A program made the position numbers and the translations under genes. Shown in pieces: positions 1 through 60,482 of a stretch of DNA of 60,482 nucleotides. Position 1 is the first letter of the stretch. Each line of letters opens with the position of its first letter. Location of the stretch: IMG/VR virus record IMGVR_UViG_3300040733_000119, positions 1-60,482 of that record, one strand, 5' to 3'. The notes beneath the pieces were generated by a model. That model was not told the DNA's origin, did no database searches, and saw only the letters and a program-made list of their open reading frames with translations. This DNA is from a virus (lineage: Duplodnaviria > Caudoviricetes).

Positions 1-1047
1 TCACAAGTCCACGTCGCTCATCGCCCTCCCAATATCCTCAATAAATGTCTGCGTATAATGATCTGTCATCACACGGGTCTTGTGACGTAAAAAACGCCTG
101 GCTATCTCCTGAGCGTTGCCAGTTGTGAAATACCTCTCCATGATCCTTCTTCCGGCAGTATGTCGGAATATGTGCGTCGGCATGGCTTTATTAATGCCGC
201 ACTCTTTCATGGCTTTTCGGAAATGGTGGATTACTGTCGTCGTGGAACGGTAGGGAACAATATACTCTTGTTGTTCCAGATACCTGGTCCAGCGCCAGAT
301 TCGGGCAAGCCGATAGTCAAGCGGAATATCGAGTTGATCCCTATTTTTTGTTCTTGTCAATCGGATGACTCCCCGCTCCAGATCCACATCCTGGCACTTT
401 AATGCGCAAGCTTCGCCGATCCTCAATCCCGTAAACCTCAATAGATAAAATATCATTCTGTCCTGTCTGTTTAAAGCAGAGCGCAAGAGGTTCATTTCTT
501 CGGGCGTGAGAATGTCCGGTCTTGGGGGCGCAGTTCGGTAAAGTTCTACACGGTCGAATGGATGCGATGAAATGATGCCATGCTTGAATGCCCATCGGAA
601 CACAATACGAATATAGCGCAGGTCGTGATTCACCCCGCGCTTAATTCTTTGCTCGGACGAATAGTCTTGATCACGGCCGGCTTTTCGCTCGTGGAAAAGC
701 GCATCCCTGAACGTGTGAAGAACCTCCGGTGTAATGCGGTGGGCATAGATGTCACCGGCAATGCGTTCCAGGTGACGAATTGCCACACGCTCACGCCAGC
801 AATTGTGCTCATTCTGTCTAGCGACCGAATACAGAACGAACATTTCACCGATTCGTACGGGTGAGATTCGGGGAGGATCCGGGTGGGCAAGGACTGTATC
901 CGCGAAGAGTTTTACTTCTTTATAGGTTGTGGTGGAGGGGAAATAGTGGGAGTATCGTTTGCCATCTTTTGAATACTTGACCCGATAAGCCTTGCCATTT
1001 TTTGTTTTTATAACCTCAATGTGAGGCATCTGCAGCAACCTCTGCAT
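1..1047 (-). CDS. int: Tyrosine integrase (start may be 1029)
   Basis: FTGLRIGE, TKN, HIFRHT, LRH, DHY catalytic residues; short N-terminal arm-binding-like beta domain. Confidence 0.95.
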   Translation of the reverse strand: MQRLLQMPHIEVIKTKNGKAYRVKYSKDGKRYSHYFPSTTTYKEVKLFADTVLAHPDPPRISPVRIGEMFVLYSVARQNEHNCWRERVAIRHLERIAGDIYAHRITPEVLHTFRDALFHERKAGRDQDYSSEQRIKRGVNHDLRYIRIVFRWAFKHGIISSHPFDRVELYRTAPPRPDILTPEEMNLLRSALNRQDRMIFYLLRFTGLRIGEACALKCQDVDLERGVIRLTRTKNRDQLDIPLDYRLARIWRWTRYLEQQEYIVPYRSTTTVIHHFRKAMKECGINKAMPTHIFRHTAGRRIMERYFTTGNAQEIARRFLRHKTRVMTDHYTQTFIEDIGRAMSDVDL

Positions 1048-1140
1048 AATTGATCATTAGGCAGTTTTCTGGTTATGCCTTTTACCAATATCACCTATTG
1101 GATAATATGCAATGAAATTATCAGGAGAGTTGAATTGCGG

Positions 1141-1848
1141 CTAAAGTTTTTTCACGCACTCGACGGCTTTAAAGCAATAATCAATGCTCTTGTGATCGAT
1201 TATCTGGGGAGCTTCCTGACCGGAAGGGGTTTGGAGGATCAAGGAGTTTTCGAGGTAAAATAGTTTTCGGATTAGAGGAAGGCCTTTGTATAACATCCCA
1301 ATAAAATCGCCAGAATTAATGTTAATACGAGCATCAAAAACAAGGATACTGCCTGCTGCACACACCGGTTCTAATGAATCGTTAGGAATTTGAAACCCGA
1401 ACACATCCTCACCTCCATGTGTCGTTACGATAGTACCCACTTGGTTATCAATAACGAATTTTGCCAAATTTTTCTTAGAAGGCGGAAACGCTTTGATGAG
1501 ATAGATGCGGTGCAATTTTAATGCCTGGCTTTCAGGGATGTTAAGCTCTTGTAAAAATTGAAGCTCTCTTTCATCAATTGGCACTTCTTGAGACAGCTTG
1601 CCGTTCATTTCTGAGACTGCCCGCCGTTCTTTTTCGAGGATCTGGATAAAGTTTTCATCAAGTAGATCAGGTACAGTCAAACCGAAGAATTCAGCAGCCT
1701 TTTCCATATCCTTATAGTAGGTTGGCCGAATTCCTGAGAGAACGTGTGAAAACGAACTCTGGCTTCGCCCAAGGTACTCAGCGAGGCGGGTCCTTGGAAT
1801 TTTCTTTAGAGATAACAGCTTGACAATATTATCCCAAAATAGCTTCAT
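1141..1848 (-). CDS. CI-like repressor (HTH plus S24-like C-terminal domain)
   Basis: N-terminal HTH (RTRLAEYLGRSQSSFSHVLSG), C-terminal NDSLEP..GSILVFD..LIRKL; divergent from cro-like gene. Confidence 0.85.
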   Translation of the reverse strand: MKLFWDNIVKLLSLKKIPRTRLAEYLGRSQSSFSHVLSGIRPTYYKDMEKAAEFFGLTVPDLLDENFIQILEKERRAVSEMNGKLSQEVPIDERELQFLQELNIPESQALKLHRIYLIKAFPPSKKNLAKFVIDNQVGTIVTTHGGEDVFGFQIPNDSLEPVCAAGSILVFDARININSGDFIGMLYKGLPLIRKLFYLENSLILQTPSGQEAPQIIDHKSIDYCFKAVECVKKL

Positions 1849-1853
1849 GGCAC

Positions 1854-1882
1854 AATATAGTTAATTTGTATACGAAAGTAAA
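1854..1882 (-). promoter_or_regulatory. Repressor promoter (PRM-like), probably giving a leaderless mRNA
   Basis: Minus strand TTTACT-17-TATATT, then 5 nt and the ATG; no SD. Confidence 0.55.
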
Positions 1883-1914
1883 TAAAAAAAATACATCGCT
1901 GTGGAAAAAAATCC

Positions 1915-1986
1915 TTGACTTTATCAATAGTATAATGTATAATACTATTAGGATTATAATATTACAAAACAGCATATTTTGTAATA
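1915..1986 (+). promoter_or_regulatory. Lytic PR-like promoter and candidate operator
   Basis: TTGACT(1915)-17-TATAAT(1938); inverted repeat TATTACAAAA-N7-TTTTGTAATA at 1960-1986. Confidence 0.65.
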
Positions 1987-2009
1987 CAATAATACAATGC
2001 GGGTCACTT

Positions 2010-2285
2010 ATGCATCGCGTACCTAAAATAATTAAAGCGCGGGCCAGATATCTGGGCTATACTCTAAGGGACCTGGCCAAGGCCATCGATGTCAGCGACA
2101 CCAAGTTTAACTTTCTGTTTACTGGCCAGCAGATCATCAATCGACATCAATTGGCAACGGTCGCAGAGATCTTGCTCATGGATCCAGCTGAATTATATGA
2201 AGCGATTCCGAAAAATGTAGATGCGCAGTTTTATGAAGATCTGGTGCCACAAGTACGATCAGAACCGCAGAAAGCAGCTGTTTGA
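2010..2285 (+). CDS. Cro-like HTH regulator
   Basis: GYTLRDLAKAIDVSDTKF HTH, divergent from repressor. Confidence 0.75.
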   Translation: MHRVPKIIKARARYLGYTLRDLAKAIDVSDTKFNFLFTGQQIINRHQLATVAEILLMDPAELYEAIPKNVDAQFYEDLVPQVRSEPQKAAV

Positions 2286-2510
2286 TAACTGAATAAAAGT
2301 ACTCCGGTCTGCTACCCGCCAAGATAGATCAGACCGGAGCCATCAGCCAGCACTCTGAATTGAAGCCAGGAGTCCCAAATGCATCCAGGCTCTTTTTCAT
2401 TGGTGCGGCTTTCTATTTCAATATACAAAATGGGCAGATGATGGGCAAGTATTTCAAAATGTATTTTATGCAACCAGGCAACATGGTCAGGCACTTGCTG
2501 GAGGAAAACG

Positions 2511-2834
2511 ATGAATACGAAACCCCTAAAGAAGGAGGTGGGGATCGTGTGGCGGCTAGAACAGCAACTCATCCGGCTGACGCTGGAAAGAATGGTCAAT
2601 AACTGCACTCTCGGAAAGCTATCAACTATCGCCGATGAGACAGGCATGACCGAGGATGAATTCAGGAGCAAGATCAGTATGAATCCGCGAACGCCGATGA
2701 CCTGGGACGAGCGGATCGCAATCGAAAATCTGATCTTTAAGCTCGACGAAACTGAGTTTGTTCGTTATCTGCAACAATTCCACCTCAGTAACTTTGTGGT
2801 GGTCAGGGCCGATTTAAAGAGGGTTGCGGTATGA
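2511..2834 (+). CDS. Hypothetical protein, possible HTH (CII position)
   Basis: SD GGAGG; LSTIADETGMTEDEF. Confidence 0.5.
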   Translation: MNTKPLKKEVGIVWRLEQQLIRLTLERMVNNCTLGKLSTIADETGMTEDEFRSKISMNPRTPMTWDERIAIENLIFKLDETEFVRYLQQFHLSNFVVVRADLKRVAV

Positions 2835-3148
2835 ATGACTTTGATATTCTGGTGGATTCCTGGAAAGCCATGTTCGGGAATCGGGACCTGGTGACCAAAG
2901 GGGAAGCAGCCAATTTCCTGCATTGGAGCACCAGGACGGTGGACCGCAGAATTGAGGCCGGCTTGATCCGGCCAATTTTATTACGGGGATCCGGTAAGTT
3001 CAGAAAGCAGGGGCCGAAAAAACGAGAGAGCACCAGGGAATGGGAAGTGCGGATTCCTAAAATGGAGATCCTGAAACAGTTCATCCTGCTCGATGAGCTG
3101 GGGAGGTGCAAAGATGATAAATTGGGACGAGGACGTCTTGCGGTGTGA
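2831..3148 (+). CDS. Excisionase-like HTH protein
   Basis: LVTKGEAANFLHWSTRTVDRRIEAGLI. Confidence 0.65.
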   Translation: MNDFDILVDSWKAMFGNRDLVTKGEAANFLHWSTRTVDRRIEAGLIRPILLRGSGKFRKQGPKKRESTREWEVRIPKMEILKQFILLDELGRCKDDKLGRGRLAV

Positions 3149-3296
3149 TGAGGACGACGAGGAGCTTGAACCGCATCCCGTCCTTTTTCATACCTGGGTC
3201 TGCCCAAAATGCGGCGAAGAGTATACCGATGACAATCGAAGAATCGATTGGGTACAGGTCGATTATCAGATCAAATTGGAGCGTGGACTTGTGTAG
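3114..3296 (+). CDS. Small hypothetical protein with CPKC motif
   Basis: SD GGAGGT, in operon. Confidence 0.45.
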   Translation: MINWDEDVLRCDEDDEELEPHPVLFHTWVCPKCGEEYTDDNRRIDWVQVDYQIKLERGLV

Positions 3297-3312
3297 TGTG
3301 TGGGGAGGCGTT

Positions 3313-3639
3313 ATGGGTAAATTGACCATTTCAGGCATCAAAGCCCAAACAATTATGCGGTGCCATGATCGCGGAATGAACATCAAGGACATCGCAATTG
3401 AGGTTGGACTCAGCCAAAAATTCGTAAGCCGGCTGCTTAAAAATGGCGTATTCATCAGCCGCTATGGAAAAACAACTTTATACAGGGCTGAGCCGCAACC
3501 CCATCCGGATCAGCATCCATGCATGTTGAGAAAAAAGCTGTGGCCCAAATGCTATCACGGCGAGCACTGCTATTTATCCCGCCGCTGCGGAGCATGGACA
3601 AACTTTGTCAATGAGAGGGACGCTATATGTGGCTTATAA
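3313..3639 (+). CDS. HTH protein with Cys/His-rich C-terminus
   Basis: GMNIKDIAIEVGLSQKFVSRLL; SD GGAGG. Confidence 0.55.
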   Translation: MGKLTISGIKAQTIMRCHDRGMNIKDIAIEVGLSQKFVSRLLKNGVFISRYGKTTLYRAEPQPHPDQHPCMLRKKLWPKCYHGEHCYLSRRCGAWTNFVNERDAICGL

Positions 3640-3720
3640 CTGGAACCATCATTACAATTGCCGTATTGGCCCTGGCGCTCTGCAGGATAGCTTCCAGGAC
3701 CGATTGGCTGGAGGTGTATT

Positions 3721-4749
3721 ATGGCCTACGTCAAAACGAATGAAATGACCCGCGAGCAATGGCTTGCTGATCGGAAGACCTACCTCGGCGCCTCGGAGAC
3801 AGCCGCGATCCTGGGCTTCGACAAATACCGGACGCCGCTGGATGTGTACCGCATGAAGCGGGGAGAAGCTGAGCCTGAGACGGCCGGCGAAAAAGCAGAA
3901 GCGGGCCTCAGGGCAGAGCAGATGATTGCCGAGTGGCTCGCCGATCTCTACAACCTCAAAATCCAGCGGGACAATAAAATCCGCATCCATCCTACCTTGA
4001 AGTTTTGGCGCTGCAATCTCGACCGCGTCATCATCGGCCAGCCCAACGGCACGGCGCCTCTCGAACTCAAAACCACTTCCCTGGAAAATCTGAAAAACTG
4101 GAACCCGATGGCCGAGGAGCTGAACCCTTCCTTTGTTCATCACTGGGTGCAGGTGCAAAGCCAGCTGGCGGTTACCGGCTACAAGTGGGCAGCGATCGGC
4201 GTCATGCCGGCTGACAGCTTTCGCGGCTTCGGCCAGCCTGAGCTGATCATCATTCAGCCGGATCAGGAATTCATCGCGATGGCGACGGGCAAGGTTGAGG
4301 TATTTTGGGAGGAGCATGTTCTCAAAGGCGTTCCGCCGGATCCGGTTACCGAAGATGACCTGAAAATCCTCTATCCCCGCAGCCAGCCCAAGGTATTTCC
4401 CGTCGATGAATCCACCTGTAAACTAATCATCAAGATCGCCCGAATGCGGGCAGCTAAAAAGAAGATCAACGACCGGCTGGAGGAGATCGAGCTGGCTATC
4501 AAAATGCTGCTGACCGATTACGAAGCGGCCACTTTTGACGGCGAGGTGGTGTGCACCTACAAATCGGCCAAAGACAAGGAAGTATTCGACGAGGCCAAGT
4601 TCAAGGAAAAACATCCCGAGGAATCGGAGCAGTGGATTCAGAAAGTGCTGGATGTGGACTTTATCAAATCCGAGCATCCGGACCTTTACAACGAATGTCT
4701 GGATCCGAAACCGGGGAGCAGGTCACTGATCCCCAAAATCAAACTGTGA
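3721..4749 (+). CDS. YqaJ-like viral recombinase exonuclease
   Basis: WLADRKTYLGASE, NLDR, ELKT, VQVQSQL motifs; upstream of RecT. Confidence 0.92.
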   Translation: MAYVKTNEMTREQWLADRKTYLGASETAAILGFDKYRTPLDVYRMKRGEAEPETAGEKAEAGLRAEQMIAEWLADLYNLKIQRDNKIRIHPTLKFWRCNLDRVIIGQPNGTAPLELKTTSLENLKNWNPMAEELNPSFVHHWVQVQSQLAVTGYKWAAIGVMPADSFRGFGQPELIIIQPDQEFIAMATGKVEVFWEEHVLKGVPPDPVTEDDLKILYPRSQPKVFPVDESTCKLIIKIARMRAAKKKINDRLEEIELAIKMLLTDYEAATFDGEVVCTYKSAKDKEVFDEAKFKEKHPEESEQWIQKVLDVDFIKSEHPDLYNECLDPKPGSRSLIPKIKL

Positions 4750-4766
4750 AGAAACGGAGGTCTATC

Positions 4767-5957
4767 ATGGGCGGCGTAGCTGAACAACTGAAAAACAAGA
4801 TGGAACCCGAGCGGGGCAAGCCGGGCTCCGACGAACCTGCCAAAAAGGAGAAGAAAGAAAAGAATCCCATTCCAGTAACTTTCGCCGGCATGGATTCTCA
4901 GAAAATCGAAGGCGTCCTGCAACTTTACAAGCCGATGCTCGCCAATGTGCTGATGGGCGCGATTCCGCCTGAACGAATGATCCAGATTTCCACCAGGATC
5001 ATCGCCGATAACGACGACCTGAAAGCATGCAGCACACGCAGCATCATCGGAGCTGTTCTTTCTGCCGCCCTCATCCGGCTGGATCCGACGCCGGAGCTGG
5101 GGCTGGTGAGCTTCATCCCCCGAAAGGGGAAGTGCTGTTTTGACATAGGGTATCAGGGCTGGGTGGCTCTCATCTTGCGCAATCCCGCTGTCAGCCATAT
5201 CTATGCCTACGCAGTCCGGGAGGGCGACAAATTCGAAGTCAGGCTGGGGCTGGAACCCAACATTATTCACGTCCCCAACCTGGACAAGCCGGGCGATCTG
5301 AAGTATGTCTATGCAGTTGCTCACTTGACCAACGGCCAGACGCTTTTCCGCTATCTGAACAAGGCCCAGGTTGAAGCGCGGCGGGACCGGAGCGAAGCCA
5401 GAGACAGCAAATACTCACCCTGGAATCATCCTGTGCTCCGCGAGGAAATGTGGGCTAAAACAGCGCTCAAGGTTATTCGCAAATTTATCCCGGTCGATCC
5501 TGAGAGCAAGGTTTCCACGGCATTGGCTGTGGATGAACGCAGCATCATGCCGGAGGCCTTCGATCTGGAAACTAAAACGGTGAAGATGCAGGGCAATGTC
5601 GATGACGTGAACTTTACCGATGTGCCCGAGGGAAACGGCAATGGCGACAAGAAGTCCGGCGAGGGTCCTGCAGATGGTCAATCCGCCACATCACAGGAAA
5701 ATGGCGCTGGCAACCCTGGCAAATCCGCACCTGATGAGCGCTATCTCAAGGCTTTGGAGGTTCACCGCCAGAAGATCATCGAACTCAAGGGAGAGAAATT
5801 CTGGAACGATCTGCCTGGTCAATTCGGCCTCGAAAGCTTTACGGAGGTTCCTGCTGCGGATCAGGAACAAACACTTCTGGACCTGTCCAAAATCACCAAT
5901 GAAGCGCTGAGGGCTAATCAACGAGCTCAGAATGGCCAGCAAGGGAGCATCCTCTAA
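4767..5957 (+). CDS. recT: RecT-family single-strand annealing protein
   Basis: IGYQGW, AVREGDKF, SPW, EMWAKT motifs; SD GGAGG before 4767. Confidence 0.92.
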   Translation: MGGVAEQLKNKMEPERGKPGSDEPAKKEKKEKNPIPVTFAGMDSQKIEGVLQLYKPMLANVLMGAIPPERMIQISTRIIADNDDLKACSTRSIIGAVLSAALIRLDPTPELGLVSFIPRKGKCCFDIGYQGWVALILRNPAVSHIYAYAVREGDKFEVRLGLEPNIIHVPNLDKPGDLKYVYAVAHLTNGQTLFRYLNKAQVEARRDRSEARDSKYSPWNHPVLREEMWAKTALKVIRKFIPVDPESKVSTALAVDERSIMPEAFDLETKTVKMQGNVDDVNFTDVPEGNGNGDKKSGEGPADGQSATSQENGAGNPGKSAPDERYLKALEVHRQKIIELKGEKFWNDLPGQFGLESFTEVPAADQEQTLLDLSKITNEALRANQRAQNGQQGSIL

Positions 5958-6208
5958 TGACGACTTTGATTAAACTGGAAACCAGGAGTGGCCATCGGCG
6001 CCTTTGTTCTGCAAAATGCTACAATGCCAAAGGGCACAAATGCACGTGCATCTGCAATGGCATGAACCACGGCGTTGGACCGGAGGCAGCTGCGCAGAAT
6101 ACTCAAACCATGAATCAGGAATGGGTGGATCAGGTCAGAAGCATGATAAGCCGTCGGGAAGCACGGCAGCTTCAAGCCCAGGCGGACCAGTTGGCTTTGC
6201 ACTTTTAA
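5957..6208 (+). CDS. Cys-rich putative zinc-binding protein
   Basis: CSAKCYNAKGHKCTCICNGMNHG; TAATG coupling to recT. Confidence 0.6.
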   Translation: MTTLIKLETRSGHRRLCSAKCYNAKGHKCTCICNGMNHGVGPEAAAQNTQTMNQEWVDQVRSMISRREARQLQAQADQLALHF

Positions 6209-6467
6209 ATACCGCGTCCCACTCCGAACGACGCACCCCGGCGGCCGGCAAATGGCTGCCCGCTGCAAGCTGGCCGTCGGGGGTTACTTGGAGAAAGATC
6301 AATGAGCAAGTTACCCAAACCATTCAAACCGATTTCTTTCAACCGCCGAAGAGCCTTGCTCCGACCGGTTCGCCGCGTCAGATTCGATGAAGAAGAGCAC
6401 GGAAAACGGGCGAGAGCAAGAGCCAAAGCCTTTTTTAAAGGACTTTTCAGATGAATCGAGGTGCAAA

Positions 6468-6725
6468 ATGAAATCAATCACAGAGAACGGTCCCTACATG
6501 CAGGACTGCAGGTGTGGGATGATCGCCCTGTTTCTGATGCTGCCGATCCTGGCCCGGAACGGCTTCTCAGTGGAAAAGGCCGTGGCTGATTACCAGGCCA
6601 ATCATGCCCAGCACTTCAGATGCCCCTATGCCGGCAAAACTGGATCCTGTTCGCAGCTTTTGCTTGAGCAGGGGCCAGTGGTGGTGATCAGGAAGTGTAA
6701 GGCTCTACGTGATGCTCAGGAATAG
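6468..6725 (+). CDS. Hypothetical Cys-rich protein
   Basis: SD GAGGT, operon context. Confidence 0.45.
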   Translation: MKSITENGPYMQDCRCGMIALFLMLPILARNGFSVEKAVADYQANHAQHFRCPYAGKTGSCSQLLLEQGPVVVIRKCKALRDAQE

Positions 6726-6734
6726 GAGCATAAA

Positions 6735-6917
6735 ATGTTTGTAAGCGAAAAACATAAAAGAGAGCTGGTGCGGCTGGACACTCTTCTGCTGGAAATCGGC
6801 TATGAGCTGCTCAAGATGGCGGGCAACGCAGAACAAAAGCAAGAAATCAACGCTATCCTGGAATCTATAAAAGGTAGGCAAAGAAATGACCGGATACTGG
6901 ATCAAACTTTATCATGA
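6735..6917 (+). CDS. Small hypothetical protein
   Basis: SD AGGAG, operon context. Confidence 0.45.
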   Translation: MFVSEKHKRELVRLDTLLLEIGYELLKMAGNAEQKQEINAILESIKGRQRNDRILDQTLS

Positions 6918-7770
6918 ACTCCTCGACGATCCGAAGATGGCCACTATGCCCGACCATTTATGGCGTAGAACCATTGAGCTTTTTCTCGTTGCAGGGAAAA
7001 TTAATCACGCAGGAAATATCCCCAATACGAAAGAAATAGCTTGGTATCTCAGGACAGATGAGAAAGCCCTGTTGGCAGACCTGGAAGCTATCGCTGCGCT
7101 TGGTATTATCTCAAAGACTGAAAACGGCTGGGTAGTGAATAAATTCAGCATCCGGCAAGCTGCTGTATCTGATCGAGATCGAAAAGCAAACCAGCGGGAA
7201 CGTGACAAAAAAGCTCAGTACTATGGTCACGAAGATGTCACAGAAAGCCGACGAAAATCAAATCAAGAATGTGACGAAAATGATCACGCGGTGAGTCACG
7301 GCGATGTCACGAAATGTGACACAGATACAGATACAGAAACAGATACAGAAACAGATAAAGATAAAGACCCAGAACATATAATCCCGGCCCAGAAGCAAAA
7401 GCAGGAGCAGGACAGACCCATCGAACTTATCGATCAGCAGTACATACCACTATTCCGCCAGATAGCGGGCGTTTTCAAAGAAGAGGACCTTCCACCTACA
7501 TCCAAACGAATCAATACGTTAAAAAAGGCGATGAAGCTAACCCATATCGGCGGCTTTGACCGCATTCTGGAGGCGGCCAGCAATCTGGCCTGCTCACTAT
7601 CGCCGCATGGCATGAAAAGATACGACTGGTTACTCCACGGATTTGATTTCGAGGAGCACATCACGGAGTTTTTAACCAGGAAAAACAACGGCAAGCCAAA
7701 GCCGCGAAAGTATGCGTCAGTACCTGATGATTGGAGGCCCGAAGATGCAATCAACACCACTGCCAAATAA
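6886..7770 (+). CDS. Phage replication initiator (replisome organiser-like)
   Basis: YWIKLYHELLDDPK N-terminus, DTDTETDT linker, upstream of DnaB. Confidence 0.8.
   Translation: MTGYWIKLYHELLDDPKMATMPDHLWRRTIELFLVAGKINHAGNIPNTKEIAWYLRTDEKALLADLEAIAALGIISKTENGWVVNKFSIRQAAVSDRDRKANQRERDKKAQYYGHEDVTESRRKSNQECDENDHAVSHGDVTKCDTDTDTETDTETDKDKDPEHIIPAQKQKQEQDRPIELIDQQYIPLFRQIAGVFKEEDLPPTSKRINTLKKAMKLTHIGGFDRILEAASNLACSLSPHGMKRYDWLLHGFDFEEHITEFLTRKNNGKPKPRKYASVPDDWRPEDAINTTAK
7200..7370. repeat. Iteron-like GTCAC/GTGAC repeats and ACAGA(T/A) hexamer run; probable origin of replication
   Basis: Clustered GTCAC/GTGAC copies followed by ACAGATACAGATACAGAAACAGAT inside the initiator gene. Confidence 0.6.
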
Positions 7771-9121
7771 CGATTACGCCGAGATGGTCACAATTGGCTG
7801 TTTGCTTGAGGGATACGCTTCAGAGATGATTCTGGCTGAGTTGGTGCCGGAGGATTTTTACGGCGCGACAAATCGGATCATTTTCTCGGCTTGCCGGGAC
7901 ATCAACGCGAATGGGGCGCCAATCGGTTTGTTCAGCGTCATTGATCGTCTGCGCATCGACAATAACCTTGAAAAAGTTGGCGGAGAATCCTATCTGGCCC
8001 GATGCGCCGGCCAGGTTGTCAGCACCACCCAGGCGGACGGAGCGGTTTGGGGGGTTATCGAATCGGCGCGTTTGCGGCAAGGCTATCTGGCAACCACCAG
8101 AGCGAGCAGAGAATTCACGTCCTCAGGGCAGAATGCCACGGATTTGATTGATGGCCTCCAGAGCGAGCTGTTGAAAATCGTCAGCCGGAAAAGAGAGATT
8201 GCGGCGATTGAAGCCAAGGCTCTCATGGAGACAGCGGTAAGCGATATTGACTCTTGCAAGGGCAGACCAGGGCTATCTGGGGTCACGACAGGTTTCAAAC
8301 AGCTCGACTACTTCACGGCTGGGCTGCAAAAAAGTGAGCTGATCATCCTGGCCGCTCGTCCCTCAATGGGGAAGACGAGCTTGATGCTGAACATCGTGCA
8401 GAGTGCTTCGCTGGCAGGACAGAGTGTTTACCTTTTTTCCCTGGAAATGAGCGCCAGACAGCTGGCTTTGCGCATGATCTGTTCAGAAGCGCTCGTAAAT
8501 TCGCACCATGTCCGGACTGGCCATTTCAATGATGAGGAACACGAACGGCTCGTAAGGGCGGCTGAAAAATTGGGTCACTGCCAGCTCAAAATTAACGACA
8601 GCGTTAGCGATCTATCTGAGATTGTCGGTTTAGCAAAACGCGAGGCAGAGAATGGCAAAATTGACCTAATTTGCATCGACTACCTGCAACTGATAAATAC
8701 ACGGTTCTCAAAGGGAGAAACCAGGGATCGCGAAATTGGAACCATCACACGCCAACTCAAAGCCTTGGCAAAAGAGCTCGATGTTCCACTTCTCTGTTTG
8801 TCCCAGCTCTCGCGTGTGAACGAAGCACAGAAAGCGAGGCGCCCGACGCTGAACGCCTTGCGCGACTCGGGTAATATCGAACAGGACAGCGATACGGTGA
8901 TTTTCCTTCATTCTGACCAGTATTATGAGCGGGAGAATACAGACGGCGAACAGCTCGACGAATGGCAAACCGATGTCATGATAGCCAAACAGAGAAACGG
9001 TCCAACGCTGGATATCCCTATGCTTTTCCGGCGACAGTTTACCCGTTTTTATCCCATTGACGGGATACATGACAGCGAGACGGCGAGGGTCCAGGCGGCC
9101 CAATGGTATCAGGACTTTTAA
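7745..9121 (+). CDS. dnaB: Replicative DNA helicase
   Basis: AARPSMGKT, FSLEM, IDYLQL, LSQLSR, LRDSGNIEQDSD, KQRNGP. Confidence 0.96.
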   Translation: MQSTPLPNNDYAEMVTIGCLLEGYASEMILAELVPEDFYGATNRIIFSACRDINANGAPIGLFSVIDRLRIDNNLEKVGGESYLARCAGQVVSTTQADGAVWGVIESARLRQGYLATTRASREFTSSGQNATDLIDGLQSELLKIVSRKREIAAIEAKALMETAVSDIDSCKGRPGLSGVTTGFKQLDYFTAGLQKSELIILAARPSMGKTSLMLNIVQSASLAGQSVYLFSLEMSARQLALRMICSEALVNSHHVRTGHFNDEEHERLVRAAEKLGHCQLKINDSVSDLSEIVGLAKREAENGKIDLICIDYLQLINTRFSKGETRDREIGTITRQLKALAKELDVPLLCLSQLSRVNEAQKARRPTLNALRDSGNIEQDSDTVIFLHSDQYYERENTDGEQLDEWQTDVMIAKQRNGPTLDIPMLFRRQFTRFYPIDGIHDSETARVQAAQWYQDF

Positions 9122-9168
9122 TCGAATAAAGTAGGATCCGACAGTCAAGCAGGGGGAAAAGAGGTGTC

Positions 9169-9369
9169 ATGAAGATGCTTGAAAACAGATGGGTGGAATT
9201 CTGTCTTGGATGCGGGATCATCCTGATCGCATATACTGGAAGCCCACGCACAATGACAGAAGTGTTTATCGCCATCGGGGGAACTGCCTTGGGCGGTCTG
9301 CTCCTGATCGTTTCCTGGATGCAGGACTGCCAACACTCGAATTCGAATAGAAGGAGAACAAGGTCATGA
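9169..9369 (+). CDS. Small two-TM hypothetical protein
   Basis: SD GAGGT; two hydrophobic segments. Confidence 0.45.
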   Translation: MKMLENRWVEFCLGCGIILIAYTGSPRTMTEVFIAIGGTALGGLLLIVSWMQDCQHSNSNRRRTRS

Positions 9370-9638
9370 ATGAGTTGGATCGGGCCCTTGAATGGTACCA
9401 CGCGGCGTACCCCGAAAAACAACGCGGGAAGGTAACCTTGACCGATCTGTTTTTCTTCCTCGTGCACAGGATCGAGGAACTGAGGGAGCAATTAAAACAA
9501 CCCGGACGGCGCAAGCCGAAAATGTCCAGGAAGAGGTCAGAAGAAAATATAAAACGCTCGTTTGCCTGGGCTGGCATGGAAGGTCCCAAATCGCCAAAGC
9601 CTGCAGAAGTTCAGCCTGAGCAACAAAACGAAGGGTAG
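9366..9638 (+). CDS. Hypothetical protein
   Basis: ATGA overlap, operon context. Confidence 0.5.
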   Translation: MNELDRALEWYHAAYPEKQRGKVTLTDLFFFLVHRIEELREQLKQPGRRKPKMSRKRSEENIKRSFAWAGMEGPKSPKPAEVQPEQQNEG

Positions 9639-9647
9639 GGAGGAATC

Positions 9648-10250
9648 ATGGATGCGAAAGAAGTCAGAACCAAGCTGTTGTCGCATACGCAGGAATGCTG
9701 CCGGCTATTCGACAATCATCTGTATCTGGATATGGCGCGGCTTGGAGAGTGCCCGAGAAAACTTGCTTGGGAAATGCTCTACAGCCTTGCTCCGGGCGAG
9801 GACATAAAAATGCGGCTCCATGCCGCACAGCGGATGGAATTGAATATGGCCCACCGGCTCGCGGCAATCTTTGACCATGATTATATCTTGCCGAAGCCGA
9901 TTCATGGCCCGATGACCAAGTTGCTGGGATATACAAGCGGAGAGATAGGAGAGACCCTGATCAAAATCAAAAGCGTCCCAAATGATGACGCTCTCCCGAA
10001 TGGCCGTGCTCCAAATAACCACTACTGGATGACCCAGGCTCTGATGCACTTCGGGCACTTCACAAGCTGCATCATGATCTACGAAAGCCGGGCCAGCGGC
10101 CGGATCCGGACGTATGAACACTCTTATTCGCCCTCAATCGGAAAAGAGTGTGAGAAGAAAGCCGAGCTGATCCTTGCGGCTGTCAAACAGGGCCGGCTGC
10201 CAAAATGCAATTGCGGCAAGTGCTGGGAGAACGGCTATGTTGAGAAGTAG
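9648..10250 (+). CDS. Cas4-like PD-(D/E)XK-fold protein with degenerate active site
   Basis: LGECPRK, GYTSG..IKIKS, YWMTQALM, C-terminal CNCGKC. Confidence 0.6.
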   Translation: MDAKEVRTKLLSHTQECCRLFDNHLYLDMARLGECPRKLAWEMLYSLAPGEDIKMRLHAAQRMELNMAHRLAAIFDHDYILPKPIHGPMTKLLGYTSGEIGETLIKIKSVPNDDALPNGRAPNNHYWMTQALMHFGHFTSCIMIYESRASGRIRTYEHSYSPSIGKECEKKAELILAAVKQGRLPKCNCGKCWENGYVEK

Positions 10251-10287
10251 CCACCAACATCTTTATCCAAAGAAGGGAGTGTCGGTT

Positions 10288-10671
10288 ATGAAACCCTATC
10301 AAAAAGTAGCTCTCTGCTGGTTAGCTGCTTTGATCATCTTCAGCAACCTTGCAGCAGACTATCTCTTTTTCCAGAAATCCAGATCCGCTATGACATCCGG
10401 AGAACCGAGGATGCAGCTGGATCCGGTCTACATTTATGGCCAATCAGAGGACTCGAGAATTTCATTTGGCTATGCACGGATCAAGGTTGTCAGCTTTGAC
10501 ACGACCATCGCCGGAGTCGGGCGGATATCGGTTGACTACTTCTATCCGCCCCTGGATCAACTTTATTTCTGTTTTCAGCCAGAAGATGAACCGACCATGG
10601 GTGAAACCAGAGCTGAGTATATCGCCCGGATGCTCTGCCAACCTACCTGGTTTCAATTGGGATGGATATGA
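10288..10671 (+). CDS. Membrane-anchored hypothetical protein
   Basis: N-terminal hydrophobic helix. Confidence 0.45.
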   Translation: MKPYQKVALCWLAALIIFSNLAADYLFFQKSRSAMTSGEPRMQLDPVYIYGQSEDSRISFGYARIKVVSFDTTIAGVGRISVDYFYPPLDQLYFCFQPEDEPTMGETRAEYIARMLCQPTWFQLGWI

Positions 10672-11012
10672 ATCGATTTAACAGATATGCCAGGGTCCGG
10701 CGCCACATCCCAGGGACCATGAACCGGATGGAGGAGGCGTTCGCCGAACAGCTCGAACTGCGCAAACTGGCCGGCGAAATCCAGGAATACCAGTTCGAAG
10801 CGGTCAAACTGCGTCTGGCCAAGAATACCTTTTACACCTGCGACTTTATGGCTCTCGGCGATCACGTCACCTTCTATGAAGTCAAGGGCTTTCGAGAAGA
10901 TGACGCAATGGTCAAGATCAAGGTGGCAGCGCAGCTTTTCCCCTGGTTCGAATTCATCCTGGTCACACGAGACCGGCAGGGCTGGAAATACACCGTGATT
11001 GAACCCAACTAA
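10662..11012 (+). CDS. DUF1064-like PD-(D/E)XK endonuclease
   Basis: YTCDF..YEVKGF. Confidence 0.75.
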   Translation: MDMNRFNRYARVRRHIPGTMNRMEEAFAEQLELRKLAGEIQEYQFEAVKLRLAKNTFYTCDFMALGDHVTFYEVKGFREDDAMVKIKVAAQLFPWFEFILVTRDRQGWKYTVIEPN

Positions 11013-11025
11013 AAGGATTTTTGAA

Positions 11026-11238
11026 ATGAGTATCTGGAAATGGTTTGTACTGGATGTTACACGCTGGTCAGTGGGAGCATTGGCCATGATCGGCATAGGA
11101 TTCATTAGTTATTATTGTTGGAAATTGATCATTTTTGTACCGCTTGGGATCGCGTCGATCTATGGCGCCCTTATTGTCGGCAGCTATCTGGTGGGAATGG
11201 CAAGCGAATGCTGGCACTATCTCAGAAGAAGAACATAG
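11026..11238 (+). CDS. Small membrane protein
   Basis: Two hydrophobic segments. Confidence 0.4.
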   Translation: MSIWKWFVLDVTRWSVGALAMIGIGFISYYCWKLIIFVPLGIASIYGALIVGSYLVGMASECWHYLRRRT

Positions 11239-11348
11239 ATAAGGGCGAAAATATTCATTAAGTAGTTGATAATAAACAGATTGCATGGCTATTAAATGTG
11301 ACATAGATCACAAAATGATTAATAACAGACAGTTATGGTCTAATTTAC

Positions 11349-11377
11349 TTGACATTTAAGAGGTATAAGAGTATATT
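11349..11377 (+). promoter_or_regulatory. Sigma70-type promoter of the small-gene cassette
   Basis: TTGACA-17-TATATT. Confidence 0.7.
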
Positions 11378-11418
11378 TATATTGAAGATAAACCATATAG
11401 TTAAATGGGAAGCCAAAA

Positions 11419-11697
11419 ATGAAAGCAAAAAAATTAACCAAGGACGAGATGAACGACATCCTCTATAAAAAGGGCGGTGTCCATTTCGACCAGATCACCA
11501 GAAAAGGCGAGGTTTGGACGGCGCGGCGAGGATTTTTCTACCGTTTCGGCGGATCCGCTGAGAAGTACTCTGAAGGCGTCAAGAAGGCTTTCCCCGACGC
11601 GACCATTCTTGAAAACGGCGAATTCAAGGCTCCATTCAGAGGCGGCGCTCCCATAAGCCGGAGCAGCCACTGGTTCGTGAAATTCACTATTAACTAA
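11419..11697 (+). CDS. Hypothetical protein
   Basis: First ORF after promoter. Confidence 0.6.
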   Translation: MKAKKLTKDEMNDILYKKGGVHFDQITRKGEVWTARRGFFYRFGGSAEKYSEGVKKAFPDATILENGEFKAPFRGGAPISRSSHWFVKFTIN

Positions 11698-11714
11698 ACT
11701 GCGCGAGGTGTGAA

Positions 11715-11966
11715 ATGAAATCAAATTATTTCCAAAAATGCGCGAAGGCTGTGAGGTACATGCGGAGGGAAGATCTGGTAAATCAGATCAAGTCAAGAAT
11801 CGCCAGCCTGAAAGAAAATCCGGAAAATCCTTCAAAACGTCTTGACGAAATCGATGCTGCGTATTCTGAGATGAAGTACCGTCTGCCCAGCTTCAGAATG
11901 CCGGCCTACTACAAGAAGCATTTCGGACTGCGATTTGATATTCAAGGAGACAGAGTATTCTTTTAA
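11715..11966 (+). CDS. Hypothetical protein
   Basis: SD GAGGTG. Confidence 0.55.
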   Translation: MKSNYFQKCAKAVRYMRREDLVNQIKSRIASLKENPENPSKRLDEIDAAYSEMKYRLPSFRMPAYYKKHFGLRFDIQGDRVFF

Positions 11967-11988
11967 TCCATTTTTGCGGAGGTGCAAA

Positions 11989-12348
11989 ATGAAGCTTTTC
12001 ACCAAAGAAATTGAGCGGAAGCTGCAAGCTCAGTTCAAGCGGGGTGACGATCCGGAGCAGATCATCCCCTGCAAGATTTTCAATCCCTACGGGCGCGGCA
12101 CCTGGTACATCATGAATCAGGATCCGAACGATCCGGACTATCTTTGGGCAATCGTGGATCTGTTCGAAGTCGAGGAAGGATCAGTCCTGAAGTCGGAGTT
12201 GGAAGGATGCCGCGTCAACATCGGCAATTTTAAACTCCCGCTGGAGCGGGACCTGTACTGGAAACCGAAAACAGCCAGAGAGGTTTGGGCGGAACTGAGA
12301 GGAAAATATCAGCGCCTGGAACCAACCTGCGAGCCGAGGCAACGATGA
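11989..12348 (+). CDS. DUF2958-like protein
   Basis: KIFNPYGRGTWYI..EVEEGSV..SELE..ERDLYWKPKT. Confidence 0.75.
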   Translation: MKLFTKEIERKLQAQFKRGDDPEQIIPCKIFNPYGRGTWYIMNQDPNDPDYLWAIVDLFEVEEGSVLKSELEGCRVNIGNFKLPLERDLYWKPKTAREVWAELRGKYQRLEPTCEPRQR

Positions 12349-12698
12349 TCTACACGAGCTATTACAGAAAGGTTGCGCAGGATCCGCGAACGGTGATGAT
12401 TACGCGGACTGTCCCTAAGGGCTACAAGGGAGCGAGGTTTATTCAACTCGCTCCACCTTATCATCTGTTCGGGTTGAACGATCCGGTACTATTCCGGAGA
12501 CGGTACAGAGAGGAGGTGCTTTCAAAATTGGATGCAAAGGAGATTGCCAGGAATTTCGAAGGCAAAATCCTGACATGCTACGAAGGGCCTGGCAAATTCT
12601 GCCACCGCGAGGTTGTCGCAGAATGGTTGCGTGAAGAAGCTGGGGTCGAGGTGAGAGAATGGGAAGGTGAATCAGGAGGGCAATATTCTCTTTTCTAA
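12345..12698 (+). CDS. DUF488-like protein
   Basis: IYTSYY, LAPP, CYE..FCHR..VAEWL. Confidence 0.75.
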   Translation: MIYTSYYRKVAQDPRTVMITRTVPKGYKGARFIQLAPPYHLFGLNDPVLFRRRYREEVLSKLDAKEIARNFEGKILTCYEGPGKFCHREVVAEWLREEAGVEVREWEGESGGQYSLF

Positions 12699-12726
12699 CT
12701 TGGGCAAAGTTGTGTGGGAGGTCAAA

Positions 12727-13026
12727 ATGAGTCTTGAAGAATTGAAAATCCGGTCGGCTAATAAAGAGCTGAGCACCGGTGAGGTGATCGCTCAATTGCC
12801 GGCAGAAGCTAAAGCATTCGCTTATGTGGTCGGCGCCTGGGTCTGGATCCAGTTCCCCGAGAGGCCGTCCGCCGCAACGCGGAAGGCCCTTGGCGTCCTG
12901 GGTTTCAGCTGGAATCAGGATCGCGGCGTATGGCAGCATCCGTGCGGCGTTTATCGCTGCAGAAATCCGAGAATCGATCCGCGAGAGGTCTACGGCATTG
13001 AGGTGCTCGACGACCAGAAGAACTGA
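12727..13026 (+). CDS. Conserved mobile-element hypothetical protein
   Basis: VGAWVWI..RKAL..LGFSWN..RGVWQH; SD GGAGGT. Confidence 0.6.
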   Translation: MSLEELKIRSANKELSTGEVIAQLPAEAKAFAYVVGAWVWIQFPERPSAATRKALGVLGFSWNQDRGVWQHPCGVYRCRNPRIDPREVYGIEVLDDQKN

Positions 13027-13068
13027 CTCTACCTGACTACTGGTAGAGTTACTTGAGTGAGGCTGAAA

Positions 13069-13341
13069 ATGACAGCAAGACAAACTTGCAGTGTCGATAC
13101 ATTCGAAGGCTGCAAAAAGAAATCCGTCCCTCCATTCTCTTATCGGGAGGGTCGAATCAGCGGGCCGTCTGAATTCATGGATGAGCGAGGATCGGCGCTG
13201 CTGACGAAAACCTTGAACGACCCCAGGATCATCTACAATACGCCGGATCCCCAGACCCTGCTGCTGAAGGTCCTGCGGATGCTCAAAGCTGCATATGCAA
13301 GCTGGATCGTTGAAACGAGGATTTTTCAAAAGGTGACATAA
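13069..13341 (+). CDS. Hypothetical protein (paralog of next gene)
   Basis: GRISGPSEFMDERGSALL. Confidence 0.55.
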   Translation: MTARQTCSVDTFEGCKKKSVPPFSYREGRISGPSEFMDERGSALLTKTLNDPRIIYNTPDPQTLLLKVLRMLKAAYASWIVETRIFQKVT

Positions 13342-13661
13342 TGAACACCATAAAGCCAAATCAAGCCGAAATCAGAGTGGGCCATTTCACGTGCAGAGGC
13401 GGCGTCATATCAGGACCTGAGGAGTACATGGCCGAGCGCGGTGCCGAGTTGATCGCCAAGATCAACAACCTGCCTGGAGCGGATTTTCAGGAAGGGAAGC
13501 CGTCCAAGCCAGACGGGATCACTGCTATCTTGATCCGTTTTCAGGTTGACTTTACTGAGTGGCTGATCATGAAGCTCCTGTCCGAAAACCTGTTGTCGCC
13601 GGCAAACGCGAGATCATTCACCGATATCTTGATGGCGGTAGAACCGAAGTATATAAACTAA
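13341..13661 (+). CDS. Hypothetical protein (paralog of previous gene)
   Basis: GVISGPEEYMAERGAELI; TAATG coupling. Confidence 0.55.
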   Translation: MNTIKPNQAEIRVGHFTCRGGVISGPEEYMAERGAELIAKINNLPGADFQEGKPSKPDGITAILIRFQVDFTEWLIMKLLSENLLSPANARSFTDILMAVEPKYIN

Positions 13662-13687
13662 AGTAATGCAAATCGACGGAGGTAAAA

Positions 13688-13894
13688 ATGGACTTGACAA
13701 TAAAAAACAAGGCGGCAATTGATACGATGAGCTATGAGACCCTACTTGGCCGCTGGCGCTTTGCCCCGGCCGGGGATCCGTGGTTCCAGGGCGAAACAGG
13801 CGAGTATTGGGGAAAACGCATGAAGGAGCTCAGAGAGCAACCCGGCGGACAGGAACGGCATGTTGCAGCCAGCAAGTCAATTGGTTGGAGGTAG
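13688..13894 (+). CDS. Hypothetical protein
   Basis: SD GGAGGT; WRFAPAGDPWFQGETGEY. Confidence 0.6.
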   Translation: MDLTIKNKAAIDTMSYETLLGRWRFAPAGDPWFQGETGEYWGKRMKELREQPGGQERHVAASKSIGWR

Positions 13895-13896
13895 GG

Positions 13897-14214
13897 ATGA
13901 AGGTAGAAAATTTGATTGAGCGGCTCCGGACAGAATATAAGCCCGATGAGACAATCGCGTACTCGCTCTGGTCAGTCGCAGACGTTTTAGAACAGGCCAG
14001 AAACGACAAGCGAAGGGTCTCGAGAGATGAGGCCCGTCTGATTCTGGAATACGTTCAAGATAATGAGAGCGCGGAAACAGGAATAAATTGGTCTGTGCTT
14101 TCAATAGCAATCGATAATTTTGCTTATCAACGATCAGCCTTTATAAGAGCACGGAGAAAATCGGAAAAGATAATTTCGGCAGCCGGAACTGCCCAGGAAA
14201 ATCAAGAGGGATGA
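13897..14214 (+). CDS. Hypothetical protein
   Basis: SD GGAGGT; WSVADV..EARLIL..GINW. Confidence 0.6.
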   Translation: MKVENLIERLRTEYKPDETIAYSLWSVADVLEQARNDKRRVSRDEARLILEYVQDNESAETGINWSVLSIAIDNFAYQRSAFIRARRKSEKIISAAGTAQENQEG

Positions 14215-14252
14215 AAGTAAGCTAAAGTATCAAAGCATCACAACAGCTTTTC

Positions 14253-14281
14253 ATGCCCAGGACCTCGGTCCAGGGCATTTA
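14253..14281 (+). terminator. Probable terminator of the small-gene cassette
   Basis: ATGCCC-A-GGACC..GGTCC-A-GGGCAT followed by a short T run. Confidence 0.4.
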
Positions 14282-14518
14282 TATGCCGAGTGACCAAAAT
14301 TTCGAACATTACTACTTTAAATTATTACGCTAAGAAAAAAACAGTGGGTTTTAAAGACACGTGTAGATATGACCCTGCTGATGATCACCCACTTTTCACA
14401 ATTTGCTGTAAACTATTATAATTACTACGTAACAAAACGCCCGTAAGAGGTTTTTGACGAAAATAGCGATTTTACTTCCCGGAAAAAGATAATAAATCAC
14501 CTTTGCATACGAGGAAAT

Positions 14519-15838
14519 ATGTTCGTCGGCAGTATACCCCACTGGGTAAGAAAATGGCTTTGCAACGAGGTCAGAGATTGGACCGGGAACGTCTGGGTGG
14601 CTTGCTCTGGAAACTTCACCAGCGAGCAAATCCTGTCGATTCACTCCAAGGTCAAAGCGATCTACTCTGAGGATGTGAGCTTTTATACGAGCTTCATCGG
14701 CCATTACCTGGCAAAGAAGAAGCCGATGGATTGCGCCATTGTCAACGACGGTTACAAACCATTTGAATTTTACCTGAGAGGTGAAAGCCCGGTCGCGGGG
14801 CTGCTGACTTTACTCCAGCTTCTGGAAAATGAGAAGAAGGACTATTACCACATGAGGATCTATCGGCACATTCAGGAGCATTTCGCAGAAATCTACGAGC
14901 AGAACCGTCAAAAAATTGAGCCGGTCCTGTCTGTCATTAAGGTAAAAAATTATTACGCCGAGGACGTATTTGAGTTCATTCATCGAGTTCCAGAAGATGA
15001 AACGATTATGCTCTATCCGCCAACGTACACCGGTGGCTACGAGCGAATCTGGAAAAAGCTCGAATTGATGATGGAGTGGAAAAGGCCTGAGTATCAGCTC
15101 ATCGATTCAAACCTGTATCTCGAGTTGTTCAGACTGGTCCAGAACAAACGCTACCTGTTTTATGCCGACCGGCCGCTGGAAGGGCCGGAGGTTCTGCGAG
15201 TCGAGCTGCCTGGGAAGCACACCATTTTTCTCTACTCGAACACGATCGGTCAGAATGCTTATATCGACAAGCGCGAAACCGTTGAAATTGATCCTCGTCT
15301 GGATGTCGTCAACGAGGACGTTACTTTTACACCCGAGTCACAAATAGATGTGAAGATAATGGCCGGAGAAGCCTTCGACCACTATCGGCTTATGTGGATC
15401 AAGAAGGTGAAGCAATTCTCGAAGGCACAATATAACCTCGCGTTTTTTATTGACGGTAAGCTGTTTGGCTTGGCATCCTTTAGTAAAGGCGCTTATGCAA
15501 TGGATGGATATTATCTGCTCCAGGCCGATTTCGTCAGTCCGTATTCAAGGTATAAAAGGCTTTCTAAATTAGTGCTGGGCCTCGTAAAGACCAGAGATAT
15601 CCGCCAGATCCTGGAGCACAAATTCGAGGAAAAGGTACTGGGATTGCGCACAGCTGTCTATACCGACCGCCCGGTTTCAATGAAATATCGCGGTGAATTT
15701 GAGCTTACCGCACGGAAAGAAAACAAACTAATTTATTCCGCTGAATTTACCGAGTTGTCACTGAAGGAGGCCTACCTATCATGGCTCAAGAGAAATGGGA
15801 GCGAGTTGATCTCCGAGAGCACGGCTTCAAATGGCTGA
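14519..15838 (+). CDS. Putative anti-restriction DNA adenine methyltransferase-like protein with a C-terminal GNAT/Mom-like region
   Basis: Motif I-like ACSGNF, motif IV-like YPPTY; C-terminal IDGKLFG..ADF..RLSKL..TAVYT..SMKYRG; next to ParB and terminase. Confidence 0.65.
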   Translation: MFVGSIPHWVRKWLCNEVRDWTGNVWVACSGNFTSEQILSIHSKVKAIYSEDVSFYTSFIGHYLAKKKPMDCAIVNDGYKPFEFYLRGESPVAGLLTLLQLLENEKKDYYHMRIYRHIQEHFAEIYEQNRQKIEPVLSVIKVKNYYAEDVFEFIHRVPEDETIMLYPPTYTGGYERIWKKLELMMEWKRPEYQLIDSNLYLELFRLVQNKRYLFYADRPLEGPEVLRVELPGKHTIFLYSNTIGQNAYIDKRETVEIDPRLDVVNEDVTFTPESQIDVKIMAGEAFDHYRLMWIKKVKQFSKAQYNLAFFIDGKLFGLASFSKGAYAMDGYYLLQADFVSPYSRYKRLSKLVLGLVKTRDIRQILEHKFEEKVLGLRTAVYTDRPVSMKYRGEFELTARKENKLIYSAEFTELSLKEAYLSWLKRNGSELISESTASNG

Positions 15839-16509
15839 TTGCCATAGTGGACCCGCGAGAGATCCGGATGATTGATAAGAACGCTCACTATTTTGACAAG
15901 TCTGTTTTCGCCAAGCTGGTTGAGAATATCCAGCAGGATGGCGACATGACCTCCATCCCTTTTTGTCATATTGTGGACGGGCAACTGGAGGCTATTGCCG
16001 GCAATCACAGAATTCAGGCGGCAATAGAGGCCGGCATACCCAGGATTCTGGCGCTTTATCATGACGGCACTTTCACACAATCAGAGAAACGCAGCCGGCA
16101 ACTATCGAGCAATGCCCTGGTGGGGAAGGACGATAAGAAGCTGTTATTCGAGCTCTTCCAGGAAATCGAGGAATTGGAGTGGAAGAAGTTATCCGGCATC
16201 GAGGAAAGCGGCTTGCTTAAATCGGTGGCGATGGACCTGAAAACTTTGAGTGAAATAGCCCTGGAATACAAGTTTGTCATCCTGGGATTCCTTCCCGATG
16301 AGGTAGAGAAACTGGAGAAGATACTTGCCCAAATAGATATGGTTTCCCAGGAAGATAAAAAATACCTGCTAAAACGGAAGGAGTACGATAAGTTTTTAGA
16401 GAAAATCAGCAGGGTAAAAATTGAGTTCAACATTAAAAACAATTCAGCCGCGCTATTGAAAATGATGGACATGGCTGAAGCCTATTTATCAGAACATTCG
16501 AATAAATAA
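15781..16509 (+). CDS. ParB N-terminal-like protein
   Basis: LVENIQQDG..IAGNHRIQAA. Confidence 0.75.
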   Translation: MAQEKWERVDLREHGFKWLIAIVDPREIRMIDKNAHYFDKSVFAKLVENIQQDGDMTSIPFCHIVDGQLEAIAGNHRIQAAIEAGIPRILALYHDGTFTQSEKRSRQLSSNALVGKDDKKLLFELFQEIEELEWKKLSGIEESGLLKSVAMDLKTLSEIALEYKFVILGFLPDEVEKLEKILAQIDMVSQEDKKYLLKRKEYDKFLEKISRVKIEFNIKNNSAALLKMMDMAEAYLSEHSNK

Positions 16510-16521
16510 CAGAATACTACT

Positions 16522-17097
16522 ATGAGCTATGGACGTTCAAAATCACAGAAAGCCCGTGACCGGTTGATTATCGGCAGGTTGTACCTCAGAGGGTATGGAC
16601 AACCACAAATCGCCAAACTGGCAAAAGTGAGCCAGCCGACCGTTAGCCGTGATTTATCTTATCTCCGCATTGAATGGCAGAGAAAGGCTTCCAGAAGCTT
16701 TTCTCTGAAAATATCTCAGGAGCTGGCAAAATTGGACCAGCTTGAGCTGGAATATTGGCAAGCCTGGGAGAGGTCGAAGAAACCAAAGACATCCAGGGCC
16801 AGCGAGGGCGCAATCAATGGAGAGAACGGTGATGTCAAAACAAACAAGATCCAGCGCAAAGAGGAGGATTCCTATGGCGATCCTCGCTACCTGGAAGGCG
16901 TGGAGCGGTGTATCGAAAAGCGGTGCAAACTGCTTGGACTCTTTGCACCGGAGAAGATTGCACCCACTGACCCGTCAGGAACCCGACCCTATGTCGGCGA
17001 CTTGGAAAAGATAGAGCGGATATTAAGGGATGAGCCAGAAGCGCAGGAACAACTCGCCAGTCTTTTTAGACGATTATCGGTTGAAGATTCTAACTGA
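16522..17097 (+). CDS. terS: Terminase small subunit (HTH)
   Basis: GYGQPQIAKLAKVSQPTVSRDL; immediately upstream of TerL. Confidence 0.75.
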   Translation: MSYGRSKSQKARDRLIIGRLYLRGYGQPQIAKLAKVSQPTVSRDLSYLRIEWQRKASRSFSLKISQELAKLDQLELEYWQAWERSKKPKTSRASEGAINGENGDVKTNKIQRKEEDSYGDPRYLEGVERCIEKRCKLLGLFAPEKIAPTDPSGTRPYVGDLEKIERILRDEPEAQEQLASLFRRLSVEDSN

Positions 17098-19438
17098 ATC
17101 CCGGAAGGTGTTGGCGCAGATTCATTACTCGTTCTACCTTGAACTGGTTCACAGGTACAAATACATACCATCCAGGCATACGAGCCTGATAGCCAAAGTT
17201 TGTGAGCAGATCGAGAGCGGAGTGCTGAAGCGGGTTATGTTCTTTTTGCCGCCGAGACATAGTAAGGCGCTGGCATTGGATACACCAATCCCTACGCCAT
17301 CAGGATGGAAGACGATTTCATCGTTGTCCGTTGGCGACCGTGTTTTTTCCGACACCGGCGAGATTTGCAGTGTTGTCAGAAAAAGCCCAGTTTATAGGGA
17401 TAGGCCAGTCTATGCTGTGACGACAAAAGAAGGCGTTAAGATCATTGCCGATTCTGATCATATCTGGAAGGTAAATCTTTGCCGAAAGAATAAAAAATTT
17501 ACACTACATGATACAGAATTCCTTGCAAGACCAAGAAAGAAAGAAGCAATGGTCACGATACAAGGCGCTTTACAACTCCCGGAGCGTGACGATCTGCCAA
17601 TTGATCCATATGTCCTTGGCGTTTGGCTGGGTAACGGACAGTCTTATAATGCAATAATAAGCTGCAATCTGTTGGATATACACTTTTTTAGGGAAAGGTT
17701 TGAAGAGGCGGGTTATCCAACTGTAACGCACCGATGCCCGACAAATTATGGTGTTTCAAAACTTCGCGCTCAGCTACGAAACGCAGGCTTGTTGAGAAAC
17801 AAACACATTCCAGCAGCATATTTGAGAGCTGGCATAGAACAGCGATTGAGGTTGCTGCATGGGCTGATGGACACCGACGGAAATGTTACCAAGGATGGAC
17901 AGGCCTATTTTAATAATACAAATATACGGCTGGCTTGGCAGGTGATGGAGCTGGTTGCATCGCTCGGAAAGAAGGTGAGTGTTGGTATCTACAGGGCAAT
18001 GCTGAACGGAAAAGACTGCGGAGAGTATTATCGGGTTACTTTCTATATGAAGGACGCTGCTTCTCTTCCGAGAAAAGCAGAACGATGTCGAGACGCGAGG
18101 AAAACTCCAAATCATTATATAAGCGCAATACCGGCAGGAACTGCGGACACGCAATGTATAGAAGTAGATTCGCCTTCCCATATGTTTCTTGCAGGATTGG
18201 CGATGATTCCTACGCATAATAGCATGACCGTCACTGAATCTTTTCCGAGCTGGTTCATCGGCAAGAATCCGGACCGGAGAGTGATCGAGGTCAGCTACGG
18301 AGAGTCCCTGGCGCAACGATTCGGCAGGGCAAACCGCCGGAAAATAGAAAACTTTGGCAAGTTGCTCTTTGATATTGAGATGGCCAGAGACAATTCCAGT
18401 GTAACCAACTGGTCAATCGAAGGCCGTGCCGGGGGCATGATAAGTGCTGGAATTGGCTCAGGAATTACAGGCTCTGGCGCAGAATGCCTAATCATCGATG
18501 ATCCGGTGAAGAACCGGCAAGAAGCAAACAGCCTCACTTATCGGAATATGCTATGGGACGAGTACAGGAATACCCTGTTGACTCGATTGCAGCCCAATGC
18601 GTCAATCATCCTTATTCAGACCCGCTGGCACGAGGACGATCTGGCCGGCAGAATACTGGCGCAGGAGCCGGAAAATTGGACCGTGGTCAAATTGCCAGCA
18701 GAAGCTGAGGAGGAAGATCCCCTGGGAAGAGTGTTAGGGGAGCCGCTCTGGCCAGAATTCGGCTTTGACAAGTCCTGGGCGGAGAGCACGAAAAAGACAG
18801 TTGGCAGCCAGGTCTGGAATGCGCTTTATCAGCAGCGACCGGCGCCACAGGAAGGAGCACTCATCAAGCGCGGCTGGTGGAAGTATTACATCGTGGTGCC
18901 GTCGCATTTTGACGATTTCATACTCAGCTGGGACATGACGTTCAAGGATGAATTGGCTGCAGCCTCCGGCAGCCCGGACTTTGTAGTGGGCCAGGCATGG
19001 GGCAGGGCTGGCGCGGACAAGTACCTGCTGGATCAGATCCGGGGCAGGATGGACTTTCCGGCAACGCTGAAGGCGGTTCGGGCTTTCAAGGCTAAATGGA
19101 GCCAGGCCACAGCGATCCTGATCGAGGACAGCGCCAACGGTCCGGCGATCATCGCATCGCTGAAGCACGAGATTCCGGGAATTATCCCCTGGCCGGCGCA
19201 GGGCAGCAAAACAGAACGACTCTCGGCGGTTTCGCCGCAAATAGAGGCCGGCAATGTCTATATCCCTGATTCCATCGTTGCCGGCTGGATATGCGATTAT
19301 GTGGAAGAATTTGCTGTTTTCCCGAACGGCAACAACGACGACCAGGTGGATGCGACCACCCAGGCCCTGCGGTACTGGATGAGGCCGGACAAGGCTCCGG
19401 CATCGATTAGCAGCTATCGCGACAGAAGTAATCCATAA
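17030..19438 (+). CDS. terL: Terminase large subunit containing an intein (start may be slightly downstream)
   Basis: PPRHSK|S Walker A, IIDDP Walker B, QTRWHEDD, YQQRP, SWD, IED, DDQVDA. Confidence 0.95.
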   Translation: MSQKRRNNSPVFLDDYRLKILTESRKVLAQIHYSFYLELVHRYKYIPSRHTSLIAKVCEQIESGVLKRVMFFLPPRHSKALALDTPIPTPSGWKTISSLSVGDRVFSDTGEICSVVRKSPVYRDRPVYAVTTKEGVKIIADSDHIWKVNLCRKNKKFTLHDTEFLARPRKKEAMVTIQGALQLPERDDLPIDPYVLGVWLGNGQSYNAIISCNLLDIHFFRERFEEAGYPTVTHRCPTNYGVSKLRAQLRNAGLLRNKHIPAAYLRAGIEQRLRLLHGLMDTDGNVTKDGQAYFNNTNIRLAWQVMELVASLGKKVSVGIYRAMLNGKDCGEYYRVTFYMKDAASLPRKAERCRDARKTPNHYISAIPAGTADTQCIEVDSPSHMFLAGLAMIPTHNSMTVTESFPSWFIGKNPDRRVIEVSYGESLAQRFGRANRRKIENFGKLLFDIEMARDNSSVTNWSIEGRAGGMISAGIGSGITGSGAECLIIDDPVKNRQEANSLTYRNMLWDEYRNTLLTRLQPNASIILIQTRWHEDDLAGRILAQEPENWTVVKLPAEAEEEDPLGRVLGEPLWPEFGFDKSWAESTKKTVGSQVWNALYQQRPAPQEGALIKRGWWKYYIVVPSHFDDFILSWDMTFKDELAAASGSPDFVVGQAWGRAGADKYLLDQIRGRMDFPATLKAVRAFKAKWSQATAILIEDSANGPAIIASLKHEIPGIIPWPAQGSKTERLSAVSPQIEAGNVYIPDSIVAGWICDYVEEFAVFPNGNNDDQVDATTQALRYWMRPDKAPASISSYRDRSNP
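17267..18220 (+). mobile_element. Class 3 intein (318 aa) with LAGLIDADG domain
   Basis: Begins ALALDTPIPTP, ends IPTHN before Ser+1; W (DHIW), C (TQCIEV), T (PTHN) triplet; YVLGVWLGNG and LLHGLMDTDG blocks. Confidence 0.92.
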
Positions 19439-19453
19439 CATAAGGAGCAGGCA

Positions 19454-20857
19454 ATGCCGAACTTTTTCTCGAATCTTTTCAATGGGCTGATCGGCCGCAA
19501 CAAGACACCGGGCCGGGACAAGATCGAAGCCCTGGCGGAAAAAGCCCAGGAACCAGTCAATCCGGACAAAACCACCGCCCCGAGGGAATTCGACGTCTTT
19601 CCATCCTCCCGACTGATTGCCGGCTATCATGAGAGCATGGTGAAAGGGGGATTCTATTGGGAAGTGCAAGACGCCTGGCGGATGTATGGCAGCGATGATC
19701 GGGTCCGCTCCACCATCGACTCTATCGCCGACGATGCGACCCAGAACAACCGGAAGGGCGTCCCCTTCAACGTCGTTGTGAAAAACGCCGAAGGTGAACA
19801 AACCGACCAAACCGAAGAACTGCAGGGACTCCTGGACGCCAACTTCAAGGATCTGCGCATATACCAGCGCATTTCAGACATGATCAAATTTGCCCTGCTC
19901 GAAGGGAGCCGGTTTTACCGGATCGTGGTGGACTTTTCCCAGAACAGGGTGGTGGAGTTCCGCCATATCAAGGGACCTCGCGACGGATTCATCCTGGTTG
20001 AATTGACCGAGGGCCAGTTCAAGGGCTGCCATGTCCAGTTTGACTATGCCTCGCAGCAGCCAGTTGCTATTTTCCTCCCCTGGGAAGTGGTCCGCTTTGA
20101 CTGGAACCGCCCGGATGAGGCGGCCTATGGCATGGGCCTTTTCTCCAGCGCCCGCTCAAACTGGAACAGGCTGACCAAAGCGGAGCAGGATGTCTATATC
20201 GCCCGGCATACCAGGGCGTATGCCAGGATCAGCCGAGAGTTTCCTGACGCCAGCATCGAGGACCTGTTTCGGATCCGCTCCCAGGATGAAGAAGACCGGA
20301 AAAAGCATGGTCCTTTGCAAGTGGAATCAGACATCTATACCACCGGCCGGGCCAATGTGCTGGACACCTCAAACGCCGCCATTTTCAACATCACGGATGT
20401 GGAGTATGGCCAGCAGCGCCTCTTCGCCAGCGGCCGGCGGCCGGTTTCTCTCCTCGGGGGCTACGGCAAGGATGCAGTCAACCGGGCTGTCCTCGATCGG
20501 CAGGAGCACCGCTATATCAGCGGCTTTCTCTCCTCGGTCTGCGAAATGTGCGATGCAGCCATGCTCAAGGTCGCCAACATGATGCTGCTGCTCCAGAATT
20601 ATTTGCCCAGGGATTATCCGGTCTCTTTTGAATGGACGCGCAAATCGGTCGAAGACAAGCAGATTCTGGGACAGATTGCCAAGGATGGCGTGGACCGCAG
20701 GGCTTTGCCGCTCTCCGTCTATCCGGCCATATTCGACATGGACCCGCAGGAAGCGGCCCAGGAGATCGAAGAGGACCTGCAGAGGCTGGCGGAGTGGGAT
20801 GCCAAGTTCAACGCCAATCCCTTTGAGGATCCCGGCTTTGTCCCGCCCAAGGAGTAA
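19454..20857 (+). CDS. Portal protein, T4 gp20-like
   Basis: Follows TerL; YGMGLFSSARSNWNRLTKAEQDVYIARHTRA resembles the gp20 QL..MED...IYR.TRAP segment. Confidence 0.8.
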   Translation: MPNFFSNLFNGLIGRNKTPGRDKIEALAEKAQEPVNPDKTTAPREFDVFPSSRLIAGYHESMVKGGFYWEVQDAWRMYGSDDRVRSTIDSIADDATQNNRKGVPFNVVVKNAEGEQTDQTEELQGLLDANFKDLRIYQRISDMIKFALLEGSRFYRIVVDFSQNRVVEFRHIKGPRDGFILVELTEGQFKGCHVQFDYASQQPVAIFLPWEVVRFDWNRPDEAAYGMGLFSSARSNWNRLTKAEQDVYIARHTRAYARISREFPDASIEDLFRIRSQDEEDRKKHGPLQVESDIYTTGRANVLDTSNAAIFNITDVEYGQQRLFASGRRPVSLLGGYGKDAVNRAVLDRQEHRYISGFLSSVCEMCDAAMLKVANMMLLLQNYLPRDYPVSFEWTRKSVEDKQILGQIAKDGVDRRALPLSVYPAIFDMDPQEAAQEIEEDLQRLAEWDAKFNANPFEDPGFVPPKE

Positions 20858-20860
20858 GGA

Positions 20861-21955
20861 ATGGAAATCAGCGAATACCAGCATCTGATTCTTAAGGCCC
20901 GGCAGAACCACTACCAGGTCACCAGGGAGACGCTCCACACGCTGCAAACAGCGTTCGAGAAAGCATTCACGGACGTTGAACGGCTGCTGATGGGGATCGA
21001 TCACGATCCACGGCTTACCGTACAAAGAGCGTTCTGGAAATCAAGACGTGATCAGCTCAAGGACATCGCCGAGGGGCTTAAAAACGGCTATGCCGACGCC
21101 CTCAAGGAAGGGATGAACCTGGTCACCTTGAATGCCGCTGAGGTTTCGGAAATGGCCGAGACCATGCTCTTGACTAGCAAAGGTTATAGCGCCGAGCTTG
21201 TCAGTCCCGAGTTCCGAATTTTGCCCCTGGCGGCAGTGGACCACGTCTGGGAACGGATCGGCACGGACGGCTTGACCTTGAGCAGCCGGATCTGGAACCT
21301 GGAAAAGCATGTCTGGAGGCGGATCGACGGGATCGTGCTTTCCGGCATCGCCCGAGGGCAAAGCGCGGTGGATATGGCCAGGGAGCTGCAGCGGGACATC
21401 CTGGGGATCATCAAACCGGAGCAAATCCCTGAGAAGCTGCGCTGGACAACGGGGATCAGCCGGTCAGTGCGGGGACGCGGAACAATCCACTCCAACGCCC
21501 TGCGGCTTGCCCGGACGGAGATCGCCAATGCCTATCATGAGGCCGAGGTCATGTCAGCTAGCGCTTCGCGGGTGGTTCTGGGGCTGAAATGGAACCTCTC
21601 GCCGGCGCATGGGCAATACGACGTGTGTGACCAACTGGCAAGCCAGGATGTCTACGGTCTTGGCCCTGGCGTTTATCCGCCAGGCAGCACCCCGCTTTGT
21701 CCCCACCCCAACGATATGTGCTTCATCACCAGGGAGATCCGGCCGGTGCTAGATTGGGCAAAGGACCGGCCCAAGCTCGAACCCAGGAAGAAATTCGTCT
21801 TTTCGCATCCGGAAGAGACTTCATATTTGTCAGCTACCAGGAAGACCGAGATCACCCGGACGGTGACAGAGAAATATCAGAAAACTGTTGAAGAGCAATT
21901 CAAGGCTATGATTCGGAGCACCGTGGGCGGCAAATGGTATCGGAGCGTGGCTTGA
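20861..21955 (+). CDS. Minor head morphogenesis protein (SPP1 gp7/Mu gpF-like)
   Basis: LSSRIW, RLARTE, CD..PHPNDMC. Confidence 0.8.
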   Translation: MEISEYQHLILKARQNHYQVTRETLHTLQTAFEKAFTDVERLLMGIDHDPRLTVQRAFWKSRRDQLKDIAEGLKNGYADALKEGMNLVTLNAAEVSEMAETMLLTSKGYSAELVSPEFRILPLAAVDHVWERIGTDGLTLSSRIWNLEKHVWRRIDGIVLSGIARGQSAVDMARELQRDILGIIKPEQIPEKLRWTTGISRSVRGRGTIHSNALRLARTEIANAYHEAEVMSASASRVVLGLKWNLSPAHGQYDVCDQLASQDVYGLGPGVYPPGSTPLCPHPNDMCFITREIRPVLDWAKDRPKLEPRKKFVFSHPEETSYLSATRKTEITRTVTEKYQKTVEEQFKAMIRSTVGGKWYRSVA

Positions 21956-21966
21956 GGGAGGCGGGT

Positions 21967-22221
21967 ATGGGCGACAGAATAATCACCAGGATCCTTGTCA
22001 TTCGGGAGAACGGGACCGGAAAAAATATCCAGAAATTCGACCTGCCGGCAGACGATCCGCTGGGATTCTTCGGAACGGTGGAGCTAAAATTACAGTCCGG
22101 TTCAGTCAGCTCGGTCCAAATCCCCAGGCAATCGCTTCACATCGAAACGGTTAGCAGCATGGAGGACTGGGAAAAGCTAGTGGGGATTCAAGAATCTGAA
22201 ACTCTAATCAGGAAAGTTTAA
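21967..22221 (+). CDS. Small protein, DUF2292/YezD-like motif
   Basis: FFGTVELKLQSGSVSSV; SD GGAGG. Confidence 0.45.
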   Translation: MGDRIITRILVIRENGTGKNIQKFDLPADDPLGFFGTVELKLQSGSVSSVQIPRQSLHIETVSSMEDWEKLVGIQESETLIRKV

Positions 22222-23624
22222 CTTGCCTCATTTAAGCCAAATCTATTTCCAAATTCGATCCTTTCACTTGTGACTTTGAAGTTAACCTGTGAAGGCTCAC
22301 TATTTAATAACGTGGCTATTTCAGAACTTATAGTTCTCGCTCGGCTTATGATTAGCATATCTTTAGATTCTTGACTAGAGATTTTATTATATTCACTAAT
22401 AAGAATACTATTTATCCCAACACTTGCAGCAGAAGCTAAAATAATAGCCTCCGTAATTTTGCCCGCCCATTTGTTAAAAAAATTGTTTGGATCAGGCAAC
22501 TTTTTCAATTCCTCTATCATTACTTTTGGATCACTCATCTTATTACATAACGCGGTGTACAACATAGGCTGCCAGTACCTCAGGACAACCATTAGCCCTA
22601 ATTCTAGTGGATAAACATTATTTTCATCTGGGATTGATTTAATAATCAGTGATAACCTGATTAGTATCTGCATTTGGTCTCTTAGGGATAACTCCAAAAA
22701 AGACATAATCATAGATAATAATTCAGTTAGCTCAGCTATTTCGAATCGCTCATATCTTTTACGCGTATTCAGAATATTAGTGATGCCGAGTTCCTTGAAC
22801 ATCTGTTCACAAAATTGTTTGGAAGTTCGATTAATAAGTGCATAATCAAAATCAATAAACCTTCTTATATATCCTTCGGCGTTGAAGGTTTCACCATATA
22901 CTGATTTTATTGAAGCAACAAGCTGGGGTTTATCCAAAGCCAAAACAAAGGTAACTCCTTCTATATCAAAAATGTGTTTTGCGCATTCAAGTAATTCTAT
23001 TGAATATAATGGGCGGCATCTATCTAATTCATCGATAAAAAAGATAAAAGGTTTTGGATCTGCCTTTAAACTTGTGAGACTTTGAATCAACTCGGTTAAT
23101 TTTGTTTTAAAATGAGCAATAGTCTTTTTTTGCTCATCATAATGCTTGATTTGATCGACAGATAATTGTTCAACTAATTTGCCTAATTTTTTTTCTGTAA
23201 CCTCATTATAATCTAATAGCCCATGTGTTGCTAAATTTAATAATAGCGGCAATGATTTTTTTGAGAGATGGAGAGCAGTTTGCCTGACAGAACTCAATCG
23301 ACGTTTAAAAGCACCATCGTTAGTCTTAAAATCGCTCATTAATGTGGTAAATTCACTAATCATCGAAACAAAGGGATCGTTTACATAATCTGTATCCCAT
23401 GCATTGAAATATAAGCAATTAAAATTATTGGTAATAAGGTGTTGACGCCACATCCGCAAAAATGTAGTTTTCCCAGTTCCCCAAGGAGAGTCAATTGACA
23501 TTACTGCTGGAGTATCCATATTTGAAAGCAGCGTCGTCAGCTTATGAATAGTGTCTATGCGATCCAGAACGTCATTTTCAAAGGGATTATTTTCAGGGAC
23601 ATCAATGAGCTTATGTGTGATCAT
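22218..23624 (-). CDS. KAP-family P-loop NTPase
   Basis: IDSPWGTGKT, FNAW, FIDELDRC, KHIF, YIRRFID. Confidence 0.92.
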   Translation of the reverse strand: MITHKLIDVPENNPFENDVLDRIDTIHKLTTLLSNMDTPAVMSIDSPWGTGKTTFLRMWRQHLITNNFNCLYFNAWDTDYVNDPFVSMISEFTTLMSDFKTNDGAFKRRLSSVRQTALHLSKKSLPLLLNLATHGLLDYNEVTEKKLGKLVEQLSVDQIKHYDEQKKTIAHFKTKLTELIQSLTSLKADPKPFIFFIDELDRCRPLYSIELLECAKHIFDIEGVTFVLALDKPQLVASIKSVYGETFNAEGYIRRFIDFDYALINRTSKQFCEQMFKELGITNILNTRKRYERFEIAELTELLSMIMSFLELSLRDQMQILIRLSLIIKSIPDENNVYPLELGLMVVLRYWQPMLYTALCNKMSDPKVMIEELKKLPDPNNFFNKWAGKITEAIILASAASVGINSILISEYNKISSQESKDMLIISRARTISSEIATLLNSEPSQVNFKVTSERIEFGNRFGLNEAS

Positions 23625-23768
23625 GAAATCCTCGCTCGATCATTAGCATAGTGCTAAAAAAGCTACCAGGTGATCTCTTTAGGACAAGGTATACACTAAT
23701 AATCACAATCTAAGCAAAATGCGGAAACCACCTCTAAATATTAGTTCATTTTGTGGCGATTTTGTCCC

Positions 23769-23889
23769 TTGATAGGGATTTTCGGATTTCTTATATTTCT
23801 CTTGTAAGCCTTGGCGGGCTTCACTGCACCTTTCCGGAAAGGTGCTTTCATGCGCTCGATCAAACCCCTCCGATCGGGCGCTTTTTTTT
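23769..23889 (+). ncRNA. Putative small RNA A (about 85 nt, three hairpins) with its own promoter
   Basis: TTGATA-17-TATATT; palindrome GCACCTTTCCGGAAAGGTGC; 10-bp terminator stem with loop AAACCCCTCC and T8. Confidence 0.5.
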
Positions 23890-23908
23890 GTTAATTCCGC
23901 AAATTCGC

Positions 23909-24051
23909 TTGCATTTGTGTAAGATATTATTACATTAAGGGGATTTTCTCAGCGATTCTGGAACGCAATGGAAATGCATCAGCTTGAGACCTGGGAGGGG
24001 ATATGGTGAGAATTGTAGGGCCTAGTCATCGAGGATGACTGGGCCTTTTTT
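23909..24051 (+). ncRNA. Putative small RNA B with its own promoter and terminator
   Basis: TTGCAT-16-TACATT; GGCCTAGTCAT/ATGACTGGGCC stem plus T run; paralog of 30236-30361. Confidence 0.55.
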
Positions 24052-24127
24052 GTGTTTAGGTACATTATGTATTATTACCTCTGATCAGATTTTGGAAATT
24101 CTTATCCGATAAAAACTAGAGGGAAAT

Positions 24128-24691
24128 ATGCCTAAAGTCAATTATAATAAATATATAAAACTAATAATAGCAATAATTTTAATAAGTTTTGGTACTGCAT
24201 GCAAAAGTCTAACACCACCGAAATGGGATATGTCAGCAGGAAATCCTCTACTATGGCGTACTATAACCTTTTACTTTCTTATATGTTTAGTAGGGATATT
24301 GACAAAATTTATTTCTGAGGACAATCGATTACCGAAAGAGAAACGATACGGTACGCTCTTCAACAGTGTAGTTGGAACGGTTAGTGGAATTGGTATATTC
24401 ATAATTTCTATTATTCTTTTTCCTCTGGCTACATTGCTAATATTAGCAATACTCGCGCTATTAGGTTATGCATTAAGTGGCGAAGCATTGAGCATTTCAT
24501 TTACATTTATGTTATTAATTCTACTTACCTTGGCAATATTAGTGGCTTTGGGTCTTTCAGTAAAAATGTGGACAGACATTGAAATCGATTTAGATAGTAC
24601 TAAAAGGCGAATAAAAGCCTTTATAAGCCTAATTTTATCTGGGATAGGATTTTACCTGAGTGCTCGAGATATTTATCAGCTATTTTTTTAA
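24128..24691 (+). CDS. Multi-pass membrane protein
   Basis: Several hydrophobic helices, AT-rich. Confidence 0.65.
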   Translation: MPKVNYNKYIKLIIAIILISFGTACKSLTPPKWDMSAGNPLLWRTITFYFLICLVGILTKFISEDNRLPKEKRYGTLFNSVVGTVSGIGIFIISIILFPLATLLILAILALLGYALSGEALSISFTFMLLILLTLAILVALGLSVKMWTDIEIDLDSTKRRIKAFISLILSGIGFYLSARDIYQLFF

Positions 24692-24740
24692 TGTAATATT
24701 GCCTGGTCAATCGCATCATATAGAGTAAATCGAGGCGTAC

Positions 24741-26192
24741 ATGGCAGTTAAACTTCGATTGCCAAAAGAAATATTAATTGGTGATAAAACATTACAGAAA
24801 ATATTGGACCTACATGAATTATGGCTGCGAAGTTTGCATCAAAGTGGAGTAAAAGCGGTTCTAAATGGAGCCAATCTCACTGGCACCGATCTCAGCGGAG
24901 CCACTCTTTCCGAGGCGGACCTCAGCGACTCCAATCTAAGCTATGCTAATCTCAGAGGAGCTGATCTAACCTATGCTAATCTCAGCGGAGTTGATCTCCG
25001 CAAGGCTAGGGTTAGTGTGGCCAGGCTCGGCGGAGCCAATCTCAGCCGGGCCAATCTCAGCCAGGCTAATCTTATCGAGTCCAATCTCAGCCAGGCCGAT
25101 CTTGAGAAGGCCGATCTTAGCTGTGCCTGCCTCACGATGGCAATCCTTATCTATGTCAATCTCAGCGGGGCCAATCTAAGAGGGGCCGATCTTCGCAGGG
25201 CAATTCTCAACGAAGCCTACCTCAGTTATGCCGATCTAACCGATGCTAATCTAAGCGGATCCCACTTTCTCAGGGCGAAGCTCAGGGCGGCCAATCTGCA
25301 CAACGCGAGCGCCAGTAGGGTGAAATTCAACAAAGCGGATCTCAGAGAAGCTAATCTCCAACTTGCTGATCTTTTCGAAGCTGATCTCAGCTTGGCCAAT
25401 CTTGAAAAGGCAAATCTCAGTGAGGCCAACATCAAAGATGCCAATCTATCTCACACTGACCTAACAAGGACAAAATTATTAAAAGCACATTTTACCGGGG
25501 TTGCTTTTCATGAAACAATCACTTTTAGTTGGATAATCGATGGAGTGAACTGTGATTATATTTTTCTTGACCAGCGTAAAAAGGAACGATTTCCAAAAGA
25601 TCGGAATTTTGAGCCAGGAGAATTTGAAAAAAATTATGCTGAAATCCCAACTATTGAAGAGAGGGCAGTTTTATCAAATGAGATAACTGAATTGAAAAAA
25701 AGGCTTAATGAACTTGAAATTTTTAGCTATGAAGCCTCAAATTCCGGTGGAATATTTATTAGTCATTCACATACTGACAAAGATGTTGTCAGCCACCTTA
25801 CATCCCGGTTCGATAAAAAGGGTATCCAATACTGGCTAGACGAAAAAGAAATGCTTGTAGGGCAAGTTATTGACAAGGCAATTTCTGAAGGCATTCAGAA
25901 GAGTTGGTTATTTCTAATCCTTTTAACACCCTCCTCAATTACGAGCAAATGGGTTGAGCGTGAGTTCGATGAGGCATCTCACGAGGAAGTTGAGGGTGGA
26001 AAAATAATCCTGCCTGTAATAGCAAAAGGACTCAAAATTGAGAGTCTTCCACCGAGAATTCGAAGGAAACTATGCGTGGATTTGACGACAGACTATGATA
26101 GAGGATATGAGAAGCTTGAGAAATCAATACTTACTTATTTAAAGAATTTTGCCTCATTACGAAATTCTGAGAAGCAGGAACGCGCGAGATAA
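24741..26192 (+). CDS. Pentapeptide-repeat protein with C-terminal TIR domain
   Basis: Long A(D/N)Lxx array; IFISHSHTDK, YWLD, SKWVEREF, ILPV. Confidence 0.92.
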   Translation: MAVKLRLPKEILIGDKTLQKILDLHELWLRSLHQSGVKAVLNGANLTGTDLSGATLSEADLSDSNLSYANLRGADLTYANLSGVDLRKARVSVARLGGANLSRANLSQANLIESNLSQADLEKADLSCACLTMAILIYVNLSGANLRGADLRRAILNEAYLSYADLTDANLSGSHFLRAKLRAANLHNASASRVKFNKADLREANLQLADLFEADLSLANLEKANLSEANIKDANLSHTDLTRTKLLKAHFTGVAFHETITFSWIIDGVNCDYIFLDQRKKERFPKDRNFEPGEFEKNYAEIPTIEERAVLSNEITELKKRLNELEIFSYEASNSGGIFISHSHTDKDVVSHLTSRFDKKGIQYWLDEKEMLVGQVIDKAISEGIQKSWLFLILLTPSSITSKWVEREFDEASHEEVEGGKIILPVIAKGLKIESLPPRIRRKLCVDLTTDYDRGYEKLEKSILTYLKNFASLRNSEKQERAR

Positions 26193-26214
26193 TCAGATTG
26201 CTTTGAGGGTAAGA

Positions 26215-27243
26215 ATGCGCTGGAAGTCGAAGACCACCAGATTAACTAAATGGCTTAATCCGAAGCGCCTCATCGAAAAAATATGGGAGGACGATTTCAA
26301 GATTTCCTTGTTCGTCCTTGTAGTAGCTTTCCTCCTCGTAAACCTCCCCACAATCCTCAGCGGCCGCTATCTACAAAAAGATTTCCTTGAAAGCATGCTG
26401 GCCAATGCCAATTCGATGATACTTGATATTCTTGTGATACTTTGCCTGACAACTTTTCTGATAAAGAAATCAGAGAAACGGCGCGAAATTCAACGGCTTA
26501 AAGATGAAATTGATGATTTCAGAGGTTGGAATTCCGAGGAAGCCGCTCATCGTATTAGAGGTATTATTTTTCGACTTAATAAATTTGGCGTAACCAAGGT
26601 TAACTTATCTTGTTGTTTTCTTAATAAGACCGATCTGAGCCAGGCCAATCTCAGTCAAGCCAAGTTCGGCCAAGCTAATCTCATTGGGGCCAATCTCAGC
26701 CAGACCATTCTTTTCAGTGCAGATCTCCGTCTTGCCAGTCTCCATGGGGCTGATCTCGGTGGAGCCGATCTTAGCCAGGCCGATCTTAGCCAGGCCGATC
26801 TTAGCCAAGCCGATTTCAGTGGGGCCATTCTCATCGGAGCCCGTCTCTGCGAGGCTGATCTCAGCCGAGCAAAACTCAGCCAAGCCGATCTGAGCCAGGC
26901 TAATCTCGGCGGGGCCAATCTAAGTGAGGCCATTCTCGTAAAGGCTGCTCTCAGACAAGCCGATCTCGGTCAGTACGATCCCCGTGCAGTCGTTTTTCAT
27001 GACTTTCCCATTTTTGACGATTTCGGGGAGCATGCTAATTTCACCCGGGCTAATTTAACGCGGGCAAATTTTATCCAAGCTGATCTTCATGGAGTTAAGA
27101 ATATATTAAAAGCACTAGGAATAGAATCCGCCGATTTCACCGATGCCATCATGGATGATGAAACCCGTGAATTCCTTTCCAAGATCAACCCGACCGTAAA
27201 GCCGGTGGAAAAGCTACCTAAAGAAAGTTGCGCAACTGATTAA
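26215..27243 (+). CDS. Membrane-anchored pentapeptide-repeat protein (paralog 1)
   Basis: Two TM helices, EIDDFRGW motif, A(D/N)LS repeats. Confidence 0.88.
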   Translation: MRWKSKTTRLTKWLNPKRLIEKIWEDDFKISLFVLVVAFLLVNLPTILSGRYLQKDFLESMLANANSMILDILVILCLTTFLIKKSEKRREIQRLKDEIDDFRGWNSEEAAHRIRGIIFRLNKFGVTKVNLSCCFLNKTDLSQANLSQAKFGQANLIGANLSQTILFSADLRLASLHGADLGGADLSQADLSQADLSQADFSGAILIGARLCEADLSRAKLSQADLSQANLGGANLSEAILVKAALRQADLGQYDPRAVVFHDFPIFDDFGEHANFTRANLTRANFIQADLHGVKNILKALGIESADFTDAIMDDETREFLSKINPTVKPVEKLPKESCATD

Positions 27244-27327
27244 ATTTCTTGATTTATCGACGGGGCAGAATGGGTTCGGAGAAGGCGATAGTGATCATGG
27301 ACTAATATCACAACATGGAGAAATATT

Positions 27328-29085
27328 ATGATTATGCGTAAACTGTTTTTATTAACATGCCCTGAATGCCATGCAAACTGTGAGATTTCAATCACAAGTC
27401 GAGAGTATTCCTCAGATGACAACTCCTACTATGATGAAAGAGTAACTTCATATAAAGGCTGCAAAACATGTGGAGGAGAGTCACTAATTTTTAATGAGAA
27501 ATGGCTAGAAAATCACAAGGCCCCTAGTAAAGAAAAGTTAGAAAGCATTAGGGGAAAAGGATTCTTTGTAATTACTGCTAACATTGAAGTAAATTTTAAG
27601 GACTACATTCTATCTGCACTGTCAAAAAAGTATTGGTTAGCATTTCAGAAGAGTTTGACTTTTGACCAAATTAAGGTTCAAAATGTCATGGCATCAAAAC
27701 GACGAAAATACGAAACGGTCGATGATCTTAATAGTATTGAAATTAAGTCCGCTCTTTTTGCAGGTATCGTTACAAGTTTTAAACTATTCACCCTTACTGG
27801 TAACAAGCTCCCGGTGCATGATGCACTTCACAAACGTGCAATTCAAGAAGTTGAAAATTACGTTGATACCATTTCCGATCAGGAAGTTATAACAAAGCTT
27901 GCTACTAACAGTGATAACCACTATATGAAATTGTTTGCGATTAAAAAGCTTAAAAATCAACAAATAATAAGTGAACTTGCGCTACATGACACGAACAAAT
28001 ATATTCGAATTGCGGCTATTGAATTGTTGGCCGATCAAAATTTGCTAATCCCCATAGCCCTGCAATGCAACGATATAGATGAGCGGGAAGCAGCAATAAG
28101 CAGGGTTAAGGATCAGCAAATATTAGCTAAAATTATTAAAAACAATAAAGAAGAAAATAATTTACAATTAATTGCCCTTAAAGGAATTTCCGATCAAGAA
28201 ATACTATTCCAAGTCATTATGGAATTTGATAATACGAACACAATACCAAAGGGAGGCGTCGAAATTGCTATAAAAGGAATCTCCAGCGAGGACCGATTAG
28301 ATGAAATTGCACAAAACACAGAAAGTACCGAACTACGCTATGCCATAATTAAAAATTTGAATAACCAGAAGATTTTACGAAAAATTGCGACCACTAATAC
28401 TGATAGCTCGGCCCGAAAGTTAGCAATGTTTAAAATAGCCGATGAAAGTGTTATAACTGAAATAGCTTTAAATGATGAAGTCGAATCTGTTCGAGAGGCT
28501 GCCATTGAAAAAATCGTAAATGAGGAAGTATTGGAGCAGATTGCACTAAATGATGAATCCAATATTGTTCGAAAGGCTGCTGTTAAAAAAATTGATAATG
28601 AGAAAGTATTGGAGCAGATTGCTCTGAATGATGAAGCCGAATATGTTCGAAAGGCTGCTGTTGAAAAAATCACAGAAGAGAAAATATTAAAGAAAATAGC
28701 TATAAACGATAAAGATTCGAACGTACGAAGATCTGCTGTTAAAAAAATCACCTATATGAAAATTTTGGGGCAAATAGAGCGGGAAGATGGTGACAGCGAT
28801 GATTGCATCGCGGCAATGATGGGTATCAAAGATCAAACCGTGTTAGTTCGGATTGCGTTAAGTACTAAAGATCAAGATATCGGCCAGATCGCTGTTCGCA
28901 ATATATCAGGCCACGAGGCGCTAATCCAGGTGGCATTGGAAGCTGCGCATTGGTCTGCTCGAATATTTGCAATTCCTAAAATTAAGGACAGGGAGATCTT
29001 AGCAAAAATTATAAAGCAAGACCCAAACGAGAAATGCCGGGAGGAGGCAAATCATTGGATGCGTAAAGATCCTAAGTACAGGTAG
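27328..29085 (+). CDS. Zn-ribbon plus HEAT-like repeat protein
   Basis: CPEC..CKTC; 26-aa repeats (VLEQIALNDE..VRKAAV.KI) with a 78-bp DNA period. Confidence 0.8.
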   Translation: MIMRKLFLLTCPECHANCEISITSREYSSDDNSYYDERVTSYKGCKTCGGESLIFNEKWLENHKAPSKEKLESIRGKGFFVITANIEVNFKDYILSALSKKYWLAFQKSLTFDQIKVQNVMASKRRKYETVDDLNSIEIKSALFAGIVTSFKLFTLTGNKLPVHDALHKRAIQEVENYVDTISDQEVITKLATNSDNHYMKLFAIKKLKNQQIISELALHDTNKYIRIAAIELLADQNLLIPIALQCNDIDEREAAISRVKDQQILAKIIKNNKEENNLQLIALKGISDQEILFQVIMEFDNTNTIPKGGVEIAIKGISSEDRLDEIAQNTESTELRYAIIKNLNNQKILRKIATTNTDSSARKLAMFKIADESVITEIALNDEVESVREAAIEKIVNEEVLEQIALNDESNIVRKAAVKKIDNEKVLEQIALNDEAEYVRKAAVEKITEEKILKKIAINDKDSNVRRSAVKKITYMKILGQIEREDGDSDDCIAAMMGIKDQTVLVRIALSTKDQDIGQIAVRNISGHEALIQVALEAAHWSARIFAIPKIKDREILAKIIKQDPNEKCREEANHWMRKDPKYR

Positions 29086-29243
29086 CTCTTGATCGCGGAG
29101 CTATATAAGAATGCCAGAGGCATCACCTCGCTAAAACTGAACCTGGCATTCAAATTCATATGTCTCGTTGGGGATGACTGTGTCGTCTACTGCAATCTCT
29201 GAATTAGAGAAATAAGAAGAAGGTTAGGAGAGGGGCCAAGGCT

Positions 29244-30239
29244 ATGCTTTGGAGACAAATCTGGGGAGCACTTAAATCTATAGAAGTGATAATAGCTGTA
29301 GCGATCTTCTTCGTTGCTCTGTTACTAATCAACGGCCTGACTCTCATTTTGCCCGCTGATAATAAATATTATTCTGATACCTCATTTTTAGATAATATGC
29401 TGGCAAATGCCAACACGATGATTTTTGATATTGCTGTGGTGCTGGTACTAAACACTTTCCTCTTAAAAATTGCTGAAAGACGGAGTAAGATCCAAGATTA
29501 TTTTGATGAAATTGATGATTTCAGGGGATGGGACTCAGAAGAGGCTTCCCATCGTATTAGAGGCATTATTTTTCGACTAAATAAATTGGGCGTAACGAAA
29601 ATTGAATTAAACAGATGTTTTCTTTATTGTGCCAATCTCAATGCAGCAGATTTTCGCGGGACCAATCTCAGTTATGCCGATCTTCAGAGGGCCGATATTA
29701 TGAAGGCCAATCTTAGCGGGGCCAATCTTGAATGTGCTAATCTCAGCGGTGCCAATCTCGGCGGTGCCAATTTCAGCGGAGCCTATCTCTTCAATGCCAA
29801 TCTCACCGGCTCCGATCTCAGCGCAGCCGATCTCAGTGAGGCTAATTTGAGCGAAGCTTATCTCAACGGGGCTGATCTCCACCTGGCCAATCTAAATGGG
29901 GCCAAACTCAATGGGGCCGATTTAAATGTGGCCAATCTCAGTATGTCGAATCTCGAAGGGGCCGATCTCGAAGGGGCCGATCTTAAAAGGGCCGATCTCC
30001 TCTTGACCAATCTCACCAAGACCGATCTCCACTGGGCTAAGCTCACCGGGGCCGATCTTAGGGGTGCCAAGCTCCGGGGTGTTAAAAACATATTAAAGGC
30101 AGACGGATTAGATAGCGTCGACTTCACCGATGCCATCATGGACGACGAAACCCGCGAGTTTCTATCCAAGATCAACCCGACGGTGAAGCCTTTGGAGAAG
30201 TCAACTAAAGAAAATGGCGGAAGTGATAAAATTGCTTGA
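29244..30239 (+). CDS. Membrane-anchored pentapeptide-repeat protein (paralog 2)
   Basis: Same EIDDFRGW and DFTDAIMDDETREFLSKINPTVKP segments as 26215-27243. Confidence 0.88.
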   Translation: MLWRQIWGALKSIEVIIAVAIFFVALLLINGLTLILPADNKYYSDTSFLDNMLANANTMIFDIAVVLVLNTFLLKIAERRSKIQDYFDEIDDFRGWDSEEASHRIRGIIFRLNKLGVTKIELNRCFLYCANLNAADFRGTNLSYADLQRADIMKANLSGANLECANLSGANLGGANFSGAYLFNANLTGSDLSAADLSEANLSEAYLNGADLHLANLNGAKLNGADLNVANLSMSNLEGADLEGADLKRADLLLTNLTKTDLHWAKLTGADLRGAKLRGVKNILKADGLDSVDFTDAIMDDETREFLSKINPTVKPLEKSTKENGGSDKIA

Positions 30240-30361
30240 CTTTTTGTAGAATATTGCTACATTGAATAATAAATACTTCGAAGTTGGGATGTGGACGCTC
30301 TCTCAGGAGGCGGCATGGTGGGAATTTAAAGGCTCAGTCATGAACGTGGCTGGGCCTTTTT
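30236..30361 (+). ncRNA. Putative small RNA C with its own promoter and terminator
   Basis: TTGACT-16-TACATT; GGCTCAGTCAT/GTGGCTGGGCC stem plus T run; paralog of RNA B. Confidence 0.55.
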
Positions 30362-30508
30362 ATTTTGCCTGAGTTAGACTTCTTTTTAGATTTTCATGAA
30401 TCTTCAAAATAGTACAGTCGTTCGACGGCCGAATTTCTGCAACTATATTAATCATTGATTATTATCACTTTTTAAAAGCAAAGAGCAAATAAGTGAGCAG
30501 GTACTAAA

Positions 30509-31198
30509 ATGAAATTGAAAGCAATAAAATGTCTACATAGTTTTTTCTGTTGGCTTAAAAAAAATCCAAACTTAGTCCTCGCTGTTTTGACATTTTTCTA
30601 TGTAGTTTTTACGTACTCAATAATGAAGCAATCAAAATCTCAGACGGAGATATTAGCATTTAATTCAAAAATATTAAATAGACCATATTTGGATATTTCG
30701 ATCACCAAATTTGATACATCTAATCCATTTAAACATAGATATCCAATAACTGACATCAATGGAACCATTCGCATTAATATCAGGAATAGAGGTAGGACTC
30801 CTGCAATCCCAATTCTGGTTGCGTTCCATGTAGACTCATTATCTACTAATCAGCTCAATTTGCGAGATACACTATTAATTAATAAGAAGTTGTTGCTAGA
30901 TACAGACAATGAAAATTTGCCAGAAATATTTCCTCAAGATTTCGAGTACCCACATGGAATAACGTTTACAGATAAAAGAACAAATCTGCAGGGCTATTTG
31001 TACGTTCATAATATTATTTTATACAAAGATAGCTATGATGATTGTCACGATTTCTATTCAATTACTCCATGTGTTTTTGATACTGCAAGACGAGGCAGAT
31101 TTGATTTTCCTGCCAGAATATCTATGCATGATTGGAGCGAAAAGGAAGTAAAAAGACTAAATAAAATATTAAACAAGAATAATGCAATTGAGCGCTAA
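30509..31198 (+). CDS. Single-TM hypothetical protein
   Basis: LVLAVLTFFYVVFTY..RPYL..NRGRTPA. Confidence 0.65.
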   Translation: MKLKAIKCLHSFFCWLKKNPNLVLAVLTFFYVVFTYSIMKQSKSQTEILAFNSKILNRPYLDISITKFDTSNPFKHRYPITDINGTIRINIRNRGRTPAIPILVAFHVDSLSTNQLNLRDTLLINKKLLLDTDNENLPEIFPQDFEYPHGITFTDKRTNLQGYLYVHNIILYKDSYDDCHDFYSITPCVFDTARRGRFDFPARISMHDWSEKEVKRLNKILNKNNAIER

Positions 31199-31315
31199 AC
31201 CTCACTTTTACAGTGGGTGTTCCTAAATTTACTATTTTTTCAGCTTTATTGAGCAAGGCTGTATCAAGATTATTCTGCATGGGCTGTTAGGGCTGATAAA
31301 AAAAGTAATGGGAGG

Positions 31316-32245
31316 ATGGATATGAAGATCACTTATTATAAATACTGGATTTGGCATAACAATCTGAGATACCGCCACAGTCTGCTTCCCCTGCTTGATG
31401 CGTTTGCCTCAATTGATGACCCTGTATTCAGACAATCCATCCGAACCAAAGAACAGGGTGAATCGATGATGCTCTATAAATTACGAGACAGGCTATTTCT
31501 TTTTCTAGTAACAAAGCCGGAAGAAATAATAAAGACCATCGATGCCAGAGCAAAGCCTCATGATATTTATGAAAAGCTCAGCAAGGAAGAAAAACTTTGT
31601 TTTGCCTCCTACATCTATCTCAGTGACAGCTTTTTCGCACTCGCAAGCACATTTCATGGTCCCAGATGTGCCTTTTTTCTGTTGTTTCTTAAGAAGATTT
31701 TGAGCAGATTACACTTGAATGATATGGTGATCGAGGCTGGAGGATTCCCATCTGAAGCGACAAGGGAAGAAGTGCTTAATTTTGAATTCAAAGGAGAGAT
31801 CTATTTTGAGATAGACCGGACAAGCCCATGGTTTTTAAGAATGTTTGGTGATCTGTTCGGCAATGAGGTTATAGACAGTTCTACCATTGGAGTTCATATC
31901 AAACCTGAACCGAGGCAGCAGATGCGACAATCATTTGATGAGATTGTTCGCAGCATTCCGGATGAGGGTCTGCGCAAATTTATAGTCAAGGCCAAACCAG
32001 ATATGGAAGATGCCCTGAGTGAGTTCTGCATCATCGGGAAAAATTATGTTCAAGATGCAATTACTAACTCGCGCAGCGAGGTAGCGATCTGTGAAGAGAT
32101 CGCTGATAAAATACAGCAAAACGCTGAATTGCACGAGAAAGTGAGGGAATATGAGCACGAAGGAGGTTATGAGGATGAAGATCTTCCGGGTCTCGCTCAT
32201 TTTAATATCCTTGATAATTGGAGGCCTATTATTGGCGCTGTTTGA
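31316..32245 (+). CDS. rexA: Lambda RexA-like exclusion protein
   Basis: Collinear similarity to lambda RexA as recalled: FLF, F.S(F/Y), GP, T(K/R)(D/E)(D/E)V..F.G, IKP, AK...D.L.E, I.EE.A. Confidence 0.7.
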   Translation: MDMKITYYKYWIWHNNLRYRHSLLPLLDAFASIDDPVFRQSIRTKEQGESMMLYKLRDRLFLFLVTKPEEIIKTIDARAKPHDIYEKLSKEEKLCFASYIYLSDSFFALASTFHGPRCAFFLLFLKKILSRLHLNDMVIEAGGFPSEATREEVLNFEFKGEIYFEIDRTSPWFLRMFGDLFGNEVIDSSTIGVHIKPEPRQQMRQSFDEIVRSIPDEGLRKFIVKAKPDMEDALSEFCIIGKNYVQDAITNSRSEVAICEEIADKIQQNAELHEKVREYEHEGGYEDEDLPGLAHFNILDNWRPIIGAV

Positions 32246-32597
32246 GTGCTGCAAATTAACGAAGGAAATGTTCTGCCACGTCGATGTAGTATCTGATATC
32301 ATTTCGACGTTTTGCATTGCGCTGATCGGAACGATGTCTGCGGTTATTGTGATAATAACTGGATTGAAAGATTCCTATTATATGAGGATCTACATTGCCC
32401 ATGGTCATTTTAAAAGGTATGTATTCCTGTATTTTTTCACTATCATATCATTAGTCTTGACTCATCTATTTTCGATCGCCGCTTTTTACTCTATCATTTG
32501 GTTTGATCTTATGCTGGCATCGATGATTGTGAATATTATTCAGTTTATATTTATTATTTCGATCACCTGGAGTGTCTATAATAAAAGCCCGAAATAA
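32175..32597 (+). CDS. Four-TM RexB-like membrane protein
   Basis: 140 aa, four hydrophobic helices, overlaps the rexA-like gene; SD AGGAGG. Confidence 0.6.
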   Translation: MKIFRVSLILISLIIGGLLLALFECCKLTKEMFCHVDVVSDIISTFCIALIGTMSAVIVIITGLKDSYYMRIYIAHGHFKRYVFLYFFTIISLVLTHLFSIAAFYSIIWFDLMLASMIVNIIQFIFIISITWSVYNKSPK

Positions 32598-32714
32598 ACA
32601 TTTTTTTAAATGCGCGGAATAATAAACCCAGTTTAAAACCGGTCATATTAATACCTGGCACCAAAGATATCCCTAAAAGCGCACAATCTAATCAGATATT
32701 CAGGAAATACTAAT

Positions 32715-33308
32715 ATGGACAGGAAAAAGGAGCCTGATTCTCCGCCGGCGGAAGAAATGACTAAAACTACATTATACGACTTTATTGATACCAACCACAA
32801 ATTAATCAGCTCCTTAGGGGTCTTTATTGCACTTACATTATTCTCAATGTCACTCCGTCTGTCTTATTTAGGCAATCTACTCACCATCTTATTGTTATTG
32901 CTAACGATTTTGATATGGTTTGAACTTGTATGGCGTTTACCTTGGGGCGATGTTTCTATTACATTGGGTCTTTTTAAGTATGGTATCCGTTTTATTTTCC
33001 CCCTACTTTTAGTATACCATCTTCTTGAATTTCGTGATTTTTGGCACGAATGGCTAAATTTACCCATTTGGACTTTACTGTTAGCGGGCGTTTCAGGACT
33101 CCTATCTAAAATTGGCTTCATTAAATGGGTCCATGCTGGAGCAACAACCTGGAAGCATAATTTGCGGACTCTCCTCGGGATAGTAATTTTTTTTGTGCTT
33201 TTATATCCAATAACGAAATTATCAAGTTATCTGGCCTCTGAAATAAATGCCAAACTTGATAAGACCTATACACATTTATTGGAAAAGAGCATTGAGGAGC
33301 AGAAGTGA
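32715..33308 (+). CDS. Multi-pass membrane protein
   Basis: About five hydrophobic helices; GTGA overlap with the MTase gene. Confidence 0.65.
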
Positions 33309-34939
33309 ACACCCTCTTCTATGGCGACAACCTCACCATTTTGCGTGAATATATTGCCTCGGAAAGCATCGATCTGATTTACCTGGATCCGCCCTTCAAT
33401 TCCAACCGGAACTATAATGTCCTGTTCAAAGAAGAGAGCGGCCAGGAGGCAGCGGCCCAGATAACCGCCTTTGAAGATACCTGGCATTGGAACCAACTGG
33501 CTGAGAAGACATATCAGGAGTTGGTGACTGATAGCAGTCCACGGCTTTCGAGCCTGATCAGCGCCCTCCGCCAAGCGATCGGGACCAATCAAATGATGGC
33601 CTACCTGGTGATGATGGCAGTGCGGCTCGAGGAGTTGCACCGGGTTCTGAAGCCTACCGGCAGTCTGTACCTACATTGTGATCCAACGGCGAGCCATTAT
33701 TTAAAAATTATCTTGGATTCAGTTTTCGGTGCCGACAAGTTCATTAATGAGGTTATATGGAAACGAACAAGCAGCCATAATGATGCACGTAGAAATTTTA
33801 GTAGCGTTAATGATAACTTGATGATTTACGGCAAATCTAACTCGTATTTTTTTAATCAACAATTCATACCGTATGATGCTAACTATATCAGAAACAACTT
33901 TAAATACAGTGATCCTGATGGTCGCCATTATTCATCAGCAGATTTACGTAGTCCAAATCCAAGGCCAAACTTAACTTATGAATACAAAGGCTACAAACCT
34001 CATGCAAATGGTTGGACAGTATCATTTGAAAAAATGCAGGAGTTGGATTTTCAAGGCAGGCTGATATTTCCTAATGATCCAAATGGTCGAATTCGGGTAA
34101 AAAAATATCTGGATGAAATGCCTGGCATTGCACTGAGTAGCATTTGGGACGATATCCCGCCAATTAGTTCTCAAGCAGCTGAACGCCTAGGCTACCCCAC
34201 CCAAAAGCCTGTTGCCCTACTTGAAAGAATTATCCAGGCCAGCAGCAATCAAGGCGATCTGGTCCTGGATCCCTTCTGCGGCTGCGGCACCACCATTGCA
34301 GCCGCCCAGAATCTTGGAAGGCGATGGATCGGGATCGATATTACCCACCTTTCCATCGCCTTGCAGAAATATCGCCTTACTGATGCCTTCGGTCTTGAGG
34401 TCGGAAAAGATTATCAGGTAATCGGTGAACCGGAGGATCTCGGATCTGCCAGGCAGCTTTCTCTCGACGATCGCTATCAGTTCCAGTGGTGGGCCCTTTC
34501 CCTTATAAAAGCCAGACCATTGGGAGAAGGCAAAGTCCGGGAAGGGAAAAAAGGTAGCGATCGGGGAATTGACGGGGTTATCTCATTTATCGATGAAGCG
34601 AATGGTCAAGCAAAGAAGATCCTGGTGCAGGTAAAGAGCGGCAAGGTTAAAAGCGGCGACATCCGGGACCTGCGAGGCACGATCGAAAGAGAAGGAGCCG
34701 CAATGGGTGTTTTCATTACCCTGGAAGCTCCCACCCGTGAGATGTTGGCAGAGGCTGTTGCAGCTGGATATTACAAGTCGCCGGGATGGAAGCGGGATTA
34801 TCCAAAGATGCAGATTTTCTCGATCGAGCAGTTGCTGACTGGAGGAGAAATCAAGATGCCACCAGCGGCAACAACCTACAAGACTGCCCGAAAGGCGCAA
34901 GCCGGAACTGGCGACGAGCAGCAGAATCTCTTCGAATAA
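33305..34939 (+). CDS. Beta-class N6/N4 DNA methyltransferase fused to an Mrr-like endonuclease domain
   Basis: [22 protein letters not shown]; C-terminal DRGIDG..VQVKSG. Confidence 0.9.
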
Positions 34940-34951
34940 TACTTTTTTATC

Positions 34952-35078
34952 TTGACAATGTCGTTAAAAATGATTTAATTTAACCATTATATTTGACCCG
35001 GGTGGCCGGGAAACGGAGCCCGTGTTTCGCTTTTTCTCTCGAAAAGAGAGGGAAGGTGAGGCACGGGCTCTTTTTTTT
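34952..35078 (+). promoter_or_regulatory. Promoter, leader hairpin and long terminator upstream of the capsid operon
   Basis: TTGACA at 34952; CCCGG-GTGG-CCGGG hairpin 34997-35010; 25-bp GU-rich stem 35016-35070 plus T8. Confidence 0.6.
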
Positions 35079-35167
35079 GTACCTACGGCGTGCTACCTCC
35101 ACACGCCCCATAGAGGCGGGGCGGGACCAGCCCAGCCCGCCCTGTCTCAATTCATAGGAGAAGGATC

Positions 35168-38100
35168 ATGCCTTATTCGAGTTTATCGGATGCGCCAGCC
35201 AGCTGGAAGAAGCTGGGGGATGTGACGCTGACACTTTCCCAGGTCAACTGGATCGCAAAGATCTACGACGCCCTGGTGGCCAAGGGCCTGGAAAAGGGAG
35301 TGGCTGCAGGGACTGCGATCAACAAATTCAAGAAATCCCACAAGATGGTGGACGGCAAGTGGGTAGCGGTCAAGAAGGAAGAGGACGAGGCAAACGAGGT
35401 CATCGAGATCACAGCCGAGGAGATCGAGGGAGGTTTGGAGGAGTTCCGGAACAGAGTCCGACAAGCCCTCAGAGCCAAACACCCCACCGGATACAGCTAT
35501 TTGAGGGACATCACCGGAGGCAATTCCGCCATTTACGAGATGAGCGATCCTAAAACCGGGGAGACCAAAACCTACAAAGCTCAATTTGCCGAGGTTGATG
35601 GCCAATTCATTTTCGGCGATCCCCAGGAAGTTGAGATCAAGGAAGTCGTCAAGCCGGTCCAGCCGGCAGCTGAGGAGAAGCCAAAGGGCGCACCGAATAC
35701 CCTGGCGGATTTCCTGATCGAGGAGACGGTCACCCGAACCGTAGAATCCGAAGCCGGGCTGCAGTTCAACCTCGCCGGGCATATCCTGCTGGAAGAGAAG
35801 GATCCAGCCCAATCGGACTCCATAAAGGCACGGGTGCCGATGATAAAGTTCGGCGCCCTCACCGACAACAAGAACCGCTACCTGGAGGAGTGCTGGGATG
35901 CGCTCAGCCAGGAGATTGCCCTATTAAACGAATCAAAAACGAAGCGCCGGGTGCTGGATATGTACCCGACGCACCGGCCTGCACTGGATCCGAAAGATCC
36001 GGATTATTTCATGCTGCGGGCTGCTAAAATCACCGGCGCCTCAAAACAAGGGGACGTCGGTTTCATCCATTTCGAGACCCTTCGGACCGAGGCCGGCCGC
36101 ACGATGGCTGTACAGGTTCAGGAAGGCATGGTGGACGGCGTGTCCCTGCGGGCCTACCCGCGACCTGGCTATTATCTCCAAAATGAGCAGGGTGGGCTCG
36201 ACGTGCGTCAGCTGCTGTTTATGGGTTCCGATTTCACCGACATCGGCGCCATGCCGATCGATGAAGGTCAAAAAGGTTTTCACTTAGAGGAGAAGCATGT
36301 CATGAACCTGGAAGAACTCAAGAAAACGGACCCGGAAGCCTATAACCGCGTCATGGCGGAGGCTGCCCAGGCTGAGGCCGCAAAGGCCAAGCCGCTTACC
36401 GAAGAAAACGAGCGGCTGAAAAAGCAGCTGGCTGAAGAGGCCGCCCAGCGGCGCAAGACCTCGCTGATCGAACATATCCGTGCCGCAATCGCCAAGGTCA
36501 AGGACTTTGGCGACACCGTCAAGGCCAATGTGCTCGAAGAGGTTACGGCAGTCATGGACCGGATCATGGCCGAACAGGCCAACGATGATGTGGCCAAACT
36601 GAAGCTGGAAGAGGTAGTCGCCAATGCCTTCAACCGCCGCAAGGCCGAGATCGCTGAAGCCCTGAAAGAGACCATGAAAGGTCAGCAAAAGATCATCACC
36701 GATCCCAGCGTCATTTCCACCCTGACCACCGAAGCCCGCCAGGCCGGGCTGACCAAGGAGATCACCGGCGGCTCCACCCGCATCCGGGACCTTCTGCTTG
36801 CCAAGGTGTTCAACCGTCCGGTGTACGAAAGCGGCCGGTTCCTGCTGGAATCGTGGGCCGACAAGCTGGAGCCCCTGATCCGGAAGCAGCTCTATTACAT
36901 GGACTTTGTCGGCAAGATGCAGAACGACATTTTCGCAGCCGGCGGCATGCTCCACAATATGCTGCTTTCCGAGGAGATGAACAAGGCGGTCGCTCCGCTC
37001 TTGACCGAAGCCAACGAAGGCACGACCACCGGCGTGATCAGCACCAACCTTCCCCATGAGGTCGCGGCTGCGCTGATCTATGCGGCATGGCCCGAGACCA
37101 TTGCCATGCAGATCTGCCAGACCGGCGATATGACCTCCAGCACCAAGGACATCTTTGAGGTCGGCTATCCCACCGGCGACAATGTGTTCAAACGCGGCCA
37201 GCATGAATTCGGCTGGGTCGATGAGGCCAATCCCACCACCCTGGTTCTGACCACGGCCAGCCCCACGACCTACGGCGATTTCGTCGATGAAGGCGCCCTG
37301 GCTGCATCCAGCAACCAGTATGCGGACCATCTTTTCGCCCGTCTGGTCGAAGCGCCGGTCGGCATCGACATGGTCATCACCATCACCGGCACCGATGAAA
37401 ACGGCACGGCTGCGACCTGGACCGTGACTTTCCTGACCACCGACGCCCTCGGCACCATCAAACGCTGCGCCCCGACCAACGTCGGCCAGAAATGCACCGA
37501 TGTGACGGCTGTTTCGGTTGCCGATTCCGGCACCCTGACGGCCGGCCAGGTCGGGTTCTTCGTCGAAAAGCCGGTCACCGGAGCCACTGCAGGATCCGCC
37601 GAGGACAAGACCTACCTGGGCATCACCAAGTCCACCGCCACGGCGGATGACTACGACCTGGGCGCCCGCCTCGACATCTCCCTGATCGAGGACATGCAGA
37701 TGGCCATGAAAGACGGCGGCGGTGGTCTGGATTACCTGGCCCTGATCGTCTCCACCCTCAAGAAGGCCATCATCGACCAGATCGACCGCAAGGTGCTCTA
37801 TGAGGTCATCGACGACGCCACCGGCGGAAGCCAGACCTTCGCTCAATCCACCCCGGAGTCCGGCTACACCCAGGCCGAGTGGAACAAGCGGTTCCTGTAC
37901 TACTGCGACCTTCTGGTCGATGAGACCAGTCTGGCCGGCAACATGGAACCCAACTGGATGGTGTGGAGCCGGGCCGACCGGAGCCGCTTCATGGACTGGC
38001 TGGCCGAAGGTTGGACCAAGTACAACGTGAACCGGAACGAACTTCATCTCAACAGCCGGACCATCGGCAACGTCTCCGGCTGCGAGGTGTTCGTCTCCCC

Positions 38101-38290
38101 CAATGCCCGTCGCTCCAGGGTGGCCACCGGCACGAACCAGTCCGGCGTCCACTACTACGTCTATGTTCCCTTTGTGCTCCTCGGGCCAACCTGGGTGCCA
38201 GATACGAAGGTGAAAGCAATCATGGTTCACCATCGCGCTGCTTTCAAGGTCACCCAGCCGCTGACCCTCGGCAAGCTGGCGATCAGTTGA
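35168..38290 (+). CDS. Capsid polyprotein: ChaB-like domain, T4 gp21-like prohead protease, scaffold and T4 gp23-like major capsid protein
   Basis: MPYSSLSDAP (ChaB-like); NKNRY, THRP, TEAGR..GVSLRA (protease); coiled coil; AWPETIAMQICQTGDMTSST, LKKAIIDQIDRKV, YVPF..P.T (gp23-like). Confidence 0.85.
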   Translation: MPYSSLSDAPASWKKLGDVTLTLSQVNWIAKIYDALVAKGLEKGVAAGTAINKFKKSHKMVDGKWVAVKKEEDEANEVIEITAEEIEGGLEEFRNRVRQALRAKHPTGYSYLRDITGGNSAIYEMSDPKTGETKTYKAQFAEVDGQFIFGDPQEVEIKEVVKPVQPAAEEKPKGAPNTLADFLIEETVTRTVESEAGLQFNLAGHILLEEKDPAQSDSIKARVPMIKFGALTDNKNRYLEECWDALSQEIALLNESKTKRRVLDMYPTHRPALDPKDPDYFMLRAAKITGASKQGDVGFIHFETLRTEAGRTMAVQVQEGMVDGVSLRAYPRPGYYLQNEQGGLDVRQLLFMGSDFTDIGAMPIDEGQKGFHLEEKHVMNLEELKKTDPEAYNRVMAEAAQAEAAKAKPLTEENERLKKQLAEEAAQRRKTSLIEHIRAAIAKVKDFGDTVKANVLEEVTAVMDRIMAEQANDDVAKLKLEEVVANAFNRRKAEIAEALKETMKGQQKIITDPSVISTLTTEARQAGLTKEITGGSTRIRDLLLAKVFNRPVYESGRFLLESWADKLEPLIRKQLYYMDFVGKMQNDIFAAGGMLHNMLLSEEMNKAVAPLLTEANEGTTTGVISTNLPHEVAAALIYAAWPETIAMQICQTGDMTSSTKDIFEVGYPTGDNVFKRGQHEFGWVDEANPTTLVLTTASPTTYGDFVDEGALAASSNQYADHLFARLVEAPVGIDMVITITGTDENGTAATWTVTFLTTDALGTIKRCAPTNVGQKCTDVTAVSVADSGTLTAGQVGFFVEKPVTGATAGSAEDKTYLGITKSTATADDYDLGARLDISLIEDMQMAMKDGGGGLDYLALIVSTLKKAIIDQIDRKVLYEVIDDATGGSQTFAQSTPESGYTQAEWNKRFLYYCDLLVDETSLAGNMEPNWMVWSRADRSRFMDWLAEGWTKYNVNRNELHLNSRTIGNVSGCEVFVSPNARRSRVATGTNQSGVHYYVYVPFVLLGPTWVPDTKVKAIMVHHRAAFKVTQPLTLGKLAIS

Positions 38291-38377
38291 ACAATGAACG
38301 TTGCCAGGCAGGGCATAGGCTTTTGCCGATCCAACCCTTTCAACGCCCTGCCTGGCGACTCTTTTTGAGGGCGTCTT

Positions 38378-38662
38378 ATGTTCACGATCAAGAATAAAGA
38401 CAGCGTTGCTCATGACATGTCTTTGACCGGTCCGCAGGGCGGCAGGCTCACGCTGCATCTGGAGCCTGGATCAGTTCACGGGCCATTCCCCGAATCATGG
38501 CGGAAATACTTTGAGCAAAACGAGGTTCCCTGGGCAGTCATTTTCCCGCAGCCCGAGGAGCCCCAGGAAGAACCGGTTGCCATCCATTCCATAGGGGCAA
38601 TCGAAACCGAGCCACCTGCTGCCGAGGTCAAACCGAGGCAGTACAAAAAGAGGAGCAAATAA
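38378..38662 (+). CDS. Hypothetical head-region protein
   Basis: Follows the capsid gene. Confidence 0.55.
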   Translation: MFTIKNKDSVAHDMSLTGPQGGRLTLHLEPGSVHGPFPESWRKYFEQNEVPWAVIFPQPEEPQEEPVAIHSIGAIETEPPAAEVKPRQYKKRSK

Positions 38663-38665
38663 TCC

Positions 38666-39445
38666 ATGGGAAAGATTCTAAGGGTTCCCGTCCGCAAATC
38701 GATCCTGGCAACGGCCACGGCGCTGGGAGCCAGCTACGGCAAGATCGGCAGCGCCATCAACATCGAAGGCATGGTCGATCTGACCCTTCATATCGCTGAA
38801 TCGGGCGGCTCCGAAGGCGCTGTGGTTCGAGCCTACATCGCCGCCAGCGGTGATGCTCCATCCAGCAGCAGCGGACTATTTCAACTGGTCGGTGCGAATG
38901 GCGCGGAAAGCGAGTTCACGGTCGCGGCCAGTGAGTTAAGGAGCTTTCCGCTCTACAACCTCTCCGGCAAGTATCTTCTGCTCTACGCCAAGGGATCATC
39001 AAGCACCACGGCTCAGATCACTGCTTTTGTAACCGGCAATTTGCCGGCGGTCAACGGCCAGGTGATCCGTCCCCTTGCCTCTACGGTTCTTTCCGCGACG
39101 GCGCTCACCAGCACCAGCTATGCGGACAAGGGCAGCGCGGTCAACATCGAGGGCATGAGCGACCTGACTCTGCATCTGACAGAATCGGGCACGACCGAAG
39201 GCGCCAAGGTGAAGGTGTTTATCGCCCACACTGGCAGCGCACCGACGGCGACCACTTCCTTGCAGGCTGTTTCTGCTGAGGCTGGAACCTCGCTGGAGTT
39301 TACCGTGCTCAAAGGCGAGAAGGCCAGTCATCCGCTTCGCGGCATCACCGGAAAATACCTGATGATTCAGGCGGCGGATACGACCGGCGGATCCGGACAT
39401 GCAACGCTGGCGGTCACGATCAGCGGCAATGTCACCAACCTGTGA
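38666..39445 (+). CDS. Putative capsid decoration protein with two internal repeats
   Basis: GSAINIEGMVDLTLH / GSAVNIEGMSDLTLH and GKYL duplicated. Confidence 0.55.
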   Translation: MGKILRVPVRKSILATATALGASYGKIGSAINIEGMVDLTLHIAESGGSEGAVVRAYIAASGDAPSSSSGLFQLVGANGAESEFTVAASELRSFPLYNLSGKYLLLYAKGSSSTTAQITAFVTGNLPAVNGQVIRPLASTVLSATALTSTSYADKGSAVNIEGMSDLTLHLTESGTTEGAKVKVFIAHTGSAPTATTSLQAVSAEAGTSLEFTVLKGEKASHPLRGITGKYLMIQAADTTGGSGHATLAVTISGNVTNL

Positions 39446-39452
39446 GGCGGCC

Positions 39453-40112
39453 ATGAGAAGAATCCTCTTTGTCATCATGGCCCTCCTGTGTCTTGCAGCC
39501 TTGGCGCAGGGCCAGACGGCCACTCTTGGCTATTCAGACATCGGCGTGGTCCGCCTCACAAATTTGACCGGAACGGTACTCGACTCTGCTGTCCAAACCG
39601 GCGCCTCGGATGATTTCCTCTATGACATTTCCGTGACCTCGAAGTCCGGCGTCCTGAGCAGGGTTCAGGTTAAGGATTTGGTCAAGAATACCATCCGCAA
39701 TTTCACGGTCAAGGACACCAGCGCACGAACGGATATCATCACCAATTTCCGGCTGCGGTTTTATGAAACACTCGCGGCCGGCGATCACTGCCGGGTGCAG
39801 TACACCCACTTCATCACAGTGCAATCCGACTCGACCGGCGCCCTCCGGCAAGCTCTTTGGAATACGGCACGGACCGACTCGCTGCAGAATCTCACTGCGA
39901 CGGCCAGGCCTATCCTATTGAACAACGATTTCCCGCGAGGCTTGACGGTCATCGCCAATGTGGATCTGCAGTTCCGCACCAACCGCATCACCAACTGGAT
40001 CACGCTGTTTTCAGGCGGGACCATCTATATCCCGATCCGGCATGCAGTGGGAGACACCTTTTTTGCCAAGACAGCGACCATCCCTGACGTGTGCATAGTT
40101 CGGGGCAAGTGA
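39453..40112 (+). CDS. Hypothetical protein with signal-peptide-like N-terminus
   Basis: MRRILFVIMALLCLAALAQG. Confidence 0.6.
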   Translation: MRRILFVIMALLCLAALAQGQTATLGYSDIGVVRLTNLTGTVLDSAVQTGASDDFLYDISVTSKSGVLSRVQVKDLVKNTIRNFTVKDTSARTDIITNFRLRFYETLAAGDHCRVQYTHFITVQSDSTGALRQALWNTARTDSLQNLTATARPILLNNDFPRGLTVIANVDLQFRTNRITNWITLFSGGTIYIPIRHAVGDTFFAKTATIPDVCIVRGK

Positions 40113-40867
40113 TGAAACGGATCACGGCTCTGGCTCTTATTTTTGCAGCCGGATTGGCATCGGCGCAGATAGTCCGGCTTGAAGGACCTCCGCGCATTTC
40201 AAGCGCCAACCTGGTGGCCCATTGGCGTTTCTCTGAAGGCTCAGGCACTTCGGTCGCTGATTTTTCCGGCAACGGCAACACAGGAACCTTTGATGGGACT
40301 TGGACCAGGGGCAAGTATGGCAACGCAGGGAATTTCGTCGCTGCTTCAACCCAGGAGGTAAACGTCGGCAACAAGGCAAGTTTGAACATGGGGACCAGCG
40401 ATTTTTCAGTTGCCATCTGGGCAAAAACCAGCACGGCAGCGGCTTCGATCCTGGTGGGCAAATACGGGACAATCGGCTATTTCCTGGGACTGGACGCTGC
40501 CGGCAAATTCTACGGCAAGGTGCGCGACGCATCGACCAACGTATCGGTGCTCGGGAGCGTGATCTCTGACGGCAGCTGGCATCTGCTGGTCATGACCGTG
40601 GACCGAAGCGACGCTGCGACCGGCCTGACGCTTTATCTGGATGGAGAGTTCAACACCTACGGCCAGCAGGGTGGGGGCAATATCGACAATTCAGACATTT
40701 TTTATATCGGGAGGTTGGCTTCAGGCTACTATATCACTGCTGAGATCGACGATGTAAGAATCTGGAAAAGGCTGATCGGCATTGAGGAAATCAAACGGCT
40801 CTGGAGCCAGTCGAGCGCAAAATGCTTTATTGACAATCAGTCACCGGAAGGTGCTCTGGCTTTCTGA
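40112..40867 (+). CDS. LamG/concanavalin-like domain protein with signal-peptide-like N-terminus
   Basis: LVAHWRFSEGSG..DFSGNGNTG, FSVAIW, WHLLV, LYLDG, IDDVRIW. Confidence 0.85.
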   Translation: MKRITALALIFAAGLASAQIVRLEGPPRISSANLVAHWRFSEGSGTSVADFSGNGNTGTFDGTWTRGKYGNAGNFVAASTQEVNVGNKASLNMGTSDFSVAIWAKTSTAAASILVGKYGTIGYFLGLDAAGKFYGKVRDASTNVSVLGSVISDGSWHLLVMTVDRSDAATGLTLYLDGEFNTYGQQGGGNIDNSDIFYIGRLASGYYITAEIDDVRIWKRLIGIEEIKRLWSQSSAKCFIDNQSPEGALAF

Positions 40868-40880
40868 AAGGCATGGACTT

Positions 40881-41108
40881 ATGGACGAGACAATCAAGCT
40901 TATCATCGCAGCAGTCCTTGGCGTATTGGGGGGAGTGAATACAAAAATACTCTTTAATTGGTTTTCGAGGCACGGCAATGGCCATACCTCGCCCTGCGAA
41001 TTTTTAAGAGAACTGAAAGAGCGTTTTGTTGTCTACGAGAGGAACCAGATCGAGATTCTGCAGCGGTTGACACGGATCGAAACCAAGATTGACAACGGAG
41101 TTCATTAA
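40881..41108 (+). CDS. Small TM/coiled-coil protein
   Basis: One TM helix, then RLTRIETKID. Confidence 0.5.
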   Translation: MDETIKLIIAAVLGVLGGVNTKILFNWFSRHGNGHTSPCEFLRELKERFVVYERNQIEILQRLTRIETKIDNGVH

Positions 41109-41110
41109 AG

Positions 41111-42037
41111 ATGGTCAAGACAAGGGCACAGCTGCGGGAGTTGATCCGGCAGGAAGCCGGTGACGAAGTGCGGATCAGCGGAACAGCAACGGGCGGATCC
41201 AGGACCTCGGTGGTGGACACTGCCGCACTGACTCAGGCGGATGATTACTGGAACGGCCGGAGGGTTTACATTACTTCAACAACGGACGGACTTGCCCCCC
41301 AGGGCGAGAGCCGCAAGGTCGCGGATTTTGTCAGTTCGACCCACACCATCACGCTGGAGATGGCCCTGTCGGCGGCAGTCGAGGCCGGCGATACGTTCCA
41401 GATCGCGGTCTGGCCGGATGTAGTCTACAACGCTTTAATTTCAGCCGCAATCGCAGCCTACTCAAAACACCGGCCTTACCGGTCAACCGGCTCCCTGGCG
41501 ATTGTGGCCGGCACAAGGTACTATGATCCGCCCGCCGGCGTGGACCTGCGAGCCGGGCACCGGATCGAGGAGATCCGCTGCATCGACCTGGCAGCCCAGG
41601 AGGATTATCCAGTCGAGGGCTGGAGCCCGGACCGGCACCAGAACAAGATCGACCTGGGCTATTTCGCGTCAGAATCGAAAACGCTCACGGTGTTCTATGT
41701 CATCCCTCACGCGGACTTTGCCGATGATTCGGACACCATTACAGTCCCGGATCAGGATGAGGAGCTGCTTGTCAAATACGTGATTGCCCAGCTCTACCTG
41801 CTCATGTCCAGGGAGAGCTTTGACGATTTCGGCAACCTGGCGCCCTCAAAGTGGACCAGGGGCAACGTCTCCGAGGAGACGGGCAGCGGCCGGAAGAACA
41901 TGAAGGATCTGCATGATTCGATCATGGCTGATTGGCTGGCTGCACTGCGGGATGGGGGAACGATCATCACCACCGCTAAATCGTCCGATCCGGGAAGGTG
42001 GGTCCCACCGCATGATTATCTGACGGGTGGAGAATGA
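41111..42037 (+). CDS. Head-tail adaptor
   Basis: Position; helical termini with a DDYWNG beta insertion. Confidence 0.6.
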   Translation: MVKTRAQLRELIRQEAGDEVRISGTATGGSRTSVVDTAALTQADDYWNGRRVYITSTTDGLAPQGESRKVADFVSSTHTITLEMALSAAVEAGDTFQIAVWPDVVYNALISAAIAAYSKHRPYRSTGSLAIVAGTRYYDPPAGVDLRAGHRIEEIRCIDLAAQEDYPVEGWSPDRHQNKIDLGYFASESKTLTVFYVIPHADFADDSDTITVPDQDEELLVKYVIAQLYLLMSRESFDDFGNLAPSKWTRGNVSEETGSGRKNMKDLHDSIMADWLAALRDGGTIITTAKSSDPGRWVPPHDYLTGGE

Positions 42038-42354
42038 CCTTCATTGACCGGAAATCCATGATCCGGGTTACCATAATCCGGAGAAGCCAGACCCAGGACA
42101 GCGACGGCGACTATGGGAGCGTAACAACGACGACCTTACACTCCGGTATAATTGCCGACATTCAGCCGGTTAAAGGAAGGCTGATTGAAAGCGCGGTTGG
42201 CTACCGGGCCGATACGACGCACCTGATGTTCACCCAGGAGAACTTTACCGATATTGCGGCGATGGACATCGTGCAATACAGCAACGCAGAATATGAGGTC
42301 CTGGTTCCGGCTGATTGGCGGGAGCATAGCGAGTACCAACTGAGGGCGCTCTAA
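42034..42354 (+). CDS. Head closure (stopper) protein
   Basis: Size, position, VTIIR..DG..IQP. Confidence 0.65.
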   Translation: MTFIDRKSMIRVTIIRRSQTQDSDGDYGSVTTTTLHSGIIADIQPVKGRLIESAVGYRADTTHLMFTQENFTDIAAMDIVQYSNAEYEVLVPADWREHSEYQLRAL

Positions 42355-42798
42355 ATGCCGGTTACAGCTTACACGATCCTGACAGCGGTTTTCAAGAAAC
42401 TCGACGCGGACGCTACCCTGCAAGGCGACTCCTATCTAAACGGCACGGACCGGATAGAGAAGGGACCCCGCCGGAGAAAGGGCCTGACAGCCCCCTGCAT
42501 CACCATGAAGATCGGCGGGACCTCGATGGATACAGACGACAAGGTTCAGGACGCTCTCATCTACATCAACAGCTATGCCCTCGACAAGGCAAACGGAACG
42601 CCGGATTTGACCAGGCTTTCAGCGATTGCCGGCCAGGTTGAGGCCCTGCTCGATGACGCCACATTGACGGCTGCATCCGGAATGCGATTTTTCAATTGCT
42701 TTGTCACCAGCCCGCACGGCGAGGCCTTTCTGGATCCGGATTTTCCCGACGAGCATTATGTGAGCACTGCCGTCCGGGTCCAATTCATAAGCAGCTAA
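42355..42798 (+). CDS. Tail terminator protein
   Basis: Position before tail tube; AVFKKLDADATL..IA..VEALLD. Confidence 0.6.
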   Translation: MPVTAYTILTAVFKKLDADATLQGDSYLNGTDRIEKGPRRRKGLTAPCITMKIGGTSMDTDDKVQDALIYINSYALDKANGTPDLTRLSAIAGQVEALLDDATLTAASGMRFFNCFVTSPHGEAFLDPDFPDEHYVSTAVRVQFISS

Positions 42799-42838
42799 AC
42801 AGCGGGAAAATAAATATCCCTAAACGAGGAGATAGAAA

Positions 42839-43321
42839 ATGGCTGGAACGAAAAACAACGTTGTCATCTGCGGCACCAGTGTGATGCTCAAGGTGGCCAC
42901 GGTTGACGTCGGCTACACCAAAGGCGGCGTCGAACTGGAGATCAGCAGCGAGTATTACGATGTCATCGCCGATCAGAGTTTGACCCCGATCCTGCGCAAG
43001 ATGACCGCCAGGACGTGCAAAGTCCGCACGACCATGCTGGAATCGACCCTGGAGCATCTGCGCATGGCCTGGAACCTGGCGGATTCCGCCCTGGTCTCCA
43101 GCTCCTTGACCCTGAACAGCACGGAGAAGGGCGAGGTGGCGATCCAATTCATCGGCAAGGGGCCGAACAGCACGACCCGCACGGCTACCTTTTTTGCGGC
43201 TGTGGCTATGGCCACCGGACCGATCCCGAATTTCAAGGACAAGGAATGCGAGATCCCGGTCGAATTCGAGTGCCTGTGGAGCGATACCAACAGCTCTTTT
43301 GGAACCATCGTTGACGCCTGA
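42839..43321 (+). CDS. Major tail (tube) protein
   Basis: DVGYTKGGVEL..DQ..TTMLE..IPVEFECL. Confidence 0.8.
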   Translation: MAGTKNNVVICGTSVMLKVATVDVGYTKGGVELEISSEYYDVIADQSLTPILRKMTARTCKVRTTMLESTLEHLRMAWNLADSALVSSSLTLNSTEKGEVAIQFIGKGPNSTTRTATFFAAVAMATGPIPNFKDKECEIPVEFECLWSDTNSSFGTIVDA

Positions 43322-43330
43322 TCCCTGGAG

Positions 43331-44320
43331 ATGGCTGTTTACTTTACATCTCCAGCGAACAATCCCGCTTGCGGATATGGCCGGGTAGCGACCAAGCTGC
43401 TGGAAGCCCTGAAATCCTCTGACATTCCGATCACTGAGAAGCCTCAGCGATCGGATGTGCAGATATTCTATGGCCAGCCCTTCAATGACCCTGATCTTCT
43501 GGAAATGCGGCAGAGGCAATGTGACCGGTTCTTTATATACACCATGTTTGAAAGTTCTCTCCTCCCAGACGGCTGGGTCGAGGAGATCAACAAGCACGAC
43601 GCTCTCCTGACGCCTAGCCGCTGGTGTGGCAGATGGTTTCAGGATTGTGGCGTAAACGTCCCCTGGCACCTGCTCCATCACGGTGTGGATCCGGCTGAGT
43701 TCCCGCTGCTGGAGCGGCCGGTGGACCGGAAATATTTCACATTTATTATTCAATGCGTCAACCCCCGTGACCGCAAAGGCTGCGAGCTTGTACGGCGAGC
43801 CTTTTACAAACTTCGACTTCCCCGTACGCGGCTGATTGTAAAGGCAGTTCCCGTGCAATCGCCGCGTCTTTATATGGAGCGGCCGGGGGAGAAGGAGATC
43901 TGGGACTGGTACTCGCAGAAACAAATGCTGGCCCTCCTGCAGGAAGCGGATATTTCCCTGAACCCGACCTCTGGAGAGGGCTTCGGGTGCATCCCAATTG
44001 AACACGCTGCAACCGGACTAGCTGTGGCAGCCACGGATTTTTCTGGATGCCGGGAATATCTCAATGACTTGAAACCGGACATGATCGGGATCAAGTGGAG
44101 ACCAAAACCGAGCTATTTCAACAGCCTGGGTGGAGACTTTGGATTTGATGCAGCTCCTGATTTTGACCATCTGTGCAGCATCATGGAGTACGCTTCAAAG
44201 CATCGGGACGAGGTGAGGGCAATAGGCCAACGTCTCGCCCAGGCTGTTCATGAACGGTGGACCTGGCAACGGCCAATCAATCAGCTGAGGGAAATCCTCA
44301 AAGGATACCATGCGCTTTGA
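43331..44320 (+). CDS. Glycosyltransferase family 4 (GT-B)
   Basis: GYG, TMFES, TPSRW, HGVD, RKG, PTSGEGFGCIPIE. Confidence 0.88.
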   Translation: MAVYFTSPANNPACGYGRVATKLLEALKSSDIPITEKPQRSDVQIFYGQPFNDPDLLEMRQRQCDRFFIYTMFESSLLPDGWVEEINKHDALLTPSRWCGRWFQDCGVNVPWHLLHHGVDPAEFPLLERPVDRKYFTFIIQCVNPRDRKGCELVRRAFYKLRLPRTRLIVKAVPVQSPRLYMERPGEKEIWDWYSQKQMLALLQEADISLNPTSGEGFGCIPIEHAATGLAVAATDFSGCREYLNDLKPDMIGIKWRPKPSYFNSLGGDFGFDAAPDFDHLCSIMEYASKHRDEVRAIGQRLAQAVHERWTWQRPINQLREILKGYHAL

Positions 44321-44663
44321 AGTGAGAGACATTTGGCTGACGGTCTGCATTTTCCTTCACTCCATGGTGAATGCTGTGTTGGATAACATCGACCACCATA
44401 GCGGCGCCAGGACGCTAAAGGACGCCTGGCATTTGACGAAATTGGCAGACCGGATCACCCTGATAGTAGTGGGGATCATCGCCGCCCGCTGCAAATGGCC
44501 CTGGTGGAAAATCGTGCTGGCAATCGTGGTCCTCTTCCTGGCCAAATACATCTGGTCGTATTTTTACATTAACAATATTGCCTTTTGGGTCCACCTGGAT
44601 GAGACGTTGGACATCACAACCGGGTGGGCATGGCTGGACGAATTTTTAGGATTCGCAAACTGA
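44310..44663 (+). CDS. Small membrane protein
   Basis: Hydrophobic helices, DAWH. Confidence 0.55.
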   Translation: MRFEVRDIWLTVCIFLHSMVNAVLDNIDHHSGARTLKDAWHLTKLADRITLIVVGIIAARCKWPWWKIVLAIVVLFLAKYIWSYFYINNIAFWVHLDETLDITTGWAWLDEFLGFAN

Positions 44664-45196
44664 TGCCGAGCAGCCAAATCGACAACATAACGACCATCGT
44701 TAGATGGATTGCTGAGGTTGACCCCAGCTCAATTCTTGACGTGGGAGTCGGTTTCGGCAAGTACGGTGTCCTGGCAAGGGAGTACACGGACATCCGGCAC
44801 GGCCGCTACCACCGGAGGGACTGGAAGGTGGTCATCGACGGCATCGAGATTTTCAGCCCCTACTATAATCCGGTTTGGGAAGTGTACGACCGGGTCTATT
44901 GTGAAGACGCTGTAGAATTGCTTCCTCATCTTAAAAACTACGAGCTGGTTTTGCTGTGCGACGTGATCGAACATTTCGATAAATCCGTGGGCCAGGCTGT
45001 GTTGGCGGAATGCCGGCGGATGGCCACAAGGGCAATCATCGTTTCCACGCCGCTGGGCAGCTATCCCCAGGATTCGATTCACGGCAATGAACATGAGCGG
45101 CACCGGTCTGAGTGGACCGAAAAGGATTTCCCAGGATTCACTTTCCGTTTTGTGGGACACTGTTTGTCAGGAATTTTCAGGAAGGCGTTGCCATGA
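44663..45196 (+). CDS. Class I SAM-dependent methyltransferase
   Basis: ILDVGVGFGKYG, GIE, DVIEH, VSTP, GNEHERH. Confidence 0.85.
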   Translation: MPSSQIDNITTIVRWIAEVDPSSILDVGVGFGKYGVLAREYTDIRHGRYHRRDWKVVIDGIEIFSPYYNPVWEVYDRVYCEDAVELLPHLKNYELVLLCDVIEHFDKSVGQAVLAECRRMATRAIIVSTPLGSYPQDSIHGNEHERHRSEWTEKDFPGFTFRFVGHCLSGIFRKALP

Positions 45197-45840
45197 CTGT
45201 AAGAAGAACGAAAGACGCCGATCAGAAGGCGAATGCTGCTCTGGTCGAGCTGGCCCGTGAGGTCACTGTCGTGGTTCCCCTGGGACCCGGCCGGGATCAG
45301 GAGATGGCCAGGCTGGAGGATGCCATTGACGCCCAGACCATTCAGCCCATCGAGATTGTAGTCGAGGAAGGACCGCACCACTACATCAATCGGAACAAAG
45401 GCTGGCGCAGGGCCAAGGGATCGATCATCTGGTTTCTGGACAGTGACGTCACGCCTGAACCCGATGCCCTGGAGCGAGCCCTCGAGATTTTCGCCCAATC
45501 CAATCCCGAAGGGGTGGAGGGCCATATTTATGGAGTCATCCAGCGCGTGTTCAAGTGGGGATTCATGGCCGGTCATATCTTTTACACCAGGGAAGCCCTG
45601 GAGAAGGTTGGCGGTTTCGATGAACGCTTTACCGATTGGCGGGGCGATACCGACCTGGGCTGGAGCATCCTGGATTCCGGCGGCTTGATTCTCTATCAGC
45701 CCCTGTCGCGGGCGCTCCATCCCAATGGCTCAAATACACAGCCGAATATGGAAACCGAGCGGCTGCTTTACGACAGACACCCTGCCCTCTATCGGGAAGC
45801 CAGGGAAAAAGGTTACCTGCAGTGCTTCATCAATGAGTAG
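45193..45840 (+). CDS. Glycosyltransferase family 2
   Basis: VTVVVP, RNKG, FLDSD, VGGFDERF, DTDL. Confidence 0.88.
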   Translation: MTVRRTKDADQKANAALVELAREVTVVVPLGPGRDQEMARLEDAIDAQTIQPIEIVVEEGPHHYINRNKGWRRAKGSIIWFLDSDVTPEPDALERALEIFAQSNPEGVEGHIYGVIQRVFKWGFMAGHIFYTREALEKVGGFDERFTDWRGDTDLGWSILDSGGLILYQPLSRALHPNGSNTQPNMETERLLYDRHPALYREAREKGYLQCFINE

Positions 45841-45851
45841 GGAGGTCAAAA

Positions 45852-46298
45852 GTGAACGAGGAATTGGAACGGCTGCTGAACCAGCCGAAGGAATACACGA
45901 TCGCCGGCAAAACGGTAACGATCGAGGCTTTGCCGCCAGGCGCAGTAACGATCATCATCATGAAGATCATCGAAAAAATCAAGACAGTTGATCTGGATCT
46001 GCTTAAAGGCACGGTGGATGCCGGAAAAATCGAGGCGATCTACGACCTCTTTGAAAAGCGTCTGAAGGAAGCCATCACCAGGGATTACCAGATTTTCCAG
46101 CTGATGCTGACGCCGGCTGAGACCTGGAGACGCACCAAGGGGAACTTTAAGAAAACCGATTTCCCGATCACACTGGAAGAGCTGGAGTGGGAAACTCCAG
46201 AATTGCTTTTGGGCGAGATCTTCGACGAGTGGATCGCCAGGAATCCGAGGTTTGCCATTCAAAAAAAAATGGTCAACCTGGCGTCGATGCAGAATTAG
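45852..46298 (+). CDS. Tail assembly chaperone (G-like)
   Basis: Upstream of tape measure; A9 slippery run at 46261-46269. Confidence 0.7.
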   Translation: MNEELERLLNQPKEYTIAGKTVTIEALPPGAVTIIIMKIIEKIKTVDLDLLKGTVDAGKIEAIYDLFEKRLKEAITRDYQIFQLMLTPAETWRRTKGNFKKTDFPITLEELEWETPELLLGEIFDEWIARNPRFAIQKKMVNLASMQN

Positions 46299-46528
46299 TA
46301 AAGCCCCTGCAGGAACAGGTCGTCAGCGGCATGGTCGCCCTGGTGAAGGAGACGGGCTGGAAACCGGAATACATCATCTGGGAACTCCCGTGCGCCTGGT
46401 TTTTCCTGCTGATCGACTTCTGGCCCACCTATAAGAAACAGGGCGAGGACGAGGGAGAAATAAAGGAAATATCCTCGCTATCAGATGAACAGCTTGACCT
46501 TTTAGGATTGAAATATGCCGGCAATTAA
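46261..46528 (+). CDS. Tail assembly chaperone -1 frameshift extension (T-like)
   Basis: Open -1 frame from the A9 run; GWKPEYIIWELP. Confidence 0.65.
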
Positions 46529-47024
46529 AACAGGGCGATACCGCTCCATCAGCAAGACCTCAATGCCCGGTGTACGAGCAAAGACCGGAAGGCTGCTGGC
46601 CAAGCAGAGGGCGAATCTTGCTCAGGCTCGGCATAATCTGGATGTGATCATGGAGCATATAGAGAAAGAGTTCGGTCCGGAGGCTCTTGAAGCAGTGCTC
46701 TCGGTGATTCAAAACGTGGCTAAAAACCCGGCACGGCCTGGCGCCTGGCGGGACCGGACTGGCAATCTGCGTGACAGCATCATGGTAGAAATCCTGAAGC
46801 CCAATGAGGTAAAGATCCTGAATTATCGTCATGGCCGGACCGTCGGCAAGAACGACACGAAGATGATCCTGGGGCTCTTGTTTGCTGGAATGGAATACGG
46901 TGCAGCCCTGGAGACAAGGCCGGGATATTCGGTTTTGGGCTATGCGGTGGAATCGCTCAAACGGCGGATGACCCCGCTCCTGGCACAGAAGCTCAAATTA
47001 ACCGGAAAATCGGAAAGATATTGA
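46515..47024 (+). CDS. HK97 gp10-like tail completion protein
   Basis: WRDRTGNLRDSI..AGMEYGAALE. Confidence 0.7.
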   Translation: MPAIKTGRYRSISKTSMPGVRAKTGRLLAKQRANLAQARHNLDVIMEHIEKEFGPEALEAVLSVIQNVAKNPARPGAWRDRTGNLRDSIMVEILKPNEVKILNYRHGRTVGKNDTKMILGLLFAGMEYGAALETRPGYSVLGYAVESLKRRMTPLLAQKLKLTGKSERY

Positions 47025-47025
47025 T

Positions 47026-50000
47026 ATGCTGATCGACCGTTTGCATTACGCGCTTGGCCTGGATACTTCCGAGCTGAAGAGCGGCGTTCTGAACGCTCAC
47101 AGCCTCATGGGGGGCCTGGACAGGAAAATGGCCGGCATGGCAAAAGGGGCCGGCATCGCCGCGATAGCTTTGGCTCTTGGGAAAATCGGCATCGAAGCAA
47201 CCAAAATGGCTGCTGAACTGAATGCCGCGATGGGAGAGGTCTGGTCGATCACTGACAAGACCAGGGAGGAAATGGAGGGTCTTACTCAGAATATCATCGA
47301 TCTGTCAAGGAGAACCCCTGAGGTGGCCCCAGCCCTCGCCAAAGCCTACTATCAAGTGCTTTCCGCCGGCATCACCGACACGACTGAGGCCCTGGAAGTG
47401 CTGGAAGTATCCTCGAAAGGCGCTACAGCCGGATTAACGTCAACGTTCACCGTGGTTGACGCCATCACCAACATCCTCAATGCCTACAATCGAGAGGCCT
47501 CGGAATCAGCCGAGATCTCGGATGATCTGTTCACGGCAGTCCGCGACGGCAAAGTTACTATGGAACAGCTGGCACCGGCGATTGGCGCGGTGGTCGGTAC
47601 GGCGTCATTGGCCAAGGTAGAGCTGAAAGAAGTCCTGGCTGCCATTGTTGCCATGACGCTGTCGGGATACTCCGTTGATGAATCGGTCACCTCCATCAAC
47701 CGGCTGCTGCTTTCAATCGTGGATACCCAGGACTCGGCAAAGGAAGCCGCCAAGACGGTGGGGATCGAGTGGTCGGTCGCCGGACTCCGGGCAAAAGGAT
47801 TCCAGAAATTCATCCAGGAGCTGAACGATAAGGCGGGTGACAACATCGAACTGCTGCAAGCCATTGTGCCCGAAGTCAGAGCGTTTCGAGCTGCAGCCGT
47901 TATCGCCGGAACGGGCGCGGAAAACTACGCCCGCAGCCTGAATAACCTGAAAAATTCTGCCGGCGCCACTGAACAGGCTCTGTCAAAAATCCTGGAGGAC
48001 CCCAAAAAGCAATGGCAGATCCAGAAAAATCGCTTCAACGCCGCCCTCATTGAATTAGGCTACAAAATTCTCCCCGCTGTCAAGCTGGCGCTGCAAGGGG
48101 TCAATGACCTGTTCGAAAAGGTGGGTCTTACCGGATCCACTGCAGCGGAACGGCTTAAAACGGAGTGGGCCGGTGTTGCCGCTTCTATCTCAGGCGTCAG
48201 CGATTTGACCTCACGAATCGGCGTACTGCAAAAGGCCCTCACTTTACTTTTGACGCCAGGACCGGATACAGCAAAGAATCTTGAGGAAGTCAGAAAGCTG
48301 TTTCTCGCCTTCCCCGCCATGAGCGCTGAGGCCAAAGCGGTCCAGGGATACCGTGAAACGTCATCTGCTGACTTGTTATCTGCCCTCCACGCCGAGCTTG
48401 ACTACCTGAAAAAATCAGCTGAGGAAGCTAAAAAAATCGGGCTTGAGGAAAAGCAGCGGATTATCACGGTGAGCGAGCTGCACAAATACCAGCAGCAAAT
48501 AACCTCGCTGCAAAAACAGGCCAAGGCGCTCGGAATGACCGAGGAGTATAATCGCCTCGCTGGTATTATGGAAGGGCTGAAAGCCTCTGAGCAGCAGTGG
48601 ACTGCTGAGAAACGGGCTGGCATTGTCGCGATGAATCGGGGCGCCACTGAACAACTCGTCCTGGCGAAAGCCTTTGAGGCCGCCGGTGAAAATGAAAAGA
48701 ATCTGAAAAGGGAGCTGCTGGATGATACGCAAAAGCTGATGGTGAGCGATGTAAAAATTGCGGAGTTGGAAAAATTGAAGGCCACTCTCGGCAAGGCATC
48801 AGCAGAAGCAGCACAAAAAGCGGCTGAGGCCAGGGCGGATGAGCTCAAGGCACTGGAGGCAATGGAGCGGCTCAAGCCGGCTGGAGGATACCAGTGGATG
48901 CCGCAGAGCACCATCACACAAACCTCTCTCATTCCGACCATGCCCTCGCCAAAGACCGCGCCTGTGAAGGAGTTCAACAACGAGCTGAGTAGACTGTGGA
49001 ATACATTCGCCTATGGCGAGGATGCAGCTCAGAACTTTACGGCGGCGGGGATGAAGCTGGTCGATACTTTTCTTGAGGGCAATCAGCAGGCACGTCAATT
49101 CGCCAGTGGCGTCATCCAGTTTGCGGAAGGACTGGCAACGCATAATCCCCTGAGCGTTTTCGAAGGATTGGTCGATGTTTTCGCAGGTCTGTTCAGCAGC
49201 GGCAGTAAAGCTGCTGACTCTACAATGTCGCTCACTGAAAGAATAGAAGCCTATACCGAGCAGCTCAGAGAGATGAGCTACCTTCAAATCCAGGGCCAAA
49301 TTACAACGCTCGAAAACTGGTACAGAAGCCTTTCAGGAATTGAGAAAACAGCCTATAAGAAGTTTTACGAAGAAACCATTGGAATTCTCAATGACCAGTT
49401 GGCCAATTTCGGAAAATGGGGCGACGACTTTGCCAGCATGATCGAGCGGTGGAATTACGAGGTAAGGGTGCTGAACATCGAGGATCCGGCTGAAAAATTC
49501 AAGATGCTGGTCCGCTATGCCAAACAGTACCTGGGAATCGATCTGCCAACAGAGGTGGAGGACGGACTCGCAAAAATCCGGCTGTTCCTCGAATCCCTCG
49601 GGACTGGAGCCAATATCAAGGACGCCTGGCAAGCTGCATTCGGCATGGCCATGCCCACCTCGTTGTCAGAGGAGCAATTGCGAGAGCTGGTCGAGGCGTA
49701 TAGTGAAGCCCTTATCGCCATGCAGGAAGCGGCGGAAGAAACGGCTTCATCCACAACCAAAACAGAGAAAGAATCGGTTACGTTCACCAAAACCAAGCAG
49801 ATCACCTACCGGCAAGCTGATGAGATGATCCTGGCCCTCTGGTCAATCGACGACTATGCCAGAAAAATGCTCAAGGTATTGACCGACCGGCTAACCGGAT
49901 ACAGCGCAGGCAACGTCACGCTCCCGGTCGGGACGGAAGTTAAAATTGACATCAGCGATTTGATCAGCCGGCTGAATATCTATGCCACCAACGTGATAAT

Positions 50001-50145
50001 CAGCAGCCAGAACTGCATTGTGGATGTCTCGAAGGCTGAAGTTTTTCTCAGCGGAGCAACCTTCAATCCGGCAACCTACAGCTCTTTAATCACCAATGAA
50101 TCGACCCGGGTCCTGCGCAGTCAGGGCCTTGCCTGGGCAACATGA
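47026..50145 (+). CDS. Tape measure protein (TP901-type core)
   Basis: 1039-aa helical protein; AYYQVLSAG, DDLFTAVRDGKVT. Confidence 0.9.
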   Translation: MLIDRLHYALGLDTSELKSGVLNAHSLMGGLDRKMAGMAKGAGIAAIALALGKIGIEATKMAAELNAAMGEVWSITDKTREEMEGLTQNIIDLSRRTPEVAPALAKAYYQVLSAGITDTTEALEVLEVSSKGATAGLTSTFTVVDAITNILNAYNREASESAEISDDLFTAVRDGKVTMEQLAPAIGAVVGTASLAKVELKEVLAAIVAMTLSGYSVDESVTSINRLLLSIVDTQDSAKEAAKTVGIEWSVAGLRAKGFQKFIQELNDKAGDNIELLQAIVPEVRAFRAAAVIAGTGAENYARSLNNLKNSAGATEQALSKILEDPKKQWQIQKNRFNAALIELGYKILPAVKLALQGVNDLFEKVGLTGSTAAERLKTEWAGVAASISGVSDLTSRIGVLQKALTLLLTPGPDTAKNLEEVRKLFLAFPAMSAEAKAVQGYRETSSADLLSALHAELDYLKKSAEEAKKIGLEEKQRIITVSELHKYQQQITSLQKQAKALGMTEEYNRLAGIMEGLKASEQQWTAEKRAGIVAMNRGATEQLVLAKAFEAAGENEKNLKRELLDDTQKLMVSDVKIAELEKLKATLGKASAEAAQKAAEARADELKALEAMERLKPAGGYQWMPQSTITQTSLIPTMPSPKTAPVKEFNNELSRLWNTFAYGEDAAQNFTAAGMKLVDTFLEGNQQARQFASGVIQFAEGLATHNPLSVFEGLVDVFAGLFSSGSKAADSTMSLTERIEAYTEQLREMSYLQIQGQITTLENWYRSLSGIEKTAYKKFYEETIGILNDQLANFGKWGDDFASMIERWNYEVRVLNIEDPAEKFKMLVRYAKQYLGIDLPTEVEDGLAKIRLFLESLGTGANIKDAWQAAFGMAMPTSLSEEQLRELVEAYSEALIAMQEAAEETASSTTKTEKESVTFTKTKQITYRQADEMILALWSIDDYARKMLKVLTDRLTGYSAGNVTLPVGTEVKIDISDLISRLNIYATNVIISSQNCIVDVSKAEVFLSGATFNPATYSSLITNESTRVLRSQGLAWAT

Positions 50146-50158
50146 AAGAGCGACAGCG

Positions 50159-50590
50159 ATGGGCGACGAACCATTTGAAATCAAGTTCAACGGCACGGAT
50201 TGGGCAAGCTACGGCTTCAAGCTGGTCAAGGATGGCGTCCAGGGCATCGACGAAATGAGGCAGGTGCGGCAAGACATCGTGTGGGTGCCCGGCCGTGACG
50301 AGCCCTACTATTTTGGCGCCTTCCTGGGTGAGAAGCATATCACCGTGACCGGCCTTGTGAAAGCGACATCCAGAGCCAACCTGGTTTCATACCTGGGCTC
50401 GATCAAGACCAATCTGCAGACTTCGTTGACAGCGGCCAGGCACTTGGTATTCGGGGATTCTGCTGACTATTACCAGGCCATTTATGACGGCACATTTTCT
50501 GTTCAGTTCATCGGATCCGGACTGACAAGCACGGCGGCGATTATCTCCGTCGGCTTTTTGATCACGGCGGACCGCTGGGTAACTTCTTGA
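50159..50590 (+). CDS. Distal tail protein-like (copy 1)
   Basis: VPGRD, ITVTG, LVFGD; follows tape measure. Confidence 0.65.
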   Translation: MGDEPFEIKFNGTDWASYGFKLVKDGVQGIDEMRQVRQDIVWVPGRDEPYYFGAFLGEKHITVTGLVKATSRANLVSYLGSIKTNLQTSLTAARHLVFGDSADYYQAIYDGTFSVQFIGSGLTSTAAIISVGFLITADRWVTS

Positions 50591-50600
50591 GGCTGCTGAT

Positions 50601-51023
50601 ATGGCGCTGCTGTTTGAAATAACCTTCGCCGGCACGAACTGGGCAGACTTTGGCTTTACGATCGTGAAGGACGGCATCCAGGGGCTTGAAGCGATGCGGT
50701 CCCTGCGGCTGGATCTGGATTGGCCGGCTGCGAGCAACACCCCGATCTTTTACGGCAGCGAGCTTGAATCCCACCAGGTTACGGTCACCGGTGTGGTGGA
50801 AGGCTCATCCAGAGGAGACCTGAAAACAAAGCTGGAGCAAATCAAGGACTCCCTGGCCGATAGTCTGGGCGCTGTCCAGGAACTTTATTTTGGCGATGAC
50901 CTGGCAAACGGGTATCGCTGTGTTTTTGATGGAACATTCACGGTCAAAATGATCGGATCGGCAATAAATGGATCGGCCTGTCTTTTGACGGTCGGATTCC
51001 AGATTTTCAGTGAGAGGATTTGA
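50601..51023 (+). CDS. Distal tail protein-like (copy 2)
   Basis: Paralog of the previous gene (FEI.F.GT.WA..GF..VKDG.QG). Confidence 0.65.
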   Translation: MALLFEITFAGTNWADFGFTIVKDGIQGLEAMRSLRLDLDWPAASNTPIFYGSELESHQVTVTGVVEGSSRGDLKTKLEQIKDSLADSLGAVQELYFGDDLANGYRCVFDGTFTVKMIGSAINGSACLLTVGFQIFSERI

Positions 51024-52879
51024 GGAGAGCGACCGTGGCATTTGGTGATTATAACTACAAACTCGAAATCTACAACATCGCGAACACCATCAAGCAGTGC
51101 GAATTTGTCAGATCGGATCTGCTTTCGGGTGAGGTGGTGCAGGAAGTCTGCGGCGAGGAATCCCTCACCTTTCAGATTCCCCGCAGCCATGCCAATTTTG
51201 GCTATCTGGCAAAATTCCGGGTGGTCCGGCTGTATGACACCGATCTGAGCAGCTATAATTGCTACCGGATCAAACGCATAAAGACTTGGCGGGAACGCAG
51301 GAAAGTGCTTGCGGAGATCTATTGCGAGCACCTGAAATATGACCTGGCCGATCGCGTCATTCCGGAGGAAAAGCACTTCATCCAGGAGAGCCCGCAGACC
51401 ATCCTGGACTTTATCCTCGGTTTCTCGGACAGTTTTACCAGGGGCGTATGCCCGGCCATACCTGTGATCGATTTCGATATTTGTTATCAAACGTGCCTGG
51501 ATGCCATCAAAGACCTCGCCGATGCAACCGGTTTCGATTATGTCGTAACCGCCGGAGCGGCGCCTTTTTATAAGGTGGTTTACATCATGACAATGGGGCT
51601 CGATTCGGTGACGATTTCATATGGGGAAAACCTGAAAACCATCACCTGCCAGGAAAATGTCGAAACGGATTTTGCCACCAGGGTCATTGCCAAGGGCGGA
51701 TCCGCCCTGGTCGATCAAAGAAAACTGGACAGCGGGGTGATCGGGCTCGTAAAGCCAGGCATCATGAACGTTGCAGGCGCGACCTTCATCATCAAATCCT
51801 GGGATCCGAGCGGCTACTGGCTGAAAGTGACCAGCAAGAAGATGGTCAGTGCAGGGGATGCACTCAATGGCATGTACGTCTTGCTCAATAATGAGCTGGT
51901 GATGATCATCGACAGCGACAAGGCCTCTGACGGCGACCGGGTCCGGCTGGATAGCGCACCGCCCGGCACGATCAGTGCCGGCGATCGCATCTATATTTTT
52001 AAAAGCGAGTCCGACCTTGCCGACTATGTGCCCGACCTCGGCCTTGAGGCCGGCGGAACCTATCAGAGAACTGAGGCCATTCTCAACGTCGATGACCTTC
52101 CGGATGTGCTGAATGTCGCAGGTCCGGAAGGCTACAGCGATCTTTCTGGCGCCTACAGCAGCGGTGTCTGCCAGGGGTGGGAGGCTGTCGAAGGAGCTTC
52201 CTGTTCAGAGAACACGGATACCGATTACATCCGGACCGGCACTAAAAGCCAAAAGGTCATCTGCAGCGCAGATGGAGACGGGATCAAGCGCTCGGTGAAT
52301 TGCGGGCAAGCGGAGGTCGCGTCCTTTTATATCTGGGTTTATGTCGAATCGATCGCGACCGGTGCAAAGCTCAAAGTCCGGCTGAAGGTCGGCGATGGCG
52401 AAACCGATTATTTTCCGCAAAACGCCGATTCAGGGGAGGATGAAGCCTTTATCGAAACGACCGGCTGGCGGCAGATCATCGCCGAGGGCGGCGTCTTTGA
52501 TACAACCGGTGAACACGACCTGGAGATCCTGGCAGTTGATGGAGCCGTCACCTTCTATCTGGATTCTGTCATGGTGCAATGCAGCGAGTACATAACCGAG
52601 GAGGATGTATTCTACGCCTGGGACACGCGGGTGCTGCTCTGGGAAAAAGCCGTCACCGAACTGACCAGCCTTGCTGTTCCGACGGTTAAATACGACCTGG
52701 ACATCATAGACCTGTACGAAGCTGACCGGGATGAATATTCGCTACGACAGATCACAGCCGGGACGGATGTGGAAATCGTAGACGCTGGCCTCGGGTTGAC
52801 CGGCGACCCGATCAGAACAAAACGCAAGACCTGGAACCTGCTCAGACCCTGGGAGGCAAGACTTGAAGTCTCGAGCTGA
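51020..52879 (+). CDS. Tail tip/Tal (prophage tail endopeptidase-like) protein with a carbohydrate-binding-like insertion (alternative start 51035)
   Basis: LTFQIP, CEHLKYDL, YGENLKTI, TRVIAKG. Confidence 0.75.
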   Translation: MRRATVAFGDYNYKLEIYNIANTIKQCEFVRSDLLSGEVVQEVCGEESLTFQIPRSHANFGYLAKFRVVRLYDTDLSSYNCYRIKRIKTWRERRKVLAEIYCEHLKYDLADRVIPEEKHFIQESPQTILDFILGFSDSFTRGVCPAIPVIDFDICYQTCLDAIKDLADATGFDYVVTAGAAPFYKVVYIMTMGLDSVTISYGENLKTITCQENVETDFATRVIAKGGSALVDQRKLDSGVIGLVKPGIMNVAGATFIIKSWDPSGYWLKVTSKKMVSAGDALNGMYVLLNNELVMIIDSDKASDGDRVRLDSAPPGTISAGDRIYIFKSESDLADYVPDLGLEAGGTYQRTEAILNVDDLPDVLNVAGPEGYSDLSGAYSSGVCQGWEAVEGASCSENTDTDYIRTGTKSQKVICSADGDGIKRSVNCGQAEVASFYIWVYVESIATGAKLKVRLKVGDGETDYFPQNADSGEDEAFIETTGWRQIIAEGGVFDTTGEHDLEILAVDGAVTFYLDSVMVQCSEYITEEDVFYAWDTRVLLWEKAVTELTSLAVPTVKYDLDIIDLYEADRDEYSLRQITAGTDVEIVDAGLGLTGDPIRTKRKTWNLLRPWEARLEVSS

Positions 52880-55535
52880 TCTGGCCAGCAAGATCCTCGG
52901 CCTGACAAATAAAGCGACGCGCACTGCATCGACGGTCACGACCCGCGACAATAGCCGGCTGAACCTCGGCAGGGCTTCGCGGATTGCCATCCCGATGATC
53001 CGGTTCAAGGATGAGACCGGATCTCTGAAAGACGCCAAAGCAACCGGTCATACGGCTTACTCAGACTATAAAGATTCAGAGGCCATTGCTGCCGTCGAGG
53101 GTGAGGATGAACTGGATCTGAACGCTACCAAGGTGATTTTTGGAGCCGAGCAGGATATCCTTTCCTCTATCATAACGTTGGAGTTTGGCACACCGCTCCA
53201 GGTCAATGAGCTTGCTTACATGGGATCTGTCTCCGGTACGGGATCCGGCACTCTGCTGCAAAACGCCCATGACTGCGCCTTCACCAATGATGACCATCTG
53301 ATCGTTTCGAGCCGTGGATCCGACAACGCGGTCACGGCCTGGAACCTGCTCTATGCCAGGTATACGAAACTGATGGGGGCGGTCAGGGGCGCCGGCACTC
53401 CCAATTTTATGGATGACGGGGTGGTTTGCCGGCCGCACCCGACAAAGTCCTGGGTGGCCTATGCAGCCTACGCAGATGCTGCTGTTCATGTGATCGACGT
53501 TTCTGATCCGAAAAATCCCAAAATCATCGGAACGGCCCAGGGCGCGGGAGGAGAAAACGGCTTCCACCTGGATCATCCGCATTCACTGATTTTCTATGAG
53601 GATTGGCTGGTAGTCGTGTGCGGGGAGGATGCTTCACTCACTGTGATAGATGTCAGGGATCCAGATTCCGAGACCTGGATGGGCAACCTGGGCGAGATCT
53701 ACGGGGCGCACGGGGATAGCGGACTCTATCTCTATGGCGTCTCGGATGTGGCGGTCAAGGAAATCGACTCGATCATCTATGCTTTCACCTGCTCCAGGCA
53801 GGACGGGAACAGAGACGATCCGGATGATGAAGATAGCGCCGGCTGCCTGTTGTGCTTCGACATCACCGATCCGACGCATATCGAGTTGGTTGGGGGAGCG
53901 TACTGTGACCAGGCGCCCTACGGTGATCCGGATTCCTATGAGCTGGAGGGCGGAACAGGGATCACCATTGATGATGACGACCTGGTCTACATCTCCACTC
54001 GCTGGCAGAACCGGGCTACTCAGCCCTATGACTCAGGTCTGGCAGTTGGTTCTTTGATAATTTTCGATGTGAGCGATCCGACAAGCCCTGTTTTCATGGG
54101 CTGCATAAAAGGGAGGGGGACCGGAGCAACTGTCGGTTCCTATCCGAATGGCATCTACTTGGGAGAGGGGCACTGGGTCACAAAGCACGGCGACCTCTGT
54201 GCGGTATCGGCATTCACGGATGACTGTGTGACGTTGATCGACGTCAGCGATCCGGAGAACCCGACCCAGGTCAGCCACATGGGCACGGCGGCGGATTACT
54301 GCAACGGACCGGTGGGCAACTTCTTTTCCAGTGATGGCAATTTGATCTATGTGGCAGTTTGGTGGAGTTCGGCATTTCTGGTCTTTGACATTTCCACCCC
54401 AGCCTCGCCGGTCCGGGTGGGCGGCAAAACGGGAATAGGCTACCCCTATTATCTGGAAGGGGCGCACGGGATCTGCCTGTCTAGCGATGACCACTACGTT
54501 TATGTTTCAAGCCGGAAATCCGATGACGCCTTGACAGTCTGGTCTTCTGAGGACGGGATCCGCCTGGAGACGACCTATGAGGGCTATTTCACGCACAGCG
54601 GGATGCTTGCCCCCGTGAGGATCCATGTGGACGGCAATTACTGCTATGTCGCAGCCAGGGACTCAAACCGCATTCTGAAGCTGAATATCGCGACCAAGTC
54701 GTCAATCTACAATGCCGGGTCCATTTCAGGATCCGGATCTCCGAATTACCTGGGCCAGCCGAATTGCGTCCTGAAGTTTGGCAACTATCTTTACGTCGCT
54801 TCCGGCAGCGACAATGCAATGGTGATCCTGAATGACATTGCCGGCGACAACTCTCCGACGCTATGCGGGGTCTATCAGCACGCGACCTATTGCTACGGAG
54901 CAATGGCGGTGCAGGTCAATTCTACCGCCACAAGAGCATATGTCTCGGCACTCAGCGGCTCTCGGATCACGGTCCTGGACATCACGACCAAGTCAGCGCC
55001 GTCTTATCTGAATTCAGTCACCGGCAACGGGGAGCCCTATTATCTGAACGGGATCCGCGATCTGCTGCTGCTCGACGATCAGTACCTGCTGGGCGCTTCA
55101 AGCAACGACGATTGCGTGGTGCTCTACGACGTTTCTGCAGTGGACGCTTCGACGCCGCCGCGTCTGGTGGCAGTATTTCAGGGAGCGGGAGCGCCCAAGT
55201 ATTGCGACCGGCCTTACGGGCTGGCGCTCTACGACGCGGACACGATCCTGGTGGCATCCTACAACGACAGCTCGATCAACGAACTCACGATCGATGAGGA
55301 AAAGTTCACGCGGGACAACGTGATATTCGGCAGCTCCTATTATCTGACGGGAGTGACGAATCTGGACGTGGGCACGGCTCACGGAAAAACCTACATTGCC
55401 AGCACTGCCTACACGGATAATGCTTTTTCAATATTCAAGGTGTCGGAGCTTTTATCGAATCGAGAGGTCGGGATCCGGAGCAACTTCGGTCAGATCGAGA
55501 TTAAGAGCGCGTTTGGAGATTGGACGAAGGTTTAG
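52863..55535 (+). CDS. Receptor-binding tail protein with LVIVD-like beta-propeller repeats
   Basis: Repeated VIDVSDP.NP / YVYV units. Confidence 0.75.
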   Translation: MKSRADLASKILGLTNKATRTASTVTTRDNSRLNLGRASRIAIPMIRFKDETGSLKDAKATGHTAYSDYKDSEAIAAVEGEDELDLNATKVIFGAEQDILSSIITLEFGTPLQVNELAYMGSVSGTGSGTLLQNAHDCAFTNDDHLIVSSRGSDNAVTAWNLLYARYTKLMGAVRGAGTPNFMDDGVVCRPHPTKSWVAYAAYADAAVHVIDVSDPKNPKIIGTAQGAGGENGFHLDHPHSLIFYEDWLVVVCGEDASLTVIDVRDPDSETWMGNLGEIYGAHGDSGLYLYGVSDVAVKEIDSIIYAFTCSRQDGNRDDPDDEDSAGCLLCFDITDPTHIELVGGAYCDQAPYGDPDSYELEGGTGITIDDDDLVYISTRWQNRATQPYDSGLAVGSLIIFDVSDPTSPVFMGCIKGRGTGATVGSYPNGIYLGEGHWVTKHGDLCAVSAFTDDCVTLIDVSDPENPTQVSHMGTAADYCNGPVGNFFSSDGNLIYVAVWWSSAFLVFDISTPASPVRVGGKTGIGYPYYLEGAHGICLSSDDHYVYVSSRKSDDALTVWSSEDGIRLETTYEGYFTHSGMLAPVRIHVDGNYCYVAARDSNRILKLNIATKSSIYNAGSISGSGSPNYLGQPNCVLKFGNYLYVASGSDNAMVILNDIAGDNSPTLCGVYQHATYCYGAMAVQVNSTATRAYVSALSGSRITVLDITTKSAPSYLNSVTGNGEPYYLNGIRDLLLLDDQYLLGASSNDDCVVLYDVSAVDASTPPRLVAVFQGAGAPKYCDRPYGLALYDADTILVASYNDSSINELTIDEEKFTRDNVIFGSSYYLTGVTNLDVGTAHGKTYIASTAYTDNAFSIFKVSELLSNREVGIRSNFGQIEIKSAFGDWTKV

Positions 55536-55720
55536 AAGGAGAAATCAAATCTAACAGTAATAGTTAATTACGCTTAATAAAGAATACGCTGCGTTTCAAG
55601 ACACGCTAAGCTTTGAGGACCTGGGGAATCTCACACCTGATGGCCCTCTTCGTAACCCATTATTATTCTTACGGCCGTGCGTGGCGCTAAATGAGAATGG
55701 GAGAAAATCGAGGAGGTGCC

Positions 55721-56311
55721 ATGACTCTGCGTACTAAAATGACTATGTCGAGCAAGGGAATTGCCCTTATTAAACAATTCGAGGGCTGCTGCCTTACTAT
55801 ATACGACGACCAAGCCGGCTATCCCAGTATTGGAATAGGGCACCTGCTAACCAGAACAGAGAACGTCTCCGGCAAGATCTGGATTAGCGGCGCACCCTAT
55901 GTCATCTATTATGGGTTGACCGAAGAGCTCTGCATCGAGTTGCTAAAGCAGGATCTGCAAGTGCCGGTTGATACCGTCAACCAGGTAGTGCGGGTTCCTC
56001 TGAATCAAAACCAGTTCGATGCGATGGTTTCGTTTGTCTTTAATGTTGGATGCACTCGCTTCAGGAACAGCGCGATTTTGCAGGCCATCAACGCCGGACG
56101 GCTTGACCAGGTCCCCAGGCAGCTCCGTCTCTGGATCTACGTGAATGACAAGATCAGCAAAGGTCTGCAGAACAGGAGGGAGGCGGAGATCAAGCTCTGG
56201 AATACACCGGTCGAGAACGAAACTCCGGTGGATTCCATGCTGCCAATCGACTTTATCGATCCACCGGAGCCGCGCCGGCCATGGTATAAACGACTCTTTG
56301 GAATGAGGTGA
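55721..56311 (+). CDS. Endolysin, GH24 lysozyme
   Basis: IKQFEG..YDD.AG..SIGIGH, NQNQFDAMVSFVFNVG, GLQNRREAE. Confidence 0.93.
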   Translation: MTLRTKMTMSSKGIALIKQFEGCCLTIYDDQAGYPSIGIGHLLTRTENVSGKIWISGAPYVIYYGLTEELCIELLKQDLQVPVDTVNQVVRVPLNQNQFDAMVSFVFNVGCTRFRNSAILQAINAGRLDQVPRQLRLWIYVNDKISKGLQNRREAEIKLWNTPVENETPVDSMLPIDFIDPPEPRRPWYKRLFGMR

Positions 56312-56314
56312 GTT

Positions 56315-56563
56315 ATGAAACTTCCAGAAGCACTCAGGTTCGTGCCCAAGACCCTGGGGGGAGTCTTTGTGGTGCTGATCGGTGCGGGGATCCAGTACAT
56401 CCCGGTCATCGGCCAGGTAGCCGGCGAGGCGGTGATCAGCGCCGGCGTCATGGCCATCCTTTACGGAATCACCGACAAAGTGATCCGTTACCGCCAAGGC
56501 GGCGATGTACTGCAGAATGAAAAATATGTCGCTCGAAAAGTTCGGGCAACACTCAACAAATAG
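56315..56563 (+). CDS. Putative holin
   Basis: Two TM helices, basic C-terminus, follows lysin. Confidence 0.6.
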   Translation: MKLPEALRFVPKTLGGVFVVLIGAGIQYIPVIGQVAGEAVISAGVMAILYGITDKVIRYRQGGDVLQNEKYVARKVRATLNK

Positions 56564-56586
56564 CTATCTACAGAAAGGAGAAAGCT

Positions 56587-56889
56587 ATGGAACAGGAAAC
56601 ACTCAAAATCAAGGTATTCGGGATCGGCGTGAGCCTGGAATGGCTGATCAAGCTGCTGATGCAGCTGCTGGGCCAGGTCCTGGATCAGATCATCCCTGGA
56701 GAGAAACTGAGCAAGGACCAGAAGAAGGCGATCCGGACCCTGTACTACCTAGGGGACGAGTGGGGCGATGACTTTGTCGCTACCACACCCACGGACTTGG
56801 ACAACGAGGCTCTGGAGAAGATCAAGACAACCTGCGAGGACACGGCTGACGAAGGCGGCTTCGTCCTGCCGGTTGCCCCAGCTCTTTAA
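56587..56889 (+). CDS. Lysis-region hypothetical protein
   Basis: SD AAGGAG; TPTDLDN. Confidence 0.6.
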   Translation: MEQETLKIKVFGIGVSLEWLIKLLMQLLGQVLDQIIPGEKLSKDQKKAIRTLYYLGDEWGDDFVATTPTDLDNEALEKIKTTCEDTADEGGFVLPVAPAL

Positions 56890-56912
56890 CTCCCCACAAT
56901 CCCACAACACAG

Positions 56913-56944
56913 AACGCGGCTGCTTAACACAGCCGCGTTTTTTT
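56913..56944 (+). terminator. Late-operon terminator
   Basis: AACGCGGCTG-N7-CAGCCGCGTT plus T run. Confidence 0.75.
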
Positions 56945-57180
56945 ACCTTCACACCCGCCTGACAACACGTAAATCAGACTTATTTTGAGCCAAAGAAATT
57001 GATGAGCTTTCTTTCGCTCTTTTTTGCGAAAAACTGAATTATTTTTCGTCAATTCATCAGCTATTAACACTTAGATATGCAGAGAAAACAATAAGATATG
57101 AGCAATTTACTTGCATTTAAACGTAGTTAATGGCATGTTAATAATGGAGATAAGTGCTACATAAAATGCGGGAGGTTGCC

Positions 57181-57630
57181 ATGAATACCTATAAATTGCA
57201 GCGTATTGAAACTCACATAGTGCGGGATCCTGCCTACAACTCTCATTTAAAGCAGGTCATCGAGAGTTCTAATGATGCCTACGGGTTTGTCAAGGACCTG
57301 CAGGATGAAGCAGTTGAGAAATTCGTCGGTATCTTTTTGAACCAGCGGAATCGTGTTCTGGCAGTTATTGTCCTCTTCAGCGGCGGGACAAGTGAATCAG
57401 TAGTAGATCCAAAAGTCGTTTTCAAAACAGCGCTCGATCTTGGAGCTTCCGGAATAATCATCGCGCATAATCATCCCAGCGGTGATCCCAATCCATCTGC
57501 AGAGGATAAGGCTATCACGAACAAGTTAGCATCTGGTGCAAGATTCCTCGATATGCGCATCCTCGATCATCTGATCATTGGTTTTGACAAATACTTCAGC
57601 ATGGCCGATGAAGGGATCATGAATTCTTAA
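57181..57630 (+). CDS. RadC-like JAB domain protein
   Basis: E, HNHPSG.P.PS.ED, LDHLIIG. Confidence 0.92.
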   Translation: MNTYKLQRIETHIVRDPAYNSHLKQVIESSNDAYGFVKDLQDEAVEKFVGIFLNQRNRVLAVIVLFSGGTSESVVDPKVVFKTALDLGASGIIIAHNHPSGDPNPSAEDKAITNKLASGARFLDMRILDHLIIGFDKYFSMADEGIMNS

Positions 57631-57809
57631 TGAAGAGCGCCCCTATTTCTTCGAATAATTCAAAAGAATGGGGCTTCGCATATGTTTTCAAGTACGCTAA
57701 ACCATAATTCGACGCCTGCAGGCAAAATGCAGCTGTGTACAATGAACCCAGAAGAGTATGGAGCTAAAAATTCATCAAACATCTGAGTTAGTAAAATTAT
57801 AATATTCTC

Positions 57810-57938
57810 TTGACATTGTTGAAGGAAATTGTTACTATACATTTAGTGAGGTGAACGATTTTTAAATCGTGTGAGGGATATGGGGAAGCCGTCTTTGAAT
57901 GGCATTGATTAAATGCAAGTTTAGTCTATGCCTTTTTT
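57810..57938 (+). ncRNA. Putative small RNA D with its own promoter and terminator
   Basis: TTGACA-17-TACTAT; GAGGGATATGG core as in RNA B; stem 57901-57932 plus T6. Confidence 0.4.
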
Positions 57939-58112
57939 ATTTTCAGTGTGTTCTGTTGGCTGTCATTTTTGATAATAGCTTCAGAAGATAGGTTCAAAAA
58001 GGACATTATTCAGACTGTGATAATATTCTTATTATTCGCAATTCGTTATAACAAACTAATAATTTGTTAATTAGACCATCCATGCAGTTTTAAAACATCG
58101 GAGGATATTAAA

Positions 58113-58532
58113 ATGCCTATCACATTGGAGGAAACACTTCGCCGTAAAATGGAAGAAGGTGCCCGCAAGAGACTTGGTTTAAGTCTCCATGAGCCGTTAC
58201 CTGTTGAAATTAAAAAAATGATTGATGAGAACGCAAAAAAAACAGCGTCGAGTGCAATTCAAACCGGTATTTCAACGGATGCAGAATTGGAGGCGAGAAA
58301 AGTTACACGAGCAAAGGCATTGGAAGATATTCCTGCAAAGATAAAAGACGTACTATCTGGTATTGATGCAATAGTATTATCGGATGATGTACTCGAAGTA
58401 TTAAAGAAACGAGCAAAACTTTTATTTGAAAAAAGAAAAGCATTAATAGATGTTGGATTCAGTGAGGAAGACGCTATGAAGATACTGCTCGCTGATCTAA
58501 ATAGCGGTTTTAAACCGCGGGGGAACCAATGA
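58113..58532 (+). CDS. Hypothetical protein (moron)
   Basis: SD GGAGG; ALIDVGFSEEDAMKIL. Confidence 0.65.
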   Translation: MPITLEETLRRKMEEGARKRLGLSLHEPLPVEIKKMIDENAKKTASSAIQTGISTDAELEARKVTRAKALEDIPAKIKDVLSGIDAIVLSDDVLEVLKKRAKLLFEKRKALIDVGFSEEDAMKILLADLNSGFKPRGNQ

Positions 58533-59623
58533 GTTGGTGGGATGACGTCGGAGATGCAATTTCTGATGGTGCGGATTACGTCGCTGACGCAGTATCAGAT
58601 GGTGCAGATGCAGTAGGAGATGCTCTTTCTGACTGTGCTGACACTGTGGGCGATGTATTAGAGGATGCTGGCGAATCTCTTGAAGATATTGCCGATGACA
58701 TAATTGATAATCTTAATGATGGGATTGACTCATTATCTGACGCAGCCAATGATTCAATTCAGGGTATCGGTGATATTTTTGAGCAATTTTTTGACATTAT
58801 TGAATCCGCCTCAGATTCTGTGGTATATTTTATTGATGGCATAATTGAAGCAATCTCTGATGCCATTGAAGAACTATGGGCATCGCTATGTGATTACGCA
58901 GACAACATAGTAGATTTTATTTCTGAAATTGTAGAAGAGACACTTTCCTTTATCTCCGATTTCATTGAAAATGTGACCGAAATGTTGTCAACTGCCGTTG
59001 AACAAACTTTGAACTTTTTAGCAAAAACTATTGAACAGATTGTAAGTATCGGGCTCGTTGAGGCTATAATCGGATTCATTGGAAAAATAGTAATTTATAT
59101 TGTTGATCTGATAAGGGATGTGTTAGAAGCCATAATTAAAGCCCTAGCTTGTCAATTTGGTATTATTGTATATCTTAACGCTCAAGCTATTCATCAAGTA
59201 ATCAATGTCGGCAAATCAGTCCATATGTTACCAGACTCTTTCCGACAGAAACTCAGTTCATTTCTTACAGGAGATTCTTTTAGTGACGTATATTATATAG
59301 AAGGATCTAATTTAGTCGGGAATGCCTTTAACATGGATATCGCAGCAATGACATTCGGACATTTTTATCTTTCTGGCATTAAAGTAAACAGAACTGTGCT
59401 GATGGGAAGTGTATTTGATGAGAATGATTTTGGCAGCCGAGAAACAATGATTCATGAACTCGTGCATGCAAAACAAATTAATCGATATGGAGGAGAAATT
59501 GGTTTTGGGTGTATGTATGGTATCGGATTTATGGAAGGAGGATGTAGTTATAAAGGTAATCCCCTAGAGGAAGAGGCTTATAATTTTACAGATGATCATT
59601 ATGATGAAATAAATTCGATGTAA
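58529..59623 (+). CDS. Acidic amphipathic-repeat protein with a C-terminal HExxH (DUF4157/eCIS-core-like) domain
   Basis: MSWWDDVGDAI repeats; AMTFG, HELVHAKQ, NPLEEEAY. Confidence 0.75.
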   Translation: MSWWDDVGDAISDGADYVADAVSDGADAVGDALSDCADTVGDVLEDAGESLEDIADDIIDNLNDGIDSLSDAANDSIQGIGDIFEQFFDIIESASDSVVYFIDGIIEAISDAIEELWASLCDYADNIVDFISEIVEETLSFISDFIENVTEMLSTAVEQTLNFLAKTIEQIVSIGLVEAIIGFIGKIVIYIVDLIRDVLEAIIKALACQFGIIVYLNAQAIHQVINVGKSVHMLPDSFRQKLSSFLTGDSFSDVYYIEGSNLVGNAFNMDIAAMTFGHFYLSGIKVNRTVLMGSVFDENDFGSRETMIHELVHAKQINRYGGEIGFGCMYGIGFMEGGCSYKGNPLEEEAYNFTDDHYDEINSM

Positions 59624-59704
59624 ATAAGAGCTCATTAGTCAATAGCTCTTTGATGCATTCGTAGAGATGACATTTTATTATCTGCCATGGGAAATCATCC
59701 TTCA

Positions 59705-59726
59705 CGTTCCAAAATCGTTCCAAAAT
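59705..59726 (+). repeat. Tandem 11-bp repeat, candidate integrase arm sites of the prophage
   Basis: CGTTCCAAAAT x2, about 50 bp from the att core. Confidence 0.5.
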
Positions 59727-59774
59727 AGCGAAATATTTATTGTAAAAACAGGAAATAACTCGCATAAACGATGC

Positions 59775-59818
59775 AATCATAATCCATAGGTCGGGGGTTC
59801 AAATCCCTCCGCCGCTAC
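59775..59818 (+). tRNA. 3' fragment of tRNA-Met(CAT), the attR core; not a complete tRNA
   Basis: AATCATAATCC anticodon region, GGGGG-TTCAAAT-CCCTC T arm, CGCCGCTAC acceptor strand; no 5' half upstream. Confidence 0.85.
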
Positions 59819-59831
59819 TCGTAAGTGTAAT

Positions 59832-59869
59832 AAAAAGGCCAGTTAGATCAAATGCTAACTGGCCTTTTT
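59832..59869. terminator. Bidirectional terminator after the att site
   Basis: AAAAAGGCCAGTTAG-N8-CTAACTGGCCTTTTT. Confidence 0.75.
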
Positions 59870-59909
59870 ATTTGTTAAATTGGGCAATTTTAGGCACTTT
59901 TTGCCAATC

Positions 59910-59931
59910 ATCACATAAAAATCACATAAAA
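59910..59931 (+). repeat. Tandem 11-bp repeat, candidate arm sites of the neighbouring element
   Basis: ATCACATAAAA x2. Confidence 0.45.
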
Positions 59932-59993
59932 TATTTGATAATATCGGAGAGTAAAGGGGCTGGATAAACTCTGCCTGGAGTATTCGGGGTAGA

Positions 59994-60427
59994 TTAAAAA
60001 TTCACTTCTGCCAAATCCTGGCTTACATCGTCCAGGTCAATGTGTTCGTAGCGTTTGGTTGCATTCACGCTTTGATGGCGAGCCGCCTTCTGAGCGAGAA
60101 ACAAGTTTGTAGTTTCTTTTAGAATCCTGGTCACATAGGTATGGCGCATAATGTGAACCGGTGATTTTTTTCCCTCCAATCCTGCCTTTAGCAGTGCCCG
60201 CCTGAACATCCTAGAAATGGCATCGACATGATAAGGTGCTAACCTTTCCTCAGGTGTCATTTCCGGGACATGCCAATCAACAAAAACCTGGTTCAACTCT
60301 GGATGAAGAGGAAATGGAACATTCAATTCACGGTTTTTTGTCTTCGGTATCCGAATAATCATTCTCTCGAAGTCGATATCACCACGCCTGAGTTGGGCAA
60401 CCTCTGAGCGTCTCATGCCAGTATACC
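59994..60427 (-). pseudogene. C-terminal half of a second tyrosine integrase, interrupted by an IS
   Basis: YTGMRRSE, TKN, HIMRHT, ARH, RY; integrase-like sequence stops just before YTGMR. Confidence 0.8.
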
Positions 60428-60482
60428 TGTCAGCGGGCACTTTAAAAGCGGCCAGGGGTGGGCAGATCAAAAGCGGCCAGTC
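60428..60482. mobile_element. IS21-like terminal repeat (element continues beyond the window)
   Basis: Starts TGTCAGCG, contains AAAAGCGGCCAG twice, and interrupts the integrase. Confidence 0.65.

Follow-up and report, generated by a model that had tools for sequence, protein, structure and literature searches.

Accessory genes of a temperate tailed phage are headed by small recurrent units, in which a promoter, a short leader bearing a strong Shine-Dalgarno (SD) sequence with a start codon, and a terminator hairpin follow one another. Comparison of these units among related phages suggests that they are, on balance, probably portable cis-acting attenuators of accessory, mostly anti-phage defence, cassettes. 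Two of them, units B and C, lie in the window (the whole stretch of 60,482 nucleotides analysed, which is a complete provirus), and at least 25 distinct copies of the B/C type were found in related phage and metagenome DNA. The family has its own conservation pattern and geometry, a recurrent genomic context, and recombination breakpoints at its copies; it appears to be undescribed and to come from one group of uncultivated prophages or temperate tailed phages.

Units B, C and D

Positions of the units and of their surroundings are collected in Table 1. The initial annotation had described B and C as related, and their sequences are as it stated: the window holds two occurrences of the promoter pattern and no more (0.00 expected from 100 shuffles), and the core pattern is matched exactly at two positions, 23994 and 30306. 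When up to three mismatches are allowed, the core pattern has 3 matches, against a shuffle mean of 0.25, and none of the 100 shuffles reaches 3. Both hairpins have 14 pairs and are followed by a T-run. B and C belong to the family captured by our R1 model (GGGAGGGG, four nucleotides, AUG, then a AAGGCUCAGUCAU/AUGGCUGGGCUU hairpin and a U-run), with scores of 77.0 and 70.6 bits respectively, both units being part of the training set. Judged by these resemblances, B and C are true homologues. The promoter block of unit B (about 45 nt, upstream TTCCGCAAA included) recurs in 14 parsed copies. The gene before unit C ends at 30239, and its stop codon overlaps the promoter of the unit.

Table 1. Positions of the units, the accessory island and the capsid-gene leader in the window
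Feature	Position	Strand	Description
Unit A	23769-23890	+	Promoter TTGATA-17-TATATT; RNA of ~90 nt; two conserved hairpins, the second an intrinsic terminator with C-rich loop CAAACCCCTCC
Unit B promoter, class I	23909..23936	+	TTGCAT, 16 nt, TACATT
Unit B leader RNA	23943..24053	+	Variable 5' half, invariant core GGGAGGGGATATG (SD plus AUG, AUG at 24003), mini-ORF, terminator
Unit B mini-ORF	24003-24038	+	11 codons
Unit B terminator hairpin	24017-24047	+	Followed by T-run
Unit C promoter, class II	30236..30263	+	TTGACT, 16 nt, TACATT
Unit C leader RNA	30270..30364	+	Own 5' half, core GGAGGCGGCATG, AUG at 30315
Unit C mini-ORF	30315-30329	+	MVGI, 4 codons
Unit C terminator hairpin	30328-30359	+
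Unit D	57810..57938	+	Promoter TTGACA-17-TACTAT; SD-like GTGAGGGAT; AUG at 57880; 10-codon ORF ending within the hairpin
Unit D hairpin	57901-57932	+	Followed by T-run; unrelated to the B/C hairpins
Accessory (defence) island, 12.8 kb	22222..34950	+	Head-morphogenesis genes on one side, capsid gene on the other; KAP NTPase/PDC-S20 gene (minus strand), pentapeptide-TIR cluster, RexA/RexB-like genes, MTase-Mrr fusion (Pfam and PADLOC)
Capsid-gene leader	34952..35167	+	Separate conserved promoter, structured leader and terminator-like hairpin ahead of the capsid gene

Unit D had been said to share elements with the other two. GAGGGATATGG, an SD-ATG frame and a hairpin with a T-run are all present in it, and its promoter resembles those of class II, but its hairpin is a different one and its score against the shared-core family model (8.8 bits, E 0.98) places it outside the R1 family. 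Unit D is analogous to B and C, and would at best be a diverged relative of theirs. It sits after RadC (57154-57630), where L052, L053, L058 and L081 carry true members.

Copies and conservation of the family

Copies were sought in related phage and metagenome DNA by pattern searches and by covariance-model searches. The pattern searches gave 21 distinct copies, and true copies are present in 25 of 42 metagenome stretches and in 3 of 6 genome-contig stretches. A de novo covariance model across related genomes, which the initial annotation had proposed, found homologous copies beyond these (L087 with 82.1 bits, L092 with 53.9, L093 and L089 with 42.7 each, and L047:3558-3621 with 28.5); the R1 model gave 19 other full-length matches at 70 to 89 bits. 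A single phage may hold several copies, two to three in the window and two in L021, and tandem cassettes are found in L047 and L065. The family had not been recognised at the outset, and this was borne out: Rfam 15 gave no match at gathering score over the whole window, and when the surroundings of A/B, C and D were scanned permissively, all matches stayed below threshold, the best being anti-hemB on unit A (20.4 bits, for a gathering score of 49.5).

The constant elements are GGGAGGGG, a spacing of four bases, the AUG, and the start of a hairpin about 15 nt later, whereas codons and reading frame differ among copies, as do the 5' halves of the leaders. Leaders measure about 95 to 110 nt, and their 5' half exists in several unrelated versions. 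The most conserved part of the units is the single-stranded core: alignment A4 shows little or no variation in GGGAGGGG and ATG, and this 8-nt SD stays constant while the terminator loop and the codons drift. The SD plus AUG lies 14 to 21 nt before a stem even where the hairpin is a different one (upstream copy of L047, and unit D). Because the search pattern demanded GGAGG and ATG, their constancy in the 21 copies is partly a matter of ascertainment, a bias that only the few copies found by the model relieve.

As for the terminator, its differences had been reported all to keep pairing, and this is true, since 98.2% of cells pair across the 21 distinct members, but it does not amount to proof by covariation: none of the 13 pairs has a compensatory double change, all changes being one-sided (G-U to G-C or A-U). 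The presence of G-U pairs in the stem is consistent with an RNA of + strand origin. The copies are all from a single narrow lineage, and much of the conservation could be explained by recent common descent or gene conversion.

The peptides of the mini-ORFs are not conserved, in agreement with the initial annotation; one-base indels shift the frame. The ORF has 4 codons in 10 of the 18 parsed copies, the stop codon then ending at +15, with the G-C core of the stem starting at +16 or +17 in 9 of 16 copies parsed; in the other 8 of the 18, the ORF has 9 to 56 codons and runs into or through the hairpin. Minigenes of the lambda bar type are toxic when peptidyl-tRNA hydrolase is limiting, and the units resemble them by their short ORF behind a strong SD. 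They differ by an ORF whose length and frame are not kept, and any toxicity is putative; the proposal of a minigene toxin thus finds no support. The same holds for the proposal that the RNAs are sponges titrating CsrA/RsmA. One GGA belongs to the SD and is as a rule followed by a second some 13 nt downstream, but B itself, L021b, L058 and L089/L093 have lost the latter. Known CsrA sponges have many GGAs in loops. The description of the units as GGA-rich is weak: there are only 3 to 7 GGA per RNA, and 0 to 4 of them are unpaired in the minimum free energy fold, so that the numerous loop GGAs of CsrB or RsmZ were not found in the 16 parsed units. We hold a sponge or a toxic minigene to be very improbable.

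Genomic context and portability

Units B and C both lie inside the 12.8-kb accessory island. This island is missing from three relatives (L022, L023 and L024), whose homology to the window skips from 22186 to 34945-34998. The genes downstream of B/C-type units are mostly defence-like. That the units stand upstream of accessory cassettes, as first annotated, is thus confirmed by the Pfam and PADLOC gene content and by the absence of the island from relatives. Phage morons are likewise accessory genes inserted with their own promoter between conserved phage genes. However, the terminator of a moron comes after the gene, whereas the units also have one between promoter and gene, and their promoter-leader part is a conserved, reusable module.

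Unit copies mark recombination breakpoints. The segment 30306-32612 of the window shares 97% identity with L021, where the phage backbone shares 80 to 82%; on the left, this block breaks off exactly at the core of unit C, at 30306. Promoter class, leader type and cargo gene combine differently among copies: L058 and L080 have a common leader half with different promoter and cargo, and L075 and L080 a common promoter with different leaders. Both the B/C-type unit and unit A are absent from the 42.6-kb record of another relative, G004. The conserved heads would be homology patches at which phages swap cassettes.

A comparable situation is described in T4-type phages, where PeSLs, repeats made of a promoter and a stem-loop between accessory ORFs, mediate modular shuffling (PMC2839356). 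According to this source, each PeSL is a small repeated cassette in which a strong promoter, sigma-70-like, is combined with a terminator stem-loop; PeSLs occupy hyperplastic regions, where they separate non-essential ORFs, and recombination at them shuffles the cargo. The B/C-type units behave similarly as recombination sites, with multiple copies per phage, a breakpoint at the core and mosaic parts. The PeSL stem-loop, however, lies within or beside the promoter and stops upstream transcription (PMC2839356), an arrangement not found in the B/C-type units. There, the hairpin stands about 100 nt past the promoter, is separated from it by a leader that carries an SD-AUG mini-ORF, and would stop the unit's own transcript. 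Moreover, the hosts here are temperate siphovirus-like phages, not T4-type, and there is no sequence similarity.

Position of the terminator and read-through

In 15 of the 18 parsed copies, a co-oriented ORF of at least 60 aa begins 27 to 156 nt after the T-run; the three others have only 62 to 148 nt of flanking DNA. The shortest spacers (27 nt in L058, 36 nt in L037 and 44 nt in L081) are too small for a separate promoter, so these genes depend on read-through. The hairpin comes after the leader and starts about 80 to 95 nt beyond the -10 element. Among the three hypotheses of the initial annotation, that of a conditional attenuator has the best anatomical fit: the unit and the next gene are always co-oriented, three spacers are short, and the SD-AUG abuts the terminator.

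In the mechanism that we propose, a strong sigma-70-type promoter would start the transcript, most transcripts would stop at the terminator and give a short RNA, and the genes of the cassette would be reached by read-through only. The choice would be made at the core, that is, at the ribosome-binding site: by occupying the tiny frame, a ribosome would cover the 5' arm of the hairpin and favour read-through, and masking of the SD would favour termination, the candidate masking agent being the C-rich terminator loop of the adjacent unit A. We infer that the RNAs are made and terminated, that ribosomes or unit A alter termination, and that a physiological signal lies behind the change.

In the pyrBI leader and at rph-pyrE, a translating ribosome masks a terminator. 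The units are alike in having, upstream of the genes, a leader ORF with SD and start codon that extends up to or into an intrinsic terminator hairpin. They differ in that the frame is mostly of 4 codons, with the hairpin about 15 nt after the AUG, in having no known pause site or link to nucleotide pools, and in being portable and multi-copy. Attenuators of this type are mentioned in PMC4824070, which states that in E. coli a translating ribosome near a terminator represses it, but also that a terminator 30 bp after the start codon loses only about 10% of its efficiency by translation, the first ribosome coming late. Because such close terminators are barely affected by translation, gating by a ribosome would need a pause of the RNA polymerase. 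Within the leaders, a search for a cis-acting anti-SD segment lent it no support, as only 3 of 21 real leaders beat their shuffles (p ≤ 0.02), the others having p values of 0.11 to 0.98. An alternative helix that could serve as antiterminator has 92.3% of its cells paired and 13 unpaired, with no compensatory change, and the units do not conform to the trp/his type of attenuator, as the codons are not conserved and this helix lacks compensatory changes.

The question arises as to whether a switch is needed at all. The units could be static cassettes for regulation and recombination, in which a strong promoter and a leaky terminator give a low constitutive level of toxic defence genes and insulate neighbouring cassettes, their constancy coming from gene conversion or recombination as in PeSLs. 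The breakpoint at the core, the mosaic combinations of parts and the terminator devoid of covariation speak for it, as do the small effect of translation on a terminator close to the start codon (PMC4824070) and the precedent of promoter-stem-loop repeats that shuffle modules (PMC2839356). It leaves unexplained, however, why the SD-AUG distance is kept despite a replaced hairpin, why loop and codons drift but not the 8-nt SD, and why a companion RNA has a complementary loop, and we find it unlikely.

Alternatively, the units may be late-type antitermination units, in which a phage antiterminator lets the polymerase pass during lytic growth. The model would be PR'-qut-6S RNA-tR' of lambda, where a constitutive promoter likewise gives a short terminated RNA ahead of genes that depend on read-through. 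The island does lie inside the late structural operon, and the capsid gene is also preceded by a promoter and then a terminator-like hairpin in all five phages examined, including the three without the island. This capsid-gene leader, which has no Rfam family, was rejected as a member of the B/C family: it scores 10.8 bits (E 0.31) against the family model and thus has no significant similarity to the units. No Q-, N- or NusG-like protein was found among 38 proteins scanned with Pfam and 35 with PHROGs, although a novel antiterminator is possible. The units, in contrast to the lambda arrangement, head accessory cassettes in islands and not a late operon; they exist in many copies with variable leaders, come and go with the cassettes, and are absent from the G004 record. 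Finally, defence genes such as RexAB of lambda are expected to act in the lysogen. Late antitermination is therefore quite improbable in our opinion.

Unit A and its possible pairing with the core

Directly upstream of unit B lies a further small RNA, unit A, which was overlooked in the initial annotation. It is conserved in 7 aligned copies, with compensatory changes in 5 of 19 pairs. The R2 model scores 80.4 bits at unit A and finds 10 further matches of at least 31.7 bits elsewhere, two of which are identical copies of one sequence. Unit A stands directly before a head in 6 loci and further upstream in L046, L065 and L079; none was found in the flanking DNA searched around the remaining heads.

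The loops of unit A are 45 to 69% C. Predicted duplexes between loop and core have energies of -11.4 to -18.4 kcal/mol, equalled by only 0 to 2.3% of random 25-mers, and among the 76 translation-start regions of the window the mini-ORF site of B ranks 1st and that of C 3rd. The core is also the strongest SD of the window, and the match between unit A and the core is no specific proof, because pairing with a strong SD is to be expected of whatever loop is rich in C. Transcription of plasmid rep genes is attenuated by antisense RNAs in pT181 and pIP501, and the UCCC-motif RNAs of Staphylococcus are small RNAs with a C-rich anti-SD loop. Unit A may be likened to both: its C-rich loop, predicted to be exposed, is complementary to the G-rich SD region in a leader with a terminator at its end. 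It differs from the antisense RNAs of pT181 and pIP501 in that it adjoins the leader on the same strand, its pairing is a prediction, and the preemptor helix shows no covariation.

The same complementarity could be read in the opposite direction, the units being independent genes for trans-acting small RNAs, for instance G-rich decoys or sponges for C-loop RNAs like unit A, or regulators of host or phage mRNAs, whose position is incidental. Their architecture is that of a small RNA gene (own promoter, about 100 nt, terminator), their most conserved part is single-stranded and complementary to the loops of unit A, and their variable 5' halves could serve as distinct seed regions. However, spacers of 27 to 44 nt make the next genes dependent on read-through, the core and the terminator move together with the cassette that follows, and the shuffling of the 5' halves is independent of all other parts. 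Trans-acting genes consequently seem to us distinctly unlikely.

Returning to cis-acting attenuation, a more speculative form of it, which we regard as rather unlikely, is a two-RNA checkpoint on prophage immunity. The heads would hold toxic defence cassettes off through premature termination, unit A and the ribosome would compete for the 8-nt SD, and the heads would also be the recombination sites at which cassettes are traded. If this were true, a shift in translation or in the level of unit A, for example at superinfection or induction, would flip all such cassettes together.

A family of cassette heads

The initial annotation had read units B, C and D of the window as one unrecognised family of promoter, short RNA and terminator. 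For B and C this is real: their common promoter pattern occurs twice in the window against 0.00 expected, the core pattern has two exact occurrences (with up to three mismatches, three matches against a mean of 0.25), and both terminators are 14-pair hairpins with T-runs. For D it is marginal. The short motif, the SD-ATG frame and a terminator are present, but R1, the covariance model of the B/C core and terminator, gives D only 8.8 bits (E 0.98), as compared with 77.0 for B and 70.6 for C. The D promoter aligns with those of class II, its core aligns with GGGAGGGGATATGG, its AUG lies 21 nt before another hairpin, and it stands after RadC, where four other loci (L052, L053, L058 and L081) have true members. 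D is an analogous unit that may be a diverged relative whose hairpin was replaced.

Rfam did not recognise the family either: the window holds no match at gathering score, and permissive scans returned only noise. Further copies were sought with a pattern joining the core to the 5' arm of the hairpin, a true copy being judged by its promoter, 3' arm and T-run. Six stretches were found in genome_contigs, three of them true, and 42 in metagenome_contigs (25 true, 17 chance); after duplicate removal there were 21 distinct units, B and C included. The related phage L021 has two copies. A search with R1 added five more: L087 (82.1 bits), L092 (53.9 bits, start codon TTG), L093 and L089 (42.7 bits each, weaker hairpin) and L047:3558-3621 (28.5 bits, different hairpin). 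Only these R1-found copies are free of the bias of the pattern, which required GGAGG and ATG. Homologues beyond the window were thus found, and their terminator shows no compensatory changes.

In IMG/VR, the core motif matched 17 stretches, each of them a chance SD-ATG gene start lacking the hairpin, and the terminator motif matched 11, of which two were true, both on the L021 contig. A blastn search of 23600-24130 against 50,697 phage records had no match, and the 42.6-kb record of a related phage, G004, contains no unit. Copies were present on two small MAG contigs titled 'bacterium' and 'uncultured Lentisphaera sp.', although binning of 2-7 kb contigs is weak, and R1, run over 151 genomes of the order of one copy-carrying MAG, matched only that MAG. 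From this distribution, the units are a property of accessory cassettes in one phage lineage, and not of the phage backbone or of a host clade. A search of genome_contigs with the capsid protein found no relative that could point to a host. Among the sequencing runs listed for the sequence there was no RNA run, and one DNA run contained a small share (0.09) of its words. None of the titles and abstracts listed by full-text literature searches describes the element. The family is undescribed, and larger than could be seen from the window.

Anatomy of the heads

There are two classes of promoter, both with TACATT 16 nt after a TTGNNN hexamer. Class I, to which B belongs, has 14 parsed copies and spans about 45 nt that hardly differ among them, TTCCGCAAAA.GCCTTG.TTTTGTGTATAATATTATTACATT; class II (six parsed copies, including C) reads GCTTGACTTT...TTACATT. 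The 5' half of the leader exists in at least five unrelated versions. The 3' half is conserved (mean column identity 85% in 21 sequences): its consensus, CYGGGAGGGGAUAUGGUGGGAAAUUGA, leads into the hairpin AAGGCUCAGUCAU-loop-AUGGCUGGGCUU and then a U-run, which is broken in three copies (L052, L057 and L069). In the terminator hairpin 98.2% of cells are paired, and of the 13 pairs, 8 have changes confined to one side (G-U to G-C or A-U), while none has changes on both. It is the conserved G-U pairs, and not compensatory proof, that indicate a probable RNA hairpin on the plus strand. The core is unpaired in the consensus fold, and that of 10 type-1 leaders contains only the terminator and a small hairpin.

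Within the core, GGGAGGGG, a 4-nt spacer and the AUG are constant, while the following codons vary and one-base indels alter the frame; the mini-ORF peptides are indeed not conserved, as had been noticed from the window. In 10 of the 18 parsed copies the frame has four codons and its stop ends at +15, directly ahead of the stem, whose G-C core begins at +16 or +17; in the remaining eight the frame is 9-56 codons long and enters or crosses the hairpin. By eye, C, both L021 copies, L052, L087 and L093 have four codons too, and the upstream copy of L047 has GGGAGGGGTTATG and a frame of five codons that stops at the base of its different hairpin. Since neither codons nor frame are kept, the peptide is not the selected feature; selection may instead act on a start site kept at a set distance from the hairpin. 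Separately, about 33 codons in the long leader of the L021a unit (L021 4787-4888) form a small ORF preceded by an SD; its predicted product has a basic N-terminus and then a hydrophobic segment, and could be a small membrane peptide.

Genomic setting

The window is a complete IMG/VR provirus record of 60,482 bases. In Pfam, PHROGs and PADLOC scans its gene order is the temperate tailed-phage layout, with an S24 repressor, YqaJ/RecT recombination genes, a DnaB helicase, a portal gene after the terminase, tail genes and a lysozyme in addition to the features tabulated below. A search with the capsid protein returned four related phages. In L022, L023 and L024, homology to the window skips from 22186 to 34945-34998. 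The 12.8-kb stretch between the head and capsid genes is therefore accessory, an island in a hot spot that L021 also occupies, with a smaller island.

Features of the provirus and of its accessory regions
Feature	Position	Strand	Remarks
Integrase	1-1047	minus	
Large terminase	17030-19438		802 aa
Head morphogenesis genes	20861-22221		
Accessory genes	22222 to ~34950		
KAP NTPase (PDC-S20)		minus	accessory stretch
Unit A	23769-23890		promoter TTGATA-17-TATATT, 23769-23797
Unit B	23909-24053		class I promoter
Pentapeptide-repeat, TIR and HEAT protein cluster	24128-30239		
Unit C	30236-30364		class II promoter
229-aa protein, RexA-like and RexB-like genes	30509-32597		
197-aa protein and MTase-Mrr fusion			accessory stretch
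Capsid leader	34952-35167		terminator-like hairpin with T-run, 35020-35076
Capsid fusion protein	35168-38290		1040 aa
RadC	57154-57630		
Unit D	57810-57938		
Bidirectional terminator-like hairpin	59825-59873		perfect
Integrase fragment	59994-60482	minus	right end

These phages have a second accessory hot spot at their right end, with RadC as its conserved anchor gene. A head follows RadC in 4 of the 17 other loci examined (L052, L053, L058 and L081), with a small ORF between the two in the last three. The bidirectional hairpin, which separates the last accessory genes from the integrase fragment, has weak R1 scores on both strands (18.8 and 17.2 bits).

Other features of the backbone were observed. 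The large terminase has a LAGLIDADG_3 match at residues 271-342, before its Terminase_6N and 6C domains, which points to an intein or to insertion of a homing endonuclease. A Gp23-like fold matches only residues 631-1019 of the capsid protein, and the N-terminal 600 residues, coiled-coil-like and rich in Glu, Lys and Ala, may be a fused scaffold or protease. In all five related phages, the capsid gene has upstream of it its own TTGACA promoter, a long terminator-like hairpin with a T-run, and a second stretch, GC-rich, structured and highly conserved, that contains CUACCUCC. This capsid leader has no Rfam match (best, bglG-cis-reg, 26.5 bits for a gathering score of 80) and may be a separate regulatory leader of the major late gene.

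Cargo and exchange points

The proposal that the units precede accessory cassettes holds across the family: a co-oriented ORF of at least 60 aa begins 27-156 nt after the T-run in 15 of the 18 parsed copies, the flank being too short in the other three (62-148 nt). The shortest spacers (27 nt in L058, 36 nt in L037 and 44 nt in L081) cannot accommodate a promoter and a ribosome-binding site, so transcription of these cargo genes must pass the terminator. Most of the cargo resembles defence genes: an HNH protein; HsdR_N; ankyrin then PLD/PbeA-like genes; DUF2971/PDC-S31 then an EcoRI-type methylase; Mrr then HEPN; Mrr-nSTAND3/PDC-S73; GmrSD/HEC-05; and, in the window, the TIR cluster and RexAB.

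Positions 30306-32612, which comprise core, terminator, the 229-aa gene and RexAB, are 97% identical to L021, as opposed to 80-82% for the flanking backbone, and the left breakpoint of this block is the first base of the core. The parts are also combined differently among copies: L058 and L080 have a leader half in common and differ in promoter (class I versus class II) and cargo, L075 and L080 have promoter and upstream flank in common and differ in leader, and L053 and L065 have the leader in common and differ in cargo. The family thus heads defence cassettes and marks their exchange points. Behaviour of this kind is described for the PeSL cassettes of T4-type phages (PMC2839356); the PeSL stem-loop, however, lies within or next to the promoter, and the hairpin of the heads comes after a 100-nt leader.

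A candidate companion RNA

Unit A, absent from the initial annotation, lies directly upstream of B and of heads in L037, L038/L041, L047, L069 and L087. It has a promoter (TTGACAGCA-N-TATATT), a variable first hairpin, a conserved second hairpin and a terminator (GCGCCCGAUC-loop-GAUCGGGCG and U-run), with compensatory changes in 5 of 19 pairs. Its covariance model, R2, scores 80.4 bits in the window and has 10 further matches of at least 31.7 bits elsewhere, two of them identical (L038 and L041), some at 0.1-1.4 kb from a head.

The terminator loops of unit A are always C-rich (45-69% C: CCCCUCC, CCCCUUC, CCCCCUCCC, CCCCCC and similar) and complementary to GGGAGGGG. Predicted duplexes between loop and core range from -11.4 to -18.4 kcal/mol, values equalled by only 0-2.3% of random 25-mers, and in L037 the match is 11 nt long and extends into the AUAU spacer. 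Whole-RNA duplexfold of A against B gave energies that shuffles equalled or bettered, and was replaced by tests of the loop against start sites: among 76 translation-start regions of the window, the B mini-ORF site is the best predicted target (-14.7 kcal/mol), C the third and D the ninth. Such complementarity is no more than suggestive: as the strongest SD present, the core would be matched by any C-rich loop. Unit A is in this sense a candidate partner RNA of the heads, previously unnoticed. An unrelated promoter-short RNA-terminator unit occurs in L021 (4356-4495) and L065 (380-435, in tandem with unit A); the loop of its inner hairpin, GACCCCCCUAA or UAACCCCCCUAAU, is C-rich, and these phages may have in this unit a second C-loop small-RNA family.

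How the heads may act

The question arises as to how such units could work. Judging from anatomy alone, they are most likely portable heads of promoter, leader and attenuator, in which the hairpin would end the majority of transcripts and read-through would give access to the cassette genes. The gate would be occupancy of the very strong ribosome-binding site abutting the hairpin, the most economical choice since this site is the only strictly kept single-stranded element. A ribosome started on the tiny frame would cover the 5' arm of the stem and oppose termination, while masking of the SD, for which the unit A loop is a candidate, would favour it.

A result reported in PMC4824070 counts against a strong ribosome effect: translation in E. 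coli lowers the efficiency of a terminator 30 bp from the start codon by only about 10%, the first ribosome being late to arrive. The same source describes pyrBI-type leaders as working through pause sites, and ribosome gating of the heads would need such a pause. Two other RNA mechanisms were tested and are unsupported. Pairing in cis of an anti-SD segment in the 5' leader half with the core does not exceed that in shuffles for 18 of the 21 genuine leaders (L042, a regex false positive in a 22nd row, was left out). An antiterminator helix of AUGGUGGG with CUCAGUCAU pairs in 92.3% of cells; covariation is absent, and the helix is missing from copies with other hairpins. Readings of core and promoter as a G-quadruplex, an RfaH ops-like element or an operator were weighed on sequence alone.

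Given the small effect in E. coli and the lack of support for these two mechanisms, a static reading, in which the unit is a leaky terminator and a recombination patch, stays a serious rival of the attenuator, as does action of the short RNA in trans. Late control of the lambda Q type is less likely, as no antiterminator gene was found in the Pfam and PHROGs scans, and the units are accessory and unrelated to the capsid leader.

Significance

Prophage defence hot spots are well mapped, but the control of their often toxic cargo and the movement of cassettes between phages are poorly understood. Both tasks seem to be performed here by a single short and reusable module at the RNA level, which serves many unrelated defence systems: RexAB-like, TIR, Mrr/HEPN, GmrSD-like, STAND and PLD genes. 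If the heads are only static insulators, they would still add a second and independent case, outside T4-type phages, in which modular shuffling is driven by regulatory cassettes. Should the gate be real, they would offer a common regulatory handle on diverse defence systems and a compact natural promoter-attenuator part, and R1 together with R2 would serve as a marker for new defence cassettes in uncultivated phages.
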